DNA from: an uncultured Bacilli bacterium
GTDB taxonomy: Bacteria; Bacillota_I; Bacilli_A; RF39; UBA660
Length of the DNA: 64,000 nucleotides
Direction: 5' to 3'
Assembly: GCA_958413985.1 (NCBI GenBank)
Contig: CATYVZ010000006.1
Location: 2,072-66,071, forward strand
In this document: positions 1-64,000 of the stretch, one piece after another
Numbering within the stretch: the first letter of the stretch is position 1
Layout: each line of letters opens with the position of its first letter
Made by a program: the position numbers and the translations under genes
The notes under the pieces: generated by a model
The model's database searches: none
What the model saw: the letters and a program-made list of their open reading frames with translations, nothing else
What the model was told of the DNA's origin: nothing

Positions 1-736
1 TCATCAAATAATCATCGACTAAATGAGCAAAATGGTAAGTTGGTAAGCCATCACCTTTAATGATAATTATATCCAAATCATTTTCTGGTAATTCTAATTT
101 TCCTTTAACCAAATCGGTATAAACGATTTTATTAGTAAATTTACCTGGTGATTTTAATCTTATAACATACTGTTCACCATTTTTAATCTTATTTAATACT
201 TCATCTTTTGATAAATATCTATCTCTAGCCCATTTCCCATAGTAACCGATTCTCTGTTTAAGTTCCTCTTGCTCTTTTCTAATATCGGCTAATTCTTCCT
301 CACTACAAAAACAAGCATACGCTAAATCATTGATAATTAAATATTTAGCAAAAGCCTGATATATATCTTTTCTTGCACTTTGAATATATGGACCATAATC
401 ACCGATCCATTCTTCCTCACTGATCATTCCCTCGTCAATAGCAATACCATAGTTTTTTAAATCTCTAATAATTCCAGATACACCATCAGTAATTTCACGT
501 TTTTTATCAGTGTCTTCAATTCTTAAAAAGAAAACTCCATTAGTCTGTTTTGCCATTTTGCTAGCTATAAAAGCCGAAAATAAAGCTCCCATATGGACAC
601 ATCCAGTTGGACTTGGTGCATATCTAGTGACGATTGCCTCTTTTGGCAAATCTCTTTTCGGATAAATCTTTATATATTCATCGATTGTTTTTTCTACATT
701 TGGCAATAAAATATCAGCAAACTCTTTATTAGTCAT
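1..736 (-). CDS. gltX: glutamyl-tRNA synthetase (GluRS), N-terminal part; the gene continues past the window start
   Basis: The minus-strand frame translates to MTNKEFADILLPNVEK...TRYAPSPTGCVHMGALFSA...DGLPTYHFAHLVDDYLM, i.e. the class-I HIGH-like and GluRS signature regions. A GGAGA RBS sits upstream of the ATG at 736. The ORF is missing from the track because it runs off the window edge. Confidence 0.7.
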   Translation of the reverse strand, partial: MTNKEFADILLPNVEKTIDEYIKIYPKRDLPKEAIVTRYAPSPTGCVHMGALFSAFIASKMAKQTNGVFFLRIEDTDKKREITDGVSGIIRDLKNYGIAIDEGMISEEEWIGDYGPYIQSARKDIYQAFAKYLIINDLAYACFCSEEELADIRKEQEELKQRIGYYGKWARDRYLSKDEVLNKIKNGEQYVIRLKSPGKFTNKIVYTDLVKGKLELPENDLDIIIIKGDGLPTYHFAHLVDDYLM

Positions 737-793
737 ACATTTATTCTCCTTCAAAATAATTATATCATAAAAAAAAGGATAATCTATACCTTT

Positions 794-1003
794 TTACATA
801 TATTTAGTCATCGATTTCATCATTTGATTAACTTGTTTTTGACTTGGTGTTCGTCCCATTTGTGTCATCATCGCTTTAATCATCTGTTCATTAATTGGTG
901 GATTTTTCTTAATTTGTTTTTGAATCAAACTACGAGCTACAAAGAACCCAATCACACCACCTACCACTAAACCAATAAGTAAATATATTATATTCCATAA
1001 CAT
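794..1003 (-). CDS. UPF0154/YneF-family small membrane protein
   Basis: 69 aa with one N-terminal TM followed by KKNPPINEQMIKAMMTQMGRTPSQKQVNQMM, the characteristic UPF0154 motif. Confidence 0.6.
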   Translation of the reverse strand: MLWNIIYLLIGLVVGGVIGFFVARSLIQKQIKKNPPINEQMIKAMMTQMGRTPSQKQVNQMMKSMTKYM

Positions 1004-1059
1004 TTTTTATCAACTCCTTTATTAATTTTACTATGTTTTTTGCTTTTTGTCTACTACTA

Positions 1060-1827
1060 TTACTTTAATCCTGAATATTTTTCTAATATATATTCTTTTA
1101 TTTTTTGCCTAGCTTTCATACTTTTTTTATTAATGTGAGATTTAGAACAAGCAAAATGTTTACTAAGTTGAATTTGCGTTAATGAATCACAATCAATACC
1201 ATAGCTCATTAAGATTAGATTTCTTTCAAATTCTGATAGATTATCGATTGCTTCTCTTATTATTTTAAGAGTTTCATTTCTAATACAAGTTTCTTCGACA
1301 TTATCATTAGCAATAACTAAATCAATCTTTAAATCATCGATATTATCTTCATTTAAATCATTGCTAATTGGAACATTTAAACTAGTGATCTCTCCAATTT
1401 TTCTAACTTTAAGTTTTCGTAAATACATAAGTATTTCATGATCAATACATTTAACAGCATATGTTGAAAATTTAAAATTCTTCTTATAGTCGAAACTATC
1501 GACAGCTTTAATTAAACCTATACAACCGATTTCGAATAGGTCCTCTTTTTCAATATAGCTAAATTCATCAGTTAAACTATAAAATTTTTTTAATTCATTG
1601 CTTACTAATTTTAAGTTTCCTTCAATCAACTTGTTTCGAATTTTTTCACTACCACCTTCATATGTTTTAAATAATTCAATGATTTCACTGCTTGTCAAAG
1701 CTTCTGGTAATTTAATATCCATATTAATCCCCCCTTTATACATTAACCAGCAAATCACTTGTTTTATTAACCCAAAAATAATCATTATTAATAAAATCAC
1801 AGGCGAATATATTTTTATTATATTCAT
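1060..1827 (-). CDS. Sporulation sigma factor, pro-sigmaE/sigmaK-like (sigma-70 family group 3). The start could be 1827 with a hydrophobic pro-sequence, or an internal Met near 1722.
   Basis: Regions 2 and 4 are recognisable (IEGNLKLV..., FSTYAVKCIDHEIL, C-terminal HTH). The N-terminus MNIIKIYSPVILLIMIIFGLIKQVICWLMYKGGINMDIKLPEALTSSE aligns with the pro-sequence and processing region of pro-sigmaE (YYIGGSEALPPPLS) and pro-sigmaK (YVKNNAFPQPLSSSEE). Confidence 0.7.
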   Translation of the reverse strand: MNIIKIYSPVILLIMIIFGLIKQVICWLMYKGGINMDIKLPEALTSSEIIELFKTYEGGSEKIRNKLIEGNLKLVSNELKKFYSLTDEFSYIEKEDLFEIGCIGLIKAVDSFDYKKNFKFSTYAVKCIDHEILMYLRKLKVRKIGEITSLNVPISNDLNEDNIDDLKIDLVIANDNVEETCIRNETLKIIREAIDNLSEFERNLILMSYGIDCDSLTQIQLSKHFACSKSHINKKSMKARQKIKEYILEKYSGLK

Positions 1828-2140
1828 TAAAATTTTTGATTATTTCGAAATTGCCTTTACTTCTTATGATGATTCTAGAATGTCTTAATTCGATAAAAGT
1901 TTTATCAATATAAAAAGTGCGTTCATTATCTAAAAGATATCTCTTATTTAAATAATATTTCCAATGAAATATATTTATTCGTTCACATAATTGATCATAC
2001 AAAGATATGCCATAATTAAAATCGTGTTTTAAATTATATAAATTCTTTAAAACATCAAATAAAAATAATGGATTTTTTTGATAGTAATCAAAGTATTCTT
2101 TTTTAATTATAAAAAGATTATATTCTCGCATTAAAATCAC
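1736..2140 (-). CDS. hypothetical protein (134 aa)
   Basis: A long ORF in an AT-rich genome. Its 3' end overlaps the 5' extension of the sigma-factor ORF by 92 nt in another frame. No recognisable motifs. Confidence 0.35.
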   Translation of the reverse strand: MILMREYNLFIIKKEYFDYYQKNPLFLFDVLKNLYNLKHDFNYGISLYDQLCERINIFHWKYYLNKRYLLDNERTFYIDKTFIELRHSRIIIRSKGNFEIIKNFNEYNKNIFACDFINNDYFWVNKTSDLLVNV

Positions 2141-2179
2141 CTAATTCGATTATATAATCTTTTATTTGAAAAATTTGTC

Positions 2180-4105
2180 TTATTTTAGTAGTTTAACAAT
2201 TTTTTGTAATATCTGGTCGTAATCAAAATTCATCTCTTTTAAAACTTCTTCTTTGGTTCCACTATAACCAAAACGATCTAAGGTTATAAGATACTTATCG
2301 CTGTAAACGAATCCTTCCCAACCATACTTACTACCAGCTTCGATCACAACTGTCCTAACACCTTTTGGTAAAATTTCTTCTTGATATTGTTTGGGCTGCT
2401 TTAAAAATAATTCTCTAGATGGCATGCTAACTACTCTAATGTCTAAACTATATTCTTCATATAGATAGTTAGCGATCTTGATAGCTAAGTTAACTTCACT
2501 TCCCGTAGATATAATAATGGCATAAAGATCTTTTTCTTTTCTAACGATGTAGCCACCTTTTGAAACTAGCTTACGATCAGTTAACTCATTTATCAATACC
2601 TTATTACGTGAAAGGACTAAACAACTAGGTTTTTTATTATTTATGATATATTCCCAACAACCAACTAACTCTAAAGCATCAGCTGGTCTAAAAACTAACA
2701 TGTTAGGAATACTTCGTAAAGATATTAATTGTTCAATCGGTTGATGTGATGGTCCATCTTGACCAATATTGATTGAATCATGAGTAAAGATATAGGTAAC
2801 CGGCAAATTCATCAAGGCAGTCATTCGAATCGCTGGTTTTAAATAATCACTAAAAACTAAAAATGTCGATCCGAAAGCATAGTAACCATTTAAAGCTAAG
2901 CCATTTAAAATAGCTCCCATGGCATGTTCTCTTACCCCAAAATAAATATTATTACCGATAAAATTGTTTAAATCATTAGGTAAAACTGCTTTAGTTGACG
3001 AACCAACATCAGCACTACCACCAATAAAATTGGGAACTCTTTTAGCTATTTCTAACATTATTTTGCCATTAGTAGTTCTTAATTCTTCTTCTAAATCATG
3101 TGGAAAAGATAAATCGCTCAAATCTAAATCTTTACTGTCATTTTGGTAATTTATCTCTTTAGCTATTTTGTTATATAATTCATATTTTTTTAAACTTCTC
3201 TCTTTAATTTGTTTGGCAAAGTTTTCTTTTGCTGCCATATCGACATAAAATTCAGTCGGTTCGATTTTCATTTTTAGTTTTAATTTATTAATATCGTCTT
3301 TATCTAATGGCTTACCATGAACTTTGTTGCTGTTTTCGTAGATTGATCCTTCACCGATAATCGTCTTCACTTCTATAAGTGTTGGACGATCACTTGCCTT
3401 AGCTTCCATTATAGCCTTATCGATACTTGAAATGGTATTATTCTTAACTAAAATAGTGTTCCAATTTAAAGCTTTAAAGCGATCGATAACATTTTCCGTA
3501 AATGTATTTTCTGTATTGCCATCTAAACTAAAATTGTTTGAATCATATAATACGATTAGATTATTTAATTTTAAACTACCAGCTAAAGATGTCGCTTCAT
3601 AGCTAATTCCTTCCATTAGGTCTCCATCACCACATAAAACATAAACATGATAATCAAATAAACTTTGCTCTTTACCTAATTTACTTTTTTTAGGTAACCG
3701 ATATTTTTCGTGGGATATTTTACCAGCTAAAGCCATACCGACAGCTGAAGCTATTCCTTGGCCTAATGGTCCTGTTGACATGTCAACACCAGCAGTGACA
3801 TTATATTCAGGGTGACCAGGTGTTTTAGAATGAATATGTCTAAATTGTTTTAAATCATCGATCGTCAAATCAAAACCTGCCATATATAATGTAGCATATA
3901 ACAAAGCTGAGCCATGACCAGCCGATAAAACAAATCTATCTCGATTTTCCCAAGTAGGATCATCGACATTGATGTTCATGTGTTTTGCATAAAGTGTATA
4001 AATAATATTAGCTGCTCCTAATACGATACCAGGATGGCCATTGTTAGCACAATCGATCATATCTATCCCTAAAGATTTAATATTATTGACAATTTCTCTA
4101 TCCAT
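2180..4105 (-). CDS. tkt: transketolase
   Basis: 641 aa with the TPP-binding N-terminus (GHPG...), GDG and other transketolase motifs. An AGGTGAG RBS and a TG-extended -10 lie just upstream. Confidence 0.9.
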   Translation of the reverse strand: MDREIVNNIKSLGIDMIDCANNGHPGIVLGAANIIYTLYAKHMNINVDDPTWENRDRFVLSAGHGSALLYATLYMAGFDLTIDDLKQFRHIHSKTPGHPEYNVTAGVDMSTGPLGQGIASAVGMALAGKISHEKYRLPKKSKLGKEQSLFDYHVYVLCGDGDLMEGISYEATSLAGSLKLNNLIVLYDSNNFSLDGNTENTFTENVIDRFKALNWNTILVKNNTISSIDKAIMEAKASDRPTLIEVKTIIGEGSIYENSNKVHGKPLDKDDINKLKLKMKIEPTEFYVDMAAKENFAKQIKERSLKKYELYNKIAKEINYQNDSKDLDLSDLSFPHDLEEELRTTNGKIMLEIAKRVPNFIGGSADVGSSTKAVLPNDLNNFIGNNIYFGVREHAMGAILNGLALNGYYAFGSTFLVFSDYLKPAIRMTALMNLPVTYIFTHDSINIGQDGPSHQPIEQLISLRSIPNMLVFRPADALELVGCWEYIINNKKPSCLVLSRNKVLINELTDRKLVSKGGYIVRKEKDLYAIIISTGSEVNLAIKIANYLYEEYSLDIRVVSMPSRELFLKQPKQYQEEILPKGVRTVVIEAGSKYGWEGFVYSDKYLITLDRFGYSGTKEEVLKEMNFDYDQILQKIVKLLK

Positions 4106-4139
4106 ATCAATCTCACCTTCTTCATTATATCATAATTTA

Positions 4140-4300
4140 TTAAAAAAAGTCCAAGAATGCGGGCCCTTAACGATAAAACCTAGTCTCTACCAGGTGGGCA
4201 TCACATCGTCAACTTTAGGATTCTCAAAATTAATTGAGCTTTCAACACCGTCGACGAATTAGATTCCCAATATTCGTTAATTAGTCGGTTTTTCTAAATG
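4140..4300. other. GC-rich, non-coding, possibly structured element upstream of the tkt promoter; identity unresolved
   Basis: A local segment of roughly 45-50 % GC (gcgggcccttaacg...ctaccaggtgggcatcacatcgtc...caccgtcgacg) in a background of about 25 % GC. The overlapping + strand ORFs are low-complexity and look spurious. Confidence 0.25.
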
Positions 4301-4407
4301 AGCTTGTCGCTATTCCTAGACATTTATATTATATCATATTTTTTAAATAAGTATACTGTTTATAATCGAAGTTTCATACTTTCCCAAAATGTTAATTATT
4401 TGTTTTA

Positions 4408-5178
4408 TTATTTTTTATATCCTAAAATAGTATTTAAATTAACATTTTTAGTACTTGTCATAATATTAACATCAGCTTTACTATATATTTTATTTAATTC
4501 TTTAACTAAATTTTTAATAACTATTCTTTGACCACTGTTTTTTTTCGTAACTTTACAAGCACAATCTAGAAATTCTAATTGGTTAGATTTGCTCCACTTG
4601 ATTATATCTTCTTCTTTAACATAATAAAGTGGTCTAATCAAAGTCATTCCTTCAAAATTAGTACTTTTTACTTTAGGAACCATGCTACTAAAAGTGCCAT
4701 TAAATATCATGTTTAGTAAAACTGTTTCAATGACATCGTTAAAATGATGACCTAAAGCTATTTTGTTGCATCCGATACTTTTGGCATAACTATAAAGATA
4801 ACCCCTTCGCATTTTCGCGCACATATAACAAGGATTATCTGTTGTATCGGCTATATCAAAAATCGGCGTTTCAAATATATGCGCTTCAATATTGAGGTGA
4901 TTTAAGTTCTCTTTTATTTTTTTTATATTTTTTTCACTATAACCCGGATTCATCACGATAAATTCTAATTCAAAATAAAATTTACCATGTTTTTTTATTT
5001 CTTGTAGACACTTAGCTAATAAAAATGAATCTTTACCACCACTGATGCAAACGGCAATTTTATCGTTTTCTTCAATTAAATTAAAGTCTTTAATCGCCTT
5101 AACAAATGGGACAAAAATTTTTTTTCGATATTTTTTAATAATACTTCTTTCAATTTCTTTTAATTCCATATATATCAC
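4408..5178 (-). CDS. PP-loop ATPase, TtcA-like tRNA 2-thiocytidine synthetase family
   Basis: SGGKDS PP-loop motif plus CxxC pairs (CYMCAKMRRG and CACK-like) typical of TtcA. Confidence 0.7.
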   Translation of the reverse strand: MIYMELKEIERSIIKKYRKKIFVPFVKAIKDFNLIEENDKIAVCISGGKDSFLLAKCLQEIKKHGKFYFELEFIVMNPGYSEKNIKKIKENLNHLNIEAHIFETPIFDIADTTDNPCYMCAKMRRGYLYSYAKSIGCNKIALGHHFNDVIETVLLNMIFNGTFSSMVPKVKSTNFEGMTLIRPLYYVKEEDIIKWSKSNQLEFLDCACKVTKKNSGQRIVIKNLVKELNKIYSKADVNIMTSTKNVNLNTILGYKK

Positions 5179-5219
5179 GTTAATTATTATACCAAAAAAA
5201 GTTTAAATATTTAAACTTT

Positions 5220-6542
5220 TTAAGCTAATTGATGATCATTTTCTAAAGTTTCTTTGTCGACTTTTACTGTTTCATTAGTCACATGATTGATCTGAATTAC
5301 TTCACCATCGACAATATTTTGACCATAAATACCAACATAATAACCTTTAACACCAGCTAGATAGTTATCATCCCCATAAGTACCATATGGCCAATTTTGA
5401 AGAAATGTCATAACATCTTTAAAGGAACTATACTGAGTTTGATCTAAGGAGTTAACAAATTTGACAGGATCTTCATGAGCAATTTTAACATACTTTAACC
5501 AGCCAGTATCTTCAAAATTTAAGACAACTTGCTCATAAGTGGAACCAATTTCATTAGCGTAAGCTGTAATGATTAAATCCATTAATCCTTGACCATAGTT
5601 ATAAGATTGTAAAGCTAAATTCTCATTACCACAATATTTTTCTAAAACATTTTGATAACGCATGACACCTATTTTAATATTTGTTTTTTTATCTAAAGCA
5701 TTCTCCATAGTTTCATATATTGTTTCCTCTTTACCACTACTATAATTAAAGGCGTTAATTTGTTGACCACTTGGTGTCTCTAATTGGCAAATACCAACAC
5801 CAAAGCCATTATAGTTTTTACCACCAGGGATCGTCGCTTCGTGATCTAAACTAGATTCTTTAATCATCAACGATAGGAAAATATATGGATCTATTCCAAA
5901 ATCATGAGCTACTTCTAAAAAATAGTTGCCATCAGTAGAGTTTAAAAACTGAACAATTTTATTTAGAGTATACTGATTTACTGCATTGCCAGTGGCCTGT
6001 TTAATTCGAACTTCTAAATCGAAATCTTCAGCTTGGGCAAGCTCGGTAAAGATATTGTTATCTTCTTTTTGTTCATCATCGATGGTTACAGATTCTATTA
6101 AGTCAGTAGCGATATCTTCTTTTTTCTTTAAAAGACTATCGCCGATAATCGCTGTGGATACTAAAGTAGCTAAAACAAATGTGACAACTCTTTTTTTATC
6201 TTCTTTTAGTTTTTTAACTATTTCTGCTAATTTGTTTTTATTATAATTAACTTTATTAACAATCGGAGTTGAAGCATCGATTTTATCTAAAATACTGCTA
6301 TATAATTTAGAGTTAAGATGTTGTTTATAATCTTTAAGTATTACGACATTTTGTTTACCATAAATTATTTTTAAATAATTTTCTCTAGTTTCAATAAGAG
6401 TCGGTTTTGTAGGTAAACTTCTTACTAACAACTGTATTTTATCCATATTGTTAGTTCTTTTGATCGTTTTATTTTTATCGTTTTTAGCAACGATCGTTTG
6501 TCTAAAACATCCGTTAATGTGTTCTATAATTATTTCCATCAT
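5220..6542 (-). CDS. membrane-anchored lytic transglycosylase (SLT domain) protein
   Basis: An N-terminal TM and an SLT-like catalytic region (ESSLDHEATIPGGKNYNGFGVGICQL). Confidence 0.5.
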   Translation of the reverse strand: MMEIIIEHINGCFRQTIVAKNDKNKTIKRTNNMDKIQLLVRSLPTKPTLIETRENYLKIIYGKQNVVILKDYKQHLNSKLYSSILDKIDASTPIVNKVNYNKNKLAEIVKKLKEDKKRVVTFVLATLVSTAIIGDSLLKKKEDIATDLIESVTIDDEQKEDNNIFTELAQAEDFDLEVRIKQATGNAVNQYTLNKIVQFLNSTDGNYFLEVAHDFGIDPYIFLSLMIKESSLDHEATIPGGKNYNGFGVGICQLETPSGQQINAFNYSSGKEETIYETMENALDKKTNIKIGVMRYQNVLEKYCGNENLALQSYNYGQGLMDLIITAYANEIGSTYEQVVLNFEDTGWLKYVKIAHEDPVKFVNSLDQTQYSSFKDVMTFLQNWPYGTYGDDNYLAGVKGYYVGIYGQNIVDGEVIQINHVTNETVKVDKETLENDHQLA

Positions 6543-7135
6543 ATCACCTTTTTGCTTATACTAATTCCATCGCCGACATCATAAAAATGTGTTTCATAAT
6601 CAGAATTTTCCTTTAAAAATTGTCGATATTGGCGAATTTTATCAGTAAGACGCCTTAAATTTTTACTTTTTTTCTCACAACTGTCAACTAAACCATGAAA
6701 ATTCAAATTGTCAGTTATAATGTATTTTTGATCGTTTAAATTTTCTGAAAATTTTTTAAAAAACTTAATATTTTGTGCTTTAGCAGCATCTAAAAAAATT
6801 AGGTCAAATTTTTCATTTAATTCAACATCAAAAGCATCGGCGTGAATTAATTTGATTCTATTTTCTAGTTTAAAATTTTTAACATTTTTAACTGCTTCTA
6901 AATATCTTTCCTCATCGCGTTCAACTGATATTATCTTGATGTTTACGTCGACTAAAGCCATTTTTATAGCGGAATAGCCAATAGCTGTTCCTATTTCTAA
7001 AATCGTTTTAATATTATTTTTACTAATGAAGTTAGTTAAAAAATCAATTCCATCTTTCTGCATAATTGGAATATTATATTTAAAAGCATATTCTTCGATT
7101 TGTTTTAACATGAATAACCTAAATACTCTAAACAC
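6539..7135 (-). CDS. class I SAM-dependent O-methyltransferase (YrrM-like)
   Basis: EIGTAIGYS SAM-binding motif. It sits next to mltG, as yrrM does in Bacillus. Confidence 0.7.
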   Translation of the reverse strand: MFRVFRLFMLKQIEEYAFKYNIPIMQKDGIDFLTNFISKNNIKTILEIGTAIGYSAIKMALVDVNIKIISVERDEERYLEAVKNVKNFKLENRIKLIHADAFDVELNEKFDLIFLDAAKAQNIKFFKKFSENLNDQKYIITDNLNFHGLVDSCEKKSKNLRRLTDKIRQYRQFLKENSDYETHFYDVGDGISISKKVI

Positions 7136-8157
7136 TTCTGTTGATGTTCAGCATAACTTAAAGAATAATAAGTTTTAGTAGAATTACTGTCAAAAACATT
7201 TGCTAGAAAAAATAGATAGTTGTTTTCTTCAGGATAAATAACTGCTTTAATGCTTGCTTCTCCTGGTAATCCACCAGGACCGACTGGTAAACCATAGTAT
7301 TTGTAAGTATTATATGGCGAATCAACCGCTAAATCTGCGCTAGTGTAAGTTAATTTCCACTCGTTTATAGCATAACCGATAGTAGCACAGCTTTCTAATT
7401 TTATTCCTCTATTAAGACGATTGTAAAACACTTGGGCAATCATTGGGCGATCTTCATCTAAAATCGCCTCATGTTCGACGATCGAAGCTAAGGTTAGAAT
7501 TTCATGAACAGTATAGTCACTACTTTCGATTTCATTTTTGTACTTAGTTAAAATTTCATTCATTTTATCTAACATTTTATAAGTTATTTCTTCGATTGTG
7601 CTAGTAGGATAAATTTCATAAGTTGCGGGAAAGAAATATCCTTCTAAGTTATATCTTAAATTATCATTTTTAACTTCGTTGGTAATAAACCAATATTTAT
7701 CGATTAATTTATCGATTACTTCCTCATTTTGCCAGTAGTCTAACAACTCGTCAGTAGTATGATCTGTGACTTCGCTTATATAAATAGCTACGTCAGTAAT
7801 ATGTTTACCTTCGGGAATTACGAAGGAAGTAGTTTCTGTTTTTCCACCTTTTTCTAATGTCTCAATTATTTTTTTGACCCCCATATTTTCGTTTAAAACA
7901 TAAGTACCTTTTTCTAAATTTTCTGGATTAAATATTTTAACATAGATTTTGTAAAATAATTCTGATCTAATTAGATTATTTTCTTTTAACAAAGGAGCTA
8001 ATGAAAGATATGTGGTATTTTCTTGGACTTCGAATACTACTTCTTTACTTTCTTTGCTAACTGCTCCTATTCCATAGTTATAAGATAAACAACCGACTAT
8101 TATTATTACAGCTAAAATGACGATAGCAAACTTATAAATATTAACATACTTCTTCAT
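7105..8157 (-). CDS. mltG: endolytic murein transglycosylase MltG (YceG-like)
   Basis: N-terminal TM and a YceG domain, in the conserved ruvX-DUF1292-mltG context. Confidence 0.85.
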   Translation of the reverse strand: MKKYVNIYKFAIVILAVIIIVGCLSYNYGIGAVSKESKEVVFEVQENTTYLSLAPLLKENNLIRSELFYKIYVKIFNPENLEKGTYVLNENMGVKKIIETLEKGGKTETTSFVIPEGKHITDVAIYISEVTDHTTDELLDYWQNEEVIDKLIDKYWFITNEVKNDNLRYNLEGYFFPATYEIYPTSTIEEITYKMLDKMNEILTKYKNEIESSDYTVHEILTLASIVEHEAILDEDRPMIAQVFYNRLNRGIKLESCATIGYAINEWKLTYTSADLAVDSPYNTYKYYGLPVGPGGLPGEASIKAVIYPEENNYLFFLANVFDSNSTKTYYSLSYAEHQQKCLEYLGYSC

Positions 8158-8173
8158 AATGATAAGACGAGCT

Positions 8174-8467
8174 TTATTGCTCGTTATCCTCCATACTAGA
8201 ATTAACTTCTTCTTGTAGTTCTTCTAAAATTGTTTCGATTATTTTCCATTCTTTTTCGGTTTCAATCGCAGTTAAATTTAGGTTTTCTGAATCTGGTGTA
8301 TAAATAGAGGCATAGACTTTGGTATTGCCTTGTTCATCTGTTGTGTTATCGGTATATACTATATAATTTTTATTAGTTTCGTCAGATTCAAAAGTAAATA
8401 AGACTTCACATTCTATTTCATTTCCTTTATCATCTATTACTTTAAATTTCATTTGTTCTTCTTTCAT
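8174..8467 (-). CDS. DUF1292 family protein (YrzB-like)
   Basis: 97 aa acidic protein with the conserved ...EVLFTFESDETNKNYIVYT... core, sitting between ruvX and mltG. Confidence 0.7.
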   Translation of the reverse strand: MKEEQMKFKVIDDKGNEIECEVLFTFESDETNKNYIVYTDNTTDEQGNTKVYASIYTPDSENLNLTAIETEKEWKIIETILEELQEEVNSSMEDNEQ

Positions 8468-8470
8468 ATT

Positions 8471-8875
8471 TTAATTTCCTTTCTTATCTAAAAATGTTTG
8501 CAATATAATAGTGGCGGCTAAAGAATCAACTTTTTCTTTTCTTTTTTTACGCGATAAATCAGCTGCAATCATATAGTTGTGAGCTGAAACTGTCGATAAT
8601 CGCTCATCTTGTAATATTACTTTGTAATTTTCGTTTTCAAGTTTTTCTTTGAAGGCTAATGTTTCTAAAGCTCTTGGACCTAATGTGTTATTCATGTTTT
8701 TTGGCAATCCTAATATGATCGTTTCGATCTTATATTCTTTGATTACCTCAGCTAGTTGTTTTAACAAAACCTGATCATTATCATAGGTTATTGTTTTTAA
8801 AGGTGTAGCAATTTGTCCTTTAGAAACAGCTAAACCTAATGTTTTAGTACCTAAATCTAGTCCTAAATAATTCAT
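8471..8875 (-). CDS. ruvX: Holliday junction resolvase-like protein RuvX/YqgF
   Basis: LGLDLGTKTLGLAVS N-terminus of the RNase H-like YqgF family. Confidence 0.85.
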   Translation of the reverse strand: MNYLGLDLGTKTLGLAVSKGQIATPLKTITYDNDQVLLKQLAEVIKEYKIETIILGLPKNMNNTLGPRALETLAFKEKLENENYKVILQDERLSTVSAHNYMIAADLSRKKRKEKVDSLAATIILQTFLDKKGN

Positions 8876-9123
8876 TTGATAAAATTAGTGACTAAAACTT
8901 CAAGAACTCTAGTTCGATCAAATTTTGTTATCTTGTTTCTTGCTTCTTTATGACTTGAAATATAACCAGGATCTCCGCTCATCAAATAACCGACTAACTG
9001 ATTTTTAGCGTTGTATCCTCTTTCTTCAAGTATTTCGATTACATCTTTGATTGTCTTAGCAATCAATTCGTCTTCTATTTCATTGGCTGTAAAGATTTTC
9101 GTTTCATCCATTATGAACACCAC
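8872..9123 (-). CDS. ireB: UPF0297/DUF965 protein IreB (YrzL-like)
   Basis: 83 aa containing ...GYLMSGDPGYISSHKEARNKI... Confidence 0.75.
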   Translation of the reverse strand: MVFIMDETKIFTANEIEDELIAKTIKDVIEILEERGYNAKNQLVGYLMSGDPGYISSHKEARNKITKFDRTRVLEVLVTNFIK

Positions 9124-9227
9124 CTTATCACAATTTAATTTTATCAGAATTTTAAATATTTTACAACATCTAAAACAATAAACATTATTAAATAGTTGTA
9201 AACAACTTAATTATTAGAAAAAAAGAC

Positions 9228-10541
9228 CTAGAGTTGATTATCTAAATCATTTCTTTGACCATCTTTTATTATATATTCTTCTTTAGTTCTTGAATCATAG
9301 ACATAGGTTACCTTTTGTGGTGTATTAACTTCTTCTTTTTTTATAAATATATTTTCTATCTTTTCTTTTACCTGTTCTTTGTTAAATGGTTTTGATATGT
9401 AATCTACAAATCCTTCTTTGATATATTTTTCTCTTGCTCCTGATACTGCATCAGCTGTTAATGCTATTACTGGTGTTTTAAATTCTTTATTTTCTTTTAA
9501 TTTGGCTAAAGCTCTTTCACCACTCATATTAGGCATCATTATATCCATCAATATTAAATCATATTCTTTTTCTTTTACTTTTTCGATGCACTCTATTCCA
9601 TCATAACATTCTTCTATTTCAAAGTTAAAATCTTGCAATGCTTTAATTGCTACTTTGATGTTTAATTTATTATCATCTACTATCAATATCTTTTTGCCTG
9701 ATAAATCTTTTTTGTTTTCGTTAGATAACTCATTTATATCGATATTTTCTCTTTTTTGATTACTTATTTTCTGAGGTAAATAAACTACAAATATCGATCC
9801 TTTTCCGTATTGACTTTGAACATTTATCTTACCACCCATCATCTCTACTAATGACTTAGTTATAGCTAGTCCTAATCCGGTTCCTTCGGTTGTTGAATTC
9901 ATCTCAACATCTAATCTTTCAAATTTAGTGAATAATTTGTTGATATTTTCTGCTTTTATTCCTTTCCCTGTGTCCTTAACACTTATGATTAATTTACATA
10001 TATCTTTTTCATTGATACATTTTATTCCTAATGTTATCATACCTTTTTCTGTATATTTGATCGCATTAGACAATAAATTGTTGATTACTTGTTTTATATG
10101 AATCCTATCCCCGATTAATTCTTCCGGTAAATCTTCAGCTATATCTAATTTAAATTCGATTGGTTTTTCTTTTATTCTACTAGTCGTCACTTTACATAAT
10201 GACACTATTTCTTTTTTTAAATTATATGGAGTATTGATAATTTCCATTTTTTCTGATTCGATCTTATTTATATCTAAGATATTACCTACTATTTCCAATA
10301 GCGTTTGTGAAGCATTTTGAATATCAGTAGCATCTAAAGCTACTTCGTTTGGTACTTGATCTTTATAGCTTACGATATCTTCACTTAATCCTACTATTGC
10401 ATTTAATGGCGTTCTTATCTCATGAGACATACTACTTAAAAAGTCACTCTTAGCTCGATTAGCTTTCTCAGCTAAATCTTTTGCTAGAGTCATTTGTTGT
10501 AACATCTTAACATCTGGATTTTCGATTGTAAAATACATGAT
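9228..10541. repeat. 1314-bp direct repeat, copy A. It is >99.7 % identical to 22500..23813 and covers the HisKA-HATPase-REC coding part.
   Basis: The two copies align base-for-base at an offset of 13272 bp, with 3 differences: 9231/22503 (g/a), 9258/22530 (a/g) and 10518/23790 (a/g). The latter two are synonymous. Identity stops abruptly after ...aaatacatgat. Confidence 0.9.
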
Positions 10542-11159
10542 TACACAAATTAAAGTCTCTATATATGTCATAATCAAAAGTTGAGGATTACTTATTTGAA
10601 TAGAAATCGCTATACCACCGATAATTAAAAATATAAAAACAGGTATATATTTTTTATTTTTAAGTTTATTAATATTTGTTACCAACATAAATAATATAAC
10701 AATAATTGCTAAAGCCGAAATAAGATAAGTAAAATAAACACTCGCTCCAGTTGTATATCTTATTTTGAAATCATTCTCAATAATTATATTGATAGGTAAA
10801 ATAGATAAAATAATACCTACAATTATATAATATATAATAAATATAACATATCTATTCTTCTTAATTTCTAAATCATTATTTATGATACTATAAATATAAT
10901 AAGCAAATGTAGAAATCCATAGAATTATATAAAACAGATAAATTTTATAAATAATTACACTAATTAAAGGATGGTCAAAATAAATAAAAGAAGCATAAGT
11001 GCATAATAATTCTATTATCAATCCTACAAAATTAGAAATTATCAAAACACTGAATATTTGTGTCTCTTTACTATTTATATGTCCCTTAACATAAAACAAA
11101 ATTATAACTAACAAACTAAAAGGTACTGCACATAAAGGAAAAAATATTCCACTTCCCAT
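9228..11159 (-). CDS. Hybrid sensor histidine kinase, copy 1. It has a multi-TM sensor domain, HisKA, HATPase_c and a C-terminal receiver (REC) domain.
   Basis: H-box SHEIRTPLNAIVG, G-boxes (GTGLGLAI) and a REC domain (ILIVDDN...LILMDIMMP). The likely start is the second Met at 11159, which has a GGAGG RBS; the track start at 11177 has none. The C-terminal ~437 aa are identical to copy 2. Confidence 0.85.
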   Translation of the reverse strand: MGSGIFFPLCAVPFSLLVIILFYVKGHINSKETQIFSVLIISNFVGLIIELLCTYASFIYFDHPLISVIIYKIYLFYIILWISTFAYYIYSIINNDLEIKKNRYVIFIIYYIIVGIILSILPINIIIENDFKIRYTTGASVYFTYLISALAIIVILFMLVTNINKLKNKKYIPVFIFLIIGGIAISIQISNPQLLIMTYIETLICVIMYFTIENPDVKMLQQMTLAKDLAEKANRAKSDFLSSMSHEIRTPLNAIVGLSEDIVSYKDQVPNEVALDATDIQNASQTLLEIVGNILDINKIESEKMEIINTPYNLKKEIVSLCKVTTSRIKEKPIEFKLDIAEDLPEELIGDRIHIKQVINNLLSNAIKYTEKGMITLGIKCINEKDICKLIISVKDTGKGIKAENINKLFTKFERLDVEMNSTTEGTGLGLAITKSLVEMMGGKINVQSQYGKGSIFVVYLPQKISNQKRENIDINELSNENKKDLSGKKILIVDDNKLNIKVAIKALQDFNFEIEECYDGIECIEKVKEKEYDLILMDIMMPNMSGERALAKLKENKEFKTPVIALTADAVSGAREKYIKEGFVDYISKPFNKEQVKEKIENIFIKKEEVNTPQKVTYVYDSRTKEEYIIKDGQRNDLDNQL

Positions 11160-11187
11160 ATCATAACCTCCATACATCTATTTTGAT

Positions 11188-11202
11188 GTAATTATACCAC
11201 AC
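11188..11202 (-). promoter_or_regulatory. TRTG-extended -10 promoter for kinase copy 1 (TGTGgTATAAT), with no obvious -35
   Basis: Minus strand reads ttttttttGTGTGGTATAATtacatc, about 25 nt upstream of the first ATG. Confidence 0.4.
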
Positions 11203-11219
11203 AAAAAAAAGAATAGCAA

Positions 11220-12986
11220 TTATATACTATTCTTCAATTTTAATACTTTTGAGGCATTTATTTTTTCAACTGCATCATTTTCTAAATAGTCATAGTCAAT
11301 TTTTTCTGTACCCTTTTTTCTAGGAATCTCTGAAACAAATTCAATATAAGTAGGTATTTCATAGCGTTTTAATTGTTCTACTTGTCCATTGGCAGTTATT
11401 ATCGGTTTATTAAACTGTTCTTTAATTTCTTCTAAAACTTGATCTGATTGTTCTACTCCATCATTTAAAACAATATACGCCTTATTAACATATAAAGAAT
11501 CTTTAGCTGGAACTTTAACAACAGCACATTCACTCACTTTATCAAAATAAGAAATAATGTTTTGAACACGATCACAATATACTTTATTTAATGTAGAAAT
11601 TATATAAAATCTTGACTGTCTTCCTGTTAAGGTAAAATAACCTTGACGATCAATGAAACCTAAAGTACCAGTTTTAAAGTATATTTTTCCATCTTTTTCA
11701 AATTTAGCTTCTTTAGTTAATTCTGGCTGTTTATAATATTCCTTAAAAACATGTTTACCACAAACACATAATAATCCTTCTTCGTTGTATTTTTTTTCTT
11801 CCATTGTATCAGGATCAACTATAATTGCCTCGGTTCCAACAAGAATCTTGCCAGCTGTTTCCGGTCTTATTTCGATTCCTGTTGGATTAGTTCCACAACT
11901 TACCGTTTCAGCATTTCCTGAACCATTACCTATTTCTACGTTCTTAGCTCCATGATTTTCAAAAAAGTCTTTACCTCTCTTATAATGATTTGGAGTCAAA
12001 AAATCTCCTCCAGAAATAAATGTAGTAATAGATGATAGATCTTGATCTTTAGGTGTATAACGCATAATTAATTCTAATAATGCTGGACTTCCAAAGATAA
12101 TATTAGGCTTTTTCTTCAAATAATAACAAATAGTATCTTTGGAAATATTAGGAGCAAGAATTGCTGTTTTTTTACTCAATAAAGTCATAATTGTTGATGT
12201 GGCAAAACCATAAGGATAAGAAAATGGTACGCATACGAGTGTTCTATCACCATTTAAAGATTTAATGTGACTAGAATTTTTTAAATATACTCCTGCCGCC
12301 AAAACATTTTCATTAGTTAAAACAACCGATTTTGGTTTACCTGTTGTACCACTGGTAAATAATATCAAAGCGTCATCTTTCCCAGAGTTATTTGCCAAAC
12401 CTTTGCTCTGATATTTAGAAATACTTCCTAAACTATTAAAGTCGATCTTACTGTCATCACTAGTAATATGATAATCTTCATTTAATGATAATGTATTTGT
12501 TTTTTGTTTATCTAAAGTAATAATATATTTAACATTTGTTTTATTTTTTATATTAATATTTTCTTCTTTACTTTTATCATAGTTAATGAAAACAGGTGAT
12601 TCGAATAAATTAAGATAATCACAAATTTCATCTACTTGTGCATTAATATCTAAAAATGTCATCACCGCACCAATTCGATTACAAGCTAAAAATGCTGCTA
12701 CCGCCTGATAATAATTGGGCATACACACTGAAATAATATCGTTTTTTTTGACACCTAATTCTTTTAAAGCTTTGGAAATAGTTATAGCATCTTTAAATAG
12801 TTGATCATAACTTACTGTTAGATCAAGACAATCAATAGCATCTTTTCCTTTATAAAATGAATTTATTAATTTAATAGAATTGTAAATACTCATATTAGGT
12901 ATAATTGGATTTTTAGCAAAAATTGAATAACCTTTATTCTGTGGTTTATCAAAACTAGGATAGTCTTTAAAGTTTTCTTCCTTCAT
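11220..12986 (-). CDS. adenylate-forming enzyme, copy 1 (AMP-dependent synthetase/ligase, acyl-CoA-ligase-like)
   Basis: A3/core motif LFTSGTTGKPKSV, a YGxTE-like motif and a C-terminal domain. Strong GGAAGGGGGA RBS. Confidence 0.8.
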   Translation of the reverse strand: MKEENFKDYPSFDKPQNKGYSIFAKNPIIPNMSIYNSIKLINSFYKGKDAIDCLDLTVSYDQLFKDAITISKALKELGVKKNDIISVCMPNYYQAVAAFLACNRIGAVMTFLDINAQVDEICDYLNLFESPVFINYDKSKEENINIKNKTNVKYIITLDKQKTNTLSLNEDYHITSDDSKIDFNSLGSISKYQSKGLANNSGKDDALILFTSGTTGKPKSVVLTNENVLAAGVYLKNSSHIKSLNGDRTLVCVPFSYPYGFATSTIMTLLSKKTAILAPNISKDTICYYLKKKPNIIFGSPALLELIMRYTPKDQDLSSITTFISGGDFLTPNHYKRGKDFFENHGAKNVEIGNGSGNAETVSCGTNPTGIEIRPETAGKILVGTEAIIVDPDTMEEKKYNEEGLLCVCGKHVFKEYYKQPELTKEAKFEKDGKIYFKTGTLGFIDRQGYFTLTGRQSRFYIISTLNKVYCDRVQNIISYFDKVSECAVVKVPAKDSLYVNKAYIVLNDGVEQSDQVLEEIKEQFNKPIITANGQVEQLKRYEIPTYIEFVSEIPRKKGTEKIDYDYLENDAVEKINASKVLKLKNSI

Positions 12987-13015
12987 TTATTAATCCCCCT
13001 TCCAAAATCAAATAT

Positions 13016-13044
13016 ATAATAACGCAAATAACATTTTATGTCAA
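13016..13044 (-). promoter_or_regulatory. sigmaA-type promoter for the ligase-1/kinase-1 operon (TTGACA-17-TATTAT)
   Basis: Minus strand reads TTGACAtaaaatgttatttgcgtTATTAT, about 30 nt upstream of the RBS. Confidence 0.45.
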
Positions 13045-13090
13045 TTTTATTAAAATGACTAAATAAACGTTTTTCCGCTTATATAATTTA

Positions 13091-13459
13091 TTATTTATAA
13101 TTTTTTATTCCTTCTATATATTTTTTATAAATTATTCTTAAATTCCATAACCAATTTACTACATAATCAGAAAATTCACTTTCACTACCTAACTTATCAT
13201 TACAGATATATTTTGTCTGAAGAATATCTGATTTTTCGTAAAGATTTATCAAAATTTCGTTATCAATCATGTCTAGTTTTCTAGTTTTTTCATATTGTGC
13301 TGCCCATTTTGATATTATTTCTAACATATTATTGTATATTTCAAAATCTTCTTTATAAGTATCAAATTGTAAAATCAAATTTAAATAACCCATAAGACTT
13401 ATAAAGCATTTGCTAATATTTTTATAAGTCGGATTTGAATCTATATATTTATTTTTCAT
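13091..13459 (-). CDS. hypothetical protein (122 aa)
   Basis: ORF with no recognisable motifs. Confidence 0.4.
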   Translation of the reverse strand: MKNKYIDSNPTYKNISKCFISLMGYLNLILQFDTYKEDFEIYNNMLEIISKWAAQYEKTRKLDMIDNEILINLYEKSDILQTKYICNDKLGSESEFSDYVVNWLWNLRIIYKKYIEGIKNYK

Positions 13460-13511
13460 AAATTTTCCTTTTTTTAATACATATTATAATTTTTTATTAT
13501 TTAGAAAATTA

Positions 13512-14028
13512 TTACAAATCAAATTCGTAAATATTTTCTATGATTTTCAATCCACCAACATTTCCATCTTCACTATCGATTATTTTTCCACCTAATGCCG
13601 TGTAAAAATTTTCAGATGGACTTCCTTTTAAACATCTAACTATTATATTTTTATATCCCATATTTTTTAACAAATCAAAACATTCTGTAATTAATTTTTT
13701 ACCAATTCCTTTTCTTTGATTTTCTTTTTCTATATATATTGAATAAACTTCACCCATATCTACATAATCATTTCCACGTCCTTTACCATAGCAAGCAAAA
13801 CCCAATATGTCATTATCTTCTTCATAAACAATATAATGATATTCATTATCTTTTTTTATAGCTTCTTTTATATTATTATTTCTTTGTTCAAAATTTTTCT
13901 CTTGATTTATAAATATTTCTTCAGGAAAAAACTCACTATAAGTTGTCTTCCATGAATTTATATGTATTCTAGTTATTTTTTTTATGTGTTTATAGGTAAT
14001 CTTTGAAATACTTTTACATTTTTTCCAT
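13512..14028 (-). CDS. GNAT family N-acetyltransferase whose 5' end is disrupted by a +1 frameshift in an A6 tract. This could be a pseudogene, a slippage site or a sequencing error.
   Basis: The GNAT body frame is open from 14033 down to 13512 (...ITRIHINSWKTTYSEFFPEE...YHYIVYEEDNDILGFACYG...QRKGIGKKL...) with no in-frame start. An ATG at 14028 is followed by ATGGAAAAAATGTAA. Removing one A from the tract (14019..14024) fuses the ATG in frame, giving MEKCKSISKITYKHI... A TRTG-extended -10 (TGTGgCATAAT) lies at 14070..14081. Confidence 0.5.
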
Positions 14029-14170
14029 AAATATCACTTAATTCTTTATCTATATTTGATTCAAGATGTGATTATGCCACACGAAAGAAAATGGATATTA
14101 AAAATAATCTTATGATTTAGGACTAATTCTATGATTTATTTATCAACTTTAATATCAATAATAAAACACA

Positions 14171-14887
14171 TCATATATTTAGAATACTTTTAACTTCTTT
14201 TGCAGCTTGACAAATCAATTTAGTGCCATTTGACAAACATATTTTTCCATGACCAGATAAAACTATATCAGCTTTATATTTTGTTAACTTTATTATACTA
14301 TTAACAATTGCTTCTTTATTAAAAGCTGGATCCCCTTCCCAACCAAATAAAAATTTATTTAAGAAGACGCCATCTGCTTCCAATGTGTCACCGGTAAACA
14401 AAACAAATTCACCATCAACTTTTGCCCTAATAGCCATTCCTCCATTTGTATGCCCTGGTATCATAATAAATTCAAATACAATACCATTGATAATCATTTC
14501 TTGATCTACAAATATTTCTACATCAGGAATAAACGCAGGAAATGATTGTTCTATGTCATCTGATGTTCCTTTTGGACCGCCTTGTTTACAATAATTTGTA
14601 TCACCTGCCCCTACTATTATCTTTGCACCTGTCATTTGTAATTCTTTAGCACCGCCACAGTGATCATGGTGTCCATGAGTAAGAATAACATGCGTTATAG
14701 GCGAATTAATATTAAATTTTTTTAACGTTTTTCTTATTATAGCAGGACCGTTTAAAGCCTCTCCGCAATCTATTAATATTAATCCTTGATCTGTATTTAT
14801 ACCATATACTTCGCCTAATGTCCCTTTATTATTTTCAGCAGCAAAGCAGCTACCACTTAAATAAAATAAATTATTTGAAATTATCAA
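14171..14887 (-). CDS. MBL-fold metallo-hydrolase
   Basis: HxHxDH motif (THGHHDHCGG) with the downstream His and Asp ligands. TTG start with a GGAGG RBS. Confidence 0.75.
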   Translation of the reverse strand: MIISNNLFYLSGSCFAAENNKGTLGEVYGINTDQGLILIDCGEALNGPAIIRKTLKKFNINSPITHVILTHGHHDHCGGAKELQMTGAKIIVGAGDTNYCKQGGPKGTSDDIEQSFPAFIPDVEIFVDQEMIINGIVFEFIMIPGHTNGGMAIRAKVDGEFVLFTGDTLEADGVFLNKFLFGWEGDPAFNKEAIVNSIIKLTKYKADIVLSGHGKICLSNGTKLICQAAKEVKSILNI

Positions 14888-14915
14888 TTAAATCATCCTC
14901 CTTAAGATAAATTAT

Positions 14916-15623
14916 TTAATCAGCAATATCTACTGTTTCATCATCATTTGAAATAAGTTCAATATTTCCTTTACAAATTCTATAACATTTCCCATAAATT
15001 TTATTATTAAATACATATGATTTATCAGGAAGTCCATAAATAATTCTATTATTTGATTCTTTTATTATTGCATCCATTTGAATCTTGTTAGGATTATCAC
15101 AATCAAAATGCGGCTCAACATTAATTGTAGTTAAATCAAGTCCTTCTAATATAGTAGGGTTAGTTAAATCTTTTTCATTTTCAGGACTACTAAATACAAT
15201 TTTTGCACTATTTATTGAACCAGCACTTATGCCAACAATACACGCATCAGTTTTTTTTATATATTTTTTAAGATTTATGTTATTAAAAAACTTGTTTTGT
15301 TGAAATGCATTACCACCACTAAGAAAAATAAGTGAACTATTATTAAGTACATTATCAATATCTTCTTTATTACGATTATCAAGTACAACATTTTCCTTGA
15401 AGTGAAGCCCAGATAACGCTAGGACTTTCATATCTAATTTTAGATACTCATCATTTTGTTCATAATTATCAGGATCGCTCGCAATAATAACAAATTTATT
15501 ATAATTATTTATATTTTCCTTCATATTTTTTAAAAAATTATTATCTTCAAAAAATTTTACTGGTATTTTTTTACCATTTTCTTTTTTTATCCCCCCAATA
15601 TTACTAGCTAAAAATAATTTCAT
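14916..15623 (-). CDS. S51 family peptidase (peptidase E/cyanophycinase-like; Asp-Xaa dipeptidase fold)
   Basis: LSGGN and GISAGS nucleophile-elbow motifs, plus conserved His and Glu. Strong AAGGAGGA RBS. Confidence 0.65.
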   Translation of the reverse strand: MKLFLASNIGGIKKENGKKIPVKFFEDNNFLKNMKENINNYNKFVIIASDPDNYEQNDEYLKLDMKVLALSGLHFKENVVLDNRNKEDIDNVLNNSSLIFLSGGNAFQQNKFFNNINLKKYIKKTDACIVGISAGSINSAKIVFSSPENEKDLTNPTILEGLDLTTINVEPHFDCDNPNKIQMDAIIKESNNRIIYGLPDKSYVFNNKIYGKCYRICKGNIELISNDDETVDIAD

Positions 15624-15633
15624 TTTATCCTCC

Positions 15634-16656
15634 TTATTTATTAATGTTATACAATAAACTATTTTCTATATTTTTTTGTAAAGTTAACACTTTGTAAAAC
15701 TCATCTTTTTTTTGTTCAAAACTAGAATGATATTCCGCACCCAAATAATTTATAATTAAATTAACTACATCTTCATTAGGATATTGTAATTGCTCATTCC
15801 AATAATTTAATACACGTAAATATTGCCTAAATTTCATTCTTAAATGCTTGGATGAATGATTAGTAACATCTTCTTTTAATAAAATTGCTACAGCTACTAA
15901 TGCATCAGCAAATTTTTCTTTCATAATAGAATCTATATCAAGAAAATCTGCTATTCTTGAGCTGGATACTGTTGAACTTGTACCAAATTTACACATTGAT
16001 AAAGCTAAGTTACTGATTCCCATATCGACAGCTAACTTTCTTTCATTATTTTCCATAACAACAAAAGAAGCAAAATTCAAAAACTCGTTTGTACCTTTTT
16101 TTTTAAGTCCTATATTAAAATCCCTTCCAAAAATATTTTTTTCATCCATACCATATCGATGTCTATAATGTTCAATACTTGATTGATCAACTAAACGAGT
16201 TATTTTACTATCAACATTTTCAGTAGCCTTTATTAAATCCTCATCCGTAGAACTTACCCTTATACAAAGATTTTCAGGAGAGATATGCAAATATTTTTCA
16301 TCAGTTAAATAATCAAAAGTATCTTTAACAATTCTTTCTAGTTCTGGTTTTGCTATTATTCCCATTCCTCTATAATAACAGCCAAATTTTTGCGGTACAT
16401 TTGTTTGTAAATATTTAAATGATTTAAATTTCATACACTCTTGCACGATATATCTTCCAACATCACCGTAATTTTCAGTCTCTAAGTATTTTTTTAATGG
16501 TGAAATATTAGAACCAATAAAGTCAACCGTTGGATCAATTTTTGAAGTAACATTAACTGCAAGTTCTTCAATGTATCCTTTCTCATTAAAACAAACTTTA
16601 AATTTTTCTTCTATAAAATCTAAATATTCGCTTTTGCTAATTTTTTTATCACTCAT
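15634..16656 (-). CDS. stand-alone paralog of the alanyl-tRNA synthetase catalytic core (class II aaRS-like, AlaRS N-terminal domain only)
   Basis: 340 aa that align by eye to the first ~250 aa of the alaS in this window. DPTVDFIGSNISPLKKYL matches DPSVLFNTAGMQPLIPYL, QECMKF matches QKCIRT, ISPENLCIRVS matches IPVERLAVTVF, and AVDMGISNLALS matches the motif-3 region NVDTGMGYERV. The tRNA-recognition and editing domains are absent. Confidence 0.55.
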   Translation of the reverse strand: MSDKKISKSEYLDFIEEKFKVCFNEKGYIEELAVNVTSKIDPTVDFIGSNISPLKKYLETENYGDVGRYIVQECMKFKSFKYLQTNVPQKFGCYYRGMGIIAKPELERIVKDTFDYLTDEKYLHISPENLCIRVSSTDEDLIKATENVDSKITRLVDQSSIEHYRHRYGMDEKNIFGRDFNIGLKKKGTNEFLNFASFVVMENNERKLAVDMGISNLALSMCKFGTSSTVSSSRIADFLDIDSIMKEKFADALVAVAILLKEDVTNHSSKHLRMKFRQYLRVLNYWNEQLQYPNEDVVNLIINYLGAEYHSSFEQKKDEFYKVLTLQKNIENSLLYNINK

Positions 16657-16661
16657 TTATA

Positions 16662-18506
16662 TCACTCTACTTCTTTTTTATCGTTAGACATTTTTAATAG
16701 TTCTCCTAAATAATAACTAATATTAGATTCAGTTACACTATTATTAATACTACCTTTATACGAATCAAGTTTTAAAAAACTATCAATTTCTTTTCCCAAT
16801 TGTTTAACAGTTTCTTTATACATTTGTGTATTAAATCTAGGAGTACATATTAATATACTTTTTGTAAGATTTATTTTATGTTTTTTAATTAATTCAACTG
16901 TTTTAGCCACTGATTCATTAGTATCCCCCATCATACCAAGCATAAAGAAACCATTATAATTAATTCCTGCTTTTTTGATTGCATATAGGGCTTTTAATAA
17001 TTGTTCATTAGAATAATTCTTGTTATTAATTTTACGAACATTTTCATCAAAACTTTCAATTCCTAACCAAATTAATTGGCAACCTGCTTTTTTCATAACA
17101 ACAAGAGTATCATAATCTATTGAATTTATACAAATCTGACATTGCCATTTGATTTGAATATTAGCCTTTATCATTTCTTTACATAAATTTTTTGCGTAAT
17201 TTTTATCAAGTATGAAATTCTGATCTAAGAAAAATATTTCTGTTATTCCACGTTTTTGTATTTCTTTTAATTCAGCTACTACTGATTCTATTTTTCTAAA
17301 ACGAACACTTTTGGCAAAAAAGTTGTAACAAAAAGCACAATTAAATGGACACCCTCTACTTGCCTGAACAATACTCCAGTGCAATTTTCTTACTGGCATA
17401 TTGTCATGATACCTATAACCAAAATAACAATCTAAATGAATCAAATCATAATTAGGTATATATTTACACCATTCAGTTGGATGTTGTTCATTCAAATCTT
17501 CTCTTGTTTTAATTAATTTTTTATTCTTTTTATAAATAATATTGGGAAGATTTTCAATTGGAAGATTTTGATCCATATCCCTAATTATATTAGCAAGCTG
17601 GATATCAAATTCGCCTTTTAATATATAATCTGGGTTACAATCTTTAAAGACGATATCTGGTCTCACAGTACCATGTCCTCCGCATACAATAATTGGTATA
17701 TTATTAAACTTATTTTTGATAGTTTTTACATATTTTGTAAAAACTACATAACGATAATCAACAAAATAATTATGTACTTGATCAACTGTTGAAGAACAAA
17801 TGACTATTCCTTTTTTGTAATCACGTATAATATTAAGTAAATCAGTTAATGAATAATTATAAATTCGATTATCAAGAATATCAACATCTATAAAAAAATT
17901 ATTTTTTAAATAAGTTGCACAATTCATTAAAGCTAAAGGCGGTTGAACAAAAGTTGTTCCATTTAAAAATTCTGGTATTAAGAATATGTATTTCCCTTTT
18001 TTCTTGAATTTTTTACTCATATCATTATTTAAACTTGTAATTGCATCAGTTAAATAATCTGGGGCTTCTTTAGTAATTTCTTCTATTTTCTTTTTACTTA
18101 TATCAAGTTGTTTTGGGCTATAAACACGATGCGTATTTTTTATAAAGTATAATATAGCAACAAGTTTTCTGGGTTTCATATCCTCGATAGCAAAAATTGC
18201 ATCAAATATTTCATTCTGTAAAGATTTTGTAGTATACTTATAAATTATTGATGATAATTCAATGATCTGTGCTATAAAATTTGATTGTTTTTTAATGCTA
18301 CTAACAACTTTTCTAACATATTCTCTTTTTTCCACTAAAGTTGCCTGTTTTAAAAAATATGTACGCATAATAAGCAATAAATTAATTTGTTCTGATTCAC
18401 TAAATTTATCAATTTTTTTTATAGTTTCATCATAAATTTCTTTTTGTTTCTTATTATTATATGTATTTATTCTTTTTATTTTTAATAATAATGTTTCTTT
18501 ATCCAC
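16662..18506 (-). CDS. B12-binding-domain radical SAM enzyme (class B radical SAM) with an unassigned ~170-aa N-terminal domain
   Basis: CxxxCxxC (RGCPFNCAFCYN), a preceding Rossmann-like B12-binding region (...IPIIVCGGHGT...), and a GTG start with an AGGAGA RBS. It lies 17 nt downstream of the preceding gene. Confidence 0.75.
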   Translation of the reverse strand: MDKETLLLKIKRINTYNNKKQKEIYDETIKKIDKFSESEQINLLLIMRTYFLKQATLVEKREYVRKVVSSIKKQSNFIAQIIELSSIIYKYTTKSLQNEIFDAIFAIEDMKPRKLVAILYFIKNTHRVYSPKQLDISKKKIEEITKEAPDYLTDAITSLNNDMSKKFKKKGKYIFLIPEFLNGTTFVQPPLALMNCATYLKNNFFIDVDILDNRIYNYSLTDLLNIIRDYKKGIVICSSTVDQVHNYFVDYRYVVFTKYVKTIKNKFNNIPIIVCGGHGTVRPDIVFKDCNPDYILKGEFDIQLANIIRDMDQNLPIENLPNIIYKKNKKLIKTREDLNEQHPTEWCKYIPNYDLIHLDCYFGYRYHDNMPVRKLHWSIVQASRGCPFNCAFCYNFFAKSVRFRKIESVVAELKEIQKRGITEIFFLDQNFILDKNYAKNLCKEMIKANIQIKWQCQICINSIDYDTLVVMKKAGCQLIWLGIESFDENVRKINNKNYSNEQLLKALYAIKKAGINYNGFFMLGMMGDTNESVAKTVELIKKHKINLTKSILICTPRFNTQMYKETVKQLGKEIDSFLKLDSYKGSINNSVTESNISYYLGELLKMSNDKKEVE

Positions 18507-18523
18507 AATTCATGTCTCCTATA

Positions 18524-20707
18524 TTATTTTTTAAAATCAGTTTCACTAATTTTACTTTCAACTATTTTAAACTTTTTATTTTCATATACTATTTTACAAT
18601 AATCAATATCAATATATTGTTCACCATCAATTGCTGACTTCAAATTACTCATTGTTGCTCCATGAGTAATGATTGCAAACTTCTTATAAGAACTATTAAC
18701 TAAATATTTTTCTAAAAAATACATTAATCTTTCCCTAACATGATTAATACTTTCACCATCAGCTACAACTTTATTATAATTAACAATTGCCTCTTTACCT
18801 TCTTGACTATTTAAAAAATCAGAAAGTGGTTTACCTTGAAATTTTCCCACATTCCAAGCTCTTAACTCTTTATGAAAAGATACTGGTATTTTAAAACCAT
18901 TATTAGCTAGTTCAACGGTTCTTCTAGTCCTAATAAGATCTGATGAATAAATATATTCAATTTCATTTTTCTTTAATTCTAAAGCAATTTTATTAATTTG
19001 CTCTAATCCTTTATCAGTAAATTTCAAAGATGCATCTTCAAATGTTCCTCTAATTTTATTTTCAACATTCCAATTAGTTTCACCATGTCTAAAAATATAA
19101 ATTTCTTTTTTGTCATTTTTTTTACTATTCTTCTCTTCTAACTTTTTCATTGGAGATAATCTATCTCTTAATCTGAAATCCATATTTTTATTATCGTTAA
19201 CAAAATCTTCTATTTTATTTATTTTTTTATCTGGAAAAAACATATTATAATATGCAATTGCTGTTTGAACATCTTGTTCTGACATTTCAAAGTGTCCTAG
19301 TTTAACTAACCCTAAGAAATCTTTATACTTATCCCTATCTAGTTGTTCACTTAATTCTTGATTTAATATTGAAGTATTAGAATTTAGATAATATTTTTTT
19401 ATAACATTTTTAGGTGATTTTATTAATTTTTGCATACTAACAGGCATGTTTTCTATTAATTTTTCATTTACAAGCCCTTGCTTTATGTAATCTTGTAATA
19501 TTCTAATATAAGCATAAAGCCTTATTTTTGCATCAGCAAAAAGGATTGCACTTGCATAATCTCTAATACCATTAGCTTTCATTAACGTAACTGTTTTAGG
19601 TGATATTTCTAATACAATTTTTTCTCTATATTTTGAACCATTATCAATATATGCTCTTGTAATTAAATTTGTCAATGTATGATTTAATGATGTTTCGTAA
19701 TTATCTTCATAGATATTTAATTGATCATCTTGAATACTATTTTGCCATGTACTAATGTTGCCATTATATTCTACAAGCCAATCTAATCCAAATCCACCAT
19801 CAGAATTATATACACGTGACGGAAAATAATTTTGTGATTCATCTAAATCTATGTCATACAGTTCTACCATTTTCATAAATGATTCATTATTATGTAGATT
19901 TGGTCTAAATGATGGATAAAATACCCTTGATATTCCAATTATTATTTCAAAACCAGAATCGAGTATTAATTTTGATTTCCAAGGCATTATCTTAATAATT
20001 TTATCATCATCAGATTTATTAGGTTGAAACTTTTCAATTTTATATTTTCTCCCAATTGTTTTTAGATTATTTTCTAATGTTGAATCTTCTTTAAATGTTT
20101 TTATTTGTAAAGTAAAGTTTTTATTATATCTATATTTAGATTCAAATATATTAATTAAGTTTTCTAACGGAAGATGTTTTAATTTAATACTATGATATTG
20201 ACTAACACTTAATCTAATAGAGATACGTGCTTTCTTTTTTCTTTTTTTGATAGCTTGATATATTTCATCTAAATATTTTTCCGCTCTTTCTTTATTATAT
20301 GCCCATAGACCACCAGTAACTAAAACTATCCTATCAGCGTTTATTTTTTCAATACTTTTTAATAGTGCTTCTTTTTCTAAAAAAGGCTCTCCGCCACCAG
20401 ATATTTGTAAATAACCAACATTTGCTTTATTAGCAAAATCAATAAATTTATCAACACCTTCAGGAGTAAATTGATTCTTAATATTCTTTTTACTAGCTGA
20501 CGATAAAGCTTTAAAACAGCAGAAAGGACAGCCAACATCACACACTGATGTAAACATAACCAATACCAATGATTTTCCTGCATATTTTTTCTTATCAATT
20601 TTTAATAAACCTTCTTGTTTATTAATTGAATCTATATACATTTCTGGATAATTAAATATATTTTCTATATTACAATCAATATTTTTTATTTCTTCTTTTT
20701 TCACCAT
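18524..20707 (-). CDS. fusion protein: N-terminal radical SAM domain, a central domain of unknown function, and a C-terminal histidine phosphatase (phosphoglycerate-mutase-like) domain
   Basis: CDVGCPFCC radical-SAM cysteine triad with a QISGGGEP SAM-binding motif. The C-terminus has IYIFRHGETNWN (RHG catalytic motif) and ...IITHGATM... typical of the His_Phos_1 superfamily. Confidence 0.75.
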   Translation of the reverse strand: MVKKEEIKNIDCNIENIFNYPEMYIDSINKQEGLLKIDKKKYAGKSLVLVMFTSVCDVGCPFCCFKALSSASKKNIKNQFTPEGVDKFIDFANKANVGYLQISGGGEPFLEKEALLKSIEKINADRIVLVTGGLWAYNKERAEKYLDEIYQAIKKRKKKARISIRLSVSQYHSIKLKHLPLENLINIFESKYRYNKNFTLQIKTFKEDSTLENNLKTIGRKYKIEKFQPNKSDDDKIIKIMPWKSKLILDSGFEIIIGISRVFYPSFRPNLHNNESFMKMVELYDIDLDESQNYFPSRVYNSDGGFGLDWLVEYNGNISTWQNSIQDDQLNIYEDNYETSLNHTLTNLITRAYIDNGSKYREKIVLEISPKTVTLMKANGIRDYASAILFADAKIRLYAYIRILQDYIKQGLVNEKLIENMPVSMQKLIKSPKNVIKKYYLNSNTSILNQELSEQLDRDKYKDFLGLVKLGHFEMSEQDVQTAIAYYNMFFPDKKINKIEDFVNDNKNMDFRLRDRLSPMKKLEEKNSKKNDKKEIYIFRHGETNWNVENKIRGTFEDASLKFTDKGLEQINKIALELKKNEIEYIYSSDLIRTRRTVELANNGFKIPVSFHKELRAWNVGKFQGKPLSDFLNSQEGKEAIVNYNKVVADGESINHVRERLMYFLEKYLVNSSYKKFAIITHGATMSNLKSAIDGEQYIDIDYCKIVYENKKFKIVESKISETDFKK

Positions 20708-20761
20708 TTTTCAACATCTACTTTCTTTGTTTTTTTTACAAGATTCCTATTATTAAACATA

Positions 20762-22201
20762 CTATCTTTTATTAAATTCTTTTATCTTTCTTTTTGCATA
20801 AGTGGTCTGTGCTTTATTTATCCAATCTTCTCTTGGCCCAAATGATAAATCATCAGTAACTATTCTAACTCTATCTTTATTTTGTAATACATAATCTACT
20901 GGTACATATTCATCATTTACAAACACTCCAACCATTGTGTTTCCTATATCTGTATGAATTTTATAGGCAAAATCTATCGCTGTCGCCCCTTTGGGAAGCT
21001 CTATAATATCTCCTTTAGTTGTATAAACATATACTCTATCAGCAAATAATTCACTTTTTACTTGATTTATAAATTGTTGATTATCTCCAAACATAGAATT
21101 TATTTCTGTTAACGATTTAAAAAATTGAAATTTTTCTTTTAGATTCTCTTGCATCACATCTCTTGCTTTTCCTTTTTGTTCATCCCAATATGCCGTTAAA
21201 CCAAACGATGCTACTTTGTCCATATCGAAAGTTCTAATTTGAGTTTGAACTAATCTATCATCAGGACCAAACACTGTCGTATGTAAACTTCTATACATAT
21301 TTGTTTTTGGATTACATATATAATCTTTAAATTTATCATTTATTGGATGATATTCTTGATGAATCAAACCTAATGTTAAGTAACAATTTTCTATTTCATC
21401 AACCATTATTTTTAAAGCAAGCAAATCATGAATATCTGATAATTTATGACCTTCATTTAATCTTTTGTATATACCATATATATTTTTAGTTCTTACTTTT
21501 ATTTCATTAGGTATATTCCTATTTTTTAATAATGTTTCTATTTTATATAGCATTTCCTTAAGACAGTTTTTACTTGTTTCTTCAATCTTTGTTTTTCTTT
21601 CTTCAATTTTTTTATACATGTCTGGTTTAAGATATTGTAAAGATAAATCTTCTAGTTCTGACTTTATTCTATATGCTCCGATATAATATGCAAGTGGTAC
21701 AAATATTTCCATCGTTTCAAGGGCATTTTCTTTTTGCTTAAATTCTGATTTAAACTCTAATGTTCTCATATTATGAAGTCTATCGGCAAGTTTTATTATA
21801 ATTATTCTTACATCTTCTGTTATTCCTGTTATTATCTTTCGAGTATTTGCTAAATTTTGATCTTGTTTCGAAGAAAAATTCATTTTAGATAGTTTTGTTA
21901 CTCCATCTACTAAATTAGCAATATTTTGGTTAAAATCATGGGCAATATCTTCTTTAGTAATATTAGTATCTTCTAAAGTATCATGTAAAAGACCTGCACA
22001 TACTGTATCTTTATCAGCATGCATGTCAGATAAAATATATGCAACATTCAAAGGATGACTTATATATGGTTCACCACTTTGTCTCATTTGTCCTTTATGC
22101 AAAGCATCTGCATATTCATAAGCCTTTTTTACAATTCCTATCTCATCTGGATTATATTCTTCTAGTTTATTTAATAAATCTTGTAACACAATATTATTCA
22201 T
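20762..22201 (-). CDS. RelA/SpoT homolog (long RSH; HD hydrolase + synthetase + TGS) that lacks the C-terminal helical/ACT(RRM) region. The true start is at 22201.
   Basis: HD motif LLHDTLEDT, synthetase motifs (IHDLLALKIMV; RSLHTTVFGPDDRLVQTQIRTFDMDKVASFGLTAYW) and a TGS domain (VYVYTTKGDIIELPKGATAIDFAYKIHTDIG). The ATG at 22201 has a GGAGGTG RBS. The 24-codon upstream extension in the ORF track lacks one. Confidence 0.8.
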   Translation of the reverse strand: MNNIVLQDLLNKLEEYNPDEIGIVKKAYEYADALHKGQMRQSGEPYISHPLNVAYILSDMHADKDTVCAGLLHDTLEDTNITKEDIAHDFNQNIANLVDGVTKLSKMNFSSKQDQNLANTRKIITGITEDVRIIIIKLADRLHNMRTLEFKSEFKQKENALETMEIFVPLAYYIGAYRIKSELEDLSLQYLKPDMYKKIEERKTKIEETSKNCLKEMLYKIETLLKNRNIPNEIKVRTKNIYGIYKRLNEGHKLSDIHDLLALKIMVDEIENCYLTLGLIHQEYHPINDKFKDYICNPKTNMYRSLHTTVFGPDDRLVQTQIRTFDMDKVASFGLTAYWDEQKGKARDVMQENLKEKFQFFKSLTEINSMFGDNQQFINQVKSELFADRVYVYTTKGDIIELPKGATAIDFAYKIHTDIGNTMVGVFVNDEYVPVDYVLQNKDRVRIVTDDLSFGPREDWINKAQTTYAKRKIKEFNKR

Positions 22202-22250
22202 CAAAACACCTCCGAATAGAAAAATAATCGGTGCTAAAAACACATAATGT

Positions 22251-22388
22251 TTAACTAGCACCGATATTATCATATTTGTTATTTAAAGCAGAATAGAAAC
22301 ATGAACAAATAATGTCAGTAAAATATTGATTTCTAACACTTAATTCTTTTACATAATCAATGATTAATTCATCAATTAGTTTTATCAT
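22251..22388 (-). CDS. small protein (45 aa), first gene of the operon
   Basis: MIKLIDELIIDYVKELSVRNQYFTDIICSCFYSALNNKYDNIGAS. It has a very strong RBS (GAGGGGGAA + 6 nt + ATG) directly downstream of the operon promoter. Confidence 0.45.
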   Translation of the reverse strand: MIKLIDELIIDYVKELSVRNQYFTDIICSCFYSALNNKYDNIGAS

Positions 22389-22420
22389 ACTAAATTCCCC
22401 CTCAAATAAATTTAAGCAAT

Positions 22421-22448
22421 ATTTTACTACTTTACAAAAAAATGTCAA
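22421..22448 (-). promoter_or_regulatory. sigmaA-type promoter (TTGACA-16-TAAAAT) for the operon small ORF -> rel-like -> rSAM/His-phosphatase -> B12-rSAM -> AlaRS-like -> S51 peptidase -> MBL hydrolase
   Basis: Minus strand reads TTGACAtttttttgtaaagtagTAAAAT, followed by intergenic gaps of only 5-54 nt down to 14171. Confidence 0.45.
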
Positions 22449-22499
22449 TAGTTTTATAAAAATAAATCACCGTTAAAACAATTAATATCTAAAATACAT

Positions 22500-23813
22500 C
22501 TAAAGTTGATTATCTAAATCATTTCTTTGGCCATCTTTTATTATATATTCTTCTTTAGTTCTTGAATCATAGACATAGGTTACCTTTTGTGGTGTATTAA
22601 CTTCTTCTTTTTTTATAAATATATTTTCTATCTTTTCTTTTACCTGTTCTTTGTTAAATGGTTTTGATATGTAATCTACAAATCCTTCTTTGATATATTT
22701 TTCTCTTGCTCCTGATACTGCATCAGCTGTTAATGCTATTACTGGTGTTTTAAATTCTTTATTTTCTTTTAATTTGGCTAAAGCTCTTTCACCACTCATA
22801 TTAGGCATCATTATATCCATCAATATTAAATCATATTCTTTTTCTTTTACTTTTTCGATGCACTCTATTCCATCATAACATTCTTCTATTTCAAAGTTAA
22901 AATCTTGCAATGCTTTAATTGCTACTTTGATGTTTAATTTATTATCATCTACTATCAATATCTTTTTGCCTGATAAATCTTTTTTGTTTTCGTTAGATAA
23001 CTCATTTATATCGATATTTTCTCTTTTTTGATTACTTATTTTCTGAGGTAAATAAACTACAAATATCGATCCTTTTCCGTATTGACTTTGAACATTTATC
23101 TTACCACCCATCATCTCTACTAATGACTTAGTTATAGCTAGTCCTAATCCGGTTCCTTCGGTTGTTGAATTCATCTCAACATCTAATCTTTCAAATTTAG
23201 TGAATAATTTGTTGATATTTTCTGCTTTTATTCCTTTCCCTGTGTCCTTAACACTTATGATTAATTTACATATATCTTTTTCATTGATACATTTTATTCC
23301 TAATGTTATCATACCTTTTTCTGTATATTTGATCGCATTAGACAATAAATTGTTGATTACTTGTTTTATATGAATCCTATCCCCGATTAATTCTTCCGGT
23401 AAATCTTCAGCTATATCTAATTTAAATTCGATTGGTTTTTCTTTTATTCTACTAGTCGTCACTTTACATAATGACACTATTTCTTTTTTTAAATTATATG
23501 GAGTATTGATAATTTCCATTTTTTCTGATTCGATCTTATTTATATCTAAGATATTACCTACTATTTCCAATAGCGTTTGTGAAGCATTTTGAATATCAGT
23601 AGCATCTAAAGCTACTTCGTTTGGTACTTGATCTTTATAGCTTACGATATCTTCACTTAATCCTACTATTGCATTTAATGGCGTTCTTATCTCATGAGAC
23701 ATACTACTTAAAAAGTCACTCTTAGCTCGATTAGCTTTCTCAGCTAAATCTTTTGCTAGAGTCATTTGTTGTAACATCTTAACATCTGGGTTTTCGATTG
23801 TAAAATACATGAT
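22500..23813. repeat. 1314-bp direct repeat, copy B (partner of 9228..10541)
   Basis: See copy A. Confidence 0.9.
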
Positions 23814-24413
23814 AATAACAATTAGCGAAAAAACATATCCTATTAAAAATAATTGTGGATAAAAAACACCTAAAACAAAAACTAAACCACCTAAAAAAAT
23901 TAAGGCATATAATGGTGTAAATTTAGATTTTACAATTTTCTTCATATATTTTATGCAAATAATTATATCAAACATTAAAAATAGCAAACACAAACCGTAA
24001 GTTAAATAAATTGATAATCCTTGCGGAATTATGGTATCGTCAACTCTAATAAAGTTGATTGGTAACAACAATATAATTAATACGATAAAAGCAACAATAA
24101 AATTAAATATTCTATTTCTATTTTCTTTATAGTTACATATATTTAACAAATAATTTAAAAACAATGCGCTCCAAACAGCATAATATGAAGATGTTAATTT
24201 AGAAAACAACTTATATATAGTTGTTTCAACAGATATTCCAGATTCATACCAAATACAAGTTAATATTTCTAAAAATAACCCCAATAATGTAACTATTAAT
24301 AACTTACTATAAATAGTTGTTTCACTATTTTTTACTCTTTGTTTTGAAAAAAACATAAATGACAAAATTAACAATATTAGTAATGAACTAATTGAAAAAT
24401 ACACACCCATCAT
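22500..24413 (-). CDS. Hybrid sensor histidine kinase, copy 2. Its multi-TM sensor domain differs from copy 1; the transmitter and receiver are identical to copy 1.
   Basis: The C-terminal ~437 aa are identical to copy 1. The N-terminal ~200 aa (about 6 TM segments) are unrelated in sequence. Start is ambiguous between GTG at 24422 and ATG at 24413 or 24410. Confidence 0.85.
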   Translation of the reverse strand: MMGVYFSISSLLILLILSFMFFSKQRVKNSETTIYSKLLIVTLLGLFLEILTCIWYESGISVETTIYKLFSKLTSSYYAVWSALFLNYLLNICNYKENRNRIFNFIVAFIVLIILLLPINFIRVDDTIIPQGLSIYLTYGLCLLFLMFDIIICIKYMKKIVKSKFTPLYALIFLGGLVFVLGVFYPQLFLIGYVFSLIVIIMYFTIENPDVKMLQQMTLAKDLAEKANRAKSDFLSSMSHEIRTPLNAIVGLSEDIVSYKDQVPNEVALDATDIQNASQTLLEIVGNILDINKIESEKMEIINTPYNLKKEIVSLCKVTTSRIKEKPIEFKLDIAEDLPEELIGDRIHIKQVINNLLSNAIKYTEKGMITLGIKCINEKDICKLIISVKDTGKGIKAENINKLFTKFERLDVEMNSTTEGTGLGLAITKSLVEMMGGKINVQSQYGKGSIFVVYLPQKISNQKRENIDINELSNENKKDLSGKKILIVDDNKLNIKVAIKALQDFNFEIEECYDGIECIEKVKEKEYDLILMDIMMPNMSGERALAKLKENKEFKTPVIALTADAVSGAREKYIKEGFVDYISKPFNKEQVKEKIENIFIKKEEVNTPQKVTYVYDSRTKEEYIIKDGQRNDLDNQL

Positions 24414-24461
24414 AACACCCACTTATTAATAAAATTTAACATCATTTACTTATCTCTAAAA

Positions 24462-26180
24462 TTATTTTTTTAGTGCCAATACTTTAGCTCTTTCTTCTGT
24501 TATAGTTTCACTATCTATTTGAGATAAATCTTTAGACTGATAATAAGATATATCAACCTTTGAGTTACTCATTCTTTTTAACGGCTCATAAGAATATTCA
24601 ATATATCCTGGTAACCAATTTTCACTTAAATTCTTTTTAACAAAAGATTTTAATTTCTTTTCGAATTGTTCTATATTTAAATTCTTATCATATAACGAAA
24701 TGTGATAGCTAGGAATAAATTGTCTAATTTCATCAGGCACACCAGTTACTAGTACTTCTCTAACTTGAGGAAAAGACATAATCAAGTTTTCTAATTCCTC
24801 AGGATAAATATTTTCAATACCAGAGACAAAATTTCTTTTTTGTCTTCCTACATATTTGTATTCACCAGTTTCTGTATTTTGAATATAGTCCCCTAGATTA
24901 CACCATTTTTTTCCATGTTCATCGTAAGAAATCACTTTTTTTGTTTCGTCAGGATTATTAAAGTAACCTAGCATTACAGATGGACCAGATACATAAAGCA
25001 ATCCTTTTTCACCATTATTGACTTCTTTTTTTGTTTCTGGGTCAACTAATTTAATTTCTAAACACGATAAAGCTTGACCAATCGTTCCGGGCGTGTGTTT
25101 TTTACCATTATTAATCATAATAGATGACCAAGTTTCCGTAGCGCCTAATCCATCACCTAATACTGCATCACTTCCACATAACTTTAATGCTTCATTAATA
25201 GCTTTTTCGGTTGTCGCTTTTTTAGCTTCCCCACCTGATGTAGCATAATGCAAATGAGATAATGAATCTTGTTTCAATCTACTGCTTGGAACGAAGTCAT
25301 CTCCTTTTTTTTCGATCAATGAAACCCAATGCGGTGGACCACCTACTGCTGCATTTGCTTTAGTCCTTACTAATTCATCATAAAAATCTTCTGGCTTAGC
25401 TTTCAATGTTAAAGCTAATTCCATGTTATTGCATAATGAATAATGCATAATCATTCTACCATAAACCATATGGCCGATTGGAATATTACCTAAATGGATC
25501 ATGCCCGGCTCAGCATCAAAAATGCCGTTCATACTTGCTACAACATGATTTAAGCCTTTTCCAGATAATTCTACACCTTTGTGAATCCCAGTCGAACCAC
25601 CAGTGAACATTACATCAGTAACCTCATCATCTATATAGATACCTTTTTTAAAGTCAGTACCATCATCCTTTTTAATAATCGAATTTAAATTTGAATTTCT
25701 TGACAATTTAAAATTACCTTTTTTTAATTGTAAAATTTTATATCCTAATTTTAATTTCATATCATTTACAGATTCTAATGGTGAATAAAGTATAGTCGAA
25801 AAATTTAAAGCCTTTTCATATTCCTTAAAATTACTATAACTCATATCGACAGAAATAATCATTTTCGGATGCGTTAATTCGATATCTTTTCCTACTTTTA
25901 TTTTATTATCGATAGGGCTTATACCTACCACTTCTGCACCTAATAAATCTAAAGCATATAACAAAAACACAGATTCAGGAGTATTTAAAGCGCAGACACC
26001 TATCATATCTCCTTGTCTAATTCCTCTTTGATATAATATTTTTGCATATTTATTTATCCTATCATGTAATTCTTCATAAGATATTTTTCTATCAAAAAAA
26101 GTTAATGCTGTATAATTCATATACTTGTCGTTATTGTTCAACAAAAAATTATACTTTCTATCATTTGGATTTGCCACCAT
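24462..26180 (-). CDS. adenylate-forming enzyme, copy 2 (AMP-binding superfamily), diverged from copy 1
   Basis: MFTGGSTGIHKGV P-loop-like adenylation motif. AAAGGGGGAAAA RBS. A TRTG-extended -10 (TGTGtTATAAT) lies at 26231..26247. Confidence 0.75.
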   Translation of the reverse strand: MVANPNDRKYNFLLNNNDKYMNYTALTFFDRKISYEELHDRINKYAKILYQRGIRQGDMIGVCALNTPESVFLLYALDLLGAEVVGISPIDNKIKVGKDIELTHPKMIISVDMSYSNFKEYEKALNFSTILYSPLESVNDMKLKLGYKILQLKKGNFKLSRNSNLNSIIKKDDGTDFKKGIYIDDEVTDVMFTGGSTGIHKGVELSGKGLNHVVASMNGIFDAEPGMIHLGNIPIGHMVYGRMIMHYSLCNNMELALTLKAKPEDFYDELVRTKANAAVGGPPHWVSLIEKKGDDFVPSSRLKQDSLSHLHYATSGGEAKKATTEKAINEALKLCGSDAVLGDGLGATETWSSIMINNGKKHTPGTIGQALSCLEIKLVDPETKKEVNNGEKGLLYVSGPSVMLGYFNNPDETKKVISYDEHGKKWCNLGDYIQNTETGEYKYVGRQKRNFVSGIENIYPEELENLIMSFPQVREVLVTGVPDEIRQFIPSYHISLYDKNLNIEQFEKKLKSFVKKNLSENWLPGYIEYSYEPLKRMSNSKVDISYYQSKDLSQIDSETITEERAKVLALKK

Positions 26181-26372
26181 ACAATTTTCCCCCTTTAATT
26201 AATATCAAAACTTCAATAGCGCTGCACGAAGTGATTATAACACAAAATTTTTTTTATGCTGGTTTTATGTTTGAAATAGGAAACCAAATGTTTTAACAAA
26301 AAAATAATTGTCTAAAACATATATTTTTATGTCTATTTTATTATAATCTTCAAAAGATTATCAAAAAAAAGA

Positions 26373-28133
26373 CTATTCTAAAATAGCCTTAATTCTTCTA
26401 ACTCCTGCACTACTTGCTTCCTCTTTAACGATCTTAAACTTACCTAATTCACTGGTATTTTTCACATGTGGACCGCCACATAACTCTTTAGAAATATCAC
26501 CAATGCTATAAACAGTTACAATATCTGGATACTTCTCGATAAACATGCATTCAGCTCCAGATTTTATCGCTTCTTCCTTGCCCATTTCTACAACAGTGAC
26601 ATCTAATCCTTCATCGATCCAATCATTGACTAATTGTTCTGTTTTTTGCTTTTCTTCATCAGTTAATTTATGGTCACATGAAAAATCGAAACGCATTCTT
26701 TCACTAGTAATATTACTTCCTTTTTGATGAATATTTTTATCGACGACAATTTTTAAAGCTGCATTTAACAAATGAGTAGCTGTGTGATATTTTATTTCTT
26801 TATCTGAATCACCAGCTAAGCCACCTTTAAATTTACCACTTGAAGCAGTACGTGACAATTCCTGATGAGCTTTAAATTTCTCATTAAAACCTTCGATATC
26901 GACAACAATTCCTTTTTCATTAGCTAGTTCAACTGTCAATTCAATAGGAAAACCATAAGTATCGTATAGTTTAAACGCTAAATCTTTATTTAGTGATTTT
27001 TCTTTTAAATTGTCAGTTATTTTTTCAAACTCTTTTAATCCTTTAGCTAAAGTGCGGTTAAACTTATTTTTTTCATTAGTCAAACCTTCTAAAATGACTT
27101 CTTTATTTTTAGTTAATTCAGAATAGTATTGTGCATATTTATCGATAATCATATTAGCAATGATAACTTCCCAATTACTATTTTCATCAATCTCTAATTT
27201 TTTAGCATGTCGAATCGCACGTCTAATCAATCTTCTTAAAATATAACCTTGATCTGTATTAGAAGGTTTAATGCCAGCTTCATCACCTAATATAAAGACA
27301 GCCGTTCTGATATGGTCAGCAATTATTCTTATACTATTAGGATTTTCTTCATATGTATATTTTGCTAATTGTTCGATCTTTTTAACAATATCTATCCATA
27401 CACTTGATAGATAGTTGTCAGTAACACCTTCTAAAACAGCAACAACTCTTTCATATCCCATCCCAGTATCGACATTTTTTTGTGGTAGTTCAGTAATGTG
27501 ACCATCGTTATCTTTATAAAACTCCATAAATACATTATTCCATATTTCGACCCAACGTTCATCGTTTGGATCAAATTTAGCTGGTATTTCATCATTGCTT
27601 CGAAAATAAAATATTTCTGTATCTGGTCCGCAGGGCCCAGAATCGCCAGCAATCCAAAAATTATCTTCTTTTCCTAAATAGGCAATATGTTGATCACTTA
27701 TTCCTAAACTTTTCCAAATGTCAGCAGAGACATCATCTTTAGGAATATTGCCTTCACCTTTAAAAACTGTTACCGCTAATCTTTCGACAGGTATTTTTAA
27801 AATCTTAGTTAAAAATTCAAAACTATATCCAATACTTTCTTTTTTAAAGTAATCTCCTAATGACCAATTACCCAACATCTCAAAAAAAGTATGGTGTGTC
27901 ATATCGCCAACGCTGTCTAAATCGTTAGTTCGAATACATTTTTGATAGTCGACTAATCTTGTTCCATATGGATGTGGTCGTCCCATTAAATAAGGAATCA
28001 ACGGTTGCATTCCCGCTGTATTAAATAAAACGGAAGGATCATTTTCAGGAACCACCGGAGCTGAAGGGATCTGTTTGTGCCCTTTACTTATAAAAAAATC
28101 AATATATAAATCTTTAAGATTCATCTTTACCAC
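26373..28133 (-). CDS. alaS: alanyl-tRNA synthetase, short form (586 aa; catalytic, tRNA-recognition and editing domains, no C-Ala domain)
   Basis: N-terminus ...NDPSVLFNTAGMQP...HHTFFEMLGNWSLGDYFK..., editing-domain end ...HTATHLL...CGGPHV. Confidence 0.85.
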   Translation of the reverse strand: MVKMNLKDLYIDFFISKGHKQIPSAPVVPENDPSVLFNTAGMQPLIPYLMGRPHPYGTRLVDYQKCIRTNDLDSVGDMTHHTFFEMLGNWSLGDYFKKESIGYSFEFLTKILKIPVERLAVTVFKGEGNIPKDDVSADIWKSLGISDQHIAYLGKEDNFWIAGDSGPCGPDTEIFYFRSNDEIPAKFDPNDERWVEIWNNVFMEFYKDNDGHITELPQKNVDTGMGYERVVAVLEGVTDNYLSSVWIDIVKKIEQLAKYTYEENPNSIRIIADHIRTAVFILGDEAGIKPSNTDQGYILRRLIRRAIRHAKKLEIDENSNWEVIIANMIIDKYAQYYSELTKNKEVILEGLTNEKNKFNRTLAKGLKEFEKITDNLKEKSLNKDLAFKLYDTYGFPIELTVELANEKGIVVDIEGFNEKFKAHQELSRTASSGKFKGGLAGDSDKEIKYHTATHLLNAALKIVVDKNIHQKGSNITSERMRFDFSCDHKLTDEEKQKTEQLVNDWIDEGLDVTVVEMGKEEAIKSGAECMFIEKYPDIVTVYSIGDISKELCGGPHVKNTSELGKFKIVKEEASSAGVRRIKAILE

Positions 28134-28773
28134 CCTCTATAACTTTAGAAAATTCTGATACAACTTCTTCGATCGATAAATTAGTAGAATCAATATAAAC
28201 TTGCTCACTAGTTCGTTTTAAAGCTCCAACCTCTTTATGCATATCGTTATAATCTCTAAATTTTATGTTTTCTAACACATCATCATAACTAATATCGATG
28301 CCTTTTTCTTTGTTTTGCAACATTCTTCTCGCAACCCTTTGTTCTAACGATGCATCTAAATAAAACTTATATTGTGCGTCTGGAAAGACGACCGTAGTAA
28401 TATCTCTGCCTTCCATGACAACATCGTAATTACTGGCCATTTTTCTTTGCAAATCAACCATATTTTTTCTTACTTCAACGATACTTGAAATCGGTGAGAC
28501 AATTTCTGTCACTGCCTTACTTCTAATTTCATCAGTTACATCTTCACCATTTAAATAAACTTTATTATCCAAATCGATTCTAATATCGATCTTTCTAGAT
28601 AATTTTATAATTGCTTCTTTATCATTTAAAGTTAAATTGTTTTTCAAACAAGCTAAAGCTACACAACGATAAGTTGCCCCTGTATCGATGTTTACTAAAT
28701 TATACTTTTTCGATAATAGACTAGCTATGGTTCCTTTCCCACTGCCACAAGGACCATCGATTGCTACTTTCAT
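28114..28773 (-). CDS. cmk: cytidylate kinase
   Basis: MKVAIDGPCGSGKGT P-loop and the overall Cmk layout. Confidence 0.85.
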   Translation of the reverse strand: MKVAIDGPCGSGKGTIASLLSKKYNLVNIDTGATYRCVALACLKNNLTLNDKEAIIKLSRKIDIRIDLDNKVYLNGEDVTDEIRSKAVTEIVSPISSIVEVRKNMVDLQRKMASNYDVVMEGRDITTVVFPDAQYKFYLDASLEQRVARRMLQNKEKGIDISYDDVLENIKFRDYNDMHKEVGALKRTSEQVYIDSTNLSIEEVVSEFSKVIEGGKDES

Positions 28774-29310
28774 TTAAGAAACCTCCTTTAAAATATTTAT
28801 AATCTGTTTTTTTGTTTCGTTAATATCATTATTGTAAACGACATAATCAAAACCTTGATAATCATCTAAATTAGTTTCAGTTATATGATTTTTCTGTTCT
28901 AACGTTAAATTATTATCATCCTTATTAATTCTAATAGTTATACAATCAAATAAACTTTTAGGTATTTCTATTTCTTCGATCAATCGTGCATCAGTGATAA
29001 TAATAATATCAAAGAAACAACTATAAACTTTAATGTCTTCAACTAACCTTCTAATCAATAACTTATCGTCAATTTTTTTAACTAAATCTATTCCTAATGA
29101 TTGTAATAAATCACGTGGTTTATCTTGCTCACTACCATCCCAAGTAGTTATTTTTTTGATATATTGTTTTAAGTAATAAGCATAAGATAACTGAATGCAT
29201 TTTTTATCATGATAGTATTCTTCGATAAAGTCAGCTATTAAATTTTTACCACTTTTAGCTTTGCCAGATAAAATAAATATTTTAGGATTTCTATTATTAT
29301 ATTGCATCAT
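28774..29310 (-). CDS. P-loop NTPase, putative nucleoside/nucleotide kinase
   Basis: Walker A FILSGKAKSGKN and Walker-B-like IIITDAR. Family not resolved. Confidence 0.4.
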   Translation of the reverse strand: MMQYNNRNPKIFILSGKAKSGKNLIADFIEEYYHDKKCIQLSYAYYLKQYIKKITTWDGSEQDKPRDLLQSLGIDLVKKIDDKLLIRRLVEDIKVYSCFFDIIIITDARLIEEIEIPKSLFDCITIRINKDDNNLTLEQKNHITETNLDDYQGFDYVVYNNDINETKKQIINILKEVS

Positions 29311-29362
29311 CGATCACCAAATATAGTATATCAAAAAATAAAACAAAATTAAAGAAAAAAGA

Positions 29363-30520
29363 CTAGCTTTCGCTATCTTTTTGAAAATTTAAGAAATCAT
29401 ATTTTTCATCAAAATAATTTACCAATTCCTTAATTGCACCAATGATCGGTGTCGATAGAACCATACCGACGATCCCAAAGAAATAACCGAATACTAACAA
29501 TCCCAAGATAATCGTCACTGGATTTAATTTAGTTGTTTTACTCATTATATATGGCTGTAACAAATTACCCTCGACAGCTTGAACGACAATTATGAAAATT
29601 AAAATAGCAATTCCAATCGTTGGTGATTGAGTAAGTCCTACTAATACAGCAGGAGCACCTCCAATATAAGGTCCTGCATAAGGAATAACATTAGTTATAG
29701 CACAAAATACAGCAAACAACAATGGTGCTTTTAAACCAATGATAGAAAAACCAATCGCTGTAACGACAAAAATCACAGTACAATCGATTAAAGCTCCGTT
29801 GACAAATCTTTTTAATGGTTTATTGATAGCATTTAAACATTTCTTAGTTTCCTCGCGATGTCTTTTAGGAATTAACGTATACAAAGTATCAACATGTTTA
29901 TCAAAATCAAGCAATAGATAAAAACCAATAATCAAACCGATAGCAAATGTACCGATTCCAGAAAAAAGAGATTTTCCTAAATTAACGATAATTTCTGGTA
30001 ATGAACTAGTTAAATTAGTGGCAATTAATTCTATTTTTTTAAATATTTCACTTTTAACAGCCATCGCATCAAAACTAGCTGTACCATCAAGTTTACTAAA
30101 AACATCATCGATCCATCCTGTAACAGATTCAAGTAATTTAGGAATTGTCGATGTAACAAAATCATTTATTTGTTCTGACAAAACAGGAATTAAAGCTATA
30201 ATAACTAAAGAGATTATCCCTAAGAACAAAATATATGATAATGCTGCTGCTAGTCCACGTTTTAATCCTTTTTTATTTAAAAATTTTACAAATGGATCAA
30301 ACAACCAAGCAATTACAATACCGATAAACAAAGGAGCCAATATTTTTAAAATTGTAAAAATAAACGGTAAAATTTGTACTTCTTTGATCAATTTTATAAT
30401 ATAGTAAGCTCCAATTACAATCAAAAGGATAACCAATATTTTTAAAATAATATGACCCAATGAAACAAGATCATTTAATTTATTATAGTTTAAACCTTTA
30501 TCGTCTTTTTTTTTCAACAT
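29363..30520 (-). CDS. AI-2E family transporter (PerM/YtvI-like permease)
   Basis: 385 aa, 8 TM segments, characteristic layout. Confidence 0.65.
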   Translation of the reverse strand: MLKKKDDKGLNYNKLNDLVSLGHIILKILVILLIVIGAYYIIKLIKEVQILPFIFTILKILAPLFIGIVIAWLFDPFVKFLNKKGLKRGLAAALSYILFLGIISLVIIALIPVLSEQINDFVTSTIPKLLESVTGWIDDVFSKLDGTASFDAMAVKSEIFKKIELIATNLTSSLPEIIVNLGKSLFSGIGTFAIGLIIGFYLLLDFDKHVDTLYTLIPKRHREETKKCLNAINKPLKRFVNGALIDCTVIFVVTAIGFSIIGLKAPLLFAVFCAITNVIPYAGPYIGGAPAVLVGLTQSPTIGIAILIFIIVVQAVEGNLLQPYIMSKTTKLNPVTIILGLLVFGYFFGIVGMVLSTPIIGAIKELVNYFDEKYDFLNFQKDSES

Positions 30521-30531
30521 ATAAATTCCCC

Positions 30532-31074
30532 CTATATGCTTAATAATTCTTTTTCTTTTAAAGCTAATTTTTCATCGATTATTTTATTATATTTGTTAAT
30601 TAGTTCTTGAATTTCATCACAAGCATACTTTATGTCGTCTTCAGGGATCTCTAGCTTTTTGACATCGTTATTAGCTTCTTGGCGAATATTCCTTAAAGCT
30701 ATTTTAGCGTCTTCAGCAATCGTTTTTGCCTGTTTAACATAATCCTTTCTTGTTTCTTCTGTCAAGGCCGGAATGTTTAAGATAATAATCTCACCATTAT
30801 TATTTGGCGTAAGGCCAATATTAGCTTCATAGATCCCTTTTTCAATAGCATTTAAAGCACTTTTATCAAAAGGTTTAATCGCTAATTGTCTAGCTTCAGG
30901 AATCGAAATGTTCGCTAATTGTTTTAAAGGTGTATCGACACCATAATAATTAACGACGACGCTATCTAAAATAGCTGGATTAGCACGACCTGCTCTAATA
31001 TTTAGCAATCTTTTATCTAAGCTATCGATAGTCCCTTCCATTCTACTTTCAGTTTCTAATAAAATATCATCCAT
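30532..31074 (-). CDS. frr: ribosome recycling factor
   Basis: ...NIRAGRANPAILDSVVVNYYG...PALTEETRKDYVK... matches RRF throughout. Confidence 0.9.
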   Translation of the reverse strand: MDDILLETESRMEGTIDSLDKRLLNIRAGRANPAILDSVVVNYYGVDTPLKQLANISIPEARQLAIKPFDKSALNAIEKGIYEANIGLTPNNNGEIIILNIPALTEETRKDYVKQAKTIAEDAKIALRNIRQEANNDVKKLEIPEDDIKYACDEIQELINKYNKIIDEKLALKEKELLSI

Positions 31075-31693
31075 AAATTTTCTCCTTTATATTTTTAATC
31101 CTTTCTTCGTAGTCACCATTAGTAATATAACTACCTACTACAATTATATCAGCATTTTTTACTAAATCAATAGTATCAATATTAATACCACCATCAACTT
31201 CGATTAAGAAATGGTCACCTATCTCCTTTAACTTGTTAATCTTATCTACTGCACTTAAAAGAAATGATTGTCCACCAGTTCCCGGTTCGACACTCATAAC
31301 CAGTACTAAATCGATATAAGGTAAAAATGGCTTAATTTGTTCAACAGTCGTCTTTGGTTTGATCGATAATCCAACTTTAATACCATATTGTTTAATATAT
31401 TCGATCACCTTCATTATATCATAATTTGTTTCATAATGAAATGTAATATAATCTGGTTTTAAAGTTTGAAATTGATCGATATATTTATAAACATCATCCA
31501 CCATTAAATGAACATCTAAAGGTTTATTATGATTGATCAAGTTCTTAATTTGTTCAATATCCCAAGTTTTATTTACGACAAAACGACCATCCATTATATC
31601 TAAATGAAGATAATCGATATCTGTTTTAGTTAACTTAGCAATGTTTTCTTTTAAATTATCCTTGATCGATAAAAATGAAGCCGAAATTTTCAT
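31067..31693 (-). CDS. rpe: ribulose-phosphate 3-epimerase
   Basis: ...DIMDGRFV... and ...VDGGIN... motifs; conserved position after rsgA. Confidence 0.85.
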   Translation of the reverse strand: MKISASFLSIKDNLKENIAKLTKTDIDYLHLDIMDGRFVVNKTWDIEQIKNLINHNKPLDVHLMVDDVYKYIDQFQTLKPDYITFHYETNYDIMKVIEYIKQYGIKVGLSIKPKTTVEQIKPFLPYIDLVLVMSVEPGTGGQSFLLSAVDKINKLKEIGDHFLIEVDGGINIDTIDLVKNADIIVVGSYITNGDYEERIKNIKEKIYG

Positions 31694-32517
31694 ATTGTTT
31701 CCTTCCTTAAAAATTTAATGTAATTTTCATAACGTGAAGGCAAAATATCTTTACCTAATCTTCTTTTAATTTCACAATCTTCCTCTTTGTCATGAAAGCA
31801 ATCTTTATATGCACAATATTGACGGTAATTATTAAACTCCACAAAATTATCTTTAATATCTTCTTTAGTTAATTCTTTTAGTGAAAGAGAAGAAAAACCG
31901 GGAGTATCGGCACATAGGCCACCTAAAACAGATAATAATTCGACATGTCTAGTCGTATGCTTTCCCCTACCTAAAGCTTGTGAAATAACATTGGTTTTTA
32001 AATTTAAAGTGTTATCTAAAATGTTTAATAAAGTCGATTTGCCTGCTCCTGATTGACCAGCAAAGACTGTTATTTTATCTTTAAATATTTCTTTTATTTT
32101 GGGATCTTGATTATCGAAAACTTGATAACCAATTTTTTGATAATAATCTTTTATTTTAGAAATTTGTTTACAATCATCTAGTAAATCTAATTTGGTAAAA
32201 CAAATAAGCGGCCTGATGTTGTTTGCTTCGATTAAACAAAGTAACTTATCTAATAAATACAAATCTAAATCTGGTTCTTTTACACTAACCACGATTAAAG
32301 ACTGATCGATATTAGCAATCGGTGGTCTAATTAAACTATTGCGTCTTGGTTTAACTTCTAAAATAATTTTTTTGTTCTCATCAAAAACCACATTGTCGCC
32401 AACTAGCAAGGTCGTTTTCATATTTCTAAACTTTCCCCTTGCCTGACACGTATATTCTTTGTCTGATAAAACGGTAAAAGAATTGCTGATAATTTTGATT
32501 ATCTTGCCTTCCATCAA
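31690..32517 (-). CDS. rsgA: ribosome small-subunit biogenesis GTPase RsgA
   Basis: GQSGAGKSTLLN G1 motif and a C-terminal zinc-finger cysteine cluster. Confidence 0.85.
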   Translation of the reverse strand: MMEGKIIKIISNSFTVLSDKEYTCQARGKFRNMKTTLLVGDNVVFDENKKIILEVKPRRNSLIRPPIANIDQSLIVVSVKEPDLDLYLLDKLLCLIEANNIRPLICFTKLDLLDDCKQISKIKDYYQKIGYQVFDNQDPKIKEIFKDKITVFAGQSGAGKSTLLNILDNTLNLKTNVISQALGRGKHTTRHVELLSVLGGLCADTPGFSSLSLKELTKEDIKDNFVEFNNYRQYCAYKDCFHDKEEDCEIKRRLGKDILPSRYENYIKFLRKETI

Positions 32518-34238
32518 TCAATATCCTCAAGTGAATCTGATGTACCAATCGGTGTTTTCTCAGTAACTGTAATTGTCAAAGTAGAACCACTGATAACTTC
32601 TCCGGTTCGGTTTTGACTAATAATAGTGCCTGCTTCATATTCATCTCTTACTACATACTCAATATTTAAAGTAATATCGTTCTTTGCACAGAAATCACTT
32701 ACTTCATCGACACTATAACCTTCTTGAACAAAATCAGGATACTCGATTGTGAAAACAGCATAATATAGTACGATTGTATCACCTGGTTCTAGAACAGTTC
32801 CTTTCTTTGCACTTTGATCGATGACATCGAACTCTTTATATTTAAAGTTTTCTTGTTCTTCTTTTTCAACTTTTCTCTGTTCGACAATAACATTTAAGCC
32901 CGCATTTTTTAAATTAGCTTCGGCCGTTTTATAATTGATTCCAGAATAATCATCCATGGTTATATTATCGCTTTTTTTAGCAATGATGATCGTCACTTCA
33001 GTCCCTTCTTTAACTGTCCTTCCTACTTGTGGACTAGTTCCGATAACTTTACCAGCTTCGATATCGTCGGTTTCTCTTTCTTGAATTTCACTAGCTACTG
33101 ATAGTCCATACTCTTTTAACTTAGCTTCGGCTTCAACTACTGTCAAATTATTAACATCCGGTATTGTGACATCGGGTACGGCAACTAAACGTGGATAAAT
33201 AATGACAAATAAACAAATCAAAGCAACTAATCCAGCACAGATTCCTCCTGTTATCCATAAAGCTTTATCCTTGGTTCGTTTCTTTTCTTTTACTTTTGGC
33301 ACTTCTAATTCCTCCTTCGCACTTTTATCTACCCGGTTTAAATTAGGCATCACTTTAGTTTCATCTAGATCGTTTTCAGCATATTTATAGACGAGTCTTT
33401 GTTGTTGTAAACCATCAGGAGTCAAAGCATTTTGAATATCGTCGTACATTTCTTTAGCTGAGTCATATCTATTTTTAGGATTCTTAGCACAAGCTTTCAA
33501 AACAATATTTTCAATCGATTGGGGAATATCAGGATTTTGTTTGCAGATTGAAGGAATTGGTTCTTTCATCTGTTTGATCGCAATTTCAACAGCATTATCG
33601 CCTTTAAAAGGCACCTTCCCAATTAATAACTCATACATTAAAATTCCTAAAGAATAAATATCTGATTTGATCGTCGAACCACTGCCATTAGCCTGTTCTG
33701 GCGGTAAGTAGTGAACTGAACCCATTACAGAGTTGGTTTGGGTTAGTTCATTACTATTTAAAGCCATCGCAATTCCAAAGTCCATGATCTTAACTTTACC
33801 ATCTTCTAAAATCATGACATTCTGAGGTTTGATATCGCGATGAATAATATAACTATCGTGAGCACACATAACCGCACTTAACAACTGAGTCATTATATCC
33901 ATGACTTCCGGAAGGGTTAAAGCTCCTCTTTTTTTAACTAAACTTTTAAGCGTTTTACCACTTACATATTCCATGACAATGTAATATTGCCCATTGTCTT
34001 CACCAACATCATACATCTCGACGATATTAGGGTGATTTAATTTACTAGCAGACAAAGCCTCTCTTTGAAAACGTCTAACAAACTTTTCATCGTCAGCCAA
34101 ATCACCTCTTAAAATTTTTACGGCAACTTGTCTATTTAAGATCGTATCTAAAGCTAAGTAAACATTAGCCATACCACCTTCACCGATCGTCTTAATAATT
34201 TGATATCTATCGTTTATCTTATCTCCTTTTGTAATCAT
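32514..34238 (-). CDS. prkC: Ser/Thr protein kinase with PASTA repeats (PrkC/Stk1-like)
   Basis: Hanks kinase motifs (HRDIKPQN, DFGIA), a TM segment and C-terminal PASTA repeats. Confidence 0.85.
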   Translation of the reverse strand: MITKGDKINDRYQIIKTIGEGGMANVYLALDTILNRQVAVKILRGDLADDEKFVRRFQREALSASKLNHPNIVEMYDVGEDNGQYYIVMEYVSGKTLKSLVKKRGALTLPEVMDIMTQLLSAVMCAHDSYIIHRDIKPQNVMILEDGKVKIMDFGIAMALNSNELTQTNSVMGSVHYLPPEQANGSGSTIKSDIYSLGILMYELLIGKVPFKGDNAVEIAIKQMKEPIPSICKQNPDIPQSIENIVLKACAKNPKNRYDSAKEMYDDIQNALTPDGLQQQRLVYKYAENDLDETKVMPNLNRVDKSAKEELEVPKVKEKKRTKDKALWITGGICAGLVALICLFVIIYPRLVAVPDVTIPDVNNLTVVEAEAKLKEYGLSVASEIQERETDDIEAGKVIGTSPQVGRTVKEGTEVTIIIAKKSDNITMDDYSGINYKTAEANLKNAGLNVIVEQRKVEKEEQENFKYKEFDVIDQSAKKGTVLEPGDTIVLYYAVFTIEYPDFVQEGYSVDEVSDFCAKNDITLNIEYVVRDEYEAGTIISQNRTGEVISGSTLTITVTEKTPIGTSDSLEDID

Positions 34239-34975
34239 TTGTTCACACCATCCTTTAAATACGCTATCGATATATTGTCAGTTCCCCCGCGATTATTACA
34301 TTTGACAACTAATTTTTTTAACCTTTCATCTAACGAAACATCTTCGTCTAATAAAACTTTTGCAATCTGTTCATCATCTAACATGTTAGTTAAACCATCG
34401 CTACATAATAAGATTCCATCGACATCTCTTTCGACATCAAAAATATCCATCTCGACAGTATTGGTAGCTCCTAAAGCTCTCATTAAAACATTCTTTCGTG
34501 GGTGTTCTTTCGCTTCGTCCAAAGTCAATTCACCAGATTTAACTAAAAGACTTACCAAAGTATGATCTGTTGTGATTTTGTGTAATTTATTTTTTCTTAA
34601 AACATAACCAGAAGAATCACCAATGTTGCCAAATAAAAGAAAATCTTTAGTTAAAATTGCCAAGACGATCGTTGTCCCCATACCTGAACTTTCTTTATGT
34701 TCACTAGTATATTTATATAATAAGACATTAGCCTCGCTAACTATTTCTTTAATAAAACTAATAGCATCCTCTTTGGTTCCAACTGAACTAATAGAACCGA
34801 AACGTTTACCGATATGCGAAATTGCAATCGAAGAAGCAATTTCACCACCACAATGGCCACCCATACCATCGGCAACCGCTAGTAAAATTTCACCCATTTG
34901 GTTTTCTTTGATAATAACACTATCTTCGTTATGATCTCTAACTTTACCAGGATCAGTCAAATATGCATATTCCAT
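34235..34975 (-). CDS. prpC: PP2C-family Ser/Thr phosphatase (PrpC/Stp)
   Basis: DGMGGH and ...CSDGL... PP2C motifs; operon partner of prkC. Confidence 0.85.
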   Translation of the reverse strand: MEYAYLTDPGKVRDHNEDSVIIKENQMGEILLAVADGMGGHCGGEIASSIAISHIGKRFGSISSVGTKEDAISFIKEIVSEANVLLYKYTSEHKESSGMGTTIVLAILTKDFLLFGNIGDSSGYVLRKNKLHKITTDHTLVSLLVKSGELTLDEAKEHPRKNVLMRALGATNTVEMDIFDVERDVDGILLCSDGLTNMLDDEQIAKVLLDEDVSLDERLKKLVVKCNNRGGTDNISIAYLKDGVNK

Positions 34976-34977
34976 CG

Positions 34978-36003
34978 TTATTCCTCCCTATGATTAGCGC
35001 GCAGTTGTCCACATGCAGCGCTGACATTTTTACCAAATTCTTTTCTTATCGTCACATTGATTTTATTTTGCTTTAAAACATCAAAAAATTTTAAAATCGT
35101 TTTTTGAACACTTTTTTTTAAATTAATATAACTTGTTTCATTATACGGAATCAAATTAACATAACAATTCATTCCCTTTAAAAGATCAACTAATTCTAAA
35201 GCATTTTCTAATTTATCATTAACACCATCTAATAAAATATATTCAAACGTAACTCGTCTATTAGTCACTTTAATATATTCCTTTAAAACTTTAATTAATT
35301 GGTCTAATTTATATACTTTGTTAATTGGCATTATCTCGCTTCTTAATTTATCGTTAGAAGCATGAAGACTAATCGCTAAATTAACTTGTTTGCCATCTTT
35401 AATAAACTGTCTTATCTTAGGAACTAATCCACAAGTAGAAACAGTAATATGGCGACTTCCTAAAGCAATTCCTTTAGGATGATTGATAATATTGATAAAT
35501 TTAATAACATTATCATAATTATCAAAAGGTTCACCGATACCCATTAAAACTAGATGTGTAATCCGACAGTTTAAATCTTTTTCGATTGCTAAAAGTTGCA
35601 AAACCATTTCGCTAGTTTCTAGATTACGAACTTTTTTTAGTCTTCCACTTTCACAAAATTTACAACCCATATTACAACCAACTTGAGTTGAAATACATAA
35701 ACTAAGACCATAGTCATGTCTCATCAAAACGGCCTCTATTTTGTTGCCATCTTCTAGTTTAAATAAATACTTACAAACATCTACATCGTTTTGTTTGACG
35801 ACAATTTTTAAATCACTAATAACAAAATCATTTTTTAAAGATGCAATTATATCTTTTCTAAGGTTAGTCATTTCTTCAAAAGATGTAACTCTTTTACGAT
35901 ATAACCATTCAAATACTTGAGTTGCCTTAAATTTTTTTTCGCCTTTTTCTAAAAAATATTGTTCTAATTGTTCTATTGAATAATCATATATATTCATAAT
36001 CAC
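34978..36003 (-). CDS. rlmN: 23S rRNA (adenine2503-C2)/tRNA methyltransferase RlmN (radical SAM)
   Basis: CNMGCKFCESG radical SAM motif and the conserved rlmN-prpC-prkC-rsgA-rpe order. Confidence 0.85.
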   Translation of the reverse strand: MIMNIYDYSIEQLEQYFLEKGEKKFKATQVFEWLYRKRVTSFEEMTNLRKDIIASLKNDFVISDLKIVVKQNDVDVCKYLFKLEDGNKIEAVLMRHDYGLSLCISTQVGCNMGCKFCESGRLKKVRNLETSEMVLQLLAIEKDLNCRITHLVLMGIGEPFDNYDNVIKFINIINHPKGIALGSRHITVSTCGLVPKIRQFIKDGKQVNLAISLHASNDKLRSEIMPINKVYKLDQLIKVLKEYIKVTNRRVTFEYILLDGVNDKLENALELVDLLKGMNCYVNLIPYNETSYINLKKSVQKTILKFFDVLKQNKINVTIRKEFGKNVSAACGQLRANHREE

Positions 36004-36098
36004 ACCCTAATAATATTATATCATAAATTGCTTTTTTTTTAAATTAATATACGATAAGAAAAAACTACTGTCAAGTAGTTGTAATAAGTATTTATCTT

Positions 36099-36317
36099 TT
36101 ATTTTAAATTTTTAATTTCATCTAAAAAAATTTTATCTGGTTTGGTTTTAAATATTTTAGCAATTTTGAAAGCCATACTGTATTTTAAAGTTCTTTGTCC
36201 ATTTTCTATTTGCCAATAATAACATTTACTAATATTTAACTTATCAGCCATCTTTTGATAAGTAAGCCCTTCTTTTTTTCGCAATTCCTGCAATTTTTTA
36301 AAACATGTTTCAGTCAT
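36099..36317 (-). CDS. XRE-family HTH transcriptional regulator (72 aa)
   Basis: HTH_3 motif LTYQKMADKLNISKCYYWQIENGQR. Confidence 0.6.
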   Translation of the reverse strand: MTETCFKKLQELRKKEGLTYQKMADKLNISKCYYWQIENGQRTLKYSMAFKIAKIFKTKPDKIFLDEIKNLK

Positions 36318-36432
36318 AAATTAATCCCTTTCTTTTTTTATTTTAACATATTTTTAACACAAAGTACATATATTAAATGTAGTTGTTTTCTATTTGTTTA
36401 TGAGAAGATTTATTTGAATGACAGGTGATTTT

Positions 36433-36672
36433 ATGAAAATCGATAAAGATGATAACAAATACATATATGTAATTGTCGGTAAGAACATTAAAAGAATTAG
36501 AAAATCAAAAGGTTTAACGCAAGTACAACTAGCTGATTTAGTTAAATATAACGAAGGAACGATCGCTAATATTGAAAACGACAGTTATCAGACTTTTAGT
36601 CTTGAATTTGTCTATGTTGTATCTAAAGAACTTAAAGTTCCTATCGAAGAATTCTTTAAAGATATTGATTAA
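36433..36672 (+). CDS. XRE-family HTH transcriptional regulator (79 aa), divergent from 36099..36317
   Basis: LTQVQLADLVKYNEGTIANIEN HTH. The start at 36433 has an AGGTGA RBS. Confidence 0.55.
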   Translation: MKIDKDDNKYIYVIVGKNIKRIRKSKGLTQVQLADLVKYNEGTIANIENDSYQTFSLEFVYVVSKELKVPIEEFFKDID

Positions 36673-36733
36673 CAATCTTTCTTAATTCTTACAGAACAAA
36701 AATATGCTTTCAAATTAGCATATTTTTTAATTG

Positions 36734-38476
36734 TTATAAAATATTGGTCTTATTTTTTATTTCTTCTTTTAGTTTATCGATAAACTCAAGTCTACTAATA
36801 GTGATAGTTTCCTCACTACCTATATGACGATAACTTATTAAATTATCATCAACTTCTTTTTGTCCTAACACCAAAGTATATGGATACTTGTTAATAACAC
36901 TTTCTCTCATTCGATAACCGACCTTTTCTTCGCGATTATCTAGTTCTACTCTGACACCATTGCTAAACAATTCATCGTAAATTTCCCTAGCATATTTTAA
37001 ATGATGTTCATTATTAACTGGAATAATGTTAACTTGAACTGGCGCTAACCAAGTTGGAAATGCTCCCGCATAATGTTCAGTAATGATACCAATGAATCTT
37101 TCGATCGAACCAAAGATAACGCGATGGAGCATGATCGGTCTTTTTTTACTTCCATCACTAGCAACATAGGTTAAATCAAATCGTTCAGGTAGATTCATAT
37201 CTAATTGAATCGTACCACATTGCCAAACTCTTCCTAATGAATCTTTGACATGAAAATCTAATTTAGGGCCATAGAAAGCGCCATCTCCCTGATTGATTTT
37301 GCATTCTTTACCTGTTTTCTTGCAAGCTTCTAACAAAGTTTTTTCAGATTTGTCCCAAACCTCAATACTGCCGATATATTTACTAGGACGAGTCGATAAT
37401 TCGATCGTATAAGATAAATTAAATATCGAATAGATGCGATCGATAAAATTGATTAATTTAATTATTTCTGATTCGATCTGTTCTTCCGTCATAAAAATAT
37501 GGGCATCATCTTGCGTAAAAGTTCTTACGCGAAATAGTCCATTTAAAGCCCCGCTTGCTTCGTGGCGATGAACAAGTCCTAATTCACCCATTCTTAAAGG
37601 GAGCTCTTTATAGGAATGTAAACCATTTTTATAAACTAACATACCACCTGGACAATTCATCGGTTTAATCGCAAATTCTTTTTCATCGATTAAAGAAGTA
37701 TACATATTTTCTTTGTAATTAGCCCAATGACCAGATACTTCCCATAGATCACGGTTCAACATAATTGGTGTTTTGATAAATAAATATCCTTCTTTAGTAT
37801 GTTCTTGATACCAAAAGTCTTCTAACTCTTTTCTTAGAACCATTCCTTTAGGCAACCAAAAAGGAAATCCCGGACCATATTCACTAAACATAAATAATCC
37901 TAAATCTTTACCTAATTTTTTGTGATCACGTTTTTTAGCTTCTTCTAAATAGTTTAGATGTTCTTGTAAAGCTTCTTCTGTGTCAAAACAAACGCCATAG
38001 ATTCTTTGAAGCATTTTATTTTTTGAGTCGCCTTTAAAATAAGCACCACTTACTTTAAGGAGTTTAAAGTTTTTAAGTAACTTAGTACTTTCGACATGTG
38101 GTCCTTTGCAAAGATCGGTAAAATCTCCTTGTGTATAACAAGAAATGACTGTATCATCACTCATATTGTTAATTAAGTCGATTTTATATGGATCATTTTT
38201 AAACAATTCCAAAGCTTCTTCTTTTTTTAATTCTTCACGATAAATTCGCTTGCCATCCTTAGCAAGTTTTTTCATCTCTTTTTCGATTTTTTCTAGGTCT
38301 TCTTCTTTAATTACTTCATCACCTAAATCGATATCATAGTAAAAACCTTCTTCGATAACCGGACCAACCCAGAATAGAGCTTTAGGATATAAATGTTTAA
38401 CGGCTTGCGCTAAAAGATGTGCACAACTATGATTTAAAATATTTAATTTTTCATCTTCTTTGATATTTTTTAACAT
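36734..38476 (-). CDS. thrS: threonyl-tRNA synthetase lacking the N-terminal TGS (N1) domain
   Basis: It begins at the editing-domain HSCAHLLAQA motif. Class II motifs and the anticodon-binding domain are present (580 aa). Confidence 0.85.
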   Translation of the reverse strand: MLKNIKEDEKLNILNHSCAHLLAQAVKHLYPKALFWVGPVIEEGFYYDIDLGDEVIKEEDLEKIEKEMKKLAKDGKRIYREELKKEEALELFKNDPYKIDLINNMSDDTVISCYTQGDFTDLCKGPHVESTKLLKNFKLLKVSGAYFKGDSKNKMLQRIYGVCFDTEEALQEHLNYLEEAKKRDHKKLGKDLGLFMFSEYGPGFPFWLPKGMVLRKELEDFWYQEHTKEGYLFIKTPIMLNRDLWEVSGHWANYKENMYTSLIDEKEFAIKPMNCPGGMLVYKNGLHSYKELPLRMGELGLVHRHEASGALNGLFRVRTFTQDDAHIFMTEEQIESEIIKLINFIDRIYSIFNLSYTIELSTRPSKYIGSIEVWDKSEKTLLEACKKTGKECKINQGDGAFYGPKLDFHVKDSLGRVWQCGTIQLDMNLPERFDLTYVASDGSKKRPIMLHRVIFGSIERFIGIITEHYAGAFPTWLAPVQVNIIPVNNEHHLKYAREIYDELFSNGVRVELDNREEKVGYRMRESVINKYPYTLVLGQKEVDDNLISYRHIGSEETITISRLEFIDKLKEEIKNKTNIL

Positions 38477-38948
38477 AATCTTTCCCTCCTAATTCATCTA
38501 TTTTCGATGATTTGTTAATTTCATCTAAAAGATCGATTGTTAATTCAATTTGTCTTTTTTCATACAGTAAAACCTGCATTTTACTCCACAAACTGATCAA
38601 CTTTGACAACTGATCTAAACGAACTTTTTTAAGTATTTTTATCTGTTCATCGATCGCTTCTAATTTTTCTAGTTTTCGTAATTCATCGGGATTAACGTAA
38701 GGAGCAATATTGTTGTAGCGATCGGTAACTAAAATGATTTTATTTGTCAATATTAGTTCCCGATTAGTCGAAGCAAACTCATAAGAAACAGTTACGACAT
38801 AAGGATTGTTAAAACTTTTTAAATCACGATGCGTCAATTTTTGACAATTTATGGTAATACCGTCATTTAAATAAAAAGTCACAAAATCACTGATACTAAT
38901 CGTATCTTTTTTTCTATCGAAAATATTTAAAGTTTTTTTGTTTTTCAT
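38451..38948 (-). CDS. hypothetical protein (165 aa) between the T-box leader and thrS, overlapping thrS by 26 nt
   Basis: ORF with an AGGGAG RBS immediately after the T-box terminator. No recognisable domain. Confidence 0.4.
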   Translation of the reverse strand: MKNKKTLNIFDRKKDTISISDFVTFYLNDGITINCQKLTHRDLKSFNNPYVVTVSYEFASTNRELILTNKIILVTDRYNNIAPYVNPDELRKLEKLEAIDEQIKILKKVRLDQLSKLISLWSKMQVLLYEKRQIELTIDLLDEINKSSKIDELGGKDYVKKYQRR

Positions 38949-38954
38949 ATACTA

Positions 38955-39185
38955 CTCCCTAAAAACAAAACACTCCTTTAAAACCAAGGAGTGTTTAAAC
39001 ACGGTACCATCCTAATTACGACTTAATTAAAATAACGGCTTTACCCGGAAATCTCTTTCGAGCTCTACTCATAGGTAGTAATTTTTAAACATCGTTTATT
39101 GGTCTTGCACTATCACCAACTCGCTAATAACTAATTTTAAAAACCATGTCCTAATCAACGTATTTAATTATATTCTAACACAAAG
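38955..39185 (-). promoter_or_regulatory. T-box riboswitch leader; candidate specifier ACC (Thr)
   Basis: Minus strand carries AATTAGGATGGTACCGTG (T-box consensus AATTAGGGTGGTACCGCG), then the terminator AACACTCCTTGGTTTTAAAGGAGTGTTTTGTTTTT. An upstream stem-I-like region has ...GCAAGACCAATAAA... A TTGACA-17-TAGAAT promoter lies at ~39171..39199. Confidence 0.6.
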
Positions 39186-39195
39186 ATGTGATTTG

Positions 39196-40452
39196 TCAAT
39201 AAGTATTTACTTTTAAATTATAATTATTTACCACTTTATCAGCTTGGTCTTGTGGAACTGTTATAGTGTCTTTATCACCATCTGATATATAACGGTTACC
39301 TTCTAATATTTTAAAATTCATCTCGATATCAAATTCTACACCATTGTTATCATATGCTCTGATCCTTTTAAGGAAAGTTGGATCGAATTTTGAACTAAAT
39401 GGCGAATAATCGGCTTCCCAACCAACTCTTAAAGTAGAGATGGTTTGATAGGTCTTATCATTATAGCTTCCATTTAAAATAGCACTGAAATTACTGTGAT
39501 CTTTATCGTATGGTGAGCCAAAAGGAAGAGCGACAATATTGACATATTTATTAGGAATGTATTTATCTAAAAGGTTATAAACGCTACCGATTTCATAAAC
39601 GGCTTTTTCTTTTGAAATGGTCGTAAAATCAGCATGAGAATAGCTATGATTACCAATATCATAACCATTGTCGACTAACCAATTTAATATTTTTTCATTA
39701 TATTGACTCTGTTGGAACAAGCCACCGTTTACAAAAAACGTTGCCGTCACATTGAAATCTGGATATTTCTTCTTAAATTGTTCTAAAACGCCAACCGCAG
39801 AATTAGGATCGATAATAATATTACCTTCTTCGTCTAATCCTGTTACTTTAATGTTGTTTTCTAAGCCATCGTCAAAAGTTAAAATAATTGGACTATATCC
39901 TGCTTCGACATCGATAATGCCATTGACATAGTCTTCTAGCCTGATCATTCGATAGCCACTGTTATAATAAAACTCTAAATCTTTAGCAAATGCGTCTTTG
40001 GTTCTTTGATAACCATCTTTATCGACGTTACCTCCAGTATATTCATTGTTGTCAATATTGTGAATGCCATGGTACATCATGATTGGAACATTACCTAATT
40101 CGTTTACCTTTAATTCTTCATAATTGATACCTAAAGAAACATACACTGTTAAAGTATCATTTTCTTTTATTTCTGTGTTAACAGCAATACTCTGTTTAAA
40201 AATCTTATCCTTTTCGACAATATTGTTTTGTTCTTCTAAAACTAAATTTAATTTGTGTTTATCAGCAAATTCTTTAGCCTCTAAAGCGGTTTTACCGGTT
40301 AGATCGATCATAAGAGTAGCTTCGTGATGCGGAACCAAAAAATAAATTAAGGCAAATACTATTATTATTAGAATAATTACTGCTAATAAAACACGGTTAA
40401 CATTTATTTTTCTTTTCATACTACCACCAATAGTTATTATACACCCAATCAA
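39196..40452 (-). CDS. membrane-anchored polysaccharide deacetylase (NodB homology; PdaA-like)
   Basis: TFDDG, ...HSYSHADF... motifs and an N-terminal TM. Confidence 0.65.
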   Translation of the reverse strand: MIGCIITIGGSMKRKINVNRVLLAVIILIIIVFALIYFLVPHHEATLMIDLTGKTALEAKEFADKHKLNLVLEEQNNIVEKDKIFKQSIAVNTEIKENDTLTVYVSLGINYEELKVNELGNVPIMMYHGIHNIDNNEYTGGNVDKDGYQRTKDAFAKDLEFYYNSGYRMIRLEDYVNGIIDVEAGYSPIILTFDDGLENNIKVTGLDEEGNIIIDPNSAVGVLEQFKKKYPDFNVTATFFVNGGLFQQSQYNEKILNWLVDNGYDIGNHSYSHADFTTISKEKAVYEIGSVYNLLDKYIPNKYVNIVALPFGSPYDKDHSNFSAILNGSYNDKTYQTISTLRVGWEADYSPFSSKFDPTFLKRIRAYDNNGVEFDIEMNFKILEGNRYISDGDKDTITVPQDQADKVVNNYNLKVNTY

Positions 40453-40490
40453 TAATTTTATATATACATAAAATAAAATAGGTGATTAAT

Positions 40491-40661
40491 ATGTTCAGAA
40501 GATGGAACCGTGGTACATGGTCGATCTGTTTATGTATCCTCGTTATTATTTTTTGTTGGCAAGTATTTATAACCTTCTTTATAATCACAAGATTTAATTT
40601 GTTTTTATTGTTTCTTTTATGGTTATTTATACTATATATCTTGTTTCGCATAATATGGTGA
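40491..40661 (+). CDS. candidate small hydrophobic membrane peptide (56 aa)
   Basis: AGGTGA RBS + 7 nt + ATG. Translates to MFRRWNRGTWSICLCILVIIFCWQVFITFFIITRFNLFLLFLLWLFILYILFRIIW. Not in the ORF track, probably too short. Confidence 0.3.
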   Translation: MFRRWNRGTWSICLCILVIIFCWQVFITFFIITRFNLFLLFLLWLFILYILFRIIW

Positions 40662-41522
40662 AATTAAGCTTTCTGTTTTGAATAAAATATCCATTTCCCG
40701 ACTAATTTCTCTTGTCATTTCATAGACACTTTTATTAAAATCAAGTTTGTCTGGTAAAGTAATTAAAATAAACAAAAGCTTTCTTTCATCTTTTTGTAAT
40801 GGGTAACTTTGTTCATAATGTTTTAAGATTTCTGAAAAATCATAATCTAAAGCATGATGTTTATATAAAACATAAAGATCGAAGATCGGAATTCCAATTT
40901 TTGATTTATCCCAACTGATCAAATAACTACTATCATTTTTTAAAAAATGACTTAAATCTAAATTATTATGTAATACTACTACGCGCTGTTTGGTTTTTTC
41001 TTTAACTAATTCATACCAATTTTCGACTTCGTAAGAGCAAAAGTTCAAAGCATTGAAAACACGCGATATATTGCGAGCCAGAAGATATTCGCTTGGGCTC
41101 ATATAGACATGGGTATCGATAAAGGTTATCATATCACTATAATAACTGTTTAAATATTCAATATTATTTTTAATATCTTCATATATTTGCTTATAATCAG
41201 CAAAATCAACTTCTTTATAATGTGTAGTCTTATTATGTAACAAACTAACTAAAGATATTAGATCTAACATTTTTTGTTCATTTGGATAGTCTAATTCTTC
41301 AATATATTCAATAATGTCATAATCTTCATTTTCCTCGTTGACAGTTTTAGGATAATAATCAAAACTCCGTGATTTTAAATAGTCGAAAATCTTTTTATCT
41401 TTGATATTTTTTTTTACTACAAAACGCCCCATCTGTGTATCAACGATAGTTGCTTTGCCAGTAGTCGTATAGCGATGGGGTTTTATTTGATATTTTTTTA
41501 AAATGTCATTAATTTGCTTCAT
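40632..41522 (-). CDS. CotS/aminoglycoside-phosphotransferase-like kinase family protein
   Basis: 296 aa with a kinase-like fold pattern (...HNNLDLSHFL..., ...DLYVLYKHH...). Weak assignment. Confidence 0.4.
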   Translation of the reverse strand: MKQINDILKKYQIKPHRYTTTGKATIVDTQMGRFVVKKNIKDKKIFDYLKSRSFDYYPKTVNEENEDYDIIEYIEELDYPNEQKMLDLISLVSLLHNKTTHYKEVDFADYKQIYEDIKNNIEYLNSYYSDMITFIDTHVYMSPSEYLLARNISRVFNALNFCSYEVENWYELVKEKTKQRVVVLHNNLDLSHFLKNDSSYLISWDKSKIGIPIFDLYVLYKHHALDYDFSEILKHYEQSYPLQKDERKLLFILITLPDKLDFNKSVYEMTREISREMDILFKTESLISPYYAKQDI

Positions 41523-42150
41523 AAACTGATGGAATAATTAGTTTATCGCCTATTTTAATATCACTGATATCATTATATTGTTCCAACATTTCTTTAGTTA
41601 TATTGTATTTTAAAACAATACTTTCGATCGTATCGCTTTCTTTGACGATACACACTTTATAAGTTGCATAAGTTTCATTTGAATCGTCGAAACTCTCGAA
41701 TAACGACTTGACATCTTCTGTATCTAATCTTGACATATCGGTCTGTTTAGCAACTTCTTGTGTCTGTTCGACTGGTTCAACTACTTTCTCAATTTTTTCT
41801 TCTTCATATTTAAAAGGTGGTAAGGCTTCTTCTTCTAAATTATCTAAACCAATTTCAATATTAACACTCAACAGATTATTATTTACTATCTCATAATAAA
41901 AATCATCAATATTGATCGTCATATCATCTAATTTGTAACGTCCACCAATTTCGATATTAACAGGAATAGTATAATTAAATTCTTCAGTATTGACACTAGT
42001 ATCGTTTATTTTATAGCTACCACTTACCGTCAAATCACCTTTGATTGTTCTATCTTCTAAGTTTAATTCATGATCTAAAGCAATGCTGGTGATTTCGGCT
42101 ACGTTAGTCTTAAAAGCTAGATCCTTCTTTAAAGGTACAATTTTTTTCAT
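41509..42150 (-). CDS. SpoVID/SipL-like protein: N-terminal SPOCS (DUF3794)-like beta domain with a C-terminal LysM
   Basis: C-terminal LysM (YKVCIVKESDTIESIVLKYNIT...IKIGDKLIIP) and a beta-rich N-terminus. Confidence 0.5.
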   Translation of the reverse strand: MKKIVPLKKDLAFKTNVAEITSIALDHELNLEDRTIKGDLTVSGSYKINDTSVNTEEFNYTIPVNIEIGGRYKLDDMTINIDDFYYEIVNNNLLSVNIEIGLDNLEEEALPPFKYEEEKIEKVVEPVEQTQEVAKQTDMSRLDTEDVKSLFESFDDSNETYATYKVCIVKESDTIESIVLKYNITKEMLEQYNDISDIKIGDKLIIPSVYEAN

Positions 42151-42200
42151 AACATCTCCTCCACTAAATTATATGAAAAAAAAGAATTTTTATTCTTTTC

Positions 42201-42923
42201 TTATTTTTTTAAAAGTTTATGGAAATTGTTAGTATTTCTTTGAATGAATTTCTTTTCAATTGATGTATGATTGGATTTTTTTATTTCATGTTTTTTATTT
42301 AAATCAATGATTTTTTTCACTCTTGTTCTGAATGTTTCATTTTCTAATATTTCAGGATATTCAGATAGTATAGCGTTTAAGCTATTAAAATAATACATAT
42401 CTATTTTAAATAAATCGATTTCTTCTTCGAAGTCTTTTTCTTTTATAAGATCAGAATGATAAGTTAATATTATATAATCATTACCCATTGATTCTTCAAC
42501 GATACCTTTATAATTTTCGTATTCATCTTCATCGATACTGATATCTTTTGTAATATTAAATCTTTTAACAATTTCGCAAAGATAATATTCCTCATCTTCG
42601 ATTTCTTTAGCGACATTTAAGATGATGATAGCATCATTAAATATCTCGTTAATTCTACTTTTTTCTTCTAAAGTAAAATTATTGTTTTCCTTAATATATT
42701 CTATTATTCGATAAGCTTTATCTTTAACTTTTGGAGTTAAAAACTTAGCTTCAGCTACAAAAGTTTTTAAATAGCTGACAAATTCTATGGCAAAATTAAT
42801 ATTCAAGATACTATTATCATATACATGCTCTTTAATTATTTTTTCAAAAATATAATCATTATGAAGAACAAATTGAATAAATTTAACTTGAATATAGTCA
42901 TCTAGATTATTATCGTTTGTCAT
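42201..42923 (-). CDS. hypothetical acidic protein (240 aa)
   Basis: ORF only. Confidence 0.4.
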   Translation of the reverse strand: MTNDNNLDDYIQVKFIQFVLHNDYIFEKIIKEHVYDNSILNINFAIEFVSYLKTFVAEAKFLTPKVKDKAYRIIEYIKENNNFTLEEKSRINEIFNDAIIILNVAKEIEDEEYYLCEIVKRFNITKDISIDEDEYENYKGIVEESMGNDYIILTYHSDLIKEKDFEEEIDLFKIDMYYFNSLNAILSEYPEILENETFRTRVKKIIDLNKKHEIKKSNHTSIEKKFIQRNTNNFHKLLKK

Positions 42924-45222
42924 TTATAAACACCTCATATACTTCCTTAAAATTTTTTACTTTAATAAATTTTATTTTATCTTTAACTTCGCTAGGTAAT
43001 TCGATTACATCTTTTTCGTTATCGCTAGGAATAATCACTGTTTTAATGCCACTTCTTAACGCACCGATTGTTTTTTCTTTTAAACCACCGATCGCTAAAA
43101 CCTTTCCTCTTAAAGTTATTTCACCGGTTAAAGCTAAATCGCTAGCAATTTTTTGATTTGTCAATGCACTTAAAATAGCTAAAGTTAAAGCGATACCTGC
43201 ACTAGGACCATCCTTTTTAATCGCACCTTCAGGAACATGAATATGGATATCGTTATCGATCAACTTATCATAATTTATGTGATATTTTTTGTAATTAGAT
43301 TTTAGATAACTAAGAGCGATCGAAGCACTTTCTTTCATCACTTCTCCTAAACTACCAGTTAAAATTAAATTACCTTTCCCCTTAAAGTAATTGACTTCGA
43401 TTGGTAGAATATCACCGCCATAGACAGTATAAGCAAGACCGTTAACTACTCCAACTTGACTTTTATTTTTTAAATTGTATTTATATTTTTCTTTTCCCAA
43501 ATACTTTTCTAAAACTTTCTCATCAATATTAACCTTATTGATTTTAATGTTATTAATTAATATTTGAGTCACTACTTTACGAATGATTTTATCTAATTGT
43601 CTTTCTAATTCTCTTACGCCTGCTTCTTTCGTATAATTTCTAATTATTTTTAAAACAACATCATCTTTAATCGTAATGAAATCAGCTTTCAAACCATTTT
43701 TAGCAATTATTTTAGGAATGAGATGATTAGTTGCTATATCTAATTTTTCAAATTCAGTATATCCTGAAATATCGATTATTTCTAAACGATCTTTTAAAGC
43801 TTCAGGAATATTTTCAATATAATTAGCGGTTAGAATAAATAAGACATTAGATAAATCAAATTCTTCTTCGATATAATTATCACTAAAGTATTTATTTTGT
43901 TCAGGATCTAAAACACTTAACAAACTGCTAGTTGGATCACCTTTATAGTCACTACTCATTTTGTCAATTTCATCGATCAAAAGTAACGGATTGGAACTTT
44001 TAGCCTTTTTCATTGAACTGATAATGCGTCCTGGACTAGCTCCGATATAAGTTTTACGATGACCAATTATCTCAGCTTCATCTCTAATTCCGCCGACTGT
44101 TATTTTGACAAAATTACGATTGATCGCACGAGCAATACTAAAAGCTAAGCTTGTCTTCCCAACACCAGGAGGACCAACTAAACAAATGATTGGGCTATTA
44201 GCGTCTTTACTCATTTGCTTAACAGCTAAGTATTCGATTATCCGTTGTTTAACTTCCTCTAAGCCATAATGGGACTCGTCCAAACTTTGTCTAACTTGTC
44301 TTAAGTTATTGTTATCAGTGGTGAAATTATTCCAAGGTAAAGCTAACAACCATTCAATATAATCTCTTATTATACTAGTTTCAGGTGATGTACTAATCGA
44401 AGTCTCATAACGTTTTAATTCAGCTGATAGTCGTTCTTTTACTTTTAAAGGACAATTTAAATCAGCTATTTTTTTTCTTAAGTCGTCGATTTCATTTTCC
44501 TTACTTAAGGTGTCACCTAATTCCTCTTTAATCATCTTCATCTTTTCGCGCAATAAAAATTCTTTTTGAGTTTCATCCATTTCTTTTTTTACACGCATAT
44601 CAAGATTTCTTTCGATATTGAATATTTCCTTTTCGCGATAAATATCTTGCAATAACATCTCACTTCTTTTTAGCGGATCACTAGTATTTAAGTATTTTAA
44701 AATTCTATCTTTTGACGCAATCAAAGTAGGAACGACGATATCAGTAAAACTATCAAGTTTCTTTTCGTTTTCAATCAAAGAAATAATACTGTTACTAATA
44801 TACGGAATATTTTTAATATAAGTTTTAATTTCTTTCATCAATTTATTGATTATTATTTCTTCGTTTTCAACAGGCTTTAATTCGATCTCACTAACAATAG
44901 ATTCAAGCGGTTCTTTTGTTTTAGTCAAATTTAAAAATTCTAAAGTTTTGACTCGCCTTAAACCTTTTATATCGACACGCATATTACCGTTAGGTAACTT
45001 TATGCTGTTTTCAATTTTCGATAAAACACCAATTTCATTAGTATTAGCTGGATTATATTCACTAACTACTAATATATATCCATTATGAAGTAATAACGCC
45101 ATATCGATAACATTATTATCGATATTTTTATTATCAAATTCTAATTTTAAAGTATTTTGTGGTAACAAAACTATCCCTTTTAAAAGAATAACTGGTAAGT
45201 TATATTTCTGCATTTCGGTCAC
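42910..45222 (-). CDS. lon: ATP-dependent Lon protease
   Basis: LON N-domain, AAA+ (GPPGVGKTS) and S16 protease domain (...DGPSAGIA...). Confidence 0.9.
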   Translation of the reverse strand: MTEMQKYNLPVILLKGIVLLPQNTLKLEFDNKNIDNNVIDMALLLHNGYILVVSEYNPANTNEIGVLSKIENSIKLPNGNMRVDIKGLRRVKTLEFLNLTKTKEPLESIVSEIELKPVENEEIIINKLMKEIKTYIKNIPYISNSIISLIENEKKLDSFTDIVVPTLIASKDRILKYLNTSDPLKRSEMLLQDIYREKEIFNIERNLDMRVKKEMDETQKEFLLREKMKMIKEELGDTLSKENEIDDLRKKIADLNCPLKVKERLSAELKRYETSISTSPETSIIRDYIEWLLALPWNNFTTDNNNLRQVRQSLDESHYGLEEVKQRIIEYLAVKQMSKDANSPIICLVGPPGVGKTSLAFSIARAINRNFVKITVGGIRDEAEIIGHRKTYIGASPGRIISSMKKAKSSNPLLLIDEIDKMSSDYKGDPTSSLLSVLDPEQNKYFSDNYIEEEFDLSNVLFILTANYIENIPEALKDRLEIIDISGYTEFEKLDIATNHLIPKIIAKNGLKADFITIKDDVVLKIIRNYTKEAGVRELERQLDKIIRKVVTQILINNIKINKVNIDEKVLEKYLGKEKYKYNLKNKSQVGVVNGLAYTVYGGDILPIEVNYFKGKGNLILTGSLGEVMKESASIALSYLKSNYKKYHINYDKLIDNDIHIHVPEGAIKKDGPSAGIALTLAILSALTNQKIASDLALTGEITLRGKVLAIGGLKEKTIGALRSGIKTVIIPSDNEKDVIELPSEVKDKIKFIKVKNFKEVYEVFINDKR

Positions 45223-45297
45223 TTCCTTTAAAATATGTTATTTATTATAGCATATTTTAAATTTTTGTCCACAAATTTTGATATATTACTGCTTTAT

Positions 45298-46143
45298 TTA
45301 TTCATCTAATAACTCAGCTAATGTGACAATATCTAAATCCTTAGAATGAATGTATTCGATAATAAGTGAAAGTTCATTGTTTAATTGATCGTTTATTTTT
45401 AACGATATGATACTGCCACTAGTCATATTTTTTTTAATTGTAATAAGTGGATACTTATCGACAATAAGGCTAGGTTTGATAGTATAGCTACGATTATTAT
45501 TACAGATATTTAAAATATCAGCGTTATTTTCTTCGACATAACAGTAAGTTGCATTTTGATGGCCGACTTTGGTAACGATCGTATTCATCCAACTGATACC
45601 AGATGTATCGTATCGATAGTTATAACCTAAATTACCGATGACATGACCATCCTCGATCATACTAATTATTTTTTCGTTATTTTGTTCAAACCAATTACCA
45701 TCGACATAAAAGGTAGCCTTTATATCATACTTTTTTAAAACAGCTATTATTTTATCAATATTAGTTCGATTCTCAACTAAAAATAGTAGACCAACTTCTT
45801 TTTTACTTTTATTGCCACTTATTATATATTTATCATATACACCACTGACACTCACATTTGGCTTTACATCTTCGTAAACTAATAAGTTACTATTAAAAGT
45901 GTTTACTTTCTTCATCTTTTTATAACTGCTGTTAACATCGATCTTACTACCTGAAACACCGGGAATGATAGTATCACCATCGATAACTGCATCGATGGCC
46001 TCTACTTTATATTGTTGTTTTATTTCTTCTATTTGTTTTAAAAGATCGTCGTTTCCTCTAATAACTGTACTAATTTTTTCAGTATAAAAAAAACTGAAAC
46101 AAACTAAACTTATTAAACCGATCACTTCAAATATTTTTTTCAA
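45298..46143 (-). CDS. polysaccharide deacetylase family protein (PdaB/YlxY-like)
   Basis: N-terminal TM and a degenerate NodB-like region (...ATFYVDGNWFEQN...GHVIGNLGYN...). Confidence 0.5.
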   Translation of the reverse strand: MKKIFEVIGLISLVCFSFFYTEKISTVIRGNDDLLKQIEEIKQQYKVEAIDAVIDGDTIIPGVSGSKIDVNSSYKKMKKVNTFNSNLLVYEDVKPNVSVSGVYDKYIISGNKSKKEVGLLFLVENRTNIDKIIAVLKKYDIKATFYVDGNWFEQNNEKIISMIEDGHVIGNLGYNYRYDTSGISWMNTIVTKVGHQNATYCYVEENNADILNICNNNRSYTIKPSLIVDKYPLITIKKNMTSGSIISLKINDQLNNELSLIIEYIHSKDLDIVTLAELLDE

Positions 46144-46231
46144 AATATCACCTAATAAATTATATGACTTTCATACTATATTTTCACCTTTTTAGTCATT
46201 TTTCATAGTATAAAATGAAAGGAGTAATACT

Positions 46232-46462
46232 ATGTATCAAAATGTACCTATAAATTATCAAAATATGCCAGCAAACTATCAAGTTAATCCAAAATACCCA
46301 AATGATGATAGATTAGTTGGGGGATTTGTCTTTCCATTTCTTTTAGGTGGCGTAACTGGAGCAGCTTTGGCTCCAAATTTCTGGCGACCTCCATACAATC
46401 GACCAGTATATCCATACCCACCTTATCCTTACTACCCGCCTTATGGCCCATATTACCGTTAA
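46232..46462 (+). CDS. Tyr/Pro-rich small protein (spore-coat-like low-complexity peptide)
   Basis: GGAG RBS. C-terminus PPYNRPVYPYPPYPYYPPYGPYYR, followed by a bidirectional terminator. Confidence 0.5.
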   Translation: MYQNVPINYQNMPANYQVNPKYPNDDRLVGGFVFPFLLGGVTGAALAPNFWRPPYNRPVYPYPPYPYYPPYGPYYR

Positions 46463-46497
46463 AACTAGAGCAATCTAGTTTTTATTTTAAAAAAAAA

Positions 46498-46514
46498 TAG
46501 ACCTTTGTGGTCTA
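46498..46514. terminator. bidirectional rho-independent terminator hairpin shared by 46232..46462 (+) and rny (-)
   Basis: tagacc-tttgt-ggtcta stem-loop flanked by A-run/T-run. Confidence 0.55.
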
Positions 46515-48065
46515 TTTTGCTTCTTCTTGAGCTCTCGTTTCTCTAATTACAATAACCTTAATGGTTCCTGGATACTGCAATGTTTCTTCAATTTTATTTT
46601 TAATATCACGCGCTACTTTATAGCTAGCTGCATCGTCGATTTTTTCAGGCTTAACAATAACTCGTAATTCACGACCAGCTTGCATTGCATAAGATTTTTC
46701 AACACCTGGAATTTCATTGCCAATTTTTTCTAATTCTTGTAATCTTTGAACATAGTTTTCTAATGAATCATTTCTAGCTCCTGGACGAGAAGCCGATAAG
46801 GCATCAGCGATTGCGACTAGAACTGATATGACATTGTTGGCGTCTTTATCACCATGATGGGACTCGATCGCATTGATAACGACATCGTTTTCTTTATATT
46901 TTTTAGCTAAAGAAGCACCCAATTCAACGTGAGAACCTTCAACTTCATGATCGATTGCTTTACCGATATCATGAAATAATCCAGCTCTTTTAGCAAGTCC
47001 AACATTCTCACCTAGTTCGCCAGCCATAATGCCAGCTAAATGAGCAACTTCGATGGAATGACGCAATGCGTTTTGGCCAAAACTTGTTCTAAAATGTAAT
47101 TTACCTAATAATTCTTGTAATTCTGGATCGACTTTAGTAATACCTAATTCGAATAAAGCTTCTTCACCATATTCTAGTAGTTTAGCTTTCATTTCTTTAG
47201 CTGTTTTATCATAAATTTCCTCGATCCGTCCTGGATGAATTCGGCCATCTTTAATTAAAGCCTCGATTGCTACACGGGCAATTTCACGACGATATGGATC
47301 AAAGCTAGATAAAACTATTGCTTCTGGTGTATCATCGATAATTAAATCGACACCAGTCACTGCTTCGATCGATCTAATGTTTCGACCTTCACGACCAATT
47401 AACCGACCTTTCATATCATCACTTGGTAAGCTAACTACTGTTACAGTTTGGTCACTAGCAACATCGCCGGAATATTTCTGCATTGAAGATACTAATAAGC
47501 TTTTAGCTTTACGATCAACTTCTAGCTTAGCTTCTATTTCCCTATCCTTAATATAAGCAGCAATTTCTAAGTTCATCATTTCTTCAACTTTTTTCAACAC
47601 TAATTCTCTAGCTTCATTCTTTGAATAACCAGCAATTTTTTCTAATAGATCGACTTGTTGCTTTTTTATTTCCTCCACTTTATCTTGTTCTTTTTGAATT
47701 TCTCTTTGTTTATTTACTAAATTATTTTCTTTTTCTTCTAAAATTTGTTCGCGATTTTGTAAAGTTTGATCTCTTTTATCAATATTATTTTCACGTAAAA
47801 GAAGGCGCTCCTCTGATTCTTTTATCTCCTGTTTTTTATCTTTGATTTCTTTTTCTACTTCTATTTTTAGTTTATGAGCTTCTTCCTTAGCATCTAATAA
47901 ATAATTTCTTTTTATCTTATCTGCTTCTTTATTTGCTTTATCGATAATTGATTCTGCTTTTTTACCAGACATATTTATTTTTATATAATTTAGTATGATC
48001 ATTCCGATGATCCCGACAAAAAGTCCCAATATTACAAATAAAATGGAGAGCATAATATTATCCAT
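46512..48065 (-). CDS. rny: ribonuclease Y
   Basis: N-terminal TM, coiled coil, KH domain (GREGRNIR) and HD domain (...HDIGK...). Confidence 0.9.
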
Positions 48066-48287
48066 ATATTACCTCCACTTTCTATATATTAGAGTATTAA
48101 CTCTACTATTATTTTAATATTTATAGAATAATAAGTCAAGAAAAAAATAAATTGTTAATTATACCGATTGGTTTGAAAACCCAAAATATGATTCCAATTA
48201 TATTTATAATGAAAGTGAATTATTTAAAATTTATAATATTAATAACAAATATTCATTATAGATTTGGACCATAATGGTATATCTATT

Positions 48288-49190
48288 TTAATTATTATCT
48301 AAATCTAATATTTCAATAATGTTTTTAAGTTGCTTTAAAATTTTATTTTTTTCTTCTTCTAAATATATATTTTTATAAATATTTGGTTCAAATAAGTCTT
48401 TCTTATTTTCTAATAAAATGCCTATTCTATTATCAACAAAACAAATAAATAACTTTAGTTTTAATTTTTTTTTGATTTTCTTAACCTTTTCAATAATATT
48501 AGGCGTTAAAATTTTTGAGACATCAATGTTGCTTTCCACAAAAACATTAAATTGATTGTCAAATTCCAAATCATCTGTTTTTATTTCTTTATATTTTTTT
48601 CCACGTAACAATCCCATTTTTTTATTACCCTTGAATGTCTTACAAAATATTTGAATACTATTTTCAAGTTTCTTATTTCTTTCCAATACTAACCATTGAC
48701 CTTTAAATGAAGTATGAGCCCAACTATTGCTTGGTCTTCCTAATTGTTCTACCATTTCAATATCCGCAAATTCAAACCTTAAATTTTTATAATTAGCTGA
48801 TATGTAATCATTAAAGATATTCCCTCCTGATATTTTTATATCTTCCACTATTTCAATAAATTTTTTAGGTAATAAACCATCGGGGAAGTCATCTTCTGAC
48901 AACTTATATTCAACATTCATAAAATTTTCTTTTAAACAGTTTAATAAAATATTTTTTTTGTATATTTCTTTATAAAGTTGTTTATCTTTTTTAATAACAA
49001 ACATTTTTATAATTGTATTTGTAAATAATAATCCTAAAGGTAACATAAAAATTAAAATTTGAAATACATCTGATAAATTATTACTATCGGATATAAGTAA
49101 AGTTAAAAATAAAATGAATATTAAAAGTATAAGTATAGTTTTTATATAAATTCGTCTTCTTATTTTTTTTAATTCATCTAAAAATTTCAT
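48288..49190 (-). CDS. membrane protein, DUF3137-like (two N-terminal TM segments and a cytoplasmic domain)
   Basis: Hydropathy pattern and size only. Family guess is weak. Confidence 0.4.
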   Translation of the reverse strand: MKFLDELKKIRRRIYIKTILILLIFILFLTLLISDSNNLSDVFQILIFMLPLGLLFTNTIIKMFVIKKDKQLYKEIYKKNILLNCLKENFMNVEYKLSEDDFPDGLLPKKFIEIVEDIKISGGNIFNDYISANYKNLRFEFADIEMVEQLGRPSNSWAHTSFKGQWLVLERNKKLENSIQIFCKTFKGNKKMGLLRGKKYKEIKTDDLEFDNQFNVFVESNIDVSKILTPNIIEKVKKIKKKLKLKLFICFVDNRIGILLENKKDLFEPNIYKNIYLEEEKNKILKQLKNIIEILDLDNN

Positions 49191-49204
49191 TAAGAATCAC
49201 ATTT

Positions 49205-50272
49205 TTATTTTTTAAATGTTCTTTCAAATGTTTCATTGTAATTTATATTCTTTACTTTGAAAATGATAGTATTATTTTTAAACTCTATTGTTCCATTTGA
49301 TTCTAATGTTTTAAATGTAGCTGTATTATTGCTTATATTTGCACTTATATTTTTTTCCCCACATAATCCAGATAATGTATAATCAAATATAATTATATTG
49401 TTTTCTATTGTTTTAATATTCAATATATCATTTCCTATCGATACATCTACATTATTCTCATCAGTATACCAAGTACCTTTATAATTTTCTAAATTTCCAT
49501 TAGAATAATTTAATGGATTTAAAATAATATTTACTATAACAAACACTACCAATATTACTATTGCCATCCAAATATTTGTGCCACCTTTATTCTTACAAAT
49601 ATTAACTAATTCATTTTCATTAGCAACGGGATTATTTGTTTTAATTTTACCTATTTGTTTTTTTGCGTAAGCAATGTACCATTTATTAAAATTAATTCCT
49701 AATACTATAACAAATATTAAAGCTATTATTGAAAAGATCAAATTAGGTAGAAAACCTAAAATTGCAAATGCTATCATTCCTATTATTGAAGGGACATAAA
49801 CTTTCCTATAAAGTGTATAAATCCAACTTAAAAATAAAGCAGAGAAAGAGAATTTTTGTTGCATTATTTGTTGATAGTTATTTCCTATATATGCGATAAG
49901 TAATTTTTCATCTAAAGATTTCGCATTATTAATCATATTATCTATTTGATAGTCATTTTGTATTTCTTCATATGGTCTTTTTCTTTTATATTTTGCTGTC
50001 ACAATTATTAAAGATGGTATCACCATAAGCCAACATATAAATGCTAACCACCTAAAAGACATTATAATTGGATTTTTTAATAAAGTTGACTCCAATACTA
50101 AATCTTCTTGTGATTCAACTATTATAGAAACAACTATATTAATTATAAACATTAACAAACCACAAAAAAATAATACTACTGGTATCCACCATTTTAATTT
50201 TTCTTTTTTTTCAAAATTATTATCTTGATTAAATTGATTATTGTTATTTAAATTCATTTCTAATTCCTCCAT
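49205..50272 (-). CDS. membrane protein with a DUF2628-like motif
   Basis: FSFSALFLSWIYTLYRKVYVPSIIGMIAF resembles the DUF2628 signature (xFSWNWxAFLFGxxWxLYRKMY). It has an Asn-rich C-terminal extracellular region. Confidence 0.45.
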   Translation of the reverse strand: MEELEMNLNNNNQFNQDNNFEKKEKLKWWIPVVLFFCGLLMFIINIVVSIIVESQEDLVLESTLLKNPIIMSFRWLAFICWLMVIPSLIIVTAKYKRKRPYEEIQNDYQIDNMINNAKSLDEKLLIAYIGNNYQQIMQQKFSFSALFLSWIYTLYRKVYVPSIIGMIAFAILGFLPNLIFSIIALIFVIVLGINFNKWYIAYAKKQIGKIKTNNPVANENELVNICKNKGGTNIWMAIVILVVFVIVNIILNPLNYSNGNLENYKGTWYTDENNVDVSIGNDILNIKTIENNIIIFDYTLSGLCGEKNISANISNNTATFKTLESNGTIEFKNNTIIFKVKNINYNETFERTFKK

Positions 50273-50383
50273 TTCACATATCTTTTTTATATCATTTTAA
50301 TATTCTAATAATATGTGATATTTTTGATGTGAGGAATTGGTTTTATTTTAGGCAGATAGCTATTTATTTTGTAAAGGGTTATG

Positions 50384-50392
50384 CCCCCCCCC
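50384..50392. repeat. poly(C)9 homopolymer in the divergent promoter region
   Basis: tatgCCCCCCCCCatgtg, in a genome of about 25 % GC. Confidence 0.8.
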
Positions 50393-50712
50393 ATGTGTGC
50401 TATTTGCTAATTTAATCATCTTTCTTAACATCTAACTACACCTACTTTCTATATTCTAATTATAGCATATATTTACATTTTTGTAGCTAGTTATTTATAA
50501 TAACGTTACTTTTTCAATCTTTACAATTTTCAAATAAAGCAGCACTAACATTAGTAATTATATTAAAAGAACTACTATCCTTACCTGTTTGTAATATTAC
50601 TACATAAAAACCAATGCGCTCAAAATGATTGTTAATAAAACACACAATATTTTATAGATTTTTCTTAAAAAATATTATATAATTATTTATAGAATAAATG
50701 AGGGGTGATTTT

Positions 50713-52464
50713 ATGTTAGGTAAAATCGTTTATATGAGCAACAATATCGCTCATGTTCAAATTCCACCTAATATTTCTATTTCAACCAATTTAATGAATA
50801 TGCATGTAATATTTGAAGATGACAAGAAAAAGGTAATAGGTGAAATTGACGATATTGGTAAAGATCTAATTAAAATTAGATTTTTAGGCGAAATTGTCGA
50901 TAATAAATTTGTCGGTGGCGTAATTAGAAAACCTAATATTTCATCTAATGTCCGCATCATAAATGGTGAGGAATTAAAGATTATCGTTGGCGAAAATGAT
51001 CAAAATAGTTTTATGTTAGGTACTAGTGCTTTATATGATAACTATCCAATTATGGTTAATATCAACGAATTATTTTCTAACCACATGGCCATCTTTGGTA
51101 ACAGTGGTTCTGGTAAATCTTGTGGCGTGGCTCGTCTTTTACAAAACTTATTTAGTAATCCTAATTTTAAACCATATCGAGCTAACATCTTTATTTTTGA
51201 TGCTTATGGTGAATATCACAACGCCTTCTCTAACTTTAACCAAATAAACCCTAATTATCAATTTAAGTATTATACAACTAATAAAAACGATCTTAATGGT
51301 GAACCTTTAAGAATTCCTCTATGGCTACTTGATAATGATGATTTGGCTATCTTATTAAGCGCTACTGAACATGCGCAATTACCAATAATCGAAAGAACTA
51401 CTAAATTAGTTAAGATATTTGCCTCAAATAGTGAAATGGCAATCAAATATAAAAACCATTTGATCGCTAAAGCAATTATGAGTATTTTATACAATAATCA
51501 AAATGCTAGTAGTAAAAGAAATGATGTTTTTGCTATATTTAATTCATGTACTACCGAACAGTTTAATCCTGAGGCAGTAGTTCAGGGAGTCGGTTACACA
51601 AGAAAGTTTAGAGAATGTTTTTTAATTAACAACGATGATAATTTTTCAGAAAGTGTCTTATTATCTGAGTATGTCTCTAGTTTTATCGATGAAAGTCTTG
51701 AGCAATATGAAGAAAATGAAATCAATTATTATACTTTAGAAGATTTAGAAAAAGCTTTAAATTTTACTTTAATTTCTGAAGGACTACTTAAAAATGAAAA
51801 AGCTTATAGTAGTGCGATCGCTTTAAAGGTTAGATTGCATTCGATTATCATTAGTCAATACTCTGAATATTTTAAAATGCCTAATTTTATGACTAAAGAT
51901 CAGTATATTGCTTCACTTGTCAGTAAAAATAATAAAAAAGCTCAAATAATCAATTTTAATTTGGAAGATGTCGAAGATTGGTTTGCTAAGTTTGTAACTA
52001 AATCATATGTAAAACTATTGTTTAATTATGTTAAAAACATGAACAATAGAGCGACAATTCCTTTTCATATCTTTTTGGAAGAAGCACACCGTTATGTGCA
52101 GAAGGATAGTGATTCTTATCTTCTTGGTTATAACATCTTCGATCGTGTTGCTAAAGAAGGACGTAAATATGGATTGATATTAGATCTAATATCTCAAAGA
52201 CCAGTTGAATTATCTGATACTGTTATATCACAGATGGCTAATTTTTTGATATTTAAAATAACCCATCCTTTAGATGTTGAGTATATACAAAAGATGTTGC
52301 CAAACATCAGCATCGATATTATTGAAAAACAAAAAAGTTTACAACCAGGTACATGTATGGCCTTTGGTAGAGCTTTTAAAATACCGATGATCGTTAGAAT
52401 GCAAATGCCTAATCCAATGCCAGAAAGCAGTAATTGCAATATCATAGGGACTTGGAAATCATAA
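50713..52464 (+). CDS. HerA/FtsK-superfamily ATPase (DUF87-like; HAS-barrel plus RecA-like ATPase)
   Basis: Walker A IFGNSGSGKS, a Walker B/arginine-finger region (FLEEAHRY... and ...SQRP...) and an N-terminal beta-barrel. A GAGGGGTGA RBS precedes the ATG at 50713. A terminator lies at ~52470..52500 (cctattcttatgaatagg + T-run). Confidence 0.65.
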   Translation: MLGKIVYMSNNIAHVQIPPNISISTNLMNMHVIFEDDKKKVIGEIDDIGKDLIKIRFLGEIVDNKFVGGVIRKPNISSNVRIINGEELKIIVGENDQNSFMLGTSALYDNYPIMVNINELFSNHMAIFGNSGSGKSCGVARLLQNLFSNPNFKPYRANIFIFDAYGEYHNAFSNFNQINPNYQFKYYTTNKNDLNGEPLRIPLWLLDNDDLAILLSATEHAQLPIIERTTKLVKIFASNSEMAIKYKNHLIAKAIMSILYNNQNASSKRNDVFAIFNSCTTEQFNPEAVVQGVGYTRKFRECFLINNDDNFSESVLLSEYVSSFIDESLEQYEENEINYYTLEDLEKALNFTLISEGLLKNEKAYSSAIALKVRLHSIIISQYSEYFKMPNFMTKDQYIASLVSKNNKKAQIINFNLEDVEDWFAKFVTKSYVKLLFNYVKNMNNRATIPFHIFLEEAHRYVQKDSDSYLLGYNIFDRVAKEGRKYGLILDLISQRPVELSDTVISQMANFLIFKITHPLDVEYIQKMLPNISIDIIEKQKSLQPGTCMAFGRAFKIPMIVRMQMPNPMPESSNCNIIGTWKS

Positions 52465-52579
52465 CAACTTTATTACCTATTCTTATGAATAGGTTTTTTT
52501 CATCGATTTTACTAAACTATTTTCGCTTGATATAACAAAAAGAATAGAACTTTTAAATCTTCTATTCTTCAATTAATAT

Positions 52580-53596
52580 TTATTTTTCTTCTTTTTTTAT
52601 TTCTTTTGGTTTTAATCCATAATGTTCTCTTACTTTATTTTCTATTTCATCAGCTAACTTAGGATTTTTCTTTAACATCTCTTTAACAGTTTCTTTACCT
52701 TGACCAATTTTTTCGCCTTTATAAGAATACCATGCTCCACTTTTTTCGATGATATTAGCTTCACTAGCCAAATCAACTAACTCACCTTCATGAGAAACTC
52801 CTTCACCATACATGATATCTACTGTACAGCTTTTAAAAGGTGGCGCCATCTTATTTTTGACAACTTTAATTGTCGTTTTATTACCAATTATATCGTTACC
52901 TTGTTTTAATTGTTCAGCCCTTCTTATATCTAATCTGATCGACGCATAAAATTTTAATGCTCTACCACCAGGTGTTACTTCCGGATTGCCGAACATAACG
53001 CCAACTTTTTCTCTTAATTGGTTGATAAATATAGCGATAGTATTAGTTTTATTGATAACACCAGCTAATTTTCGTAGAGCTTGGCTCATAAGTCTAGCTT
53101 GTAATCCGACATGTGAATCGCCCATTTCACCCTCGATTTCCGCTTGTGGAACTAAAGCAGCAACGGAATCGATAACGATAACGCTAATTGCTCCACTTCT
53201 AACTAAAGCTTCACAGATTTCTAGTGCTTGTTCACCGTTATCTGGTTGTGATAATAATAACTCATCGATATTGACACCTAGTTTTTTAGCATATTGTGGA
53301 TCTAATGAATTTTCAGCATCGATAAAAGCTACCCTGCCACCTAGTTTTTGCGCTTCAGCGATTGCATGCAAAGCAAATGTCGTTTTACCACTTGATTCAG
53401 GACCATATATTTCGATTATTCTTCCTTTAGGATAACCACCTATTCCTAAAATCATATCTAAAGCGATCGATCCACTTGGAATAACATCTATTTGTCTAAC
53501 TTCGTTATTACCTAATTTCATGACTGAACCTTTTCCAAATTGTTTTTCGATATCTTGTAAAACCTGATCTAATGTTTTGTCGTTACTTTTTGTCAT
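52580..53596 (-). CDS. recA: recombinase RecA
   Basis: GPESSGKTT Walker A and RecA loops L1/L2; 338 aa. Confidence 0.9.
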
Positions 53597-53627
53597 ATTT
53601 CCTCCTATTTTTAACTCCTACGATATA

Positions 53628-53678
53628 ATTATAAAACAAAAAAAAACGAAAGTCAATACAAAAACGAACTAAAGTTTG
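53628..53678 (-). promoter_or_regulatory. recA promoter (TTGACT-17-TATAAT) with a LexA/Cheo-like box (CGAACTAAAGTTTG, one mismatch to GAAC-N4-GTTC) just upstream
   Basis: Read on the minus strand: ...CAAACTTTAGTTCGtttttgtaTTGACTttcgtttttttttgtttTATAATtatatcg. Confidence 0.4.
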
Positions 53679-53714
53679 TGTTTTTGGGTAAAAAAATAAG
53701 ACTGTTACGTCTTA

Positions 53715-54317
53715 TTAACTTAGTAAAACTTTCTTGTTGATCTGATAATATTGAATAGCTGAGTAAACAGCTAATACTGTCGCAATAATAAGTAATACGT
53801 CAGATACTTTTATATTGATAAGTTCAAACGGCAAATTATTAAATAAAGTTAAAACTATACCAATCATTAGAAAAGCTGTCTTATATTTTCCTGATTTAAT
53901 TGCCGCAACTACTTCTTTTTTACTGCCGACTATCATCTTGATTATATCGACAACAGTGTCACGAGTAACGATAATAACTGGAATAATCGGATGTATCAAC
54001 CCTTGACTAGCTAAGATAATCAAAACAGAATTAACTAAAAACTTATCAGCGATAGCATCTAACATTTTACCCAAGTCAGTTATCAAATTATGCTTTCGTG
54101 CTAAATAGCCATCTAAAAAATCAGTTAACGATGCTATGATAAACAAAAATCCTGCGATAAAATATTTAATATCGACGACGATCGCTTCGTTGATAAATAA
54201 CTTAGTTGAACTAAGTCCTACTGCATCAAAAGGAAAAATTAAAATAATGACAATTAAAATTGTTAAAAATATTCGTGCTAAAGTTATTTTATTCGGTAAA
54301 TTCATAAGTACCTCCAT
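53715..54317 (-). CDS. pgsA: CDP-diacylglycerol--glycerol-3-phosphate 3-phosphatidyltransferase
   Basis: CDP-alcohol phosphatidyltransferase motif DGYLARK...G...DAIADK. Confidence 0.8.
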   Translation of the reverse strand: MEVLMNLPNKITLARIFLTILIVIILIFPFDAVGLSSTKLFINEAIVVDIKYFIAGFLFIIASLTDFLDGYLARKHNLITDLGKMLDAIADKFLVNSVLIILASQGLIHPIIPVIIVTRDTVVDIIKMIVGSKKEVVAAIKSGKYKTAFLMIGIVLTLFNNLPFELINIKVSDVLLIIATVLAVYSAIQYYQINKKVLLS

Positions 54318-54765
54318 ATACTAAATTCTCAGTTTCTTCATCTTTATCAGCAACGATATTATAAAGAAGAACGATAATTGTGATCAACAAAACGACAATG
54401 GCCACATAGATAATATTTTGATATATCTTTTCACTTTTTCTTTCAACCGTATATGGCGATCTTATTTTGTTTTCATCTTTCTTATTTTTAGCCTCATTTT
54501 TTATATCGTCAAGTGATAATTTAGAAGTATAATCAAATAAATACTCATTAAAATCATCGACGACTTCTTCTTTATCTAGTCCTAAATATTTAGCATAATC
54601 TCTTATAAAAAACTTTAAACTAAAAACATCTTGAAAGGTCTCGATATTTCCTTCTTCTATATCTACGATCTGGGAGGGAGCAATTTTTAAATCTTCTGCT
54701 GCTTCTTCGATTGAAATACCGATATTTTCTCTTGTGGATTTTAGTTTCTCACCAATTTCTTTCAT
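54289..54765 (-). CDS. RodZ/YmfM-like membrane protein with an N-terminal XRE HTH
   Basis: HTH (...IGISIEEAAEDLKI...) and a single TM; conserved position upstream of pgsA. Confidence 0.55.
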   Translation of the reverse strand: MKEIGEKLKSTRENIGISIEEAAEDLKIAPSQIVDIEEGNIETFQDVFSLKFFIRDYAKYLGLDKEEVVDDFNEYLFDYTSKLSLDDIKNEAKNKKDENKIRSPYTVERKSEKIYQNIIYVAIVVLLITIIVLLYNIVADKDEETENLVYGGTYEFTE

Positions 54766-54788
54766 TTATTCACCTCAAAAGCTAAAAA

Positions 54789-55131
54789 AAATAATACTTA
54801 TAAGCCATGTTCTGTCCTTGATACCAAGGGGCAAACATCTATCTACCATCACTGGTTCTAAAGCAAGTTTTATTCCCTACTTTAAACTCCCCTACCATAA
54901 ATTTGGGTTTCTTGCTTGTGGGGTTTACCGCGTTTCACTCTCCTATCACTAGGAGATTCGTCACTGTGGCACTTTAAGTCTACTTTAATCTAAAGATAGA
55001 TTAGTTCGACGCCGTTAGTTTAAAACTACCATAGGTTATTTTTTCCCTATGCACAATCACTACTACCATTTCAGGATAGTGCAAGCATGGACTTTCCTCT
55101 ATATTAAATACAGCGTTTGCCAAGTATTATT
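54789..55131 (-). ncRNA. rnpB: RNase P RNA, type B (Firmicute type)
   Basis: Minus strand has GAGGAAAGTCCATGCTTGCAC (P4 5' strand), ...AAAGTGCCACAGTGACGAA..., ...GAGAGTGAAACGCGGTAAACCCCACAAGCAAGAAACCCAAATTTATGGTAGGGGAG... and ...GATGGTAGATAGATGTTTGCC...ACAGAACATGGCTTATAAG. These match the B. subtilis rnpB pattern nearly motif-for-motif. The P1 stem is AATAATACTT/AAGTATTATT. Confidence 0.9.
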
Positions 55132-55438
55132 CTTTACCATATATAATTTTTTCAAGATTAGACAATCTTCTTAAAACATCGACACTATTGGTACCAGATT
55201 CACTATCCGCGCTCTCTTTAAGAATGTCTAATTTGGTTTTTAAGTTTCTGATTTCTTGTTTTAGTTTTATATTGTCATTAGTCAATTCTCTAATCTCATT
55301 AGTTAGTTCTTTATTAATGGCAATAAATTCCTCATAATCACGCATGACAACATCTAAAAACTTATCAACCTCTTGAGGACGATAACCTCTTGTATCCAAT
55401 TTAAAATCTTTGTCATAAATATCTTTGACAGTAAGCAT
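55127..55438 (-). CDS. gpsB: cell-cycle protein GpsB (DivIVA-domain)
   Basis: MLTVKDIYDKDFKLDTRGYRPQEVDKFLDVVMRDYE... The likely start is the internal Met. It is adjacent to rnpB, as in Bacillus. Confidence 0.75.
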   Translation of the reverse strand: MLTVKDIYDKDFKLDTRGYRPQEVDKFLDVVMRDYEEFIAINKELTNEIRELTNDNIKLKQEIRNLKTKLDILKESADSESGTNSVDVLRRLSNLEKIIYGKE

Positions 55439-55732
55439 TATTCGATCTTGATACATACTATACCACCCAGATAAATTATATAACAAAATCGAACCTCTTG
55501 TCAACCAAAATCACTTCCTTATATTTTTAAAATAAGTTGCCATTTTGATAAACTTTACATCTTCCAACATCGTATCAAAAATTTGTTCAACATGATCGTT
55601 CATGCTATCACCCAATAGTATTAAAACACACAACTAAAAAAGTTTCAGCAAATTCGACAAAAGTTGTCAAAATAATTTTTAATTATCTTCAAAAATAACA
55701 AAATGTATAGTATAATATTAATGGTGAAATTG

Positions 55733-56287
55733 ATGAATTATCCAAATGGTTTAAAAAAAACATTTAAAATGACGACAAGTAACCGCGGTATGAGTTTAGA
55801 AAACGATATTAATGATTCTAATCTTTATTATCGTAACCACGATATAGCTGTTATATATAAAAAACCAGTCCCAATTACTATAAATAAAGTCGATTATAAA
55901 TCAAGAAAAAATGCCGTTATTAAAGAAGCACACTTTATTGTTCCATCAACTACCGATTATAATGGAATTTATAAAGGATTATATATCGATTTTGAAGCTA
56001 AAGAAACAAGGCAAAATTATTTTCCTTTGGCAAATATCCACAAGCATCAAATCGAGCATTTAAAACAGATTAGAAAATGTGGAGGAATCGGTTTTATTAT
56101 CGTGAGATTTGTCAAGGACAATAAAACTTATCTATTAGAAATTGACAAATTGGTTAATTTTTTAGATAATAATAAGAGAAAATCTATTCCGCAAAAATAT
56201 TTTGCTTTGAATGGTTTTTTAATTAAACAAGGATATAACCCCTATTTAGATTATTTAAAAATAGTTGATGTTATTAAGGAGAGATAA
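55733..56287 (+). CDS. recU: Holliday junction resolvase RecU
   Basis: NYPNGLKKTF...NRGMSLENDIN... matches the RecU N-terminus and catalytic core. GGTGA RBS before 55733. Confidence 0.8.
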   Translation: MNYPNGLKKTFKMTTSNRGMSLENDINDSNLYYRNHDIAVIYKKPVPITINKVDYKSRKNAVIKEAHFIVPSTTDYNGIYKGLYIDFEAKETRQNYFPLANIHKHQIEHLKQIRKCGGIGFIIVRFVKDNKTYLLEIDKLVNFLDNNKRKSIPQKYFALNGFLIKQGYNPYLDYLKIVDVIKER

Positions 56288-56288
56288 A

Positions 56289-59162
56289 ATGAAAAAAATA
56301 CGTCCTAAAGAAAATAAAAAAGAAAATAAATTGATAAAAAAAATAAAAGAGAAATCGAAAATAATAATTTTTGCTTTAATCTGTTTGATAGCTTTAATTA
56401 TTGGTTCATTTACAATCGGCTTTGTATCAACTTTAATCCTTTTGATTATAGCTAGTTTAATTTATTATTTTGTAACTAAACCTAAAAAGAAAACTAAAAA
56501 AAGTGGCAAAGAAATATTAAAAACGGTTCTTATATTTTGTTTTTCTTTCGCAATTTTCTTTTTGATTGTCGCTGTTGGCTTTGCTAGTTATATTATCTTA
56601 ACTGCACCAGAATTTAATGTCGAAAACTTATACAATAAAGATGCTTCTATTTTATATGGTGCGGATGGTACGGAAATAGCTAAAATCGGTTCAGAAATCA
56701 GACAAAAAGTTACTTATGACGAATTATCACAAGATTTGATCGATGCGATTATTGCAACTGAAGATTCACGCTTTTTCCAGCATAGTGGAGTTGATTTACC
56801 AAGGTTTTTAAAAGCTTCATTTAGTCAACTTCTAGGTAAAGGTGGCGGGGGTGCTTCAACTTTAACTATGCAAGTATCAAAAAATGCCTTCACTTCGACT
56901 GAAGATGAAGGATTACAAGGTATCATCCGTAAATTTACTGATGTTTACTTATCAGTCTTTAAAATTGAAACCCATTATACTAAAGAACAGATTATCGAAT
57001 TTTATGTTAATTCAAATAATCTAGGTAGTTCTAACCGTGGTGTCGAACAGGCTAGTCAAGACTATTTTGGAAAAAGTGCTAGTGAACTAAATTTAGCTGA
57101 ATCAGCAATGATAGCCGGACTTTTTCAGGCTCCCGGTGCTTATAACCCATATTTATATCCTGAGGCTTGTGAGCAAAGAAGATTAACTGTTTTAAGCCTA
57201 ATGTTAAGACATGGTTATATTACTGAAGAAGAATACAATATTGCAAAAGAGTTGACTGTCGAAGAACTCTTAACTCACGATAACGATGAAGTTTCTTCTG
57301 ATGTTTATCAAGATTTTATCGATACTGTGGTCGAAGAAGTTATCGATCGAACTGGAAATGATCCTTACATTGTACCAATGCGAATATATACGACAATGGA
57401 TAAGACAATGCAAGAAACCATGGCTGGAGTTATGAATGGAACACTATATGAATGGAAAGATGATGTCGTTCAAGGGGCAGCTATCGTTATCGACGTTGAA
57501 AACGGTGAAATTAAAGCTGTCGGTGGTGGTCGAGATCGTGTCGTAAGAGGAGAAAACTTTGCCACTAACTTAAATCGTCAAATTGGATCGACAGCTAAAC
57601 CTCTTTACGATTATGGACCAGGAATTCAATATAATAATTGGTCGACTTATACTCCATTTACTGATGAACCTTATTCATATTCTGACGGTATTTCAATTAA
57701 AAACTGGGATAGTTCTTATTACTATTTCCAAACTTTACACGATGCTTTAAAACATTCACGTAATATTCCGGCAGTCAAAGCTTTTCAACAAATTAAAAAT
57801 AGCAATATAAAAGAATTTGTAACCAATTTAGGTTTATCGCCAGAAATCAAAAATGGTTTACTTTATGAATCTCACGCTTTAGGTGGATATAATGGTGAAT
57901 CCCCACTTACTATGGCTGCTGCTTATGCTGCTTTCTCAAATGGTGGCTATTATATCGAACCTCACAGCTTTACTAAGATTGAATATATCGACTCTGATGA
58001 TACTTATGAAGTTAAACCGATTACAAGAAAAGCAATGAGTGAAGATACAGCCTACATGATCACTAAAGTTTTAGAAGATACATCTAGTTATGCAGTTGGA
58101 TTAAGTGTCAATGGTGTTAACTATGCTGCTAAAACTGGTACTACTAATCTAGATTCTGATACAATTAGAGATTATGATTTACCTAGAAATGCAATTAGTG
58201 ATAAATGGATAGCAAGCTTTAATGATTCATATTCTATTGCCGTTTGGTATGGATATCAATATCTCGATAAAGATTATTGCCTAACTACTTCAGATTATTC
58301 GATCAAAAGGGTTTTCCAAACTATCGCTAAATCGGTCTACACTAAAAATTCTACTTGGAAACAACCAGCAGGAGTTGTCAAAGCTATTGTTGAAGATGAA
58401 TTACCTACTGCTATGTTAGCTAGTGAATTTACACCAAAAGATCAACAGATTACAGCTTACTTTAAAAAAGGTTTTGAACCAACTAGCACATCGACTAGAT
58501 ATAGTCAATTAGAAAATGTTACTAGTTTAAATTACGACAACAATACTAATACTTTATCATGGCAACCAATTGCTACTCCTGATTTTATTAATAATGAATA
58601 TTTATCTAAACTGTTTGATCAATTATATACAGATGATAAAACTAAAGAAAGCCAATTAAACAAACGAATTGCTTATAATAACGAAAATATTGGTTCTATT
58701 GTATACGATATCTACATCAAAGATAGTGCTGGTAATTTAAGTTTACTTACAACTACTACTAATAACAATATCGTATATCCTGTTACCGAAACAACTACTT
58801 TTGTCGTTAAATCAGCTTACTCGATCTTTAAAGATAATGCTAGTAGCGGCGCTGAATTTACGATCGAAAAAGATAGTTCAACGATTATCACATCGGAACT
58901 TAACAGTGCTTATACTGTAACTGTGCCAGTTGGACAAAAATATATAGAACCAGATAAACCAGTCATTGTGTTACAAAATGGTATAACTGATGTTACTAGT
59001 TTAGCAACTATTACTTATACAGTTAGAAGAAATTCTGACAATCAAGTTTTTAACAGTGTTTCTTATATTAATACAAGTGTTGCTGATTCATATACAATTA
59101 CATATTATATCAATTATGGTAGTTACCAAAATACTTTGACAAAAATAGTACAAATTCAATAA
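56289..59162 (+). CDS. ponA: class A penicillin-binding protein PBP1A (glycosyltransferase + transpeptidase)
   Basis: GT51 motifs (EDSRFFQHSGVD), transpeptidase STAKP (SxxK), TM anchor, AAGGAGAG RBS. Conserved recU-ponA operon. Confidence 0.85.
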   Translation: MKKIRPKENKKENKLIKKIKEKSKIIIFALICLIALIIGSFTIGFVSTLILLIIASLIYYFVTKPKKKTKKSGKEILKTVLIFCFSFAIFFLIVAVGFASYIILTAPEFNVENLYNKDASILYGADGTEIAKIGSEIRQKVTYDELSQDLIDAIIATEDSRFFQHSGVDLPRFLKASFSQLLGKGGGGASTLTMQVSKNAFTSTEDEGLQGIIRKFTDVYLSVFKIETHYTKEQIIEFYVNSNNLGSSNRGVEQASQDYFGKSASELNLAESAMIAGLFQAPGAYNPYLYPEACEQRRLTVLSLMLRHGYITEEEYNIAKELTVEELLTHDNDEVSSDVYQDFIDTVVEEVIDRTGNDPYIVPMRIYTTMDKTMQETMAGVMNGTLYEWKDDVVQGAAIVIDVENGEIKAVGGGRDRVVRGENFATNLNRQIGSTAKPLYDYGPGIQYNNWSTYTPFTDEPYSYSDGISIKNWDSSYYYFQTLHDALKHSRNIPAVKAFQQIKNSNIKEFVTNLGLSPEIKNGLLYESHALGGYNGESPLTMAAAYAAFSNGGYYIEPHSFTKIEYIDSDDTYEVKPITRKAMSEDTAYMITKVLEDTSSYAVGLSVNGVNYAAKTGTTNLDSDTIRDYDLPRNAISDKWIASFNDSYSIAVWYGYQYLDKDYCLTTSDYSIKRVFQTIAKSVYTKNSTWKQPAGVVKAIVEDELPTAMLASEFTPKDQQITAYFKKGFEPTSTSTRYSQLENVTSLNYDNNTNTLSWQPIATPDFINNEYLSKLFDQLYTDDKTKESQLNKRIAYNNENIGSIVYDIYIKDSAGNLSLLTTTTNNNIVYPVTETTTFVVKSAYSIFKDNASSGAEFTIEKDSSTIITSELNSAYTVTVPVGQKYIEPDKPVIVLQNGITDVTSLATITYTVRRNSDNQVFNSVSYINTSVADSYTITYYINYGSYQNTLTKIVQIQ

Positions 59163-59175
59163 AAAGTGCAAGAAA

Positions 59176-59790
59176 TTATCTTGCACTTTTATATTTACAA
59201 ATCGATTTTAATTTACAATCTTCACAAAGCGGTTTAGTTGCCTTGCAATAATATCTACCAAATAAAACTAATTGATGATGAACTCGACATAAGTTATAAT
59301 TTTTAAACTTTTTAGTTAATTTAATTTCTGTTTTGTAAACATCGTCGTTCTTATTTGCTAACCCTAGTCTAATACTGACACGATGAACATGGGTATCGAC
59401 AGCAATACACTCTATATTATATATATTGCTTAAAACCACATTAGCTGTCTTTCTTCCAACTCCCGGTAAACTTTCTAAAAATTCACGATCATTTGGGACA
59501 ATATCACCAACTTGTTGTAATCTTTTTGCTATTTCGATAATATTATTTGCTTTCTTATTAAAAGTTCCAATCGGTTTAATTATATCTATTAAATCATCTA
59601 TTTTAGCATTGCGTAATTTTTCTAAACTATCATATTTTTTAAATAAGATACTAGTAACCATATTAACCCTTTTATCAGTGGTTTGAGCACTTAACATCGT
59701 CGCTAATAGCAGTTCATAGTCTTTATTATAATTTAACTCACATTTGGGATTAGGGATCAATTCATCTAAATAATCAATTATCTCGTTCAT
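59176..59790 (-). CDS. nth: endonuclease III
   Basis: HhH-GPD domain and a C-terminal 4Fe-4S cysteine cluster (CEDCKLKSIC). Confidence 0.85.
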   Translation of the reverse strand: MNEIIDYLDELIPNPKCELNYNKDYELLLATMLSAQTTDKRVNMVTSILFKKYDSLEKLRNAKIDDLIDIIKPIGTFNKKANNIIEIAKRLQQVGDIVPNDREFLESLPGVGRKTANVVLSNIYNIECIAVDTHVHRVSIRLGLANKNDDVYKTEIKLTKKFKNYNLCRVHHQLVLFGRYYCKATKPLCEDCKLKSICKYKSAR

Positions 59791-60415
59791 TTAACCAATC
59801 ATAATCGAATAATTCCTTATTCGCTTTCTTGTTTTGAAACTTTTGTCGATCGTTAATAATGTCTTGCTCTGTTTTAATCCCTTTTTTGTGCCAATCGTGA
59901 ATTATTTTATCTATGTATCTTAAGTTATTAACTCCATTAAAGACCGCTTCTTTTAAAGCTAGTAAAATTAATTCATCACTAAAATCTTTTTGCCATTCAC
60001 TTATGATTTGATAATCCATTGGCGATAAAGTACGCCCAAATTCTTTTTCAAAAGCATCAAAAATATTAGTTGTTTGATTTTTAGTTTCATTGTTGATAAT
60101 AATAAAAGCTAACTTTTTATATAATTCGTCTAAATTAATTATTTCTTCTCTTATTTTCTTGTTGACAACATCGATTTTTAAAACGTTCTTTTCTACTAAA
60201 GAATTAATAATATTCATTACTTCATCTAGTTTGAAATTTAAATCTTTAACTATTTGTTTGGGGTTAAAACAACTATCCGAATTTAATAGGTAAATTAAGA
60301 CTATCAATTCTGAATCTGTTATATCTAATTTGCGATAGTTTTTAAGTAAGATATTAGGAACATAAAATGGTTCTTTTTTTAATATTTCAACAAATTTTTC
60401 TAACATATTTATCAC
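59774..60415 (-). CDS. dnaD: DnaD-domain replication initiation protein
   Basis: Winged-helix N-domain and a C-terminal DnaD/DnaB-like domain (...ISEWQKDFSDELILLALKEAV...). Conserved dnaD-nth pair. Confidence 0.7.
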   Translation of the reverse strand: MINMLEKFVEILKKEPFYVPNILLKNYRKLDITDSELIVLIYLLNSDSCFNPKQIVKDLNFKLDEVMNIINSLVEKNVLKIDVVNKKIREEIINLDELYKKLAFIIINNETKNQTTNIFDAFEKEFGRTLSPMDYQIISEWQKDFSDELILLALKEAVFNGVNNLRYIDKIIHDWHKKGIKTEQDIINDRQKFQNKKANKELFDYDWLNERDN

Positions 60416-60429
60416 CCACCTTGAATTTA

Positions 60430-61377
60430 TTAGTTAGCTTTAAAATCAGCACACACGTCGTCTAATTCTTTTAACATTTGATCAACTTCTATAAAAGAGT
60501 TAGGTCTAGCTCCACTAGCGTAAATGTGTCCGCCACCTTCATAATGATTTGCTACTGTGTTTATAACTGGTCCCCTTGATCTAATTGAACATTTAATATA
60601 GTTATTACCTTTATCTTCGCTACAAAAAGCGATGACCTTAACTTGTTCAATATTGTTAAAGTTTTCGATCAAATTACCAGCGGTAGAAGGATCTACTTCA
60701 TATTTTTTTAATGTTTCATCAGTTATTTTAATGTATGCTAAACCATTTTCAGTAATATTTAGATTTGATGCTATAAAACCAAAAAATACTATTTCTTTCA
60801 ATGGTCTAAGATATAGATTGCTATATAGCTCAGTGAATTTAAGATTAGTTGTTTTTATCATCCAAGCTACTAATTCAAAGGTTTTATATGAAGTATACTC
60901 ATATAAAAAACGGTTTGTATCAGCTACTAAACCGATATATAGTTTAGCGGCAGCTTGTTCGTTTATTTTTAATTTTGTTTCTTTGGCTAATTGGATCACA
61001 AGTTGACTTGCGCTACTAGCTTTATCGTCGATCAACTCGATATTGGCATACTTTTCAACAAATGGATGGTGATCTATTTTGATGACATAATTAAAGTCTT
61101 TAGGATTAACGCCATCGATTCTTTTTAAATCAGGAGTATCAGTTACAATTAATAATGATTTAGTAAAATCCATTTCCGGTAAACGATCTACTGTACCAAT
61201 ATAACGAAAGCGAGCGGCTGGAGCACCAACTACGTAAACTTTTTTATTAGGGAAATTGGCTATAATTAGTTCTTTTAATCCAAGCGTACTACCTAAAGCA
61301 TCAGGATCAGCGCCAACATGTCTTGCAATTACAATCGTATCATATTTTTTAATTTTATTGTATATTTTTTTAAACAT
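60430..61377 (-). CDS. nrnA: DHH/DHHA1 phosphoesterase NrnA (nanoRNase/pAp phosphatase)
   Basis: DHH motif region and DHHA1 GGGH (YEGGGHIYASG). Confidence 0.75.
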   Translation of the reverse strand: MFKKIYNKIKKYDTIVIARHVGADPDALGSTLGLKELIIANFPNKKVYVVGAPAARFRYIGTVDRLPEMDFTKSLLIVTDTPDLKRIDGVNPKDFNYVIKIDHHPFVEKYANIELIDDKASSASQLVIQLAKETKLKINEQAAAKLYIGLVADTNRFLYEYTSYKTFELVAWMIKTTNLKFTELYSNLYLRPLKEIVFFGFIASNLNITENGLAYIKITDETLKKYEVDPSTAGNLIENFNNIEQVKVIAFCSEDKGNNYIKCSIRSRGPVINTVANHYEGGGHIYASGARPNSFIEVDQMLKELDDVCADFKAN

Positions 61378-61468
61378 AAACTCACACTTTCTACTTATTT
61401 AGTATACTATATTTATTTTTAATAGTCTATATTTTTTTATTTAAAAAGAAAATGTGTCTATCTTTAGA

Positions 61469-62650
61469 TCACATTTCAATTAAGTTATAAGTATCTCTTG
61501 CAATCATTACTTCTTCATCAGTTGGAATGATATAAACTGGAATGCTAGAATCAGATGTTGTAATTAATTGTTCTTTACCACGAACATTGTTTTTTTCTTC
61601 GTCTAGTTTTATTCCTAAAACTTTAAGTTTATCGACAACGCCTTTTCTAACGTTAACTGAATTTTCGCCAATTCCAGCTGTAAAAGCTATTGCATCAACG
61701 CCTTCTAACAATACATAGTATTTAGCTATATAGTCGACAATTTTTTGAATAAACATCTGTTGCGCTAAAATGCATCTTTCATTTCCTTCTTGAATTCCAG
61801 CTTCGATATCACGAGAATCACTACTAACTCCACTGATACCTAATAAGCCACTTTGTTTATTGATAACATTATCAATATCTTGATAGTTGATTCCTGTTTG
61901 TTTAATCATATAAGGAATAATACTAACATCGATATCACCACATCTAGTTCCCATAATGATTCCAGCATTAGGCGTAAATCCCATCGATGTATCGACACAT
62001 TTGCCATTTTTTACAGCTGTAATACTACCGCCATTGCCAATATGACATACGATAACTTTACAATCTTTTTTGTTTAAGATTTCACTTAATCTATTAGCCA
62101 CATATTTATGACTAGTTCCATGAGCCCCATATTTTCTAACTTTATATTTTGTATACCATTCATATGGTAAAGCATACAAGTAAGTTTTTAATTCCATTGT
62201 CTGATGAAAAGATGTATCAAACACAGCGACTGCTTGAGCATGTGAGACAATTTCTTTAAATGCTTTAATACCAGTTACAGCAGCAGGATTATGAAGTGGA
62301 GCTAAAGGGCTTAAATCTTGAATTGTTTGAATTACTTGATCATCAATTATAACAGATTGGTTAAATTGATCAGCACCTTGAACTATTCTATGACCAATTC
62401 CTTTGATTTCATCTAAAGAATTAATTATTTTATTTTCAAATAATTCATCTACTAATATTTTTACTGCTTGTTTATGATCAGTTAAGACTGCCTCTTTTAC
62501 TATTTTCTCTCCATTTATTTTTATTGTATAAAAACTATTTTCAATACCAATTCTTTCAAATACTCCTGAAATCAAAACTTTTTCTTCTGGCATTTCATAC
62601 ATTTGAAATTTTAATGATGAACTACCTGCATTAACTGCTAATATTTTCAT
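61469..62650 (-). CDS. ackA: acetate kinase
   Basis: MKILAVNAGSSSLKFQ N-terminus and ...HLGNG... motifs. Confidence 0.9.
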   Translation of the reverse strand: MKILAVNAGSSSLKFQMYEMPEEKVLISGVFERIGIENSFYTIKINGEKIVKEAVLTDHKQAVKILVDELFENKIINSLDEIKGIGHRIVQGADQFNQSVIIDDQVIQTIQDLSPLAPLHNPAAVTGIKAFKEIVSHAQAVAVFDTSFHQTMELKTYLYALPYEWYTKYKVRKYGAHGTSHKYVANRLSEILNKKDCKVIVCHIGNGGSITAVKNGKCVDTSMGFTPNAGIIMGTRCGDIDVSIIPYMIKQTGINYQDIDNVINKQSGLLGISGVSSDSRDIEAGIQEGNERCILAQQMFIQKIVDYIAKYYVLLEGVDAIAFTAGIGENSVNVRKGVVDKLKVLGIKLDEEKNNVRGKEQLITTSDSSIPVYIIPTDEEVMIARDTYNLIEM

Positions 62651-62661
62651 TTTTCCTCCTC

Positions 62662-63195
62662 TTAAATTTCATATTCAAAAACTTCACAGTTTTTGATCGT
62701 GATTTCACTTAATATACCATCTTTAGGTATTCCTTTAAAATAATAGTATAGTACTCGCATAATTCCACTATGCGTTACTACTATGATATTTTTGTCTTGA
62801 TATGTTTCTTTTAATTCTTCAATTAATTTAGCAACTCTATCGTAAAGTTGTCGGACACTTTCAGCTTTTTTATATTGAATATTTTTATTGTAATTCCAAT
62901 ATTCATCAAAATCAATGGATTCTTTAGGTTTTCCTGTAAATTCACCGTGATCACGGCCTAATAAACTATCAGAATAAATAATTGGAATTCTATTATCACT
63001 GATTATTTCTGCTGTTTTTTTGCATCTGTCTAACGGTGAACTAACGATTAGATCAATATTTTTATTTTTAAAATATTCACTAACTTGTTTAGCTTGGTTA
63101 ATTCCTTTTTCTGTTAATGAGGTATTTATTCTACCTACTAAACAGTCATTGGCATTTTCGATTGTTTCGCCATGTCTTACTACATATAGTTTCAT
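62662..63195 (-). CDS. histidine phosphatase family protein (phosphoglycerate-mutase-like)
   Basis: LYVVRHGET RHG motif; 177 aa. Confidence 0.6.
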   Translation of the reverse strand: MKLYVVRHGETIENANDCLVGRINTSLTEKGINQAKQVSEYFKNKNIDLIVSSPLDRCKKTAEIISDNRIPIIYSDSLLGRDHGEFTGKPKESIDFDEYWNYNKNIQYKKAESVRQLYDRVAKLIEELKETYQDKNIIVVTHSGIMRVLYYYFKGIPKDGILSEITIKNCEVFEYEI

Positions 63196-64000
63196 TATTC
63201 ACTCCAATCTACAATATCACAGAATGGATTATCAGAGTCATAACCACTTTGATTACCTAAAAAGGTATCCATCAAAAATGCTAGTATCACTGGTACTAGA
63301 AATAACAACACTGCTGCTATTAGTCTCGTTCCGAATCTTTTAAATGCACTTTTCATTTCTTTATCTGCATCGCCACTGGCTACTACTTTAACAAAGTCTA
63401 ATGTTCCTAAACCAACTGCTAAAATTGGTCCTGCAATTTTAATAATATCTAATACCCATACTAATTTGTCACGTATATCTTTTGATAATATTCCACAACT
63501 ATTAGAATAATCTTCAATAACATTATTTTTTACTATATCTTTATAGAACTCCGTAAAAGAAATGCATTCATCTATACGTTTATTACTGATAGTGCTCGAC
63601 TCACTATAATTTTTATACATTCCTTGACAATAATAAGCAACATCTGAAAGTTTTTGCTTAACTTCATATGGTAAGTTATTTGCACATTGATCACCATTGC
63701 AACTATAAGTATAACTATATCCCCAAGTACCACATGGTATTTCTTCAATAGTGTAATTAACTGATAAATTACTATTCAAATCATAAAATTCTAATTCTGA
63801 ATTTAAGTCTTGATTAGTTAGCTCTAATATGTATGGTTTTAAAGCACAAACTTTATCTTTAAAATCAAAACCAAGATATTTTTTACTATCAGTGCTACTG
63901 ATAGCATTATCCCACAAGGAATCACTCTTTGTCTTCGATATATAATATTTTCCTGCTGTATATTCATTGTAATAAATCGGGCTAGGATCAATTAAAGTAC
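63195..64000 (-). CDS. Cys-rich secreted/membrane-anchored hypothetical protein, 5'-partial; the frame stays open to the window end
   Basis: The frame is open upstream of the track's TTG at 63917, through to 64000. It has a C-terminal TM (LIAAVLLFLVPVILAFL) and multiple Cys residues. Confidence 0.45.
   Translation of the reverse strand, partial: TLIDPSPIYYNEYTAGKYYISKTKSDSLWDNAISSTDSKKYLGFDFKDKVCALKPYILELTNQDLNSELEFYDLNSNLSVNYTIEEIPCGTWGYSYTYSCNGDQCANNLPYEVKQKLSDVAYYCQGMYKNYSESSTISNKRIDECISFTEFYKDIVKNNVIEDYSNSCGILSKDIRDKLVWVLDIIKIAGPILAVGLGTLDFVKVVASGDADKEMKSAFKRFGTRLIAAVLLFLVPVILAFLMDTFLGNQSGYDSDNPFCDIVDWSE

Follow-up and report, generated by a model that had tools for sequence, protein, structure and literature searches.

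The gene order of B. subtilis links alaS and ireB. In Paenibacillus, too, a DUF965/IreB homologue has been described as 'linked to AlaS' (PMC9425974). In the window, by which we mean the whole 64-kb stretch of DNA analysed here, the gap from ireB to alaS is 17,249 bp, and the question is how this interval came about and what it encodes. The initial annotation regarded it as an acquired accessory locus of about 17 kb, bounded by near-identical direct repeats. The separation and the cargo were borne out: two ligase/hybrid-kinase pairs and a Rel/radical-SAM/AlaRS-like operon lie in between. The ireB..mltG block was found at 7105-9123 as annotated, with its order confirmed on the minus strand. The alaS gene is also on the minus strand where it had been placed, but its annotated end at 28133 is an upstream GTG; the true start is MNLKDLY. 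The flanking features are as follows.

6539-7135, Methyltransf_3 (yrrM-like) gene, downstream of the mltG..ireB block
7105-8157, minus strand, mltG (YceG), Pfam match
8174-8467, minus strand, DUF1292 gene, Pfam match
8471-8875, minus strand, ruvX, Pfam match
8872-9123, minus strand, ireB, Pfam match
26225-26372, minus strand, 148-nt conserved segment downstream of alaS, with an extended -10-like motif at its end (26228-26246)
26373-28124, minus strand, alaS, short 583-aa form, NF002436 match
52580-53596, recA, within the 64-kb window

The mltG-DUF1292-ruvX-ireB flank was 99-100% identical in same-species contigs (L003-L012). The alaS gene overlaps cmk upstream, and its product consists of the catalytic domain and a compact editing domain without the C-Ala domain (806.8 bits with NF002436, cutoff 529; the match spans residues 4-586 of an ORF that has 586 aa when counted from the upstream GTG). 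Short-form AlaRS relatives are widespread among reduced genomes.

The ligase and hybrid-kinase pairs occupy 9228-12986 and 22500-26180, and the Rel operon sits between them. The two kinases share a long direct repeat.

9228-11159, minus strand, HK1, hybrid histidine kinase of sensor type A, from Pfam domains, start codon after database protein P0001
9219-10541, direct repeat copy 1, kinase-core coding part of HK1 plus 9 bp beyond the stop codon
22500-24413, minus strand, HK2, hybrid histidine kinase of sensor type B, with HisKA, HATPase_c and REC
22491-23813, direct repeat copy 2, kinase-core coding part of HK2

A Pfam scan placed HisKA, HATPase_c and a receiver in one protein for both HK1 and HK2. 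In HK1 they follow an N-terminal membrane domain of ~210 aa with ~7 hydrophobic segments, and an Hpt domain is absent. For these kinases no curated NCBIfam equivalog reached its cutoff, and profile scans found neither an Hpt protein nor an output/terminal response regulator within the 64-kb window. Four kinase homologues (P0038, P0102, P0110, P0118) have a fused Hpt, and a distant relative (L066) has an adjacent Hpt-REC gene. The cytoplasmic parts of HK1 and HK2 are 100% identical in protein sequence. Their coding regions, which make up the 3' two-thirds of each kinase gene and specify the cytoplasmic kinase and receiver, are the near-identical 1.3-kb direct repeats already annotated, which we confirmed as 1,323 bp with 6 mismatches (99.5%). 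The six mismatches are all confined to the outermost 40 nt at one end and 24 nt at the other, and the central 1,259 bp (9259-10517 in copy 1) are identical. The idea that these repeats bound the block was refuted: copy 1 is at the ireB-side edge, but copy 2 is 2.56 kb inside the alaS-side edge. The copies are 13,272 bp apart, start to start, and bracket not the whole block but a 13.3-kb unit that holds the short-Rel operon, a probably decaying GNAT gene, Lig1 and the type-A sensor.

The ligases and small reading frames of the interval are listed below.

11220-12986, minus strand, Lig1, ANL-superfamily (AMP-binding) ligase, sensor-A partner type, Pfam match
13091-13459, minus strand, 122-aa ORF (unk122), no family match
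13512-14009, minus strand, GNAT acetyltransferase reading frame, open for 165 codons
24462-26180, minus strand, Lig2, ANL ligase, sensor-B partner type, Pfam match

The two-gene modules have spacers of 39-42 nt, and a promoter-like site (13016-13044) precedes Lig1. Lig1 is 76% identical to the ligase beside the type-A kinase of another species (L106). Lig2 is 88-89% identical to 572-aa ligases of L103 and L109; this ligase type neighbours HK_B in L109 and a truncated kinase fragment in L103. Both ligases matched only generic acyl-CoA-synthetase/luciferase relatives, every match being below the curated cutoff, and their closest resemblance was to fatty-acyl/malonyl-CoA synthetases. There is no small ORF in or beside the ligase/kinase modules, and none of the modules contains a gene for a secreted peptide pheromone precursor. 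The 122-aa ORF contains no histidine and thus is not an Hpt protein. The GNAT frame is 85% identical to an intact 166-aa gene of L109; because it has no ATG/GTG/TTG start before 13805, this gene is probably decaying.

We compared the modules among relatives and found one kinase core combined with at least six sensor types, which share only 25-36% identity. The number of hydrophobic segments was 5-7 in all six types, at matching positions. Core identity to HK1 was 99-100% in the window species and 88-92% in the sister species. Ligase type co-varied with the adjacent sensor type, ligases of the same type being 76-100% identical and those of different types 25-32%. Types B, C and D occurred in both the window species and the sister species, and a type-A pair in other species was 50-70% (sensor) and 53-75% (core) identical to HK1. 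Over the ~1,314 nt of the core, copies from one genome differed at 3 and 10 positions, copies from different strains of one species at 17-20 and copies from different species at 160-180. Between L003 (window species) and L109 (sister species), identity was 86-88% at the alaS 3' end, 78-81% in the intergenic region, 97-100% in cassette C and 84-92% in the core. Judging by this step, cassette C was recently transferred between species, and the breakpoints lie at its edges. Near-identical cores within a genome and the step of cassette C over its flanks point to homologous recombination as the route of cassette exchange and repeat-mediated deletion.

The interval itself was variable between close relatives and shaped by recombination, as the initial annotation had expected: its content differed in L003 and the sister species, and identity changed sharply at the cassette. 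Direct adjacency of alaS and ireB was found in 0 of the 4 fully spanned intervals of the window and sister species (4.2, 4.5, 9.6 and 17.2 kb), all of which hold ligase/kinase modules, one to three each. The 4.2-kb interval of the same-species strain L003 has one type-C module, the 4.5-kb interval of L105 is of type D, the 9.6-kb interval of L103/L104 has three ligases, one kinase fragment and type E, and the 17.2-kb interval of the window has types B and A. The sister-species contig L109 has a C module, an orphan D ligase and a B module. Compared with the window, L003 has 2.6 kb in place of 15.7 kb between flanks that are 99.3-99.5% identical. Homology between the window and L003 stops at 26225, which makes the segment at 26225-26372 a putative upstream homology arm for cassette exchange. 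The Rel operon is missing from the alaS-ireB interval in L003, L103 and L105.

None of 11 more distant relatives whose sequence extends at least 5 kb downstream of alaS showed adjacency either. Only one of these 11 (L024) has ireB near alaS, 5.1 kb off with housekeeping genes between. In L066, a distant relative whose AlaRS is 53% identical, the order is alaS-ligase-hybrid kinase-Hpt/REC, with the module directly after alaS, and in another species (L106) a type-A module is at another location. These arrangements suggest that ligase/kinase modules have long been resident beside alaS.

Our preferred reading, to which we give a probability of about 0.65, is that the alaS-ireB interval is a resident, hypervariable tandem array of two-gene cassettes, for which we infer a signalling function. 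The host, an uncultured gut bacterium of the Bacilli/'Tenericutes' type, probably belongs to the RF39 group. Each cassette comprises an ANL (acyl/aryl-adenylating) ligase and a membrane sensor half of about seven helices, joined to a common cytoplasmic kinase-receiver core. RecA-type homologous recombination would swap cassettes and homogenise the cores by gene conversion, its homology arms being the kinase cores and, behind alaS, the conserved promoter segment. Recombination between two cores would delete or duplicate the intervening DNA. Because identical 1.26-kb cores bracket it, the 13.3-kb unit is expected to loop out. In terms of function, each cassette may be a cognate enzyme-receptor pair for a distinct lipophilic carboxylic acid: the ligase would make or consume the ligand, the membrane sensor would detect it, and all cassettes would feed one phosphorelay downstream. 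Since several types stand in tandem in one genome and diverge to the level of paralogues, the cassettes may not be alleles but sensors working in parallel, present in some strains and absent from others.

It may also be explained that the modules serve nutrition. The ligase would activate a dietary or host carboxylic acid (e.g., a fatty acid) or a xenobiotic for uptake in a reduced-genome auxotroph, the kinase would sense the compound, and differences between strains would reflect niche adaptation. The kinship of the ligases with fatty-acyl/malonyl-CoA synthetases, the presence of several types together in one genome and the vertical inheritance of the type-A pair agree with this explanation. 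However, neither a transporter nor a gene for downstream catabolism is present in the modules, and discrete types, recent inter-species transfer and strict enzyme and receptor pairs are typical of signal/receptor systems. Neither point is decisive, and we consider a nutritional role possible but rather unlikely. A self-made signal, with pherotype-like communication or kin-discrimination types, seems somewhat more likely than sensing of dietary or host acids. In its fullest form, as strain-specific communication or kin recognition of an undescribed kind in uncultured gut Bacilli, this proposal is possible but rather unlikely: a lipophilic acyl signal would be made by the ligase and perceived by none but the co-inherited seven-helix sensor, and at least six dialects would be traded between species by recombination onto one core, one to three per strain in tandem beside alaS.

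The central part of the interval is the Rel operon.

14171-14887, minus strand, MBL hydrolase, distal Rel-operon gene
14916-15623, minus strand, S51 peptidase, distal Rel-operon gene
15634-16656, minus strand, AlaRS-catalytic-fragment paralogue, 340 aa, distal Rel-operon gene
16662-18506, minus strand, B12-binding radical-SAM, distal Rel-operon gene
18524-20707, minus strand, radical-SAM (Fer4_12 type) and His_Phos fusion, distal Rel-operon gene
20762-22201, minus strand, short Rel, 479 aa, HD, synthetase and TGS domains, TIGR00691
22227-22448, minus strand, Rel-operon control region with promoter-like site, small ORF and hairpin

Rel starts at MNNIVLQ, with a GGAGG ribosome-binding site ahead. 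Like long RelA/SpoT proteins it has the HD hydrolase, synthetase and TGS domains in the usual order and exceeds the TIGR00691 cutoff (529 bits against 499, profile positions 1-450 of 687). Unlike them, it stops 30 residues after TGS, without the C-terminal regulatory domains, and has a conserved small ORF and a terminator hairpin ahead of it. The short form is the rule in the clade, where Rel of 478-481 aa (one listed at 475 aa) was found in >120 clusters with 88-100% identity. The control region contains a promoter-like site (22421-22448, 11/12 matches), a 45-aa small ORF (22251-22388) and a 17-pair hairpin followed by a U-run (22227-22265, fold z = -3.3), whose 5' arm covers the final codons of the small ORF. 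The same layout is upstream of Rel in L110, L112, L068 and L109, and the junction from HK_B through promoter and small ORF to Rel is common to the window and L109. The 340-aa protein is AlaRS-like in its predicted structure: the AlphaFold model (pLDDT 91.5) is most similar in the PDB to catalytic fragments of AlaRS (3hxu, E 1.6e-15, TM 0.73). In the clade, Rel is often followed by the AlaRS-catalytic paralogue, a Fer4_12-type radical-SAM enzyme, a phosphatase and the S51 peptidase. The distal genes recur as a unit in L110, L115 and L117, and the operon is intact in different neighbourhoods (L110, L112-114, L115, L134). Going by this recurrence, the Rel operon is a conserved clade-wide unit rather than accessory cargo.

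This bears on the classical explanation of a genomic island, in which a foreign block of ~17 kb was inserted between adjacent alaS and ireB and the repeats mark its ends. Linkage of the two genes in other Firmicutes such as Paenibacillus (PMC9425974), differing interval content between strains and, in part, base composition speak for it. Third-position GC was lower inside the interval than in 30 flanking genes (0.151 vs 0.211, Mann-Whitney p = 2e-5). The lowest values (0.11-0.16) belonged to the Rel-operon genes, unk122, GNAT and Lig1; HK2 and Lig2 (0.19-0.20) were within the flank range and HK1 (0.175) was between. The codon-frequency correlation was 0.96. No GC-skew break, which the initial annotation had proposed as a check, was found across the interval. 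However, a search with Pfam and NCBIfam found no integrase, transposase, recombinase or mobility gene in any of the 12 ORFs that reach 80 aa or more within 9228-26180, and there is no tRNA gene in the 64-kb window. Defence genes were not found in the alaS-ireB interval. Att-like ends were absent, the sole long repeat being kinase-coding, with one copy internal to the block. An empty site was found in no relative; modules fill every spanned interval and also follow alaS in L066. A single acquired island in an otherwise adjacent gene pair is thus not supported; this explanation is largely refuted and very unlikely.

The source of the window is probably a metagenome-assembled contig, and short reads cannot phase a 1.26-kb exact repeat. 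Most comparison contigs break at the kinase-core repeat, short-read contigs from many samples stop inside it, and the run from core through promoter into Rel was found in no independent window-species contig and only in L109. An assembly artefact, in which modules and Rel operon of different strains or loci were joined across a collapsed repeat, is nevertheless highly improbable, because independent contigs reproduce most unique junctions (alaS-Lig2-HK2 sensor in L001 and L002; Rel operon-Lig1-HK1 sensor in L093-L095; core-ireB in L005-L009 and L012; core-Rel promoter segment in L004 and L010), with two entries and two exits at the repeat no linear path other than the window order takes in every segment, and L109 has tandem modules with the same HK_B-to-Rel junction.

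The cassette array that we prefer resembles known signalling loci in part. In the Rpf/DSF cluster of Xanthomonas, rpfB, a FadD-type fatty-acyl-CoA ligase gene, adjoins rpfC, which encodes a hybrid kinase that carries an Hpt domain and detects a fatty-acid signal with its multi-helix membrane sensor. The likeness, an ANL ligase beside a hybrid kinase, is at the level of generic domains, and unlike Rpf/DSF the present locus has no RpfF-type synthase or HD-GYP regulator. We know of no cassette polymorphism in the Rpf/DSF cluster. The ComQXPA system of Bacillus subtilis and relatives has a highly polymorphic signal-enzyme gene and multi-helix N-terminal kinase sensor, a conserved cytoplasmic kinase and discrete strain types (PMC4008528, PMC4408185). 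The layout here is similar to that of ComQXPA/agr pherotype loci, with variable ligase and sensor, a constant core and at least six types, the ligase being the putative signal-making enzyme. Unlike ComQXPA, there is no peptide pheromone gene or isoprenyl transferase, the variable partner is an ANL ligase, and in place of the HisKA_3 kinase ComP there is a HisKA hybrid kinase carrying a receiver. Several types stand in tandem in one genome, unlike in ComQXP or agr, and the types share 25-36% amino-acid identity, whereas comQ clusters share 65-70% nucleotide identity (PMC4408185).

The CqsA/CqsS and LuxM/LuxN systems of Vibrio are synthase and receptor pairs in which several hybrid kinases converge on one phosphorelay protein encoded elsewhere (PMC3376566). 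Similarly, HK1 and HK2 are identical over the kinase/receiver core, which implies that they share one downstream partner, and CqsS and LuxN are, like HK1/HK2, HisKA-HATPase-REC hybrid kinases with a membrane-embedded sensor and no Hpt domain. However, the partner here is an ANL ligase, not the CqsA acyl-CoA transferase or LuxM, the window yielded no LuxU-like Hpt protein, and the host is a gut bacterium of Gram-positive lineage. To our knowledge, strain-level cassette polymorphism is not a described feature of these Vibrio systems, and cell-to-cell signalling in uncultured reduced-genome gut Bacilli is essentially undescribed.

If the cassette reading is true, the locus would offer a compact marker, easy to type, for strain identity and social compatibility among these gut Bacilli. 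Moreover, it would show in nature what sensor engineering aims for, namely sensors exchanged as modules on a fixed kinase core. The island-like block holds the clade's only recognisable (p)ppGpp enzyme between perfect 1.26-kb repeats. Recombination between the repeats could therefore delete this enzyme and give rise to strains that are null for the stringent response, and it could also explain why the region breaks in most short-read assemblies.

The G+C content of the window is about 28%, and nearly all of its genes lie on the minus strand. Domain annotation confirmed the gene order of the initial annotation: mltG, DUF1292, ruvX and ireB occupy 7105-9123 and alaS occupies 26373-28124. The gap from ireB to alaS is 17,249 bp and contains, starting from the ireB side:

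9228-11159, minus strand: HK1, hybrid kinase
11220-12986, minus strand: Lig1, ANL ligase
Between Lig1 and the GNAT frame: 122-aa ORF without a family match
13512-14009, minus strand: GNAT acetyltransferase frame without a start codon
Rel-operon part, in ireB-to-alaS order: MBL hydrolase, S51 peptidase, 340-aa protein, B12-binding radical-SAM enzyme, radical-SAM and His_Phos fusion, Rel
22500-24413, minus strand: HK2, hybrid kinase
24462-26180, minus strand: Lig2, ANL ligase

A direct repeat had been described at the borders of this block. The repeat itself was confirmed, with 9219-10541 matching 22491-23813 over 1,323 bp with 6 mismatches. Because all six mismatches lie near the repeat ends, 1,259 bp of the repeat are identical. 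The copies do not bound the block, since copy 2 sits 2.56 kb inside the alaS-side edge; both are coding sequence for the cytoplasmic HisKA-HATPase-REC part of HK1 and HK2. Over about 1,314 nt, the two kinase cores differ at 3 sites within the window and at 10 sites within the sister-species locus L109, and the differences rise to 17-20 sites between strains of the same species and 160-180 sites between species. The kinase cores evolve in concert. Every comparison sequence is a metagenomic contig, and the window is probably part of a 90-kb MAG contig as well; short reads cannot phase the kinase-core repeat, and many contigs end inside it. Independent contigs support most unique junctions around the repeat, and only the window order joins them all in one linear path. 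For the window species, we found no independent contig that passes from a kinase core into Rel by way of the Rel promoter.

We examined the expected linkage of alaS and ireB in relatives. The alaS gene (minus strand) encodes the short 583-aa form (NF002436, 806.8 bits), with a compact editing domain and no C-Ala domain, and its start overlaps cmk. This short form is also present in CPR bacteria, DPANN archaea, spirochaetes and gut Firmicutes MAGs. When one genome per species was scanned, the closest AlaRS relatives were uncultured gut "Bacilli/Tenericutes/Clostridia" MAGs, with best matches of 89% (partial) and 80% identity. One Rel homologue, 89% identical, carries the name "Clostridium sp. 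CAG:710", which we take to belong to the order RF39. These relatives share the gene run that leads into alaS (RRF, AI-2E transporter, DNMK-like, cmk, alaS) but not the genes that follow it. None of the 11 relatives with at least 5 kb of sequence after alaS had the anticipated adjacency to ireB. Only L024, one of these relatives, has ireB-ruvX-DUF1292-mltG near alaS, 5.1 kb off, with lepA, a hemN-like gene, a cadherin-like protein and GDPD in between. An ancient adjacency is plausible because the two genes are linked in B. subtilis and also in Paenibacillus. The Paenibacillus linkage is documented (PMC9425974). No genome examined in this clade preserves the adjacency.

Same-species contigs were found by exact-protein look-ups and have flank identities of 99.2-100%. 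In L003, a 130-kb contig, the order is alaS, a 628-aa ligase, a 647-aa kinase and ireB. Homology between L003 and the window reaches 26225 (148 nt beyond alaS), gives way to a novel 2.6 kb, and resumes at 10538, the repeat start; thus, L003 holds 2.6 kb where the window holds 15.7 kb. In three further same-species contigs (L004, L010 and L011), a C39_2 peptidase gene separates the kinase core from ireB. Upstream of this Peptidase_C39_2 gene (199 aa) stand the promoter segment and a degenerate beginning of the Rel-leader small ORF; downstream of it, the final ~20 bp of the kinase gene occur a second time.

The sister species are 90-93% identical to the window in AlaRS, 81-87% in MltG and 73-85% in RuvX. 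Among them, L105 has a single module in an interval of 4.5 kb in total; L103 and L104 combine three ligases and one kinase with a 225-aa kinase fragment and a GNAT remnant in a total of 9.6 kb; and in L109, alaS is followed by a ligase, a kinase and an intact GNAT, then by an orphan ligase, and finally by another ligase and a second kinase. Even in the distant relative L066 (AlaRS 53% identical), alaS is followed by a ligase, a hybrid kinase and an Hpt-REC protein. The relatives thus carry differing cargo, as had been predicted, but not direct alaS-ireB adjacency, and the ligase/kinase modules are a constant theme of the interval rather than an intrusion.

To classify the modules, 120 kinase homologues were divided at the conserved T[IM]ENPD motif. 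We found six N-terminal sensor types, A to F, with between-type identities of 25-36%. All types carry 5-7 hydrophobic segments in corresponding places, with none elsewhere in the protein. The ligase types track the sensor types (76-100% identity within a type, 25-32% between types). In the window species, the cores joined to types A (HK1), B (HK2), C (L003) and D show 99-100% identity to that of HK1; in the sister species, the cores joined to types B, C, D, E and F show 88-92%. Type A is widely inherited: in distant homologues, sensor identity (50-70%) is broadly like core identity (53-75%). In the locus L106, the type-A pair adjoins mraY, not alaS.

The identity between L003 and L109 was 86-88% at the alaS 3' end, 78-81% in the intergenic region, 97-100% in the cassette C ligase and sensor, and 84-92% in the core. 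This pattern shows that cassette C crossed between species recently. In cassette B, elevated identity (96-98%) is confined to the sensor part. The upstream edge of the variable region comes after a conserved promoter-bearing segment that ends in an extended -10-like motif (26228-26246). This motif, TGTGTGGYATAATYACATC, has three copies in the window, all on the minus strand and within the interval, where 0.06 would be expected by chance:

11185-11203, minus strand: extended -10-like motif
14065-14083, minus strand: extended -10-like motif
26228-26246, minus strand: extended -10-like motif

One copy abuts the L003 homology breakpoint. The motif was not found in sister-species loci, and we rejected it as a recombination site, because it is present in this species only and resembles an extended -10 promoter.

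Strains differ in cassette copy number and type, and the identity profile is a mosaic that breaks at cassette edges. Homologous recombination would replace cassettes and homogenise the cores, and recombination between two cores would delete or duplicate the intervening DNA; recA lies in the window at 52580-53596. With two identical 1.26-kb cores, the 13.3-kb unit between them is expected to be unstable. A simple reading of the interval variants would be a pan-array of the form alaS-[C]-GNAT-[D]-[B]-Rel operon-GNAT-122 aa-[A or E]-ireB, where bracketed letters are cassette types, from which single-module strains such as L003 and L105 could arise by core-core deletion. The GNAT frame at 13512-14009 has 165 open codons and 85% identity to the intact L109 gene, without an ATG, GTG or TTG start, and in L103 a further deleted remnant of the gene adjoins ireB. 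These remnants point to ongoing gene decay within the array.

The interval had been read as an acquired island, for which a discontinuity in composition was anticipated. GC3 was lower inside the interval (0.151 versus 0.211 outside, p = 2e-5), and there was no GC-skew break across it. The low GC3 genes are the Rel operon, the two small ORFs (unk122 and GNAT) and Lig1; the values of HK2 and Lig2 are like those of flanking genes, and HK1 (0.175) is intermediate. Low GC3 could come from low expression or older foreign ancestry. We rejected a classical island, as the interval has no integrases or other mobility genes, tRNA genes, att-like repeats or Rfam elements. A defence island was also rejected, as PADLOC gave only weak generic domain matches for the Rel-operon proteins and the 122-aa ORF.

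The Rel operon lies between the two cassettes. Rel starts at MNNIVLQ (22201), has 479 aa and contains HD, synthetase and TGS domains only. Rel proteins of 478-481 aa (one listed at 475 aa) with 88-100% identity occur in more than 120 database clusters, and the operon as a whole turns up again in other genomic settings:

L110: 45-aa small ORF, Rel, radical-SAM/His_Phos, B12 radical-SAM, 332-aa protein, S51, MBL; flanked by ddl/Lon-like genes on one side and mutS-nusB-xseAB-proS on the other
L112-114: Rel, 325-aa protein, radical-SAM/His_Phos, S51; flanked by ham1 and tyrS
L115: Rel operon with a serine recombinase upstream and nrdD downstream
L134: Rel, HAD phosphatase, 226-aa protein, radical-SAM enzyme, S51, AlaRS-like paralogue

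In L115, which comes from a related species, the stretch directly upstream of the operon (988-4039) encodes a large serine recombinase together with HTH and sigma-70-like proteins, which hints at a mobile element beside the operon there. The sequence that follows HK_B in L109 matches the window in its promoter, small ORF and hairpin and leads into Rel (96% identical); the kinase-Rel junction therefore predates the species split or moved as one piece. It is not a strain-specific insertion, and the Rel operon is probably core content of the clade. Rel identity is 87-88% in L134/L135 and 73-75% in L112/L068, where operon partners are 46-55% or undetectably similar. The higher identity of Rel than of AlaRS to the locus L068 (75% versus 55%) was not accepted as evidence of lateral transfer, because Rel evolves slowly. 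We found no description of a Rel/radical-SAM/AlaRS-like operon in the literature.

In five lineages the short Rel is preceded by a promoter, by a small ORF of 32-56 aa that shares an [IY]-x-S-C-type motif, and by a strong hairpin followed by a U-run; in every lineage the 5' arm of the hairpin overlaps the last codons of the small ORF:

Window 22227-22448, minus strand: Rel leader
L110 4276-4460: Rel leader
L112 ~8276-8450: Rel leader
L068 ~13851-13990: Rel leader
L109 ~12100-12285: Rel leader

This arrangement looks like a leader-peptide attenuator for a stringent-response operon. The idea that the small ORF encodes a precursor (RiPP or scaffold peptide) on which the radical-SAM enzymes act was not adopted; an attenuator fits better because the C-termini are unconserved and the terminator 5' arm overlaps the ORF end.

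The 340-aa protein (15634-16656, minus strand) has no Pfam match. The label "AlaRS-like" was right, because the protein weakly matches the N-terminus of the short AlaRS model (E 1.4e-6; hhalign E 1.2e-4) and its AlphaFold model (pLDDT 91.5) can be superposed on catalytic fragments of AlaRS (3hxu, E 1.6e-15, TM 0.73). The family (roughly 320-340 aa, no Pfam domain) has 59 database clusters only (loci L110-L150), and lysine replaces the motif-2 arginine in its consensus. It often adjoins a Fer4_12-type radical-SAM, an S51 peptidase and a phosphatase (fused His_Phos, or in L134 a HAD encoded separately), and in many cases comes after Rel. The family and its neighbours look like a conserved pathway.

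Other features were observed in the window:

4144-4325, minus strand: 6S RNA (72.5 bits)
5196-5221: perfect 26-bp palindrome between the SLT gene and the ATP_bind_3 (tilS-like) gene, probably a terminator
48288-52464: very low GC patch (0.21-0.23) encoding a DUF3137 protein, a 355-aa ORF without annotation and a HerA-type helicase on the opposite strand (PADLOC HerA, 357 bits)
54796-55128, minus strand: class B RNase P RNA (267 bits), which fits a Bacilli/Mollicutes-type host

The low GC patch is a possible defence locus and resembles an island more than the alaS-ireB block does.

The array resembles known signalling systems. In ComQXPA, the modifying enzyme, the signal and the ComP membrane domain vary, the cytoplasmic domain is conserved, and the pherotypes are discrete (PMC4008528; PMC4408185). 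The array likewise has a variable enzyme and a variable membrane sensor on a conserved kinase core. The Vibrio hybrid kinases of CqsA/CqsS and LuxM/LuxN converge on LuxU (PMC3376566); the array also consists of enzyme and hybrid kinase pairs, which would converge in a similar way. The array departs from these systems in three respects: an ANL ligase serves as the partner enzyme, a peptide precursor is absent, and several types stand in tandem within one genome. These kinases and ligases are claimed by none of the curated families, and we found no account of ligase and hybrid-kinase cassette polymorphism in the literature.

No Hpt partner for the kinases was found in the window, and the 122-aa ORF has no histidine. 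Because their receiver domains are identical, all cassettes would feed one shared downstream phosphorelay. The sensor, with seven helices and minimal loops, suggests a membrane-soluble ligand, and the paired ANL ligase suggests a carboxylic acid or acyl derivative. Such an acid might be of dietary or host origin, which we consider somewhat less likely than a self-made signal. We weakly prefer the self-made signal (about 0.4 of the functional probability), because each cassette is a bare enzyme and receptor pair with no transport or catabolic genes, and because the types are common to several species. The exchangeable cassettes of this organism and its sister species may each make and sense a signal of their own.

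Follow-up and report, generated by a model that had tools for sequence, protein, structure and literature searches.

Two hybrid histidine kinase genes of a 64,000-nucleotide stretch of DNA (the window) end in the same transmitter-receiver module, and it is most probable that this module is homogenised by recurrent intragenomic gene conversion among ancient cassettes of a ligase and a seven-transmembrane (7-TM) kinase, which are placed in a strain-variable array. The marks of concerted evolution were found: module paralogs are 99.8% identical in the window and 99% identical in L082, a scaffold of a sister lineage, against 86-88% between the lineages; synonymous sites are homogenised within each pair (dS 0.012 and 0.028 against 0.7-0.8); and the sensor and module parts have discordant histories with a defined breakpoint.

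The host is an uncultured, low-GC, small-genome gut Bacilli lineage. All the sequences compared are metagenome assemblies, and the within-genome tests were done on ENA and Logan contigs because the window's species is absent from the genome-contig set (best match 74%). Exact look-up of the longest ORFs and of P0001 returned no encoding contig.

Extent of the repeated module

Segment 9228-10541 matches segment 22500-23813 at all but 3 of 1314 bases, in register at an offset of 13272, and the 1314-bp repeat of the original prediction is thus real. The differences lie only at 9231, 9258 and 10518, and the longest exact stretch is 9259-10517 (1259 nt). The substitutions are CTC/CTT (Leu), GGT/GGC (Gly) and AAT/AAC (Asn); one of them had been described as near-silent, but all three are synonymous and none is non-synonymous, so the 437 encoded residues are 100% identical, as had been said of the HisKA-HATPase-REC module. 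Past 10541 the match between the copies drops to 24-30 of 50 bases, and at the other edge the similarity ends at the stop codon, which agrees with the earlier description of identity running from the stop codon to an abrupt end at the last TM segment. In HK-A the first codon of the repeat is 207, which falls in the final turn of the last TM helix; an invariant ENPD motif follows six residues later. Only two copies are present in the window, each comprising the end of TM7, the DHp (HisKA), CA (HATPase_c) and REC domains and a tail of about 45 aa:

9228..10541, minus strand: module copy A, the 3′ 1314 nt of HK-A, stop codon included
22500..23813, minus strand: module copy B, the 3′ 1314 nt of HK-B, with 3 synonymous changes against copy A

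Kinases, sensors and ligases

HK-A and HK-B are minus-strand genes with HisKA, HATPase_c and Response_reg domains in Pfam. The HisKA match (PF00512) has E = 2e-12, and its H-box motif SHEIRTPLN is invariant in 37 homologs; the HATPase_c match (PF02518, E = 2e-28) covers model positions 1-110 of 111; and the C-terminal receiver fused to the kinase matches PF00072 at E = 6e-27. The H-box, the N and G boxes and the receiver domain are all intact. The best NCBIfam matches of the kinase are BarA, TorS, LuxQ and ArcB, all under their equivalog cutoffs. The sensors and the ligases beside them are as follows:

10542..11159, minus strand: sensor A, 7-TM domain of HK-A; likely start MGSG at 11159 (compare P0001), the ORF reaching 11177
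23814..24413, minus strand: sensor B, 7-TM domain of HK-B; likely start MMGV at 24413 (compare P0005), the ORF reaching 24422
11220..12986, minus strand: ligase A, AMP-binding enzyme of the ANL superfamily, separated by 42 nt from the HK-A ORF downstream
24462..26180, minus strand: ligase B, AMP-binding enzyme and paralog of ligase A, separated by 39 nt from the HK-B ORF downstream

The sensors had been considered unrelated, a view that is not sustained, as they align over the full length with 28% identity and z = 16 against shuffles. A match of such strength cannot be chance, and the two sensors are homologous. The AF2 model of sensor A (pLDDT 84) has 7 TM helices with a beta hairpin between TM4 and TM5. 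No credible Pfam family was obtained for the sensors, even at E up to 10; PF07695 (7TMR-DISM_7TM) gave no match for sensors A, B, C and E, and its match to the type D sensor (E = 0.07) is far under the gathering score.

The ligases are diverged paralogs as stated originally, with 25% identity by BLAST and 27% by global alignment. NCBIfam and PDB place them in the generic ANL/acyl-CoA synthetase group only, and every NCBIfam match is far below its cutoff. From one cassette to the other, identity is about 25-30% for ligases and sensors alike, and both cassette types have orthologs in other species (A-type in L003, ligase 76% and sensor 69%; B-type in L013, ligase 70% and sensor 53%). The A and B cassettes are ancient paralogs. 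Among the 74 loci of other species that could be tested, 48 have a ligase immediately upstream of the kinase, and this conserved linkage suggests, speculatively, that the ligase may act on, or make, a hydrophobic ligand detected by its sensor.

Homogenisation of the module

The module copies have a dS of 0.012, and the attached sensors have a dS of 0.93 and a dN of 0.65. For comparison, where the sensors of two proteins are 20-30% identical, their modules have a median identity of 65%, and in five other MAGs the paralogous modules are 71-81% identical in nucleotides within each. The tandem arrays and the high dN of the sensors would agree with a whole cassette that was duplicated recently and whose ligase and sensor then diverged very fast under diversifying selection; this account is contradicted by the saturated synonymous sites of the sensors as against those of the module, and by the orthologs of both ligase-sensor pairs in other species, and it can practically be set aside. 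Extreme purifying selection on the module without recombination is equally hard to credit: the module is indeed better conserved than the sensors across the family, but selection at the protein level leaves synonymous sites free, and module dS between lineages is 0.7-0.8, so the synonymous-site data contradict this account as well.

The module was found fused to at least six sensor types (A-F) in independent metagenome assemblies, and modules cluster by lineage and sensors by type. One nucleotide group (98.5-99.8%) holds both window copies, L001 type C and L086 type B; the other (97-99%) holds L082 types E and B, L083 type C and the L084 fragment; identity between these groups is 86-88%. On the single L082 scaffold the E and B modules differ at 14 positions in 1354 nt, an identity of 98.97% (coding identity 99.3%, dS 0.028), and for that reason they are not a collapsed repeat; the sister lineage has homogenised its own module pair independently. 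Between the window and L082 the B sensor has a dS of 0.115 and the module attached to it a dS of 0.715, and the identity per 100 nt falls from 98 to 83 at 23834/23833, which is the same junction. L086, from another strain of the same species, departs from both window modules at 10 sites where those agree; the window copies resemble each other more than either resembles the L086 module.

Had a domain been swapped only once, recently, by illegitimate recombination or because a module was acquired horizontally, one identical block with sharp edges would result as well, and P0026 (type F), in which the identical block begins later, after the H-box, indicates that junctions can differ. The pattern recurs in six or more sensor types and in two lineages that have a module allele apiece; this, together with the closeness of the window copies relative to the same-species strain, requires repeated events, and one swap is accordingly a quite improbable explanation. 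Of the recent gene conversion or domain shuffling named in the original prediction, gene conversion is upheld by the contrast in dS and by the disagreement of module and sensor groupings; its restriction to two genes is not, as the pattern is family-wide.

The window holds two members of a family of cassettes, each made up of two genes, for an ANL acyl/AMP ligase and then for a 7-TM hybrid histidine kinase. Under recurrent gene conversion, homologous recombination would recur between the cassettes of one genome and keep the 1.3-kb DHp-CA-REC-tail near-identical, with conversion tracts confined to the stretch that can still recombine, from the TM7/ENPD junction to the stop codon. Tracts limited by the remaining similarity would give the sharp edges and leave surviving differences only within about 30 nt of them. 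The identical direct repeats could also undergo unequal crossing-over, by which cassettes and intervening DNA would be deleted, fused and reshuffled, and this may account for part of the differing cassette content among strains.

Cassette array between alaS and ireB

The anchors of the array and the segment between its two cassettes are listed below.

26373..28133, minus strand: alaS (short form), upstream anchor, also in L082-L085, L087 and L089
7105..9123, minus strand: ireB-ruvX-DUF1292-mltG, downstream anchor, also in L083-L087 and L089
13091..22499, minus strand: inter-cassette segment, which repeat recombination would remove along with one module copy, ligase A and sensor A; its genes are the next eight
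20762-22273, minus strand: short Rel
18524-20707, minus strand: rSAM/His-phosphatase fusion
16662-18506, minus strand: B12-rSAM
15634-16656, minus strand: 340-aa protein, with no match among solved structures
14916-15623, minus strand: S51 peptidase
14171-14887, minus strand: MBL hydrolase
13515-14009, minus strand: GNAT
13091-13459, minus strand: 122-aa ORF

A scan for promoters and terminators was uninformative in this AT-rich DNA (147 sites against 145 expected).

Arrays between the same anchors vary in L082, L083, L084/L085, L086, L087 and L089, and the alaS-ireB interval is a strain-variable cassette array. The original prediction proposed that the direct repeats could excise or invert the intervening operon and that deletion variants should be sought in metagenome data. 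Inversion is rejected, since direct repeats lead to deletion or duplication and cannot produce an inversion; deletion is supported by L086, a 3.4-kb contig from another sample and 99.3% identical to the window, in which sensor B, module and ireB are joined exactly at the predicted 13.3-kb deletion junction. It could instead be an assembler shortcut. In L001 the C sensor is fused to the module and the B flank comes next. Ligase C is directly adjacent to ligase B in L082 and L084, with only 32 nt of HK-C retained in L082, and in L083 a leftover kinase 3′ end is found 215 nt past the HK-C stop; these rearrangements do not look like simple repeat-mediated events.

The same repeat raises the matter of an assembly artefact, in which a collapsed repeat edge traversed twice, or a misjoin, would hide copies that are really divergent or single. 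The exact stretch exceeds short-read inserts, the differences sit only at the edges as they would in a collapsed edge, and graph collapse or consensus could have removed interior differences between the window copies. Graph topology and synteny are the basis for the order of segments, and we infer that a direct repeat around unique DNA would form a simple loop that is resolved by topology alone. Other assemblies do break at the module (the L088 scaffold runs only 5 nt past the HK stop codon, and contigs of 2-3 kb are numerous), and in this respect the site is a trouble spot for assembly, as was anticipated. De Bruijn collapse nevertheless presupposes near-identity, all four unique-to-repeat junctions are present in independent samples (P0002-P0005, L001, L086, L088), and L082 carries two distinguishable copies on one scaffold. 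The order of cassette B and then rel recurs in L082 and L001, and that of an A-type cassette and then ireB in L043; this synteny corroborates the order in the window and makes a gross misjoin unlikely. An artefact is on the whole an unlikely source of the pattern.

Probable shared output

Since every sensor of a genome would carry the same phosphotransfer interface, the identical DHp and REC domains would lead all of them to feed one common downstream partner in a many-to-one relay. The identical signalling output of the original prediction is thus a reasonable, if presumptive, reading. HPt domains are absent from both kinases and no HPt-like ORF, other REC domain or response regulator was found within the window, so that the window offers no partner for the proposed shared output; some relatives carry a fused PF01627 (HPt).

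It is conceivable, though rather doubtful, that the array is a multi-channel system for chemical sensing or communication with a ligase and a cognate receptor in each cassette. The ANL enzyme would then make or consume a hydrophobic (acyl or lipid-like) ligand, the cognate receptor would be the GPCR-like 7-TM kinase, and gene conversion would wire every receptor to one relay while the set of channels differs by strain. The cassettes would be paralogous, stackable pherotype loci, and the island that contains them would exchange RiPP and radical-SAM biosynthetic clusters as well.

Comparison with known systems

Gene conversion, many-to-one relays and pherotype-like loci are each known; their combination seems to be new. 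The genes tufA/tufB and the rRNA operons are the textbook cases of concerted evolution of bacterial paralogs by gene conversion. As in these, paralogs within a genome are closer than orthologs of different genomes, homogenisation extends to synonymous sites and homology sets the limits of the tracts; unlike in these, only the transmitter-receiver half is homogenised, and the module is common to as many as six sensor types. Full-text searches found no paper describing gene conversion in histidine kinases, which does not prove that none exists, and literature searches gave nothing relevant on kinases in RF39-like bacteria.

In comQXP of Bacillus subtilis an enzyme gene likewise adjoins a multi-TM kinase; a sharp boundary separates the conserved kinase half from the highly divergent 5′ sensor half, and the enzyme is highly divergent too. 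The agr specificity groups of staphylococci are a similar case of the pherotype type. The comQXP and agr variants are alleles in different strains, one per genome, whereas the cassettes here are paralogs arrayed in one genome. Those systems have a peptide precursor gene and an adjacent response regulator, neither of which was seen here; no peptide precursor gene occurs at the locus, where the ligase-kinase gaps are 39-42 nt. Here, moreover, an ANL ligase takes the place of that enzyme, and the kinase, being a hybrid, has a receiver domain.

Some Vibrio receptors are encoded beside their signal synthase (cqsA-cqsS, luxM-luxN). The Vibrio membrane hybrid kinases LuxN, LuxQ and CqsS, with different sensors, signal through LuxU to LuxO (PMC5394107, PMC4398556). 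Their kinase modules are diverged and their sensors unrelated, whereas here the modules are identical in sequence and the sensors homologous. In the Rpf/DSF system of Xanthomonas the fatty acyl-CoA ligase RpfB clusters with the multi-TM hybrid kinase RpfC, the kinase detecting a fatty-acid signal that the ligase turns over (PMC9040794; bioRxiv 10.1101/2022.01.03.474871), and Stenotrophomonas has two rpf cluster variants (PMC4517397). The clustering of an acyl ligase gene with a multi-TM hybrid sensor kinase is shared with the present locus, but an RpfF-type synthase (enoyl-CoA hydratase) and an RpfG HD-GYP protein are absent by Pfam scan of ORFs of at least 80 aa in 5.2-28.1 kb, the kinases lack an HPt domain, the host is of a Gram-positive-derived lineage, and the likeness to RpfC is one of architecture. 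Unlike 7TMR-DISM receptors, the sensors here are without a large extracellular DISMED-type domain.

Significance

Modules of this kind break or mis-thread short-read MAG assemblies, and cassette content in the group is therefore probably under-reported. Once duplicated, two-component systems are expected to become different in the surfaces by which they interact and so avoid cross-talk, and here the opposite is seemingly maintained; an interaction surface that recombination keeps the same in several sensors would be a natural genetic route to many-to-one signal integration. The modular swapping of sensors at a fixed TM7/ENPD junction could guide the design of chimeric kinases. Few signalling systems have been characterised in this gut Bacilli group, and the ligase-receptor array may reflect how the host lineage reads lipids or small molecules in the gut.

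The repeat and its genomic setting

The hybrid histidine kinases HK-A and HK-B share a 3′ module, of which no third copy was found within the window:

9228-10541, minus strand: module copy A, 3′ part of a gene with HisKA, HATPase_c and Response_reg domains (HK-A)
22500-23813, minus strand: module copy B, 3′ part of a gene with the same three domains (HK-B)

Compared in register (offset 13,272 nt), the copies differ only at 9231, 9258 and 10518, which confirms the near-identical pair of the original prediction; it had taken two differences as synonymous and one as near-silent, but all three are synonymous and leave the 437 encoded residues unchanged. On one side the match drops to background level only a few bases past 10541; on the other it stops at the stop codon. 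The repeat starts within the final turn of TM7, with an invariant ENPD motif following six residues later, and both kinases end in a conserved tail of ~45 residues. The N-terminal sensor halves, formerly regarded as unrelated, are homologs that align from end to end at 28% identity, with a score 16 sd above that of shuffled sequences. In the AlphaFold model, residues 1-290 of HK-A (mean pLDDT 84) form seven TM helices with a beta hairpin at TM4/TM5, followed by the DHp helices. An AMP-binding (ANL) ligase gene lies 39-42 nt upstream of each kinase gene, and ligases A and B are 25% (BLAST) to 27% (global alignment) identical.

The whole block is flanked by alaS (26373-28133) and ireB-ruvX-DUF1292-mltG (9123 down to 7105), the GC of the DNA is 24-34%, and the nearest public relatives are gut MAGs, animal and human, that bear the labels uncultured Bacilli, Tenericutes or Mollicutes; the lineage is putatively RF39-like. 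The minus-strand order is:

alaS, ligase B, HK-B, short Rel, radical-SAM/His-phosphatase fusion, B12-radical-SAM enzyme,
340-aa protein, S51 peptidase, MBL hydrolase, GNAT, 122-aa ORF,
ligase A, HK-A, ireB

AlaRS (26373-28133, minus) has only 586 aa and is not truncated, since its match to the short-form model PRK01584 spans the whole length (807 bits, cutoff 529). The 340-aa protein (15634-16656, minus) had no Pfam or PDB match; its residues 15-183 weakly resemble the N-terminal catalytic region of short-form AlaRS (NCBIfam PRK01584, E = 1.4e-6), and amid radical-SAM, peptidase and MBL genes it may be part of a small-molecule biosynthetic set. Rel (20762-22388 region, minus) aligns with the RelA/SpoT model (687 positions) over positions 1-450 alone, so that the regulatory C-terminal half is absent; translation probably begins at 22201, 3′ of a GGAGG motif, and upstream lies a 45-codon ORF (22388-22251, minus) which terminates in a hairpin and then a T-run, and which is retained in L082 and broken in L001 (L numbers denote contigs or scaffolds of other assemblies).

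Age of the cassettes and of the module

The ligase-kinase pairs, here called cassettes, have orthologs in other species, the A pair in L003 (ligase 76%, sensor 69%, module 70%) and the B pair in L013 (70%, 53% and 73%). By the Nei-Gojobori method, sensors A and B differ with dS 0.93 and dN 0.65, against dS 0.012 and dN 0 for the modules. Among 200 family members the median module identity is 65% for pairs with 20-30% sensor identity, and in five other MAGs with two paralogs the modules are 71-81% identical in nucleotides, the homology always starting ~640 nt into the gene. The cassettes are old and the module is young. Recent duplication of a whole cassette is excluded by the dS contrast and the old orthologs, and purifying selection alone by the same contrast and the divergent modules elsewhere.

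Differences inside the repeat may have been erased if a graph edge collapsed during assembly. The exact repeat of 1259 nt is longer than short-read inserts, and scaffold L088 ends 5 nt past a kinase stop codon, so the assembly hazard was rightly foreseen; a direct repeat around unique DNA can also be threaded by topology alone. The three differences lie 4, 31 and 24 nt from the repeat edges, as expected of such a collapse and just as much of conversion, which requires homology on either side. Three points speak against a gross artefact: each of the four unique-to-repeat junctions was found again in other samples, the B-to-rel order is shared with L082 and L001 and the A-type-to-ireB order with L043, and graph collapse itself presupposes near-identity.

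Homogenisation of the module across the family

Proteins from independent assemblies carry at least six sensor types on essentially one module.

Sensor types and their N-terminal residues
A: MGSGIFF
B: MMGVYFS
C: MLNIYAL
D: MNIGIAF
E: MYINLTA
F: MGCIEMG

In the nucleotide identity matrix the modules split by lineage and the sensors by type. Window A, window B, L001 (type C) and L086 (type B) have modules 98.5-99.8% identical, and L082 (E), L082 (B), L083 (C) and a fragment in L084 form a second group at 97-99%, to which the L084 (D) module is 94-95% identical; between the window/L001/L086 and L082/L083/L084 groups identity is 86-88%. Sensors of the same type are 96.9% (B, window and L082) and 93% (C, L001 and L083) identical, against 46-56% for unlike types. 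On L082, a single sister-lineage scaffold, 14 differences in 1354 nt separate the E and B modules (98.97% identity); both copies are real, and their homogenisation took place separately from that in the window lineage. Comparison of the window with its L082 orthologs gives dS 0.115 for sensor B and dS 0.715 for the module attached to it, and identity in 100-nt steps drops from 98 to 83 exactly at the sensor/module junction, therefore at least one lineage overwrote its module from another paralog. In L086, from a second strain of the window species (99.3% identical), 10 module sites are unlike both window copies where these agree.

What keeps the modules of one genome alike is recurrent recombination, and it acts only inside the homologous block. 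The recent gene conversion of the original prediction is borne out by the dS contrast and by this split, on a scale of more than the two kinases it pictured. Among module clusters at ≥95% amino-acid identity, 5 of 114 hold more than one sensor type, so that a few further clades show the same behaviour. Mechanisms of this kind are known; what appears undescribed in the searchable literature is that it is limited to the output half of a sensor-kinase family with many members, in a strain-variable ligase-kinase array.

Variation between alaS and ireB

Between the same anchors the contents differ from assembly to assembly, and the interval is a strain-variable island whose accessory clusters, besides the cassettes, vary among relatives.

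Gene order in other assemblies (ligX-HKX, ligase-kinase pair of type X)
L082: alaS, ligE-HKE, GNAT, ligC (HK-C reduced to 32 nt), ligB-HKB, rel
L083: alaS, ligC-HKC, B-like 3′ flank, remnant '...CAACTCTAG' with A-type flank, ireB
L084/L085 (two samples): alaS, ligC, ligB, 225-aa HATPase/REC fragment, ligD-HKD, ireB
L087 (1.13-Mb contig): alaS, ligB-HKB, GNAT, C39 peptidase, YcaO, ireB
L089: alaS, ligE-HKE, radical-SAM/SPASM/PqqD cluster, GNAT, ireB
L001: ligC, sensor C with window-type module, B flank, rel start
L086: ligB, sensor B with module, ireB-ruvX

Accessory clusters
Window 13091-22273: Rel, two radical-SAM enzymes, S51 peptidase, MBL hydrolase
L087:11936-16494: C39 peptidase, YcaO
L089:12390-17915: three radical-SAM/SPASM genes, PqqD, amidohydrolase (RiPP-like)

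The L001 arrangement is the product expected of recombination between a C and a B module. Deletion through the repeat had been predicted, and L086 has the exact 13.3-kb junction, with diagnostic sites B-like at the 5′ site and A-like at both 3′ sites; the chance that it is a real deletion is about even, since L086 is a short k141 contig in which the assembler may have taken a shortcut through the repeat. The predicted inversion of the intervening operon is impossible, as the repeats are direct. Rearrangements also occur off the repeats, with ligC abutting ligB and the kinase remnant in L083, and therefore other deletion or insertion processes are also at work.

In L083 (11921-12258) B-type 3′ flank continues for ~150 nt past the HK-C stop and gives way to ~70 nt of unique sequence, after which come the final ~10 nt of a kinase gene ('CAACTCTAG') and A-type flank up to ireB; this is the remnant of a kinase lost by a route other than the module repeat. 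After ligase B in L084 (7188-7865), the 225-aa HATPase_c and REC fragment, whose sensor and DHp are gone, matches the module of the adjacent HK-D at 94% identity and is a decaying cassette still carrying its lineage's module sequence. In L082 the 3′ end of alaS and the spacer after it are present a second time ahead of ligase C (214 bp, 536-749 and 5799-6012, 92.5% identical), which looks like the footprint of a cassette insertion or duplication beside alaS. The window GNAT (13515-14009, minus) is 165 aa in frame, with its first residues replaced and no ATG, GTG or TTG start left, and the ORF finder calls just 97 aa; the same GNAT is intact in L082 and L087, where it directly follows a cassette, and in L089, where it lies at the end of the island nearest ireB, which suggests a rearrangement breakpoint at the 5′ end of the window copy. 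A mazE-pemK-fic insertion of ~1.6 kb, between an AI-2E-family transporter gene and the next gene (L083:3360-4737, L087:3670-5029), is missing from the window (site ~29350) and L089.

Proposed shared output and the ligase link

No Pfam model matches the sensor domain. Its family comprises 849 clusters (50% identity), and the domain is N-terminal in every case, the proteins being mostly ~600 aa long. Some relatives have a fused HPt domain; within the window no HPt, response regulator or additional ligase was found. Partner specificity of two-component systems lies in the DHp and receiver surfaces, and with identical modules we infer that all sensors of one genome would feed one partner. LuxN, LuxQ and CqsS likewise channel into LuxU (PMC5394107, PMC4398556), many sensors feeding one relay, whereas here the convergence would be enforced by sequence identity. 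The ligase-sensor linkage is conserved at 48 of 74 loci. With the same output, no sensor can switch on its own neighbouring ligase selectively, and the linkage more likely reflects shared ligand chemistry, for which RpfB/RpfC (PMC9040794; bioRxiv 10.1101/2022.01.03.474871) and the variable enzyme-plus-sensor blocks of comQXP (PMC6334282) are precedents.

Follow-up and report, generated by a model that had tools for sequence, protein, structure and literature searches.

In Escherichia coli, LplT and Aas form a lysophospholipid repair pair, in which Aas combines a PlsC-type acyltransferase with an adenylate-forming acyl-ACP synthetase and LplT is a major facilitator family transporter without a signalling domain. 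In Vibrio, enzyme genes adjoin the genes of their multi-helix hybrid kinases (LuxM/LuxN and CqsA/CqsS). Both of these pairs, together with LuxQ, feed LuxU (PMC5394107). The rpf cluster of Xanthomonas encodes the fatty acyl-CoA ligase RpfB, the DSF synthase RpfF, the hybrid sensor kinase RpfC and RpfG (PMC4504480), and CrbS/CrbR (MxtR/ErdR) control acetyl-CoA synthetase (PMC5436829, PMC5715377). A sequence-only reading of the locus described here knew of no characterised two-component system of its type, and our literature search likewise found no paper describing such a ligase-kinase system or its sensor.

The window, i.e., the whole 64-kb stretch of DNA that was analysed, carries two units in which a ligase gene is followed by a hybrid kinase gene. 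The units lie about 13 kb apart, with all four genes on the minus strand:

9228..11177, minus strand: hybrid histidine kinase A, 649 aa (Pfam HisKA, HATPase_c and Response_reg)
10512..11177, minus strand: seven-helix sensor domain of kinase A, with the family-wide junction motif MYFTIENPD at its end
11220..12986, minus strand: ligase A, ANL superfamily, 588 aa (Pfam AMP-binding, 9.6e-58, and AMP-binding_C)
22500..24422, minus strand: hybrid histidine kinase B, 640 aa (Pfam HisKA, HATPase_c and Response_reg)
23784..24422, minus strand: seven-helix sensor domain of kinase B, aligning over its full length to sensor A
24462..26180, minus strand: ligase B, ANL superfamily, 572 aa (Pfam AMP-binding, 6.9e-48, and AMP-binding_C)

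Ligase A contains LFTSGTTGKPKSV and ligase B contains MFTGGSTGIHKGV. Both pairs are present as first described, co-directional and with gaps of 42 nt (pair A) and 39 nt (pair B) between the longest open reading frames; the span originally given for them, 11220-26180, omits kinase A (9228-11177). Measured to the likely kinase starts (ATG 11159 for kinase A, preceded by GGAGG at 11167-11171 as read from the sequence, and ATG 24410 for kinase B), the gaps come to 60 and 51 nt. Both translations have the H-box (SHEIRTPL) and receiver (DLILMD) motifs of hybrid histidine kinases, and the domains of kinase B run in the order seven-helix sensor, HisKA, HATPase_c, receiver.

The likeness to Rpf is that a fatty-acid-type ligase shares a cluster with a multi-helix membrane hybrid kinase sensing a fatty-acid signal, and that RpfB handles free fatty acids related to that signal. 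However, the partner of rpfB is rpfF, and rpfC belongs to the convergent rpfGHC operon, whereas here the ligase is directly upstream of the kinase; the seven-helix sensor is different, the hosts are Gram-positive-derived gut Bacilli/Mycoplasmatota, and there are many paralogous cassettes rather than one system. Neither an RpfF crotonase-type synthase nor an RpfG HD-GYP regulator is found among recurrent cassette neighbours, which give no sign of an Rpf/DSF system. CrbS/CrbR is similar in that carboxylic acid use, by way of an AMP-forming ligase, is under the control of a hybrid kinase whose membrane domain is large, but acs is there a transcriptional target instead of a fixed upstream neighbour and the DNA-binding regulator is known; neighbour clustering linked no DNA-binding regulator to the present cassette.

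Both ligases belong to the ANL superfamily, with PF00501 matches and PF13193 above its cut-off. Of the core catalytic motifs, both have the Ser/Thr/Gly-rich loop ending in Lys (SGTTGKPK in ligase A, GGSTGIHK in ligase B) and the C-terminal catalytic Lys (GTEKID and SNSKVD, respectively). At the TGD motif ligase B keeps LGD and ligase A has TGT; this Thr, nearly invariant across the ligase-A family, stands in place of a nearly universal Asp and may reflect altered chemistry. No curated NCBIfam model of a named acyl-CoA ligase equivalog (FadD, MenE, Acs, Aas, malonyl-CoA synthetase and others) reaches its cut-off, the best scores being 196 bits for ligase A and 152 bits for ligase B (cut-off 476 in both cases). 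The best matches to solved structures are only around 1e-28, and structure prediction of the ligase was poor (pLDDT 53). Among enzyme families, ligases of fatty acids and other acyl-CoA ligases match both best, albeit weakly. As with LplT-Aas, a lipid-handling membrane protein would be encoded with an enzyme, and the two enzyme types combined in Aas both precede kinases of this family; unlike Aas, ligases A and B have no acyltransferase domain and give only 130 bits on the Aas model (cut-off 1221).

The N-terminal 240 and 231 aa of the kinases match no Pfam family at cut-off in a search carried to E<=1, their sole match being a sub-threshold one to a holin (E 0.037, 14.6 bits vs 28.4). Matches to SLC5 symporters or any other transporter family are likewise absent from these residues at E<=1, whereas CrbS senses through a domain resembling SLC5 transporters, joined to a STAC linker; the SLC5/STAC architecture of CrbS and CbrA is thus not found here. 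The sensor is predicted to be an unclassified seven-helix bundle with a GPCR-like fold, in the sense of resemblance only. Its GPCR-like fold matches carry no information on ligand. Proteins with 7TMR-DISM, 5TMR-LYT or MASE domains share the plan of an N-terminal helical-bundle input fused to a signalling output, but none of these Pfam models matches the sensor at E<=1. The kinase core is an ordinary HisKA/HATPase_c with a receiver, unlike that of AgrC-type kinases (HPK10), and AgrB and AgrD are missing from the cassette neighbours, so Agr-type quorum sensing is not indicated. The NCBIfam LuxQ model reaches 271 bits (cut-off 1200) over the cytoplasmic part only, which does not place the kinases with LuxN, LuxQ or CqsS. 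Clustered at 50% identity, the sensor family numbers at least 644 clusters at E<=1e-10, and the domain is found at the N-terminus only; sampled full-length members are about 550-1,040 aa long, mostly some 600 aa, and carry kinase and receiver domains.

The pairing is kept well outside this genome. The sequence-only reading had named its absence elsewhere as evidence against coupling, and that is clearly not what the genomes show. Ligase-A homologues (45-80% identity) were found at 78 species-level loci, and a kinase of this family lies directly downstream in 63 of the 71 evaluable genomes, i.e., species-representative genomes of uncultured gut Bacilli/Mycoplasmatota with a ligase-A homologue. 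For ligase-B homologues (66-89% identity) the next gene was a B-type kinase in all three of the different contexts recovered, and look-ups begun from the sensor domain found a ligase preceding the kinase in 3/3 contexts. At least five ligase families, mutually 23-33% identical, each lie upstream of a kinase of this family; one kinase has a PlsC-type acyltransferase, likewise a lipid-handling enzyme, upstream instead. The A-type sensor is 45-69% identical to those of kinases following ligase-A homologues and the B-type sensor 53-88% identical to those following ligase-B homologues. In the comparison across types, A-type sensors are 51-60% identical among themselves and sensors of different types share 22-36% identity, so that sensor type tracks ligase type. 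The pairing is far above chance, and ligase and kinase travel together from one genomic context to another. In neighbour clustering of related loci, ligase and kinase alone were universal, with Hpt and receiver genes next most linked, and no carrier protein, transporter or lipid gene was consistently linked to the cassette. Conserved in many unrelated contexts and matched in type, ligase and kinase very probably constitute a functionally coupled module, and the coupling suggested in the sequence-only reading is thus well supported. We conclude that the window carries types A and B of a two-gene input-cassette family typical of uncultured small-genome gut Bacilli/Mycoplasmatota.

The same reading had called the two ligases clearly different paralogs, which their 25% identity bears out, and had supposed that the pairing was retained through duplication and divergence. 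With the ligases this distant and the sensors about 31-33% identical, the pairs are not recent duplicates. Nor did they arise by duplication and divergence within this genome; they represent two ancient families of cassettes, A and B, whose members show 45-89% conservation between species.

Whether the coupling requires joint expression can be approached through the signals around the genes:

11191..11219, minus strand: promoter-like site before kinase A in the sequence (TTGCTA, 17 nt, TGgTATAAT, an extended -10)
11203..11235, minus strand: terminator-like hairpin from sequence and fold (stem 11225-11235 / 11208-11218, T8 run), overlapping the ligase A stop codon
13016..13044, minus strand: promoter-like site upstream of ligase A (TTGACA, 17 nt, TATTAT; 11/12 matches)
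26234..26244, minus strand: extended -10 promoter-like site (TGtTATAAT) upstream of ligase B, read from sequence

A consensus scan missed the hairpin at 11203-11235 because its stem is AT-rich. The pair-A layout of a terminator-like hairpin followed by a promoter-like site recurs in 32 of 61 related junctions, and 28 related loci have a -10-like hexamer after the T run, 21 of them with TG. At pair B, neither signal lies before the kinase. Since about half of the ligase-A junctions have both, co-transcription is not obligatory, and expression of ligase and kinase may be uncoupled at pair A and in roughly half of related loci. A strong terminator with independent transcription had been named in advance as evidence against coupling; pair A goes part of the way, with its terminator-like hairpin, T8 run and promoter-like site, and pair B has none of these.

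Such separation would suit an arrangement with no direct biochemical link, in which the ligase would just be a neighbour that is conserved, perhaps as the chief gene regulated by the relay or through shared regulation or joint transfer. Ligase-A homologues without a kinase do occur in Lachnospiraceae-type genomes, and CrbS/CrbR controls the acetyl-CoA synthetase gene without protein contact (PMC5436829, PMC5715377). However, five divergent ligase families keep their position and order before their own sensor type in many contexts, regulation alone seldom keeps adjacency as strict as 63 of 71 species, and the kinase-paired ligases have a C-terminal tail of their own, so we regard this arrangement as distinctly unlikely.

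The tail in question, the basic K-V/L-L-x-L-K-K, ends kinase-paired ligases of all five families. It is missing from kinase-less homologues of Butyrivibrio/Lachnospiraceae type (L080 and, weakly, L052) and from the second AMP-binding ORF of one locus (L058, 3799-5616). On the kinase side, the ENPD junction motif occurs in every cassette kinase examined, with E and D invariant in an 88-sequence alignment. In about 70% of the wider kinase family the phospho-accepting His is missing and the ligase partner is still kept (e.g., L064), so the link may not run through classical kinase activation. One could envision that the ligase acts on the kinase as a protein, docking as co-sensor or trigger enzyme and having its catalytic state (substrate-bound or adenylate-bound) read, the seven-helix domain serving mainly as an anchor or being itself acylated or adenylylated. 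A tail common to ligases otherwise only ~25% identical, an acidic motif conserved at the cytoplasmic face, pairing that persists in His-less kinases and an order and adjacency that stay strict even with transcription signals between the genes all accord with such docking. Yet no ligase-kinase fusion was found among the 150 best sensor-family representatives, and the sensors are diverse and type-specific, suggesting that each binds its own ligand; a partnership of this kind is unlikely.

Most of what the two kinases have in common lies in a repeat, which the sequence-only reading had not mentioned and which emerged from position-by-position comparison:

9232..10541: copy 1 of a near-identical direct repeat of 1,310 nt, the cytoplasmic coding part of kinase A
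22504..23813: copy 2, the cytoplasmic coding part of kinase B

Compared at an offset of 13,272 nt, the copies differ at two positions, 9258 and 10518, both synonymous, and the cytoplasmic parts (433 aa) are 100% identical as protein. Beyond 10541 the identity drops to 58% and then to about 40%. By their sequences, kinases A and B are alike only through these homogenised cytoplasmic halves. The identity runs from the sensor/transmitter junction at MYFTIENPD to the stop codon, which points to gene conversion confined within these limits. RecA is encoded in the window and was counted in favour of the explanation preferred below. In an independent genome (L024) the cytoplasmic module is likewise identical between its kinases. 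Exact ligase A occurs in six independent public metagenome contigs, all of which end at or just inside the repeat, and of 31 loci with a contig end no more than 10 kb downstream, 10 break off 23-148 nt past the junction, where about 0.5 would be expected by chance; such piling up marks a repeat within the genome. Short-read assemblies break at it inside the kinase genes, so many database entries of the family are truncated.

Near-identity over 1,310 nt might also suggest that the double pair is a recent duplication, tandem or segmental, or that the assembly wrongly pasted in one kinase sequence twice. That is highly improbable: the identity ends sharply at the sensor junction and stop codon, the ligases and sensors are old paralogues (25% and 31%) with unrelated flanks, the two mismatches mean that the copies were resolved separately, the six contigs break as they would at a real repeat, and L024 shows the same pattern, which is also implied for about ten further genomes. 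We therefore rejected it as contradicted by these limits, paralogy, mismatches and recurrence.

With identical transmitter-receiver halves, both sensors would feed the same downstream partner, and the two kinases look like two inputs into one pathway. That partner would probably be an Hpt protein, followed by a receiver protein. The window holds no Hpt or Hpt-receiver homologue, and hence no complete phosphorelay with Hpt and terminal response regulator encoded alongside the kinase; in relatives, Hpt is fused to the kinase, stands alone or forms an Hpt-receiver, with 36 Hpt-containing ORFs across the fetched loci. The parallel with Vibrio is close in that an Hpt-less multi-helix hybrid kinase lies beside an enzyme gene and different inputs converge on one Hpt protein, but Vibrio pairs its kinases with an AHL synthase and a PLP-dependent acyltransferase instead of an adenylate-forming ligase, and Vibrio transmitters are not sequence-identical.

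Peptide-modification clusters (YcaO, radical SAM/SPASM) adjoin the cassette at two loci (L091 and L092). Radical SAM genes also adjoin the cassette in the window. Alternatively, then, the cassettes could serve quorum sensing, the ligase making or committing the precursor of a diffusible acyl signal that the adjacent kinase detects, with channels converging on one Hpt. The Vibrio precedent (PMC5394107), an enzyme gene directly upstream of an Hpt-less kinase with separate Hpt or Hpt-receiver proteins in relatives, the several parallel cassettes that can occur within one genome, the shared relay implied by identical transmitters and the neighbouring modification genes would all be accommodated. 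However, the product of a lone adenylate-forming ligase is an acyl-adenylate or a thioester, neither of which crosses membranes; no second biosynthetic enzyme or exporter was consistently linked to the cassette in neighbour clustering; and a terminator-like hairpin often separates ligase from kinase. We consider quorum sensing unlikely, and for a lone ligase without exporter or second enzyme, consumption or activation of the cue fits better than its production.

Our preferred explanation is one of shared chemistry. Each seven-helix domain would detect a lipophilic, fatty-acid-like carboxylic acid in or at the membrane, and the partner ligase would adenylate or thioesterify the same compound on the cytoplasmic face. 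Were the sensed compound the ligase substrate, sensing would be tied to its uptake, assimilation or removal, as in RpfB/RpfC and the CrbS-to-Acs link of Proteobacteria. The basic amphipathic tail may anchor the ligase to the membrane or to the acidic ENPD junction of the kinase. That the coupling consists in a shared fatty-acid-like substrate and ligand is possible rather than probable, and the explanation as a whole, conversion and relay included, is favoured tentatively. A bolder version would have a GPCR-fold kinase obligately paired with a docked ligase, arrays of such cassettes for different gut lipids or organic acids feeding one relay through transmitters kept identical by conversion, and His-less members acting as non-kinase partners; such an undescribed class of receptor seems to us unlikely.

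The gut bacteria that carry these cassettes have small genomes, on contigs of 1.1-1.3 Mb, one of them circular. To our knowledge, they have never been cultured and almost nothing is known of how they sense their surroundings. A sensor-plus-enzyme unit that has been repeatedly diversified is probably their main chemical sensing device, and the substrate of the ligase, once found, would be a strong candidate for the ligand of the sensor, giving a direct experimental handle. The cassettes also offer a clean natural example of modular two-component evolution, in which the input (ligase and sensor) is distinct and the output identical within one genome; a single conserved junction motif marks the breakpoint and could guide the engineering of chimeric sensors.

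The window has a G+C content of about 27%, and its minus strand carries every gene from 6.5 to 31 kb, including the two ligase genes and the two kinase genes that make up pairs A and B.

9228-11177, minus strand: kinase A, 649 aa; HisKA, HATPase_c and Response_reg (Pfam)
11220-12986, minus strand: ligase A, 588 aa; AMP-binding and AMP-binding_C (Pfam)
22500-24422, minus strand: kinase B, 640 aa; HisKA, HATPase_c and Response_reg (Pfam)
24462-26180, minus strand: ligase B, 572 aa; AMP-binding and AMP-binding_C (Pfam)

Because both kinases possess HisKA, HATPase_c and Response_reg domains, they are hybrid kinases. The sequence-only reading had reported 11220-26180 as a ligase-kinase pair present twice; that span does run from ligase A to ligase B, but it omits kinase A. 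The motif strings it quoted are present, and its description of these as clearly different paralogs agrees with an identity of 25% between them. Measured between longest open reading frames, the ligase-kinase gaps are 42 nt (pair A) and 39 nt (pair B). The likely kinase starts are ATG 11159 (kinase A, 7 nt after GGAGG) and ATG 24410 (kinase B), from which both proteins begin with the MG.G typical of the kinase family, and with these starts the gaps become 60 and 51 nt, respectively.

The cassette of ligase and kinase is real and conserved. The earlier proposal that the pairing is retained is borne out beyond this genome by gene neighbourhoods. Ligase A has many homologues with 45-80% identity, and a scan of species-representative genomes yielded 78 loci, 71 of them evaluable (an undisrupted ligase with 300 nt or more of sequence after it); a kinase with an A-type sensor begins within 300 nt after the ligase in 63 of the 71. 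Among the eight exceptions, an Hpt-receiver gene follows the ligase in L039 (L-numbers denote related loci from other genomes or metagenome contigs), with the kinase elsewhere in the locus; an ABC-F gene sits between ligase and kinase in L059 and L060; and in L073 the ligase is disrupted and the kinase is still next. Four lack an adjacent kinase (L052, L057, L075 and L080), of which L052, L075 and L080 are labelled Lachnospiraceae or Butyrivibrio; L057 is labelled Agathobacter, yet its ligase resembles the gut-Bacilli type, and it may be mis-binned. In three different contexts, a homologue of ligase B (66-89% identity) has a B-type kinase as the next gene downstream, and a reverse look-up from the sensor-domain profile found an AMP-binding gene directly upstream in all three contexts examined. 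Flanking genes vary between loci: when all neighbours were clustered, only the ligase and kinase were universal, followed in linkage by small Hpt, receiver or Hpt-receiver genes. The genomes that carry homologues were assembled from gut metagenomes, belong to uncultured bacteria and bear the labels Bacilli, Tenericutes, Mycoplasmatota, 'Mycoplasma sp. CAG:956', 'CAG:611' or 'Candidatus Faecisoma', names that would fit an RF39-like lineage. Related contigs measure 1.1-1.3 Mb, one of them circular, which points to small genomes; the window encodes a class A penicillin-binding protein, and the organism therefore has a cell wall.

We also considered whether the cassette is cargo of mobile elements, and rejected this because its contexts are mostly housekeeping genes and only L093 lies beside conjugation genes. 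In that locus (413-9828, 14574-21722), a ligase B-kinase cassette is found between VirB4-like/TraG-like conjugation genes and a type I restriction system with an integrase, a setting which hints that mobile elements can carry cassettes along.

The family extends past types A and B. Further ligase-kinase pairs, at times in tandem, occur in other genomes (L024, L064, L068), and their ligases form at least three additional families, the five families sharing 23-33% identity with each other; in L010 and L086, a PlsC-type acyltransferase rather than a ligase precedes a kinase of the family. Clustering of the sensors follows the type of the upstream ligase (A/A 51-60%, B/B 53-88%, cross-type 22-36%). 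Common to all cassette kinases is the motif MYFTIENPD at the junction between the sensor and the cytoplasmic part, together with a small number of positions conserved in the first cytoplasmic loop and in a beta hairpin predicted to face outward. The cassette is thus a conserved, diversified module of cognate ligase and sensor, joined in the window's two kinases to an identical output half.

No Pfam family matched the sensor domains usefully at E<=1. When the membrane part alone was searched against 1.84 billion cluster representatives, it matched 1,442 clusters at E<=1e-3 and 644 at E<=1e-10, always at the N-terminus and mostly in proteins near 600 aa. Many database entries of the kinase family are truncated at the sensor/transmitter junction, and in three metagenome contigs (L094 6001-7858, L095 6001-7884, L096 6001-8237) the kinase after the ligase is split into two open reading frames, through either frameshift or assembly error. 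Since a sensor-profile search of a large protein database returned nearly all truncated proteins, architecture was taken from the cluster representatives; of 65 full-length ones, 55 have a receiver, 55 HATPase_c and 6 Hpt. The phospho-accepting histidine is kept in 19 of the 65, and 24 have glutamine there; members without it (e.g., L064 8132-9949 and 11818-13620) retain the ATPase and receiver domains and still come after a ligase. Both window kinases have the histidine. A confident AlphaFold2 model of kinase A residues 1-240 (pLDDT 90.3, pTM 0.85) predicts seven helices with a hairpin between helices 4 and 5, and by the positive-inside rule the N-terminus and hairpin would face outward. Foldseek against the PDB gave only GPCR matches, all non-significant; the GPCR likeness is a resemblance of fold only.

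The ligases themselves are assignable only at a generic level: neither reaches the cut-off of a curated NCBIfam model, and the nearest models and solved structures belong to acyl-CoA ligases (long-chain and others), malonyl-CoA synthetase and luciferases. The family of ligase A has TGT in place of the TGD found in nearly all superfamily members, an aspartate that touches the ATP ribose in adenylate-forming enzymes; threonine replaces it at residue 441 of ligase A, and ligase B retains it. Structure prediction for ligase A from a 16-sequence alignment (pLDDT 53) gave no usable fold or pocket. In all five families, the C-terminus of the kinase-paired ligases is a short basic tail with alternating hydrophobic residues (e.g., KVLKLKNSI, AKVLALKK, AKTLRLKKI, KTLKLKR), which is absent from the kinase-less homologues of L080 (Butyrivibrio) and L052 (Lachnospiraceae-type), a small unpaired sample. 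A nonribosomal peptide synthetase or lipopeptide module was rejected, as no carrier or condensation domains occur in any neighbourhood examined, and so was DltA-type D-alanylation, there being no DltB/C/D genes and no ligase model at cut-off.

Divergence of the two pairs stops abruptly within the kinases. Kinases A and B are 76% identical overall, but this combines N-terminal membrane parts with about 31% identity and a remaining 433 residues with 100%. At the DNA level, 9232-10541 equals 22504-23813 except for two mismatches, both synonymous. The tract runs from MYFTIENPD, where the seventh helix ends, to the stop codon; in the 200 nt upstream of it identity falls first to 58% and then to about 40%, and past the stop codon it is immediately at background. 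A recent duplication of the whole pair would account for the identity but not for its confinement to 433 kinase residues beside ligases at 25% and sensors at about 31%. Assembly artefact is ruled out because public metagenome contigs encoding exact ligase A terminate at or just inside the tract, as short-read assemblies break at true repeats, and because the copies differ by two mismatches. Pairs A and B are old paralogues with an output half that has been homogenised, probably by gene conversion or a recent module swap confined to the transmitter and receiver part; the window contains a RecA gene. Other genomes show the same to varying degrees: the two kinases of L024 have sensors with 29% identity but match at 100% along 1 kb or more of their DNA; the two cytoplasmic parts in L064 share 81% identity with each other and about 30% with counterparts in other genomes; and those of L068 and L010 are not homogenised. 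In 31 loci the contig stops within 10 kb beyond the ligase; 10 of these contigs break off 23-148 nt past the junction (about 0.5 expected), and 3 more do so where the cytoplasmic module ends, which suggests that identical transmitter modules within one genome are common in this lineage.

A strong terminator between ligase and kinase had been named in the sequence-only reading as an argument against their coupling, and the two pairs differ in this respect. In pair A, an AT-rich hairpin (11208-11235) contains the ligase stop codon and leads into T8, directly followed by TGgTATAAT and the good ribosome-binding site of kinase A; sequence reading and folding of the pair B junction revealed no hairpin. 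Scored by a simple criterion, a hairpin and T run are present at 32 of 61 related junctions, 28 of which also have a -10-like hexamer just past the T run, and in about a quarter of junctions the gap is too short for a hairpin or promoter-like site. A consensus terminator scan found none because it demands three G-C pairs; the hairpin was seen by direct folding. No RNA family in Rfam matched 8500-28500, and the intergenic hairpin therefore corresponds to no known riboswitch or leader. Promoter-like sites lie upstream of both ligases. Co-transcription is thus possible but apparently not required, and adjacency appears to be maintained for another reason.

The block from ligase B to kinase A (9124-26372) is flanked by alaS and ireB-ruvX-DUF1292-mltG. 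At the same site, the close relative L091 (10001-18555; ligase B 88% identical) has ligase B, kinase B, a GNAT gene, a C39 peptidase and a YcaO gene but lacks pair A; insertions at this site are variable. Between the window's pairs, a co-directional run (14171-22273) encodes a short Rel/SpoT homologue, a radical SAM-histidine phosphatase fusion, a B12-binding radical SAM protein, a 340-aa protein without family, an S51 peptidase and a metallo-beta-lactamase-fold protein. This run is possibly a cluster for modifying small molecules or peptides; cassettes in L092 and L094 likewise have S51 peptidases and radical SAM/YcaO genes nearby. The 340-aa protein (15634-16656, minus strand) had no Pfam or PDB match and weakly matches NCBIfam PRK01584 (E 1.4e-6), in the N-terminal part of short alanine-tRNA ligases, with 27% identity to the window's AlaRS over 70 residues. 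That alanine-tRNA ligase (26373-28133, minus strand) is itself a short form of 586 aa, ending past the editing-related domain without the usual C-terminal domain, and that of L091 is equally short (583 aa). The Rel/SpoT homologue (20762-22273, minus strand) has only 503 aa, with HD, synthetase and TGS domains, no C-terminal regulatory domains and a hydrophobic N-terminal start; just upstream, a short open reading frame from 22387 in a different frame has a strong ribosome-binding site and a promoter-like site. The GNAT acetyltransferase frame (13512-13805, minus strand) is probably a remnant, because its 97 aa, matching only the C-terminal half of the family model, compare with 166-167 aa in L007 and L091.

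Searches of the literature on pairs of adenylate-forming ligase and histidine kinase, and on histidine kinases of RF39, brought up no relevant paper. In its logic the cassette is akin to the Xanthomonas rpf cluster (PMC4504480), to the CrbS/CrbR system that controls acetyl-CoA synthetase (PMC5436829, PMC5715377) and to the converging Vibrio receptors (PMC5394107), but the defining parts of each are absent here, and the cassette therefore belongs to none of these systems.

Kinases A and B lack Hpt, and the 64-kb window contains no Hpt or Hpt-receiver gene; in relatives, Hpt is fused to the kinase C-terminus, stands alone or is joined to a receiver just downstream. Clustering of neighbours linked no DNA-binding regulator to the cassette. 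The sequence-only reading had envisioned a ligase that produces or activates the cue sensed by the kinase. That the ligase consumes or activates the cue seems to us more likely than that it makes the cue, because the products of a lone adenylate-forming ligase cannot exit the cell and no other gene is consistently linked. Each ligase would act on a lipophilic acid detected by its own sensor, and an attractive addition is a putative physical contact between the basic ligase tail and the acidic ENPD junction of the kinase. Cassettes A and B would constitute two inputs feeding one relay.
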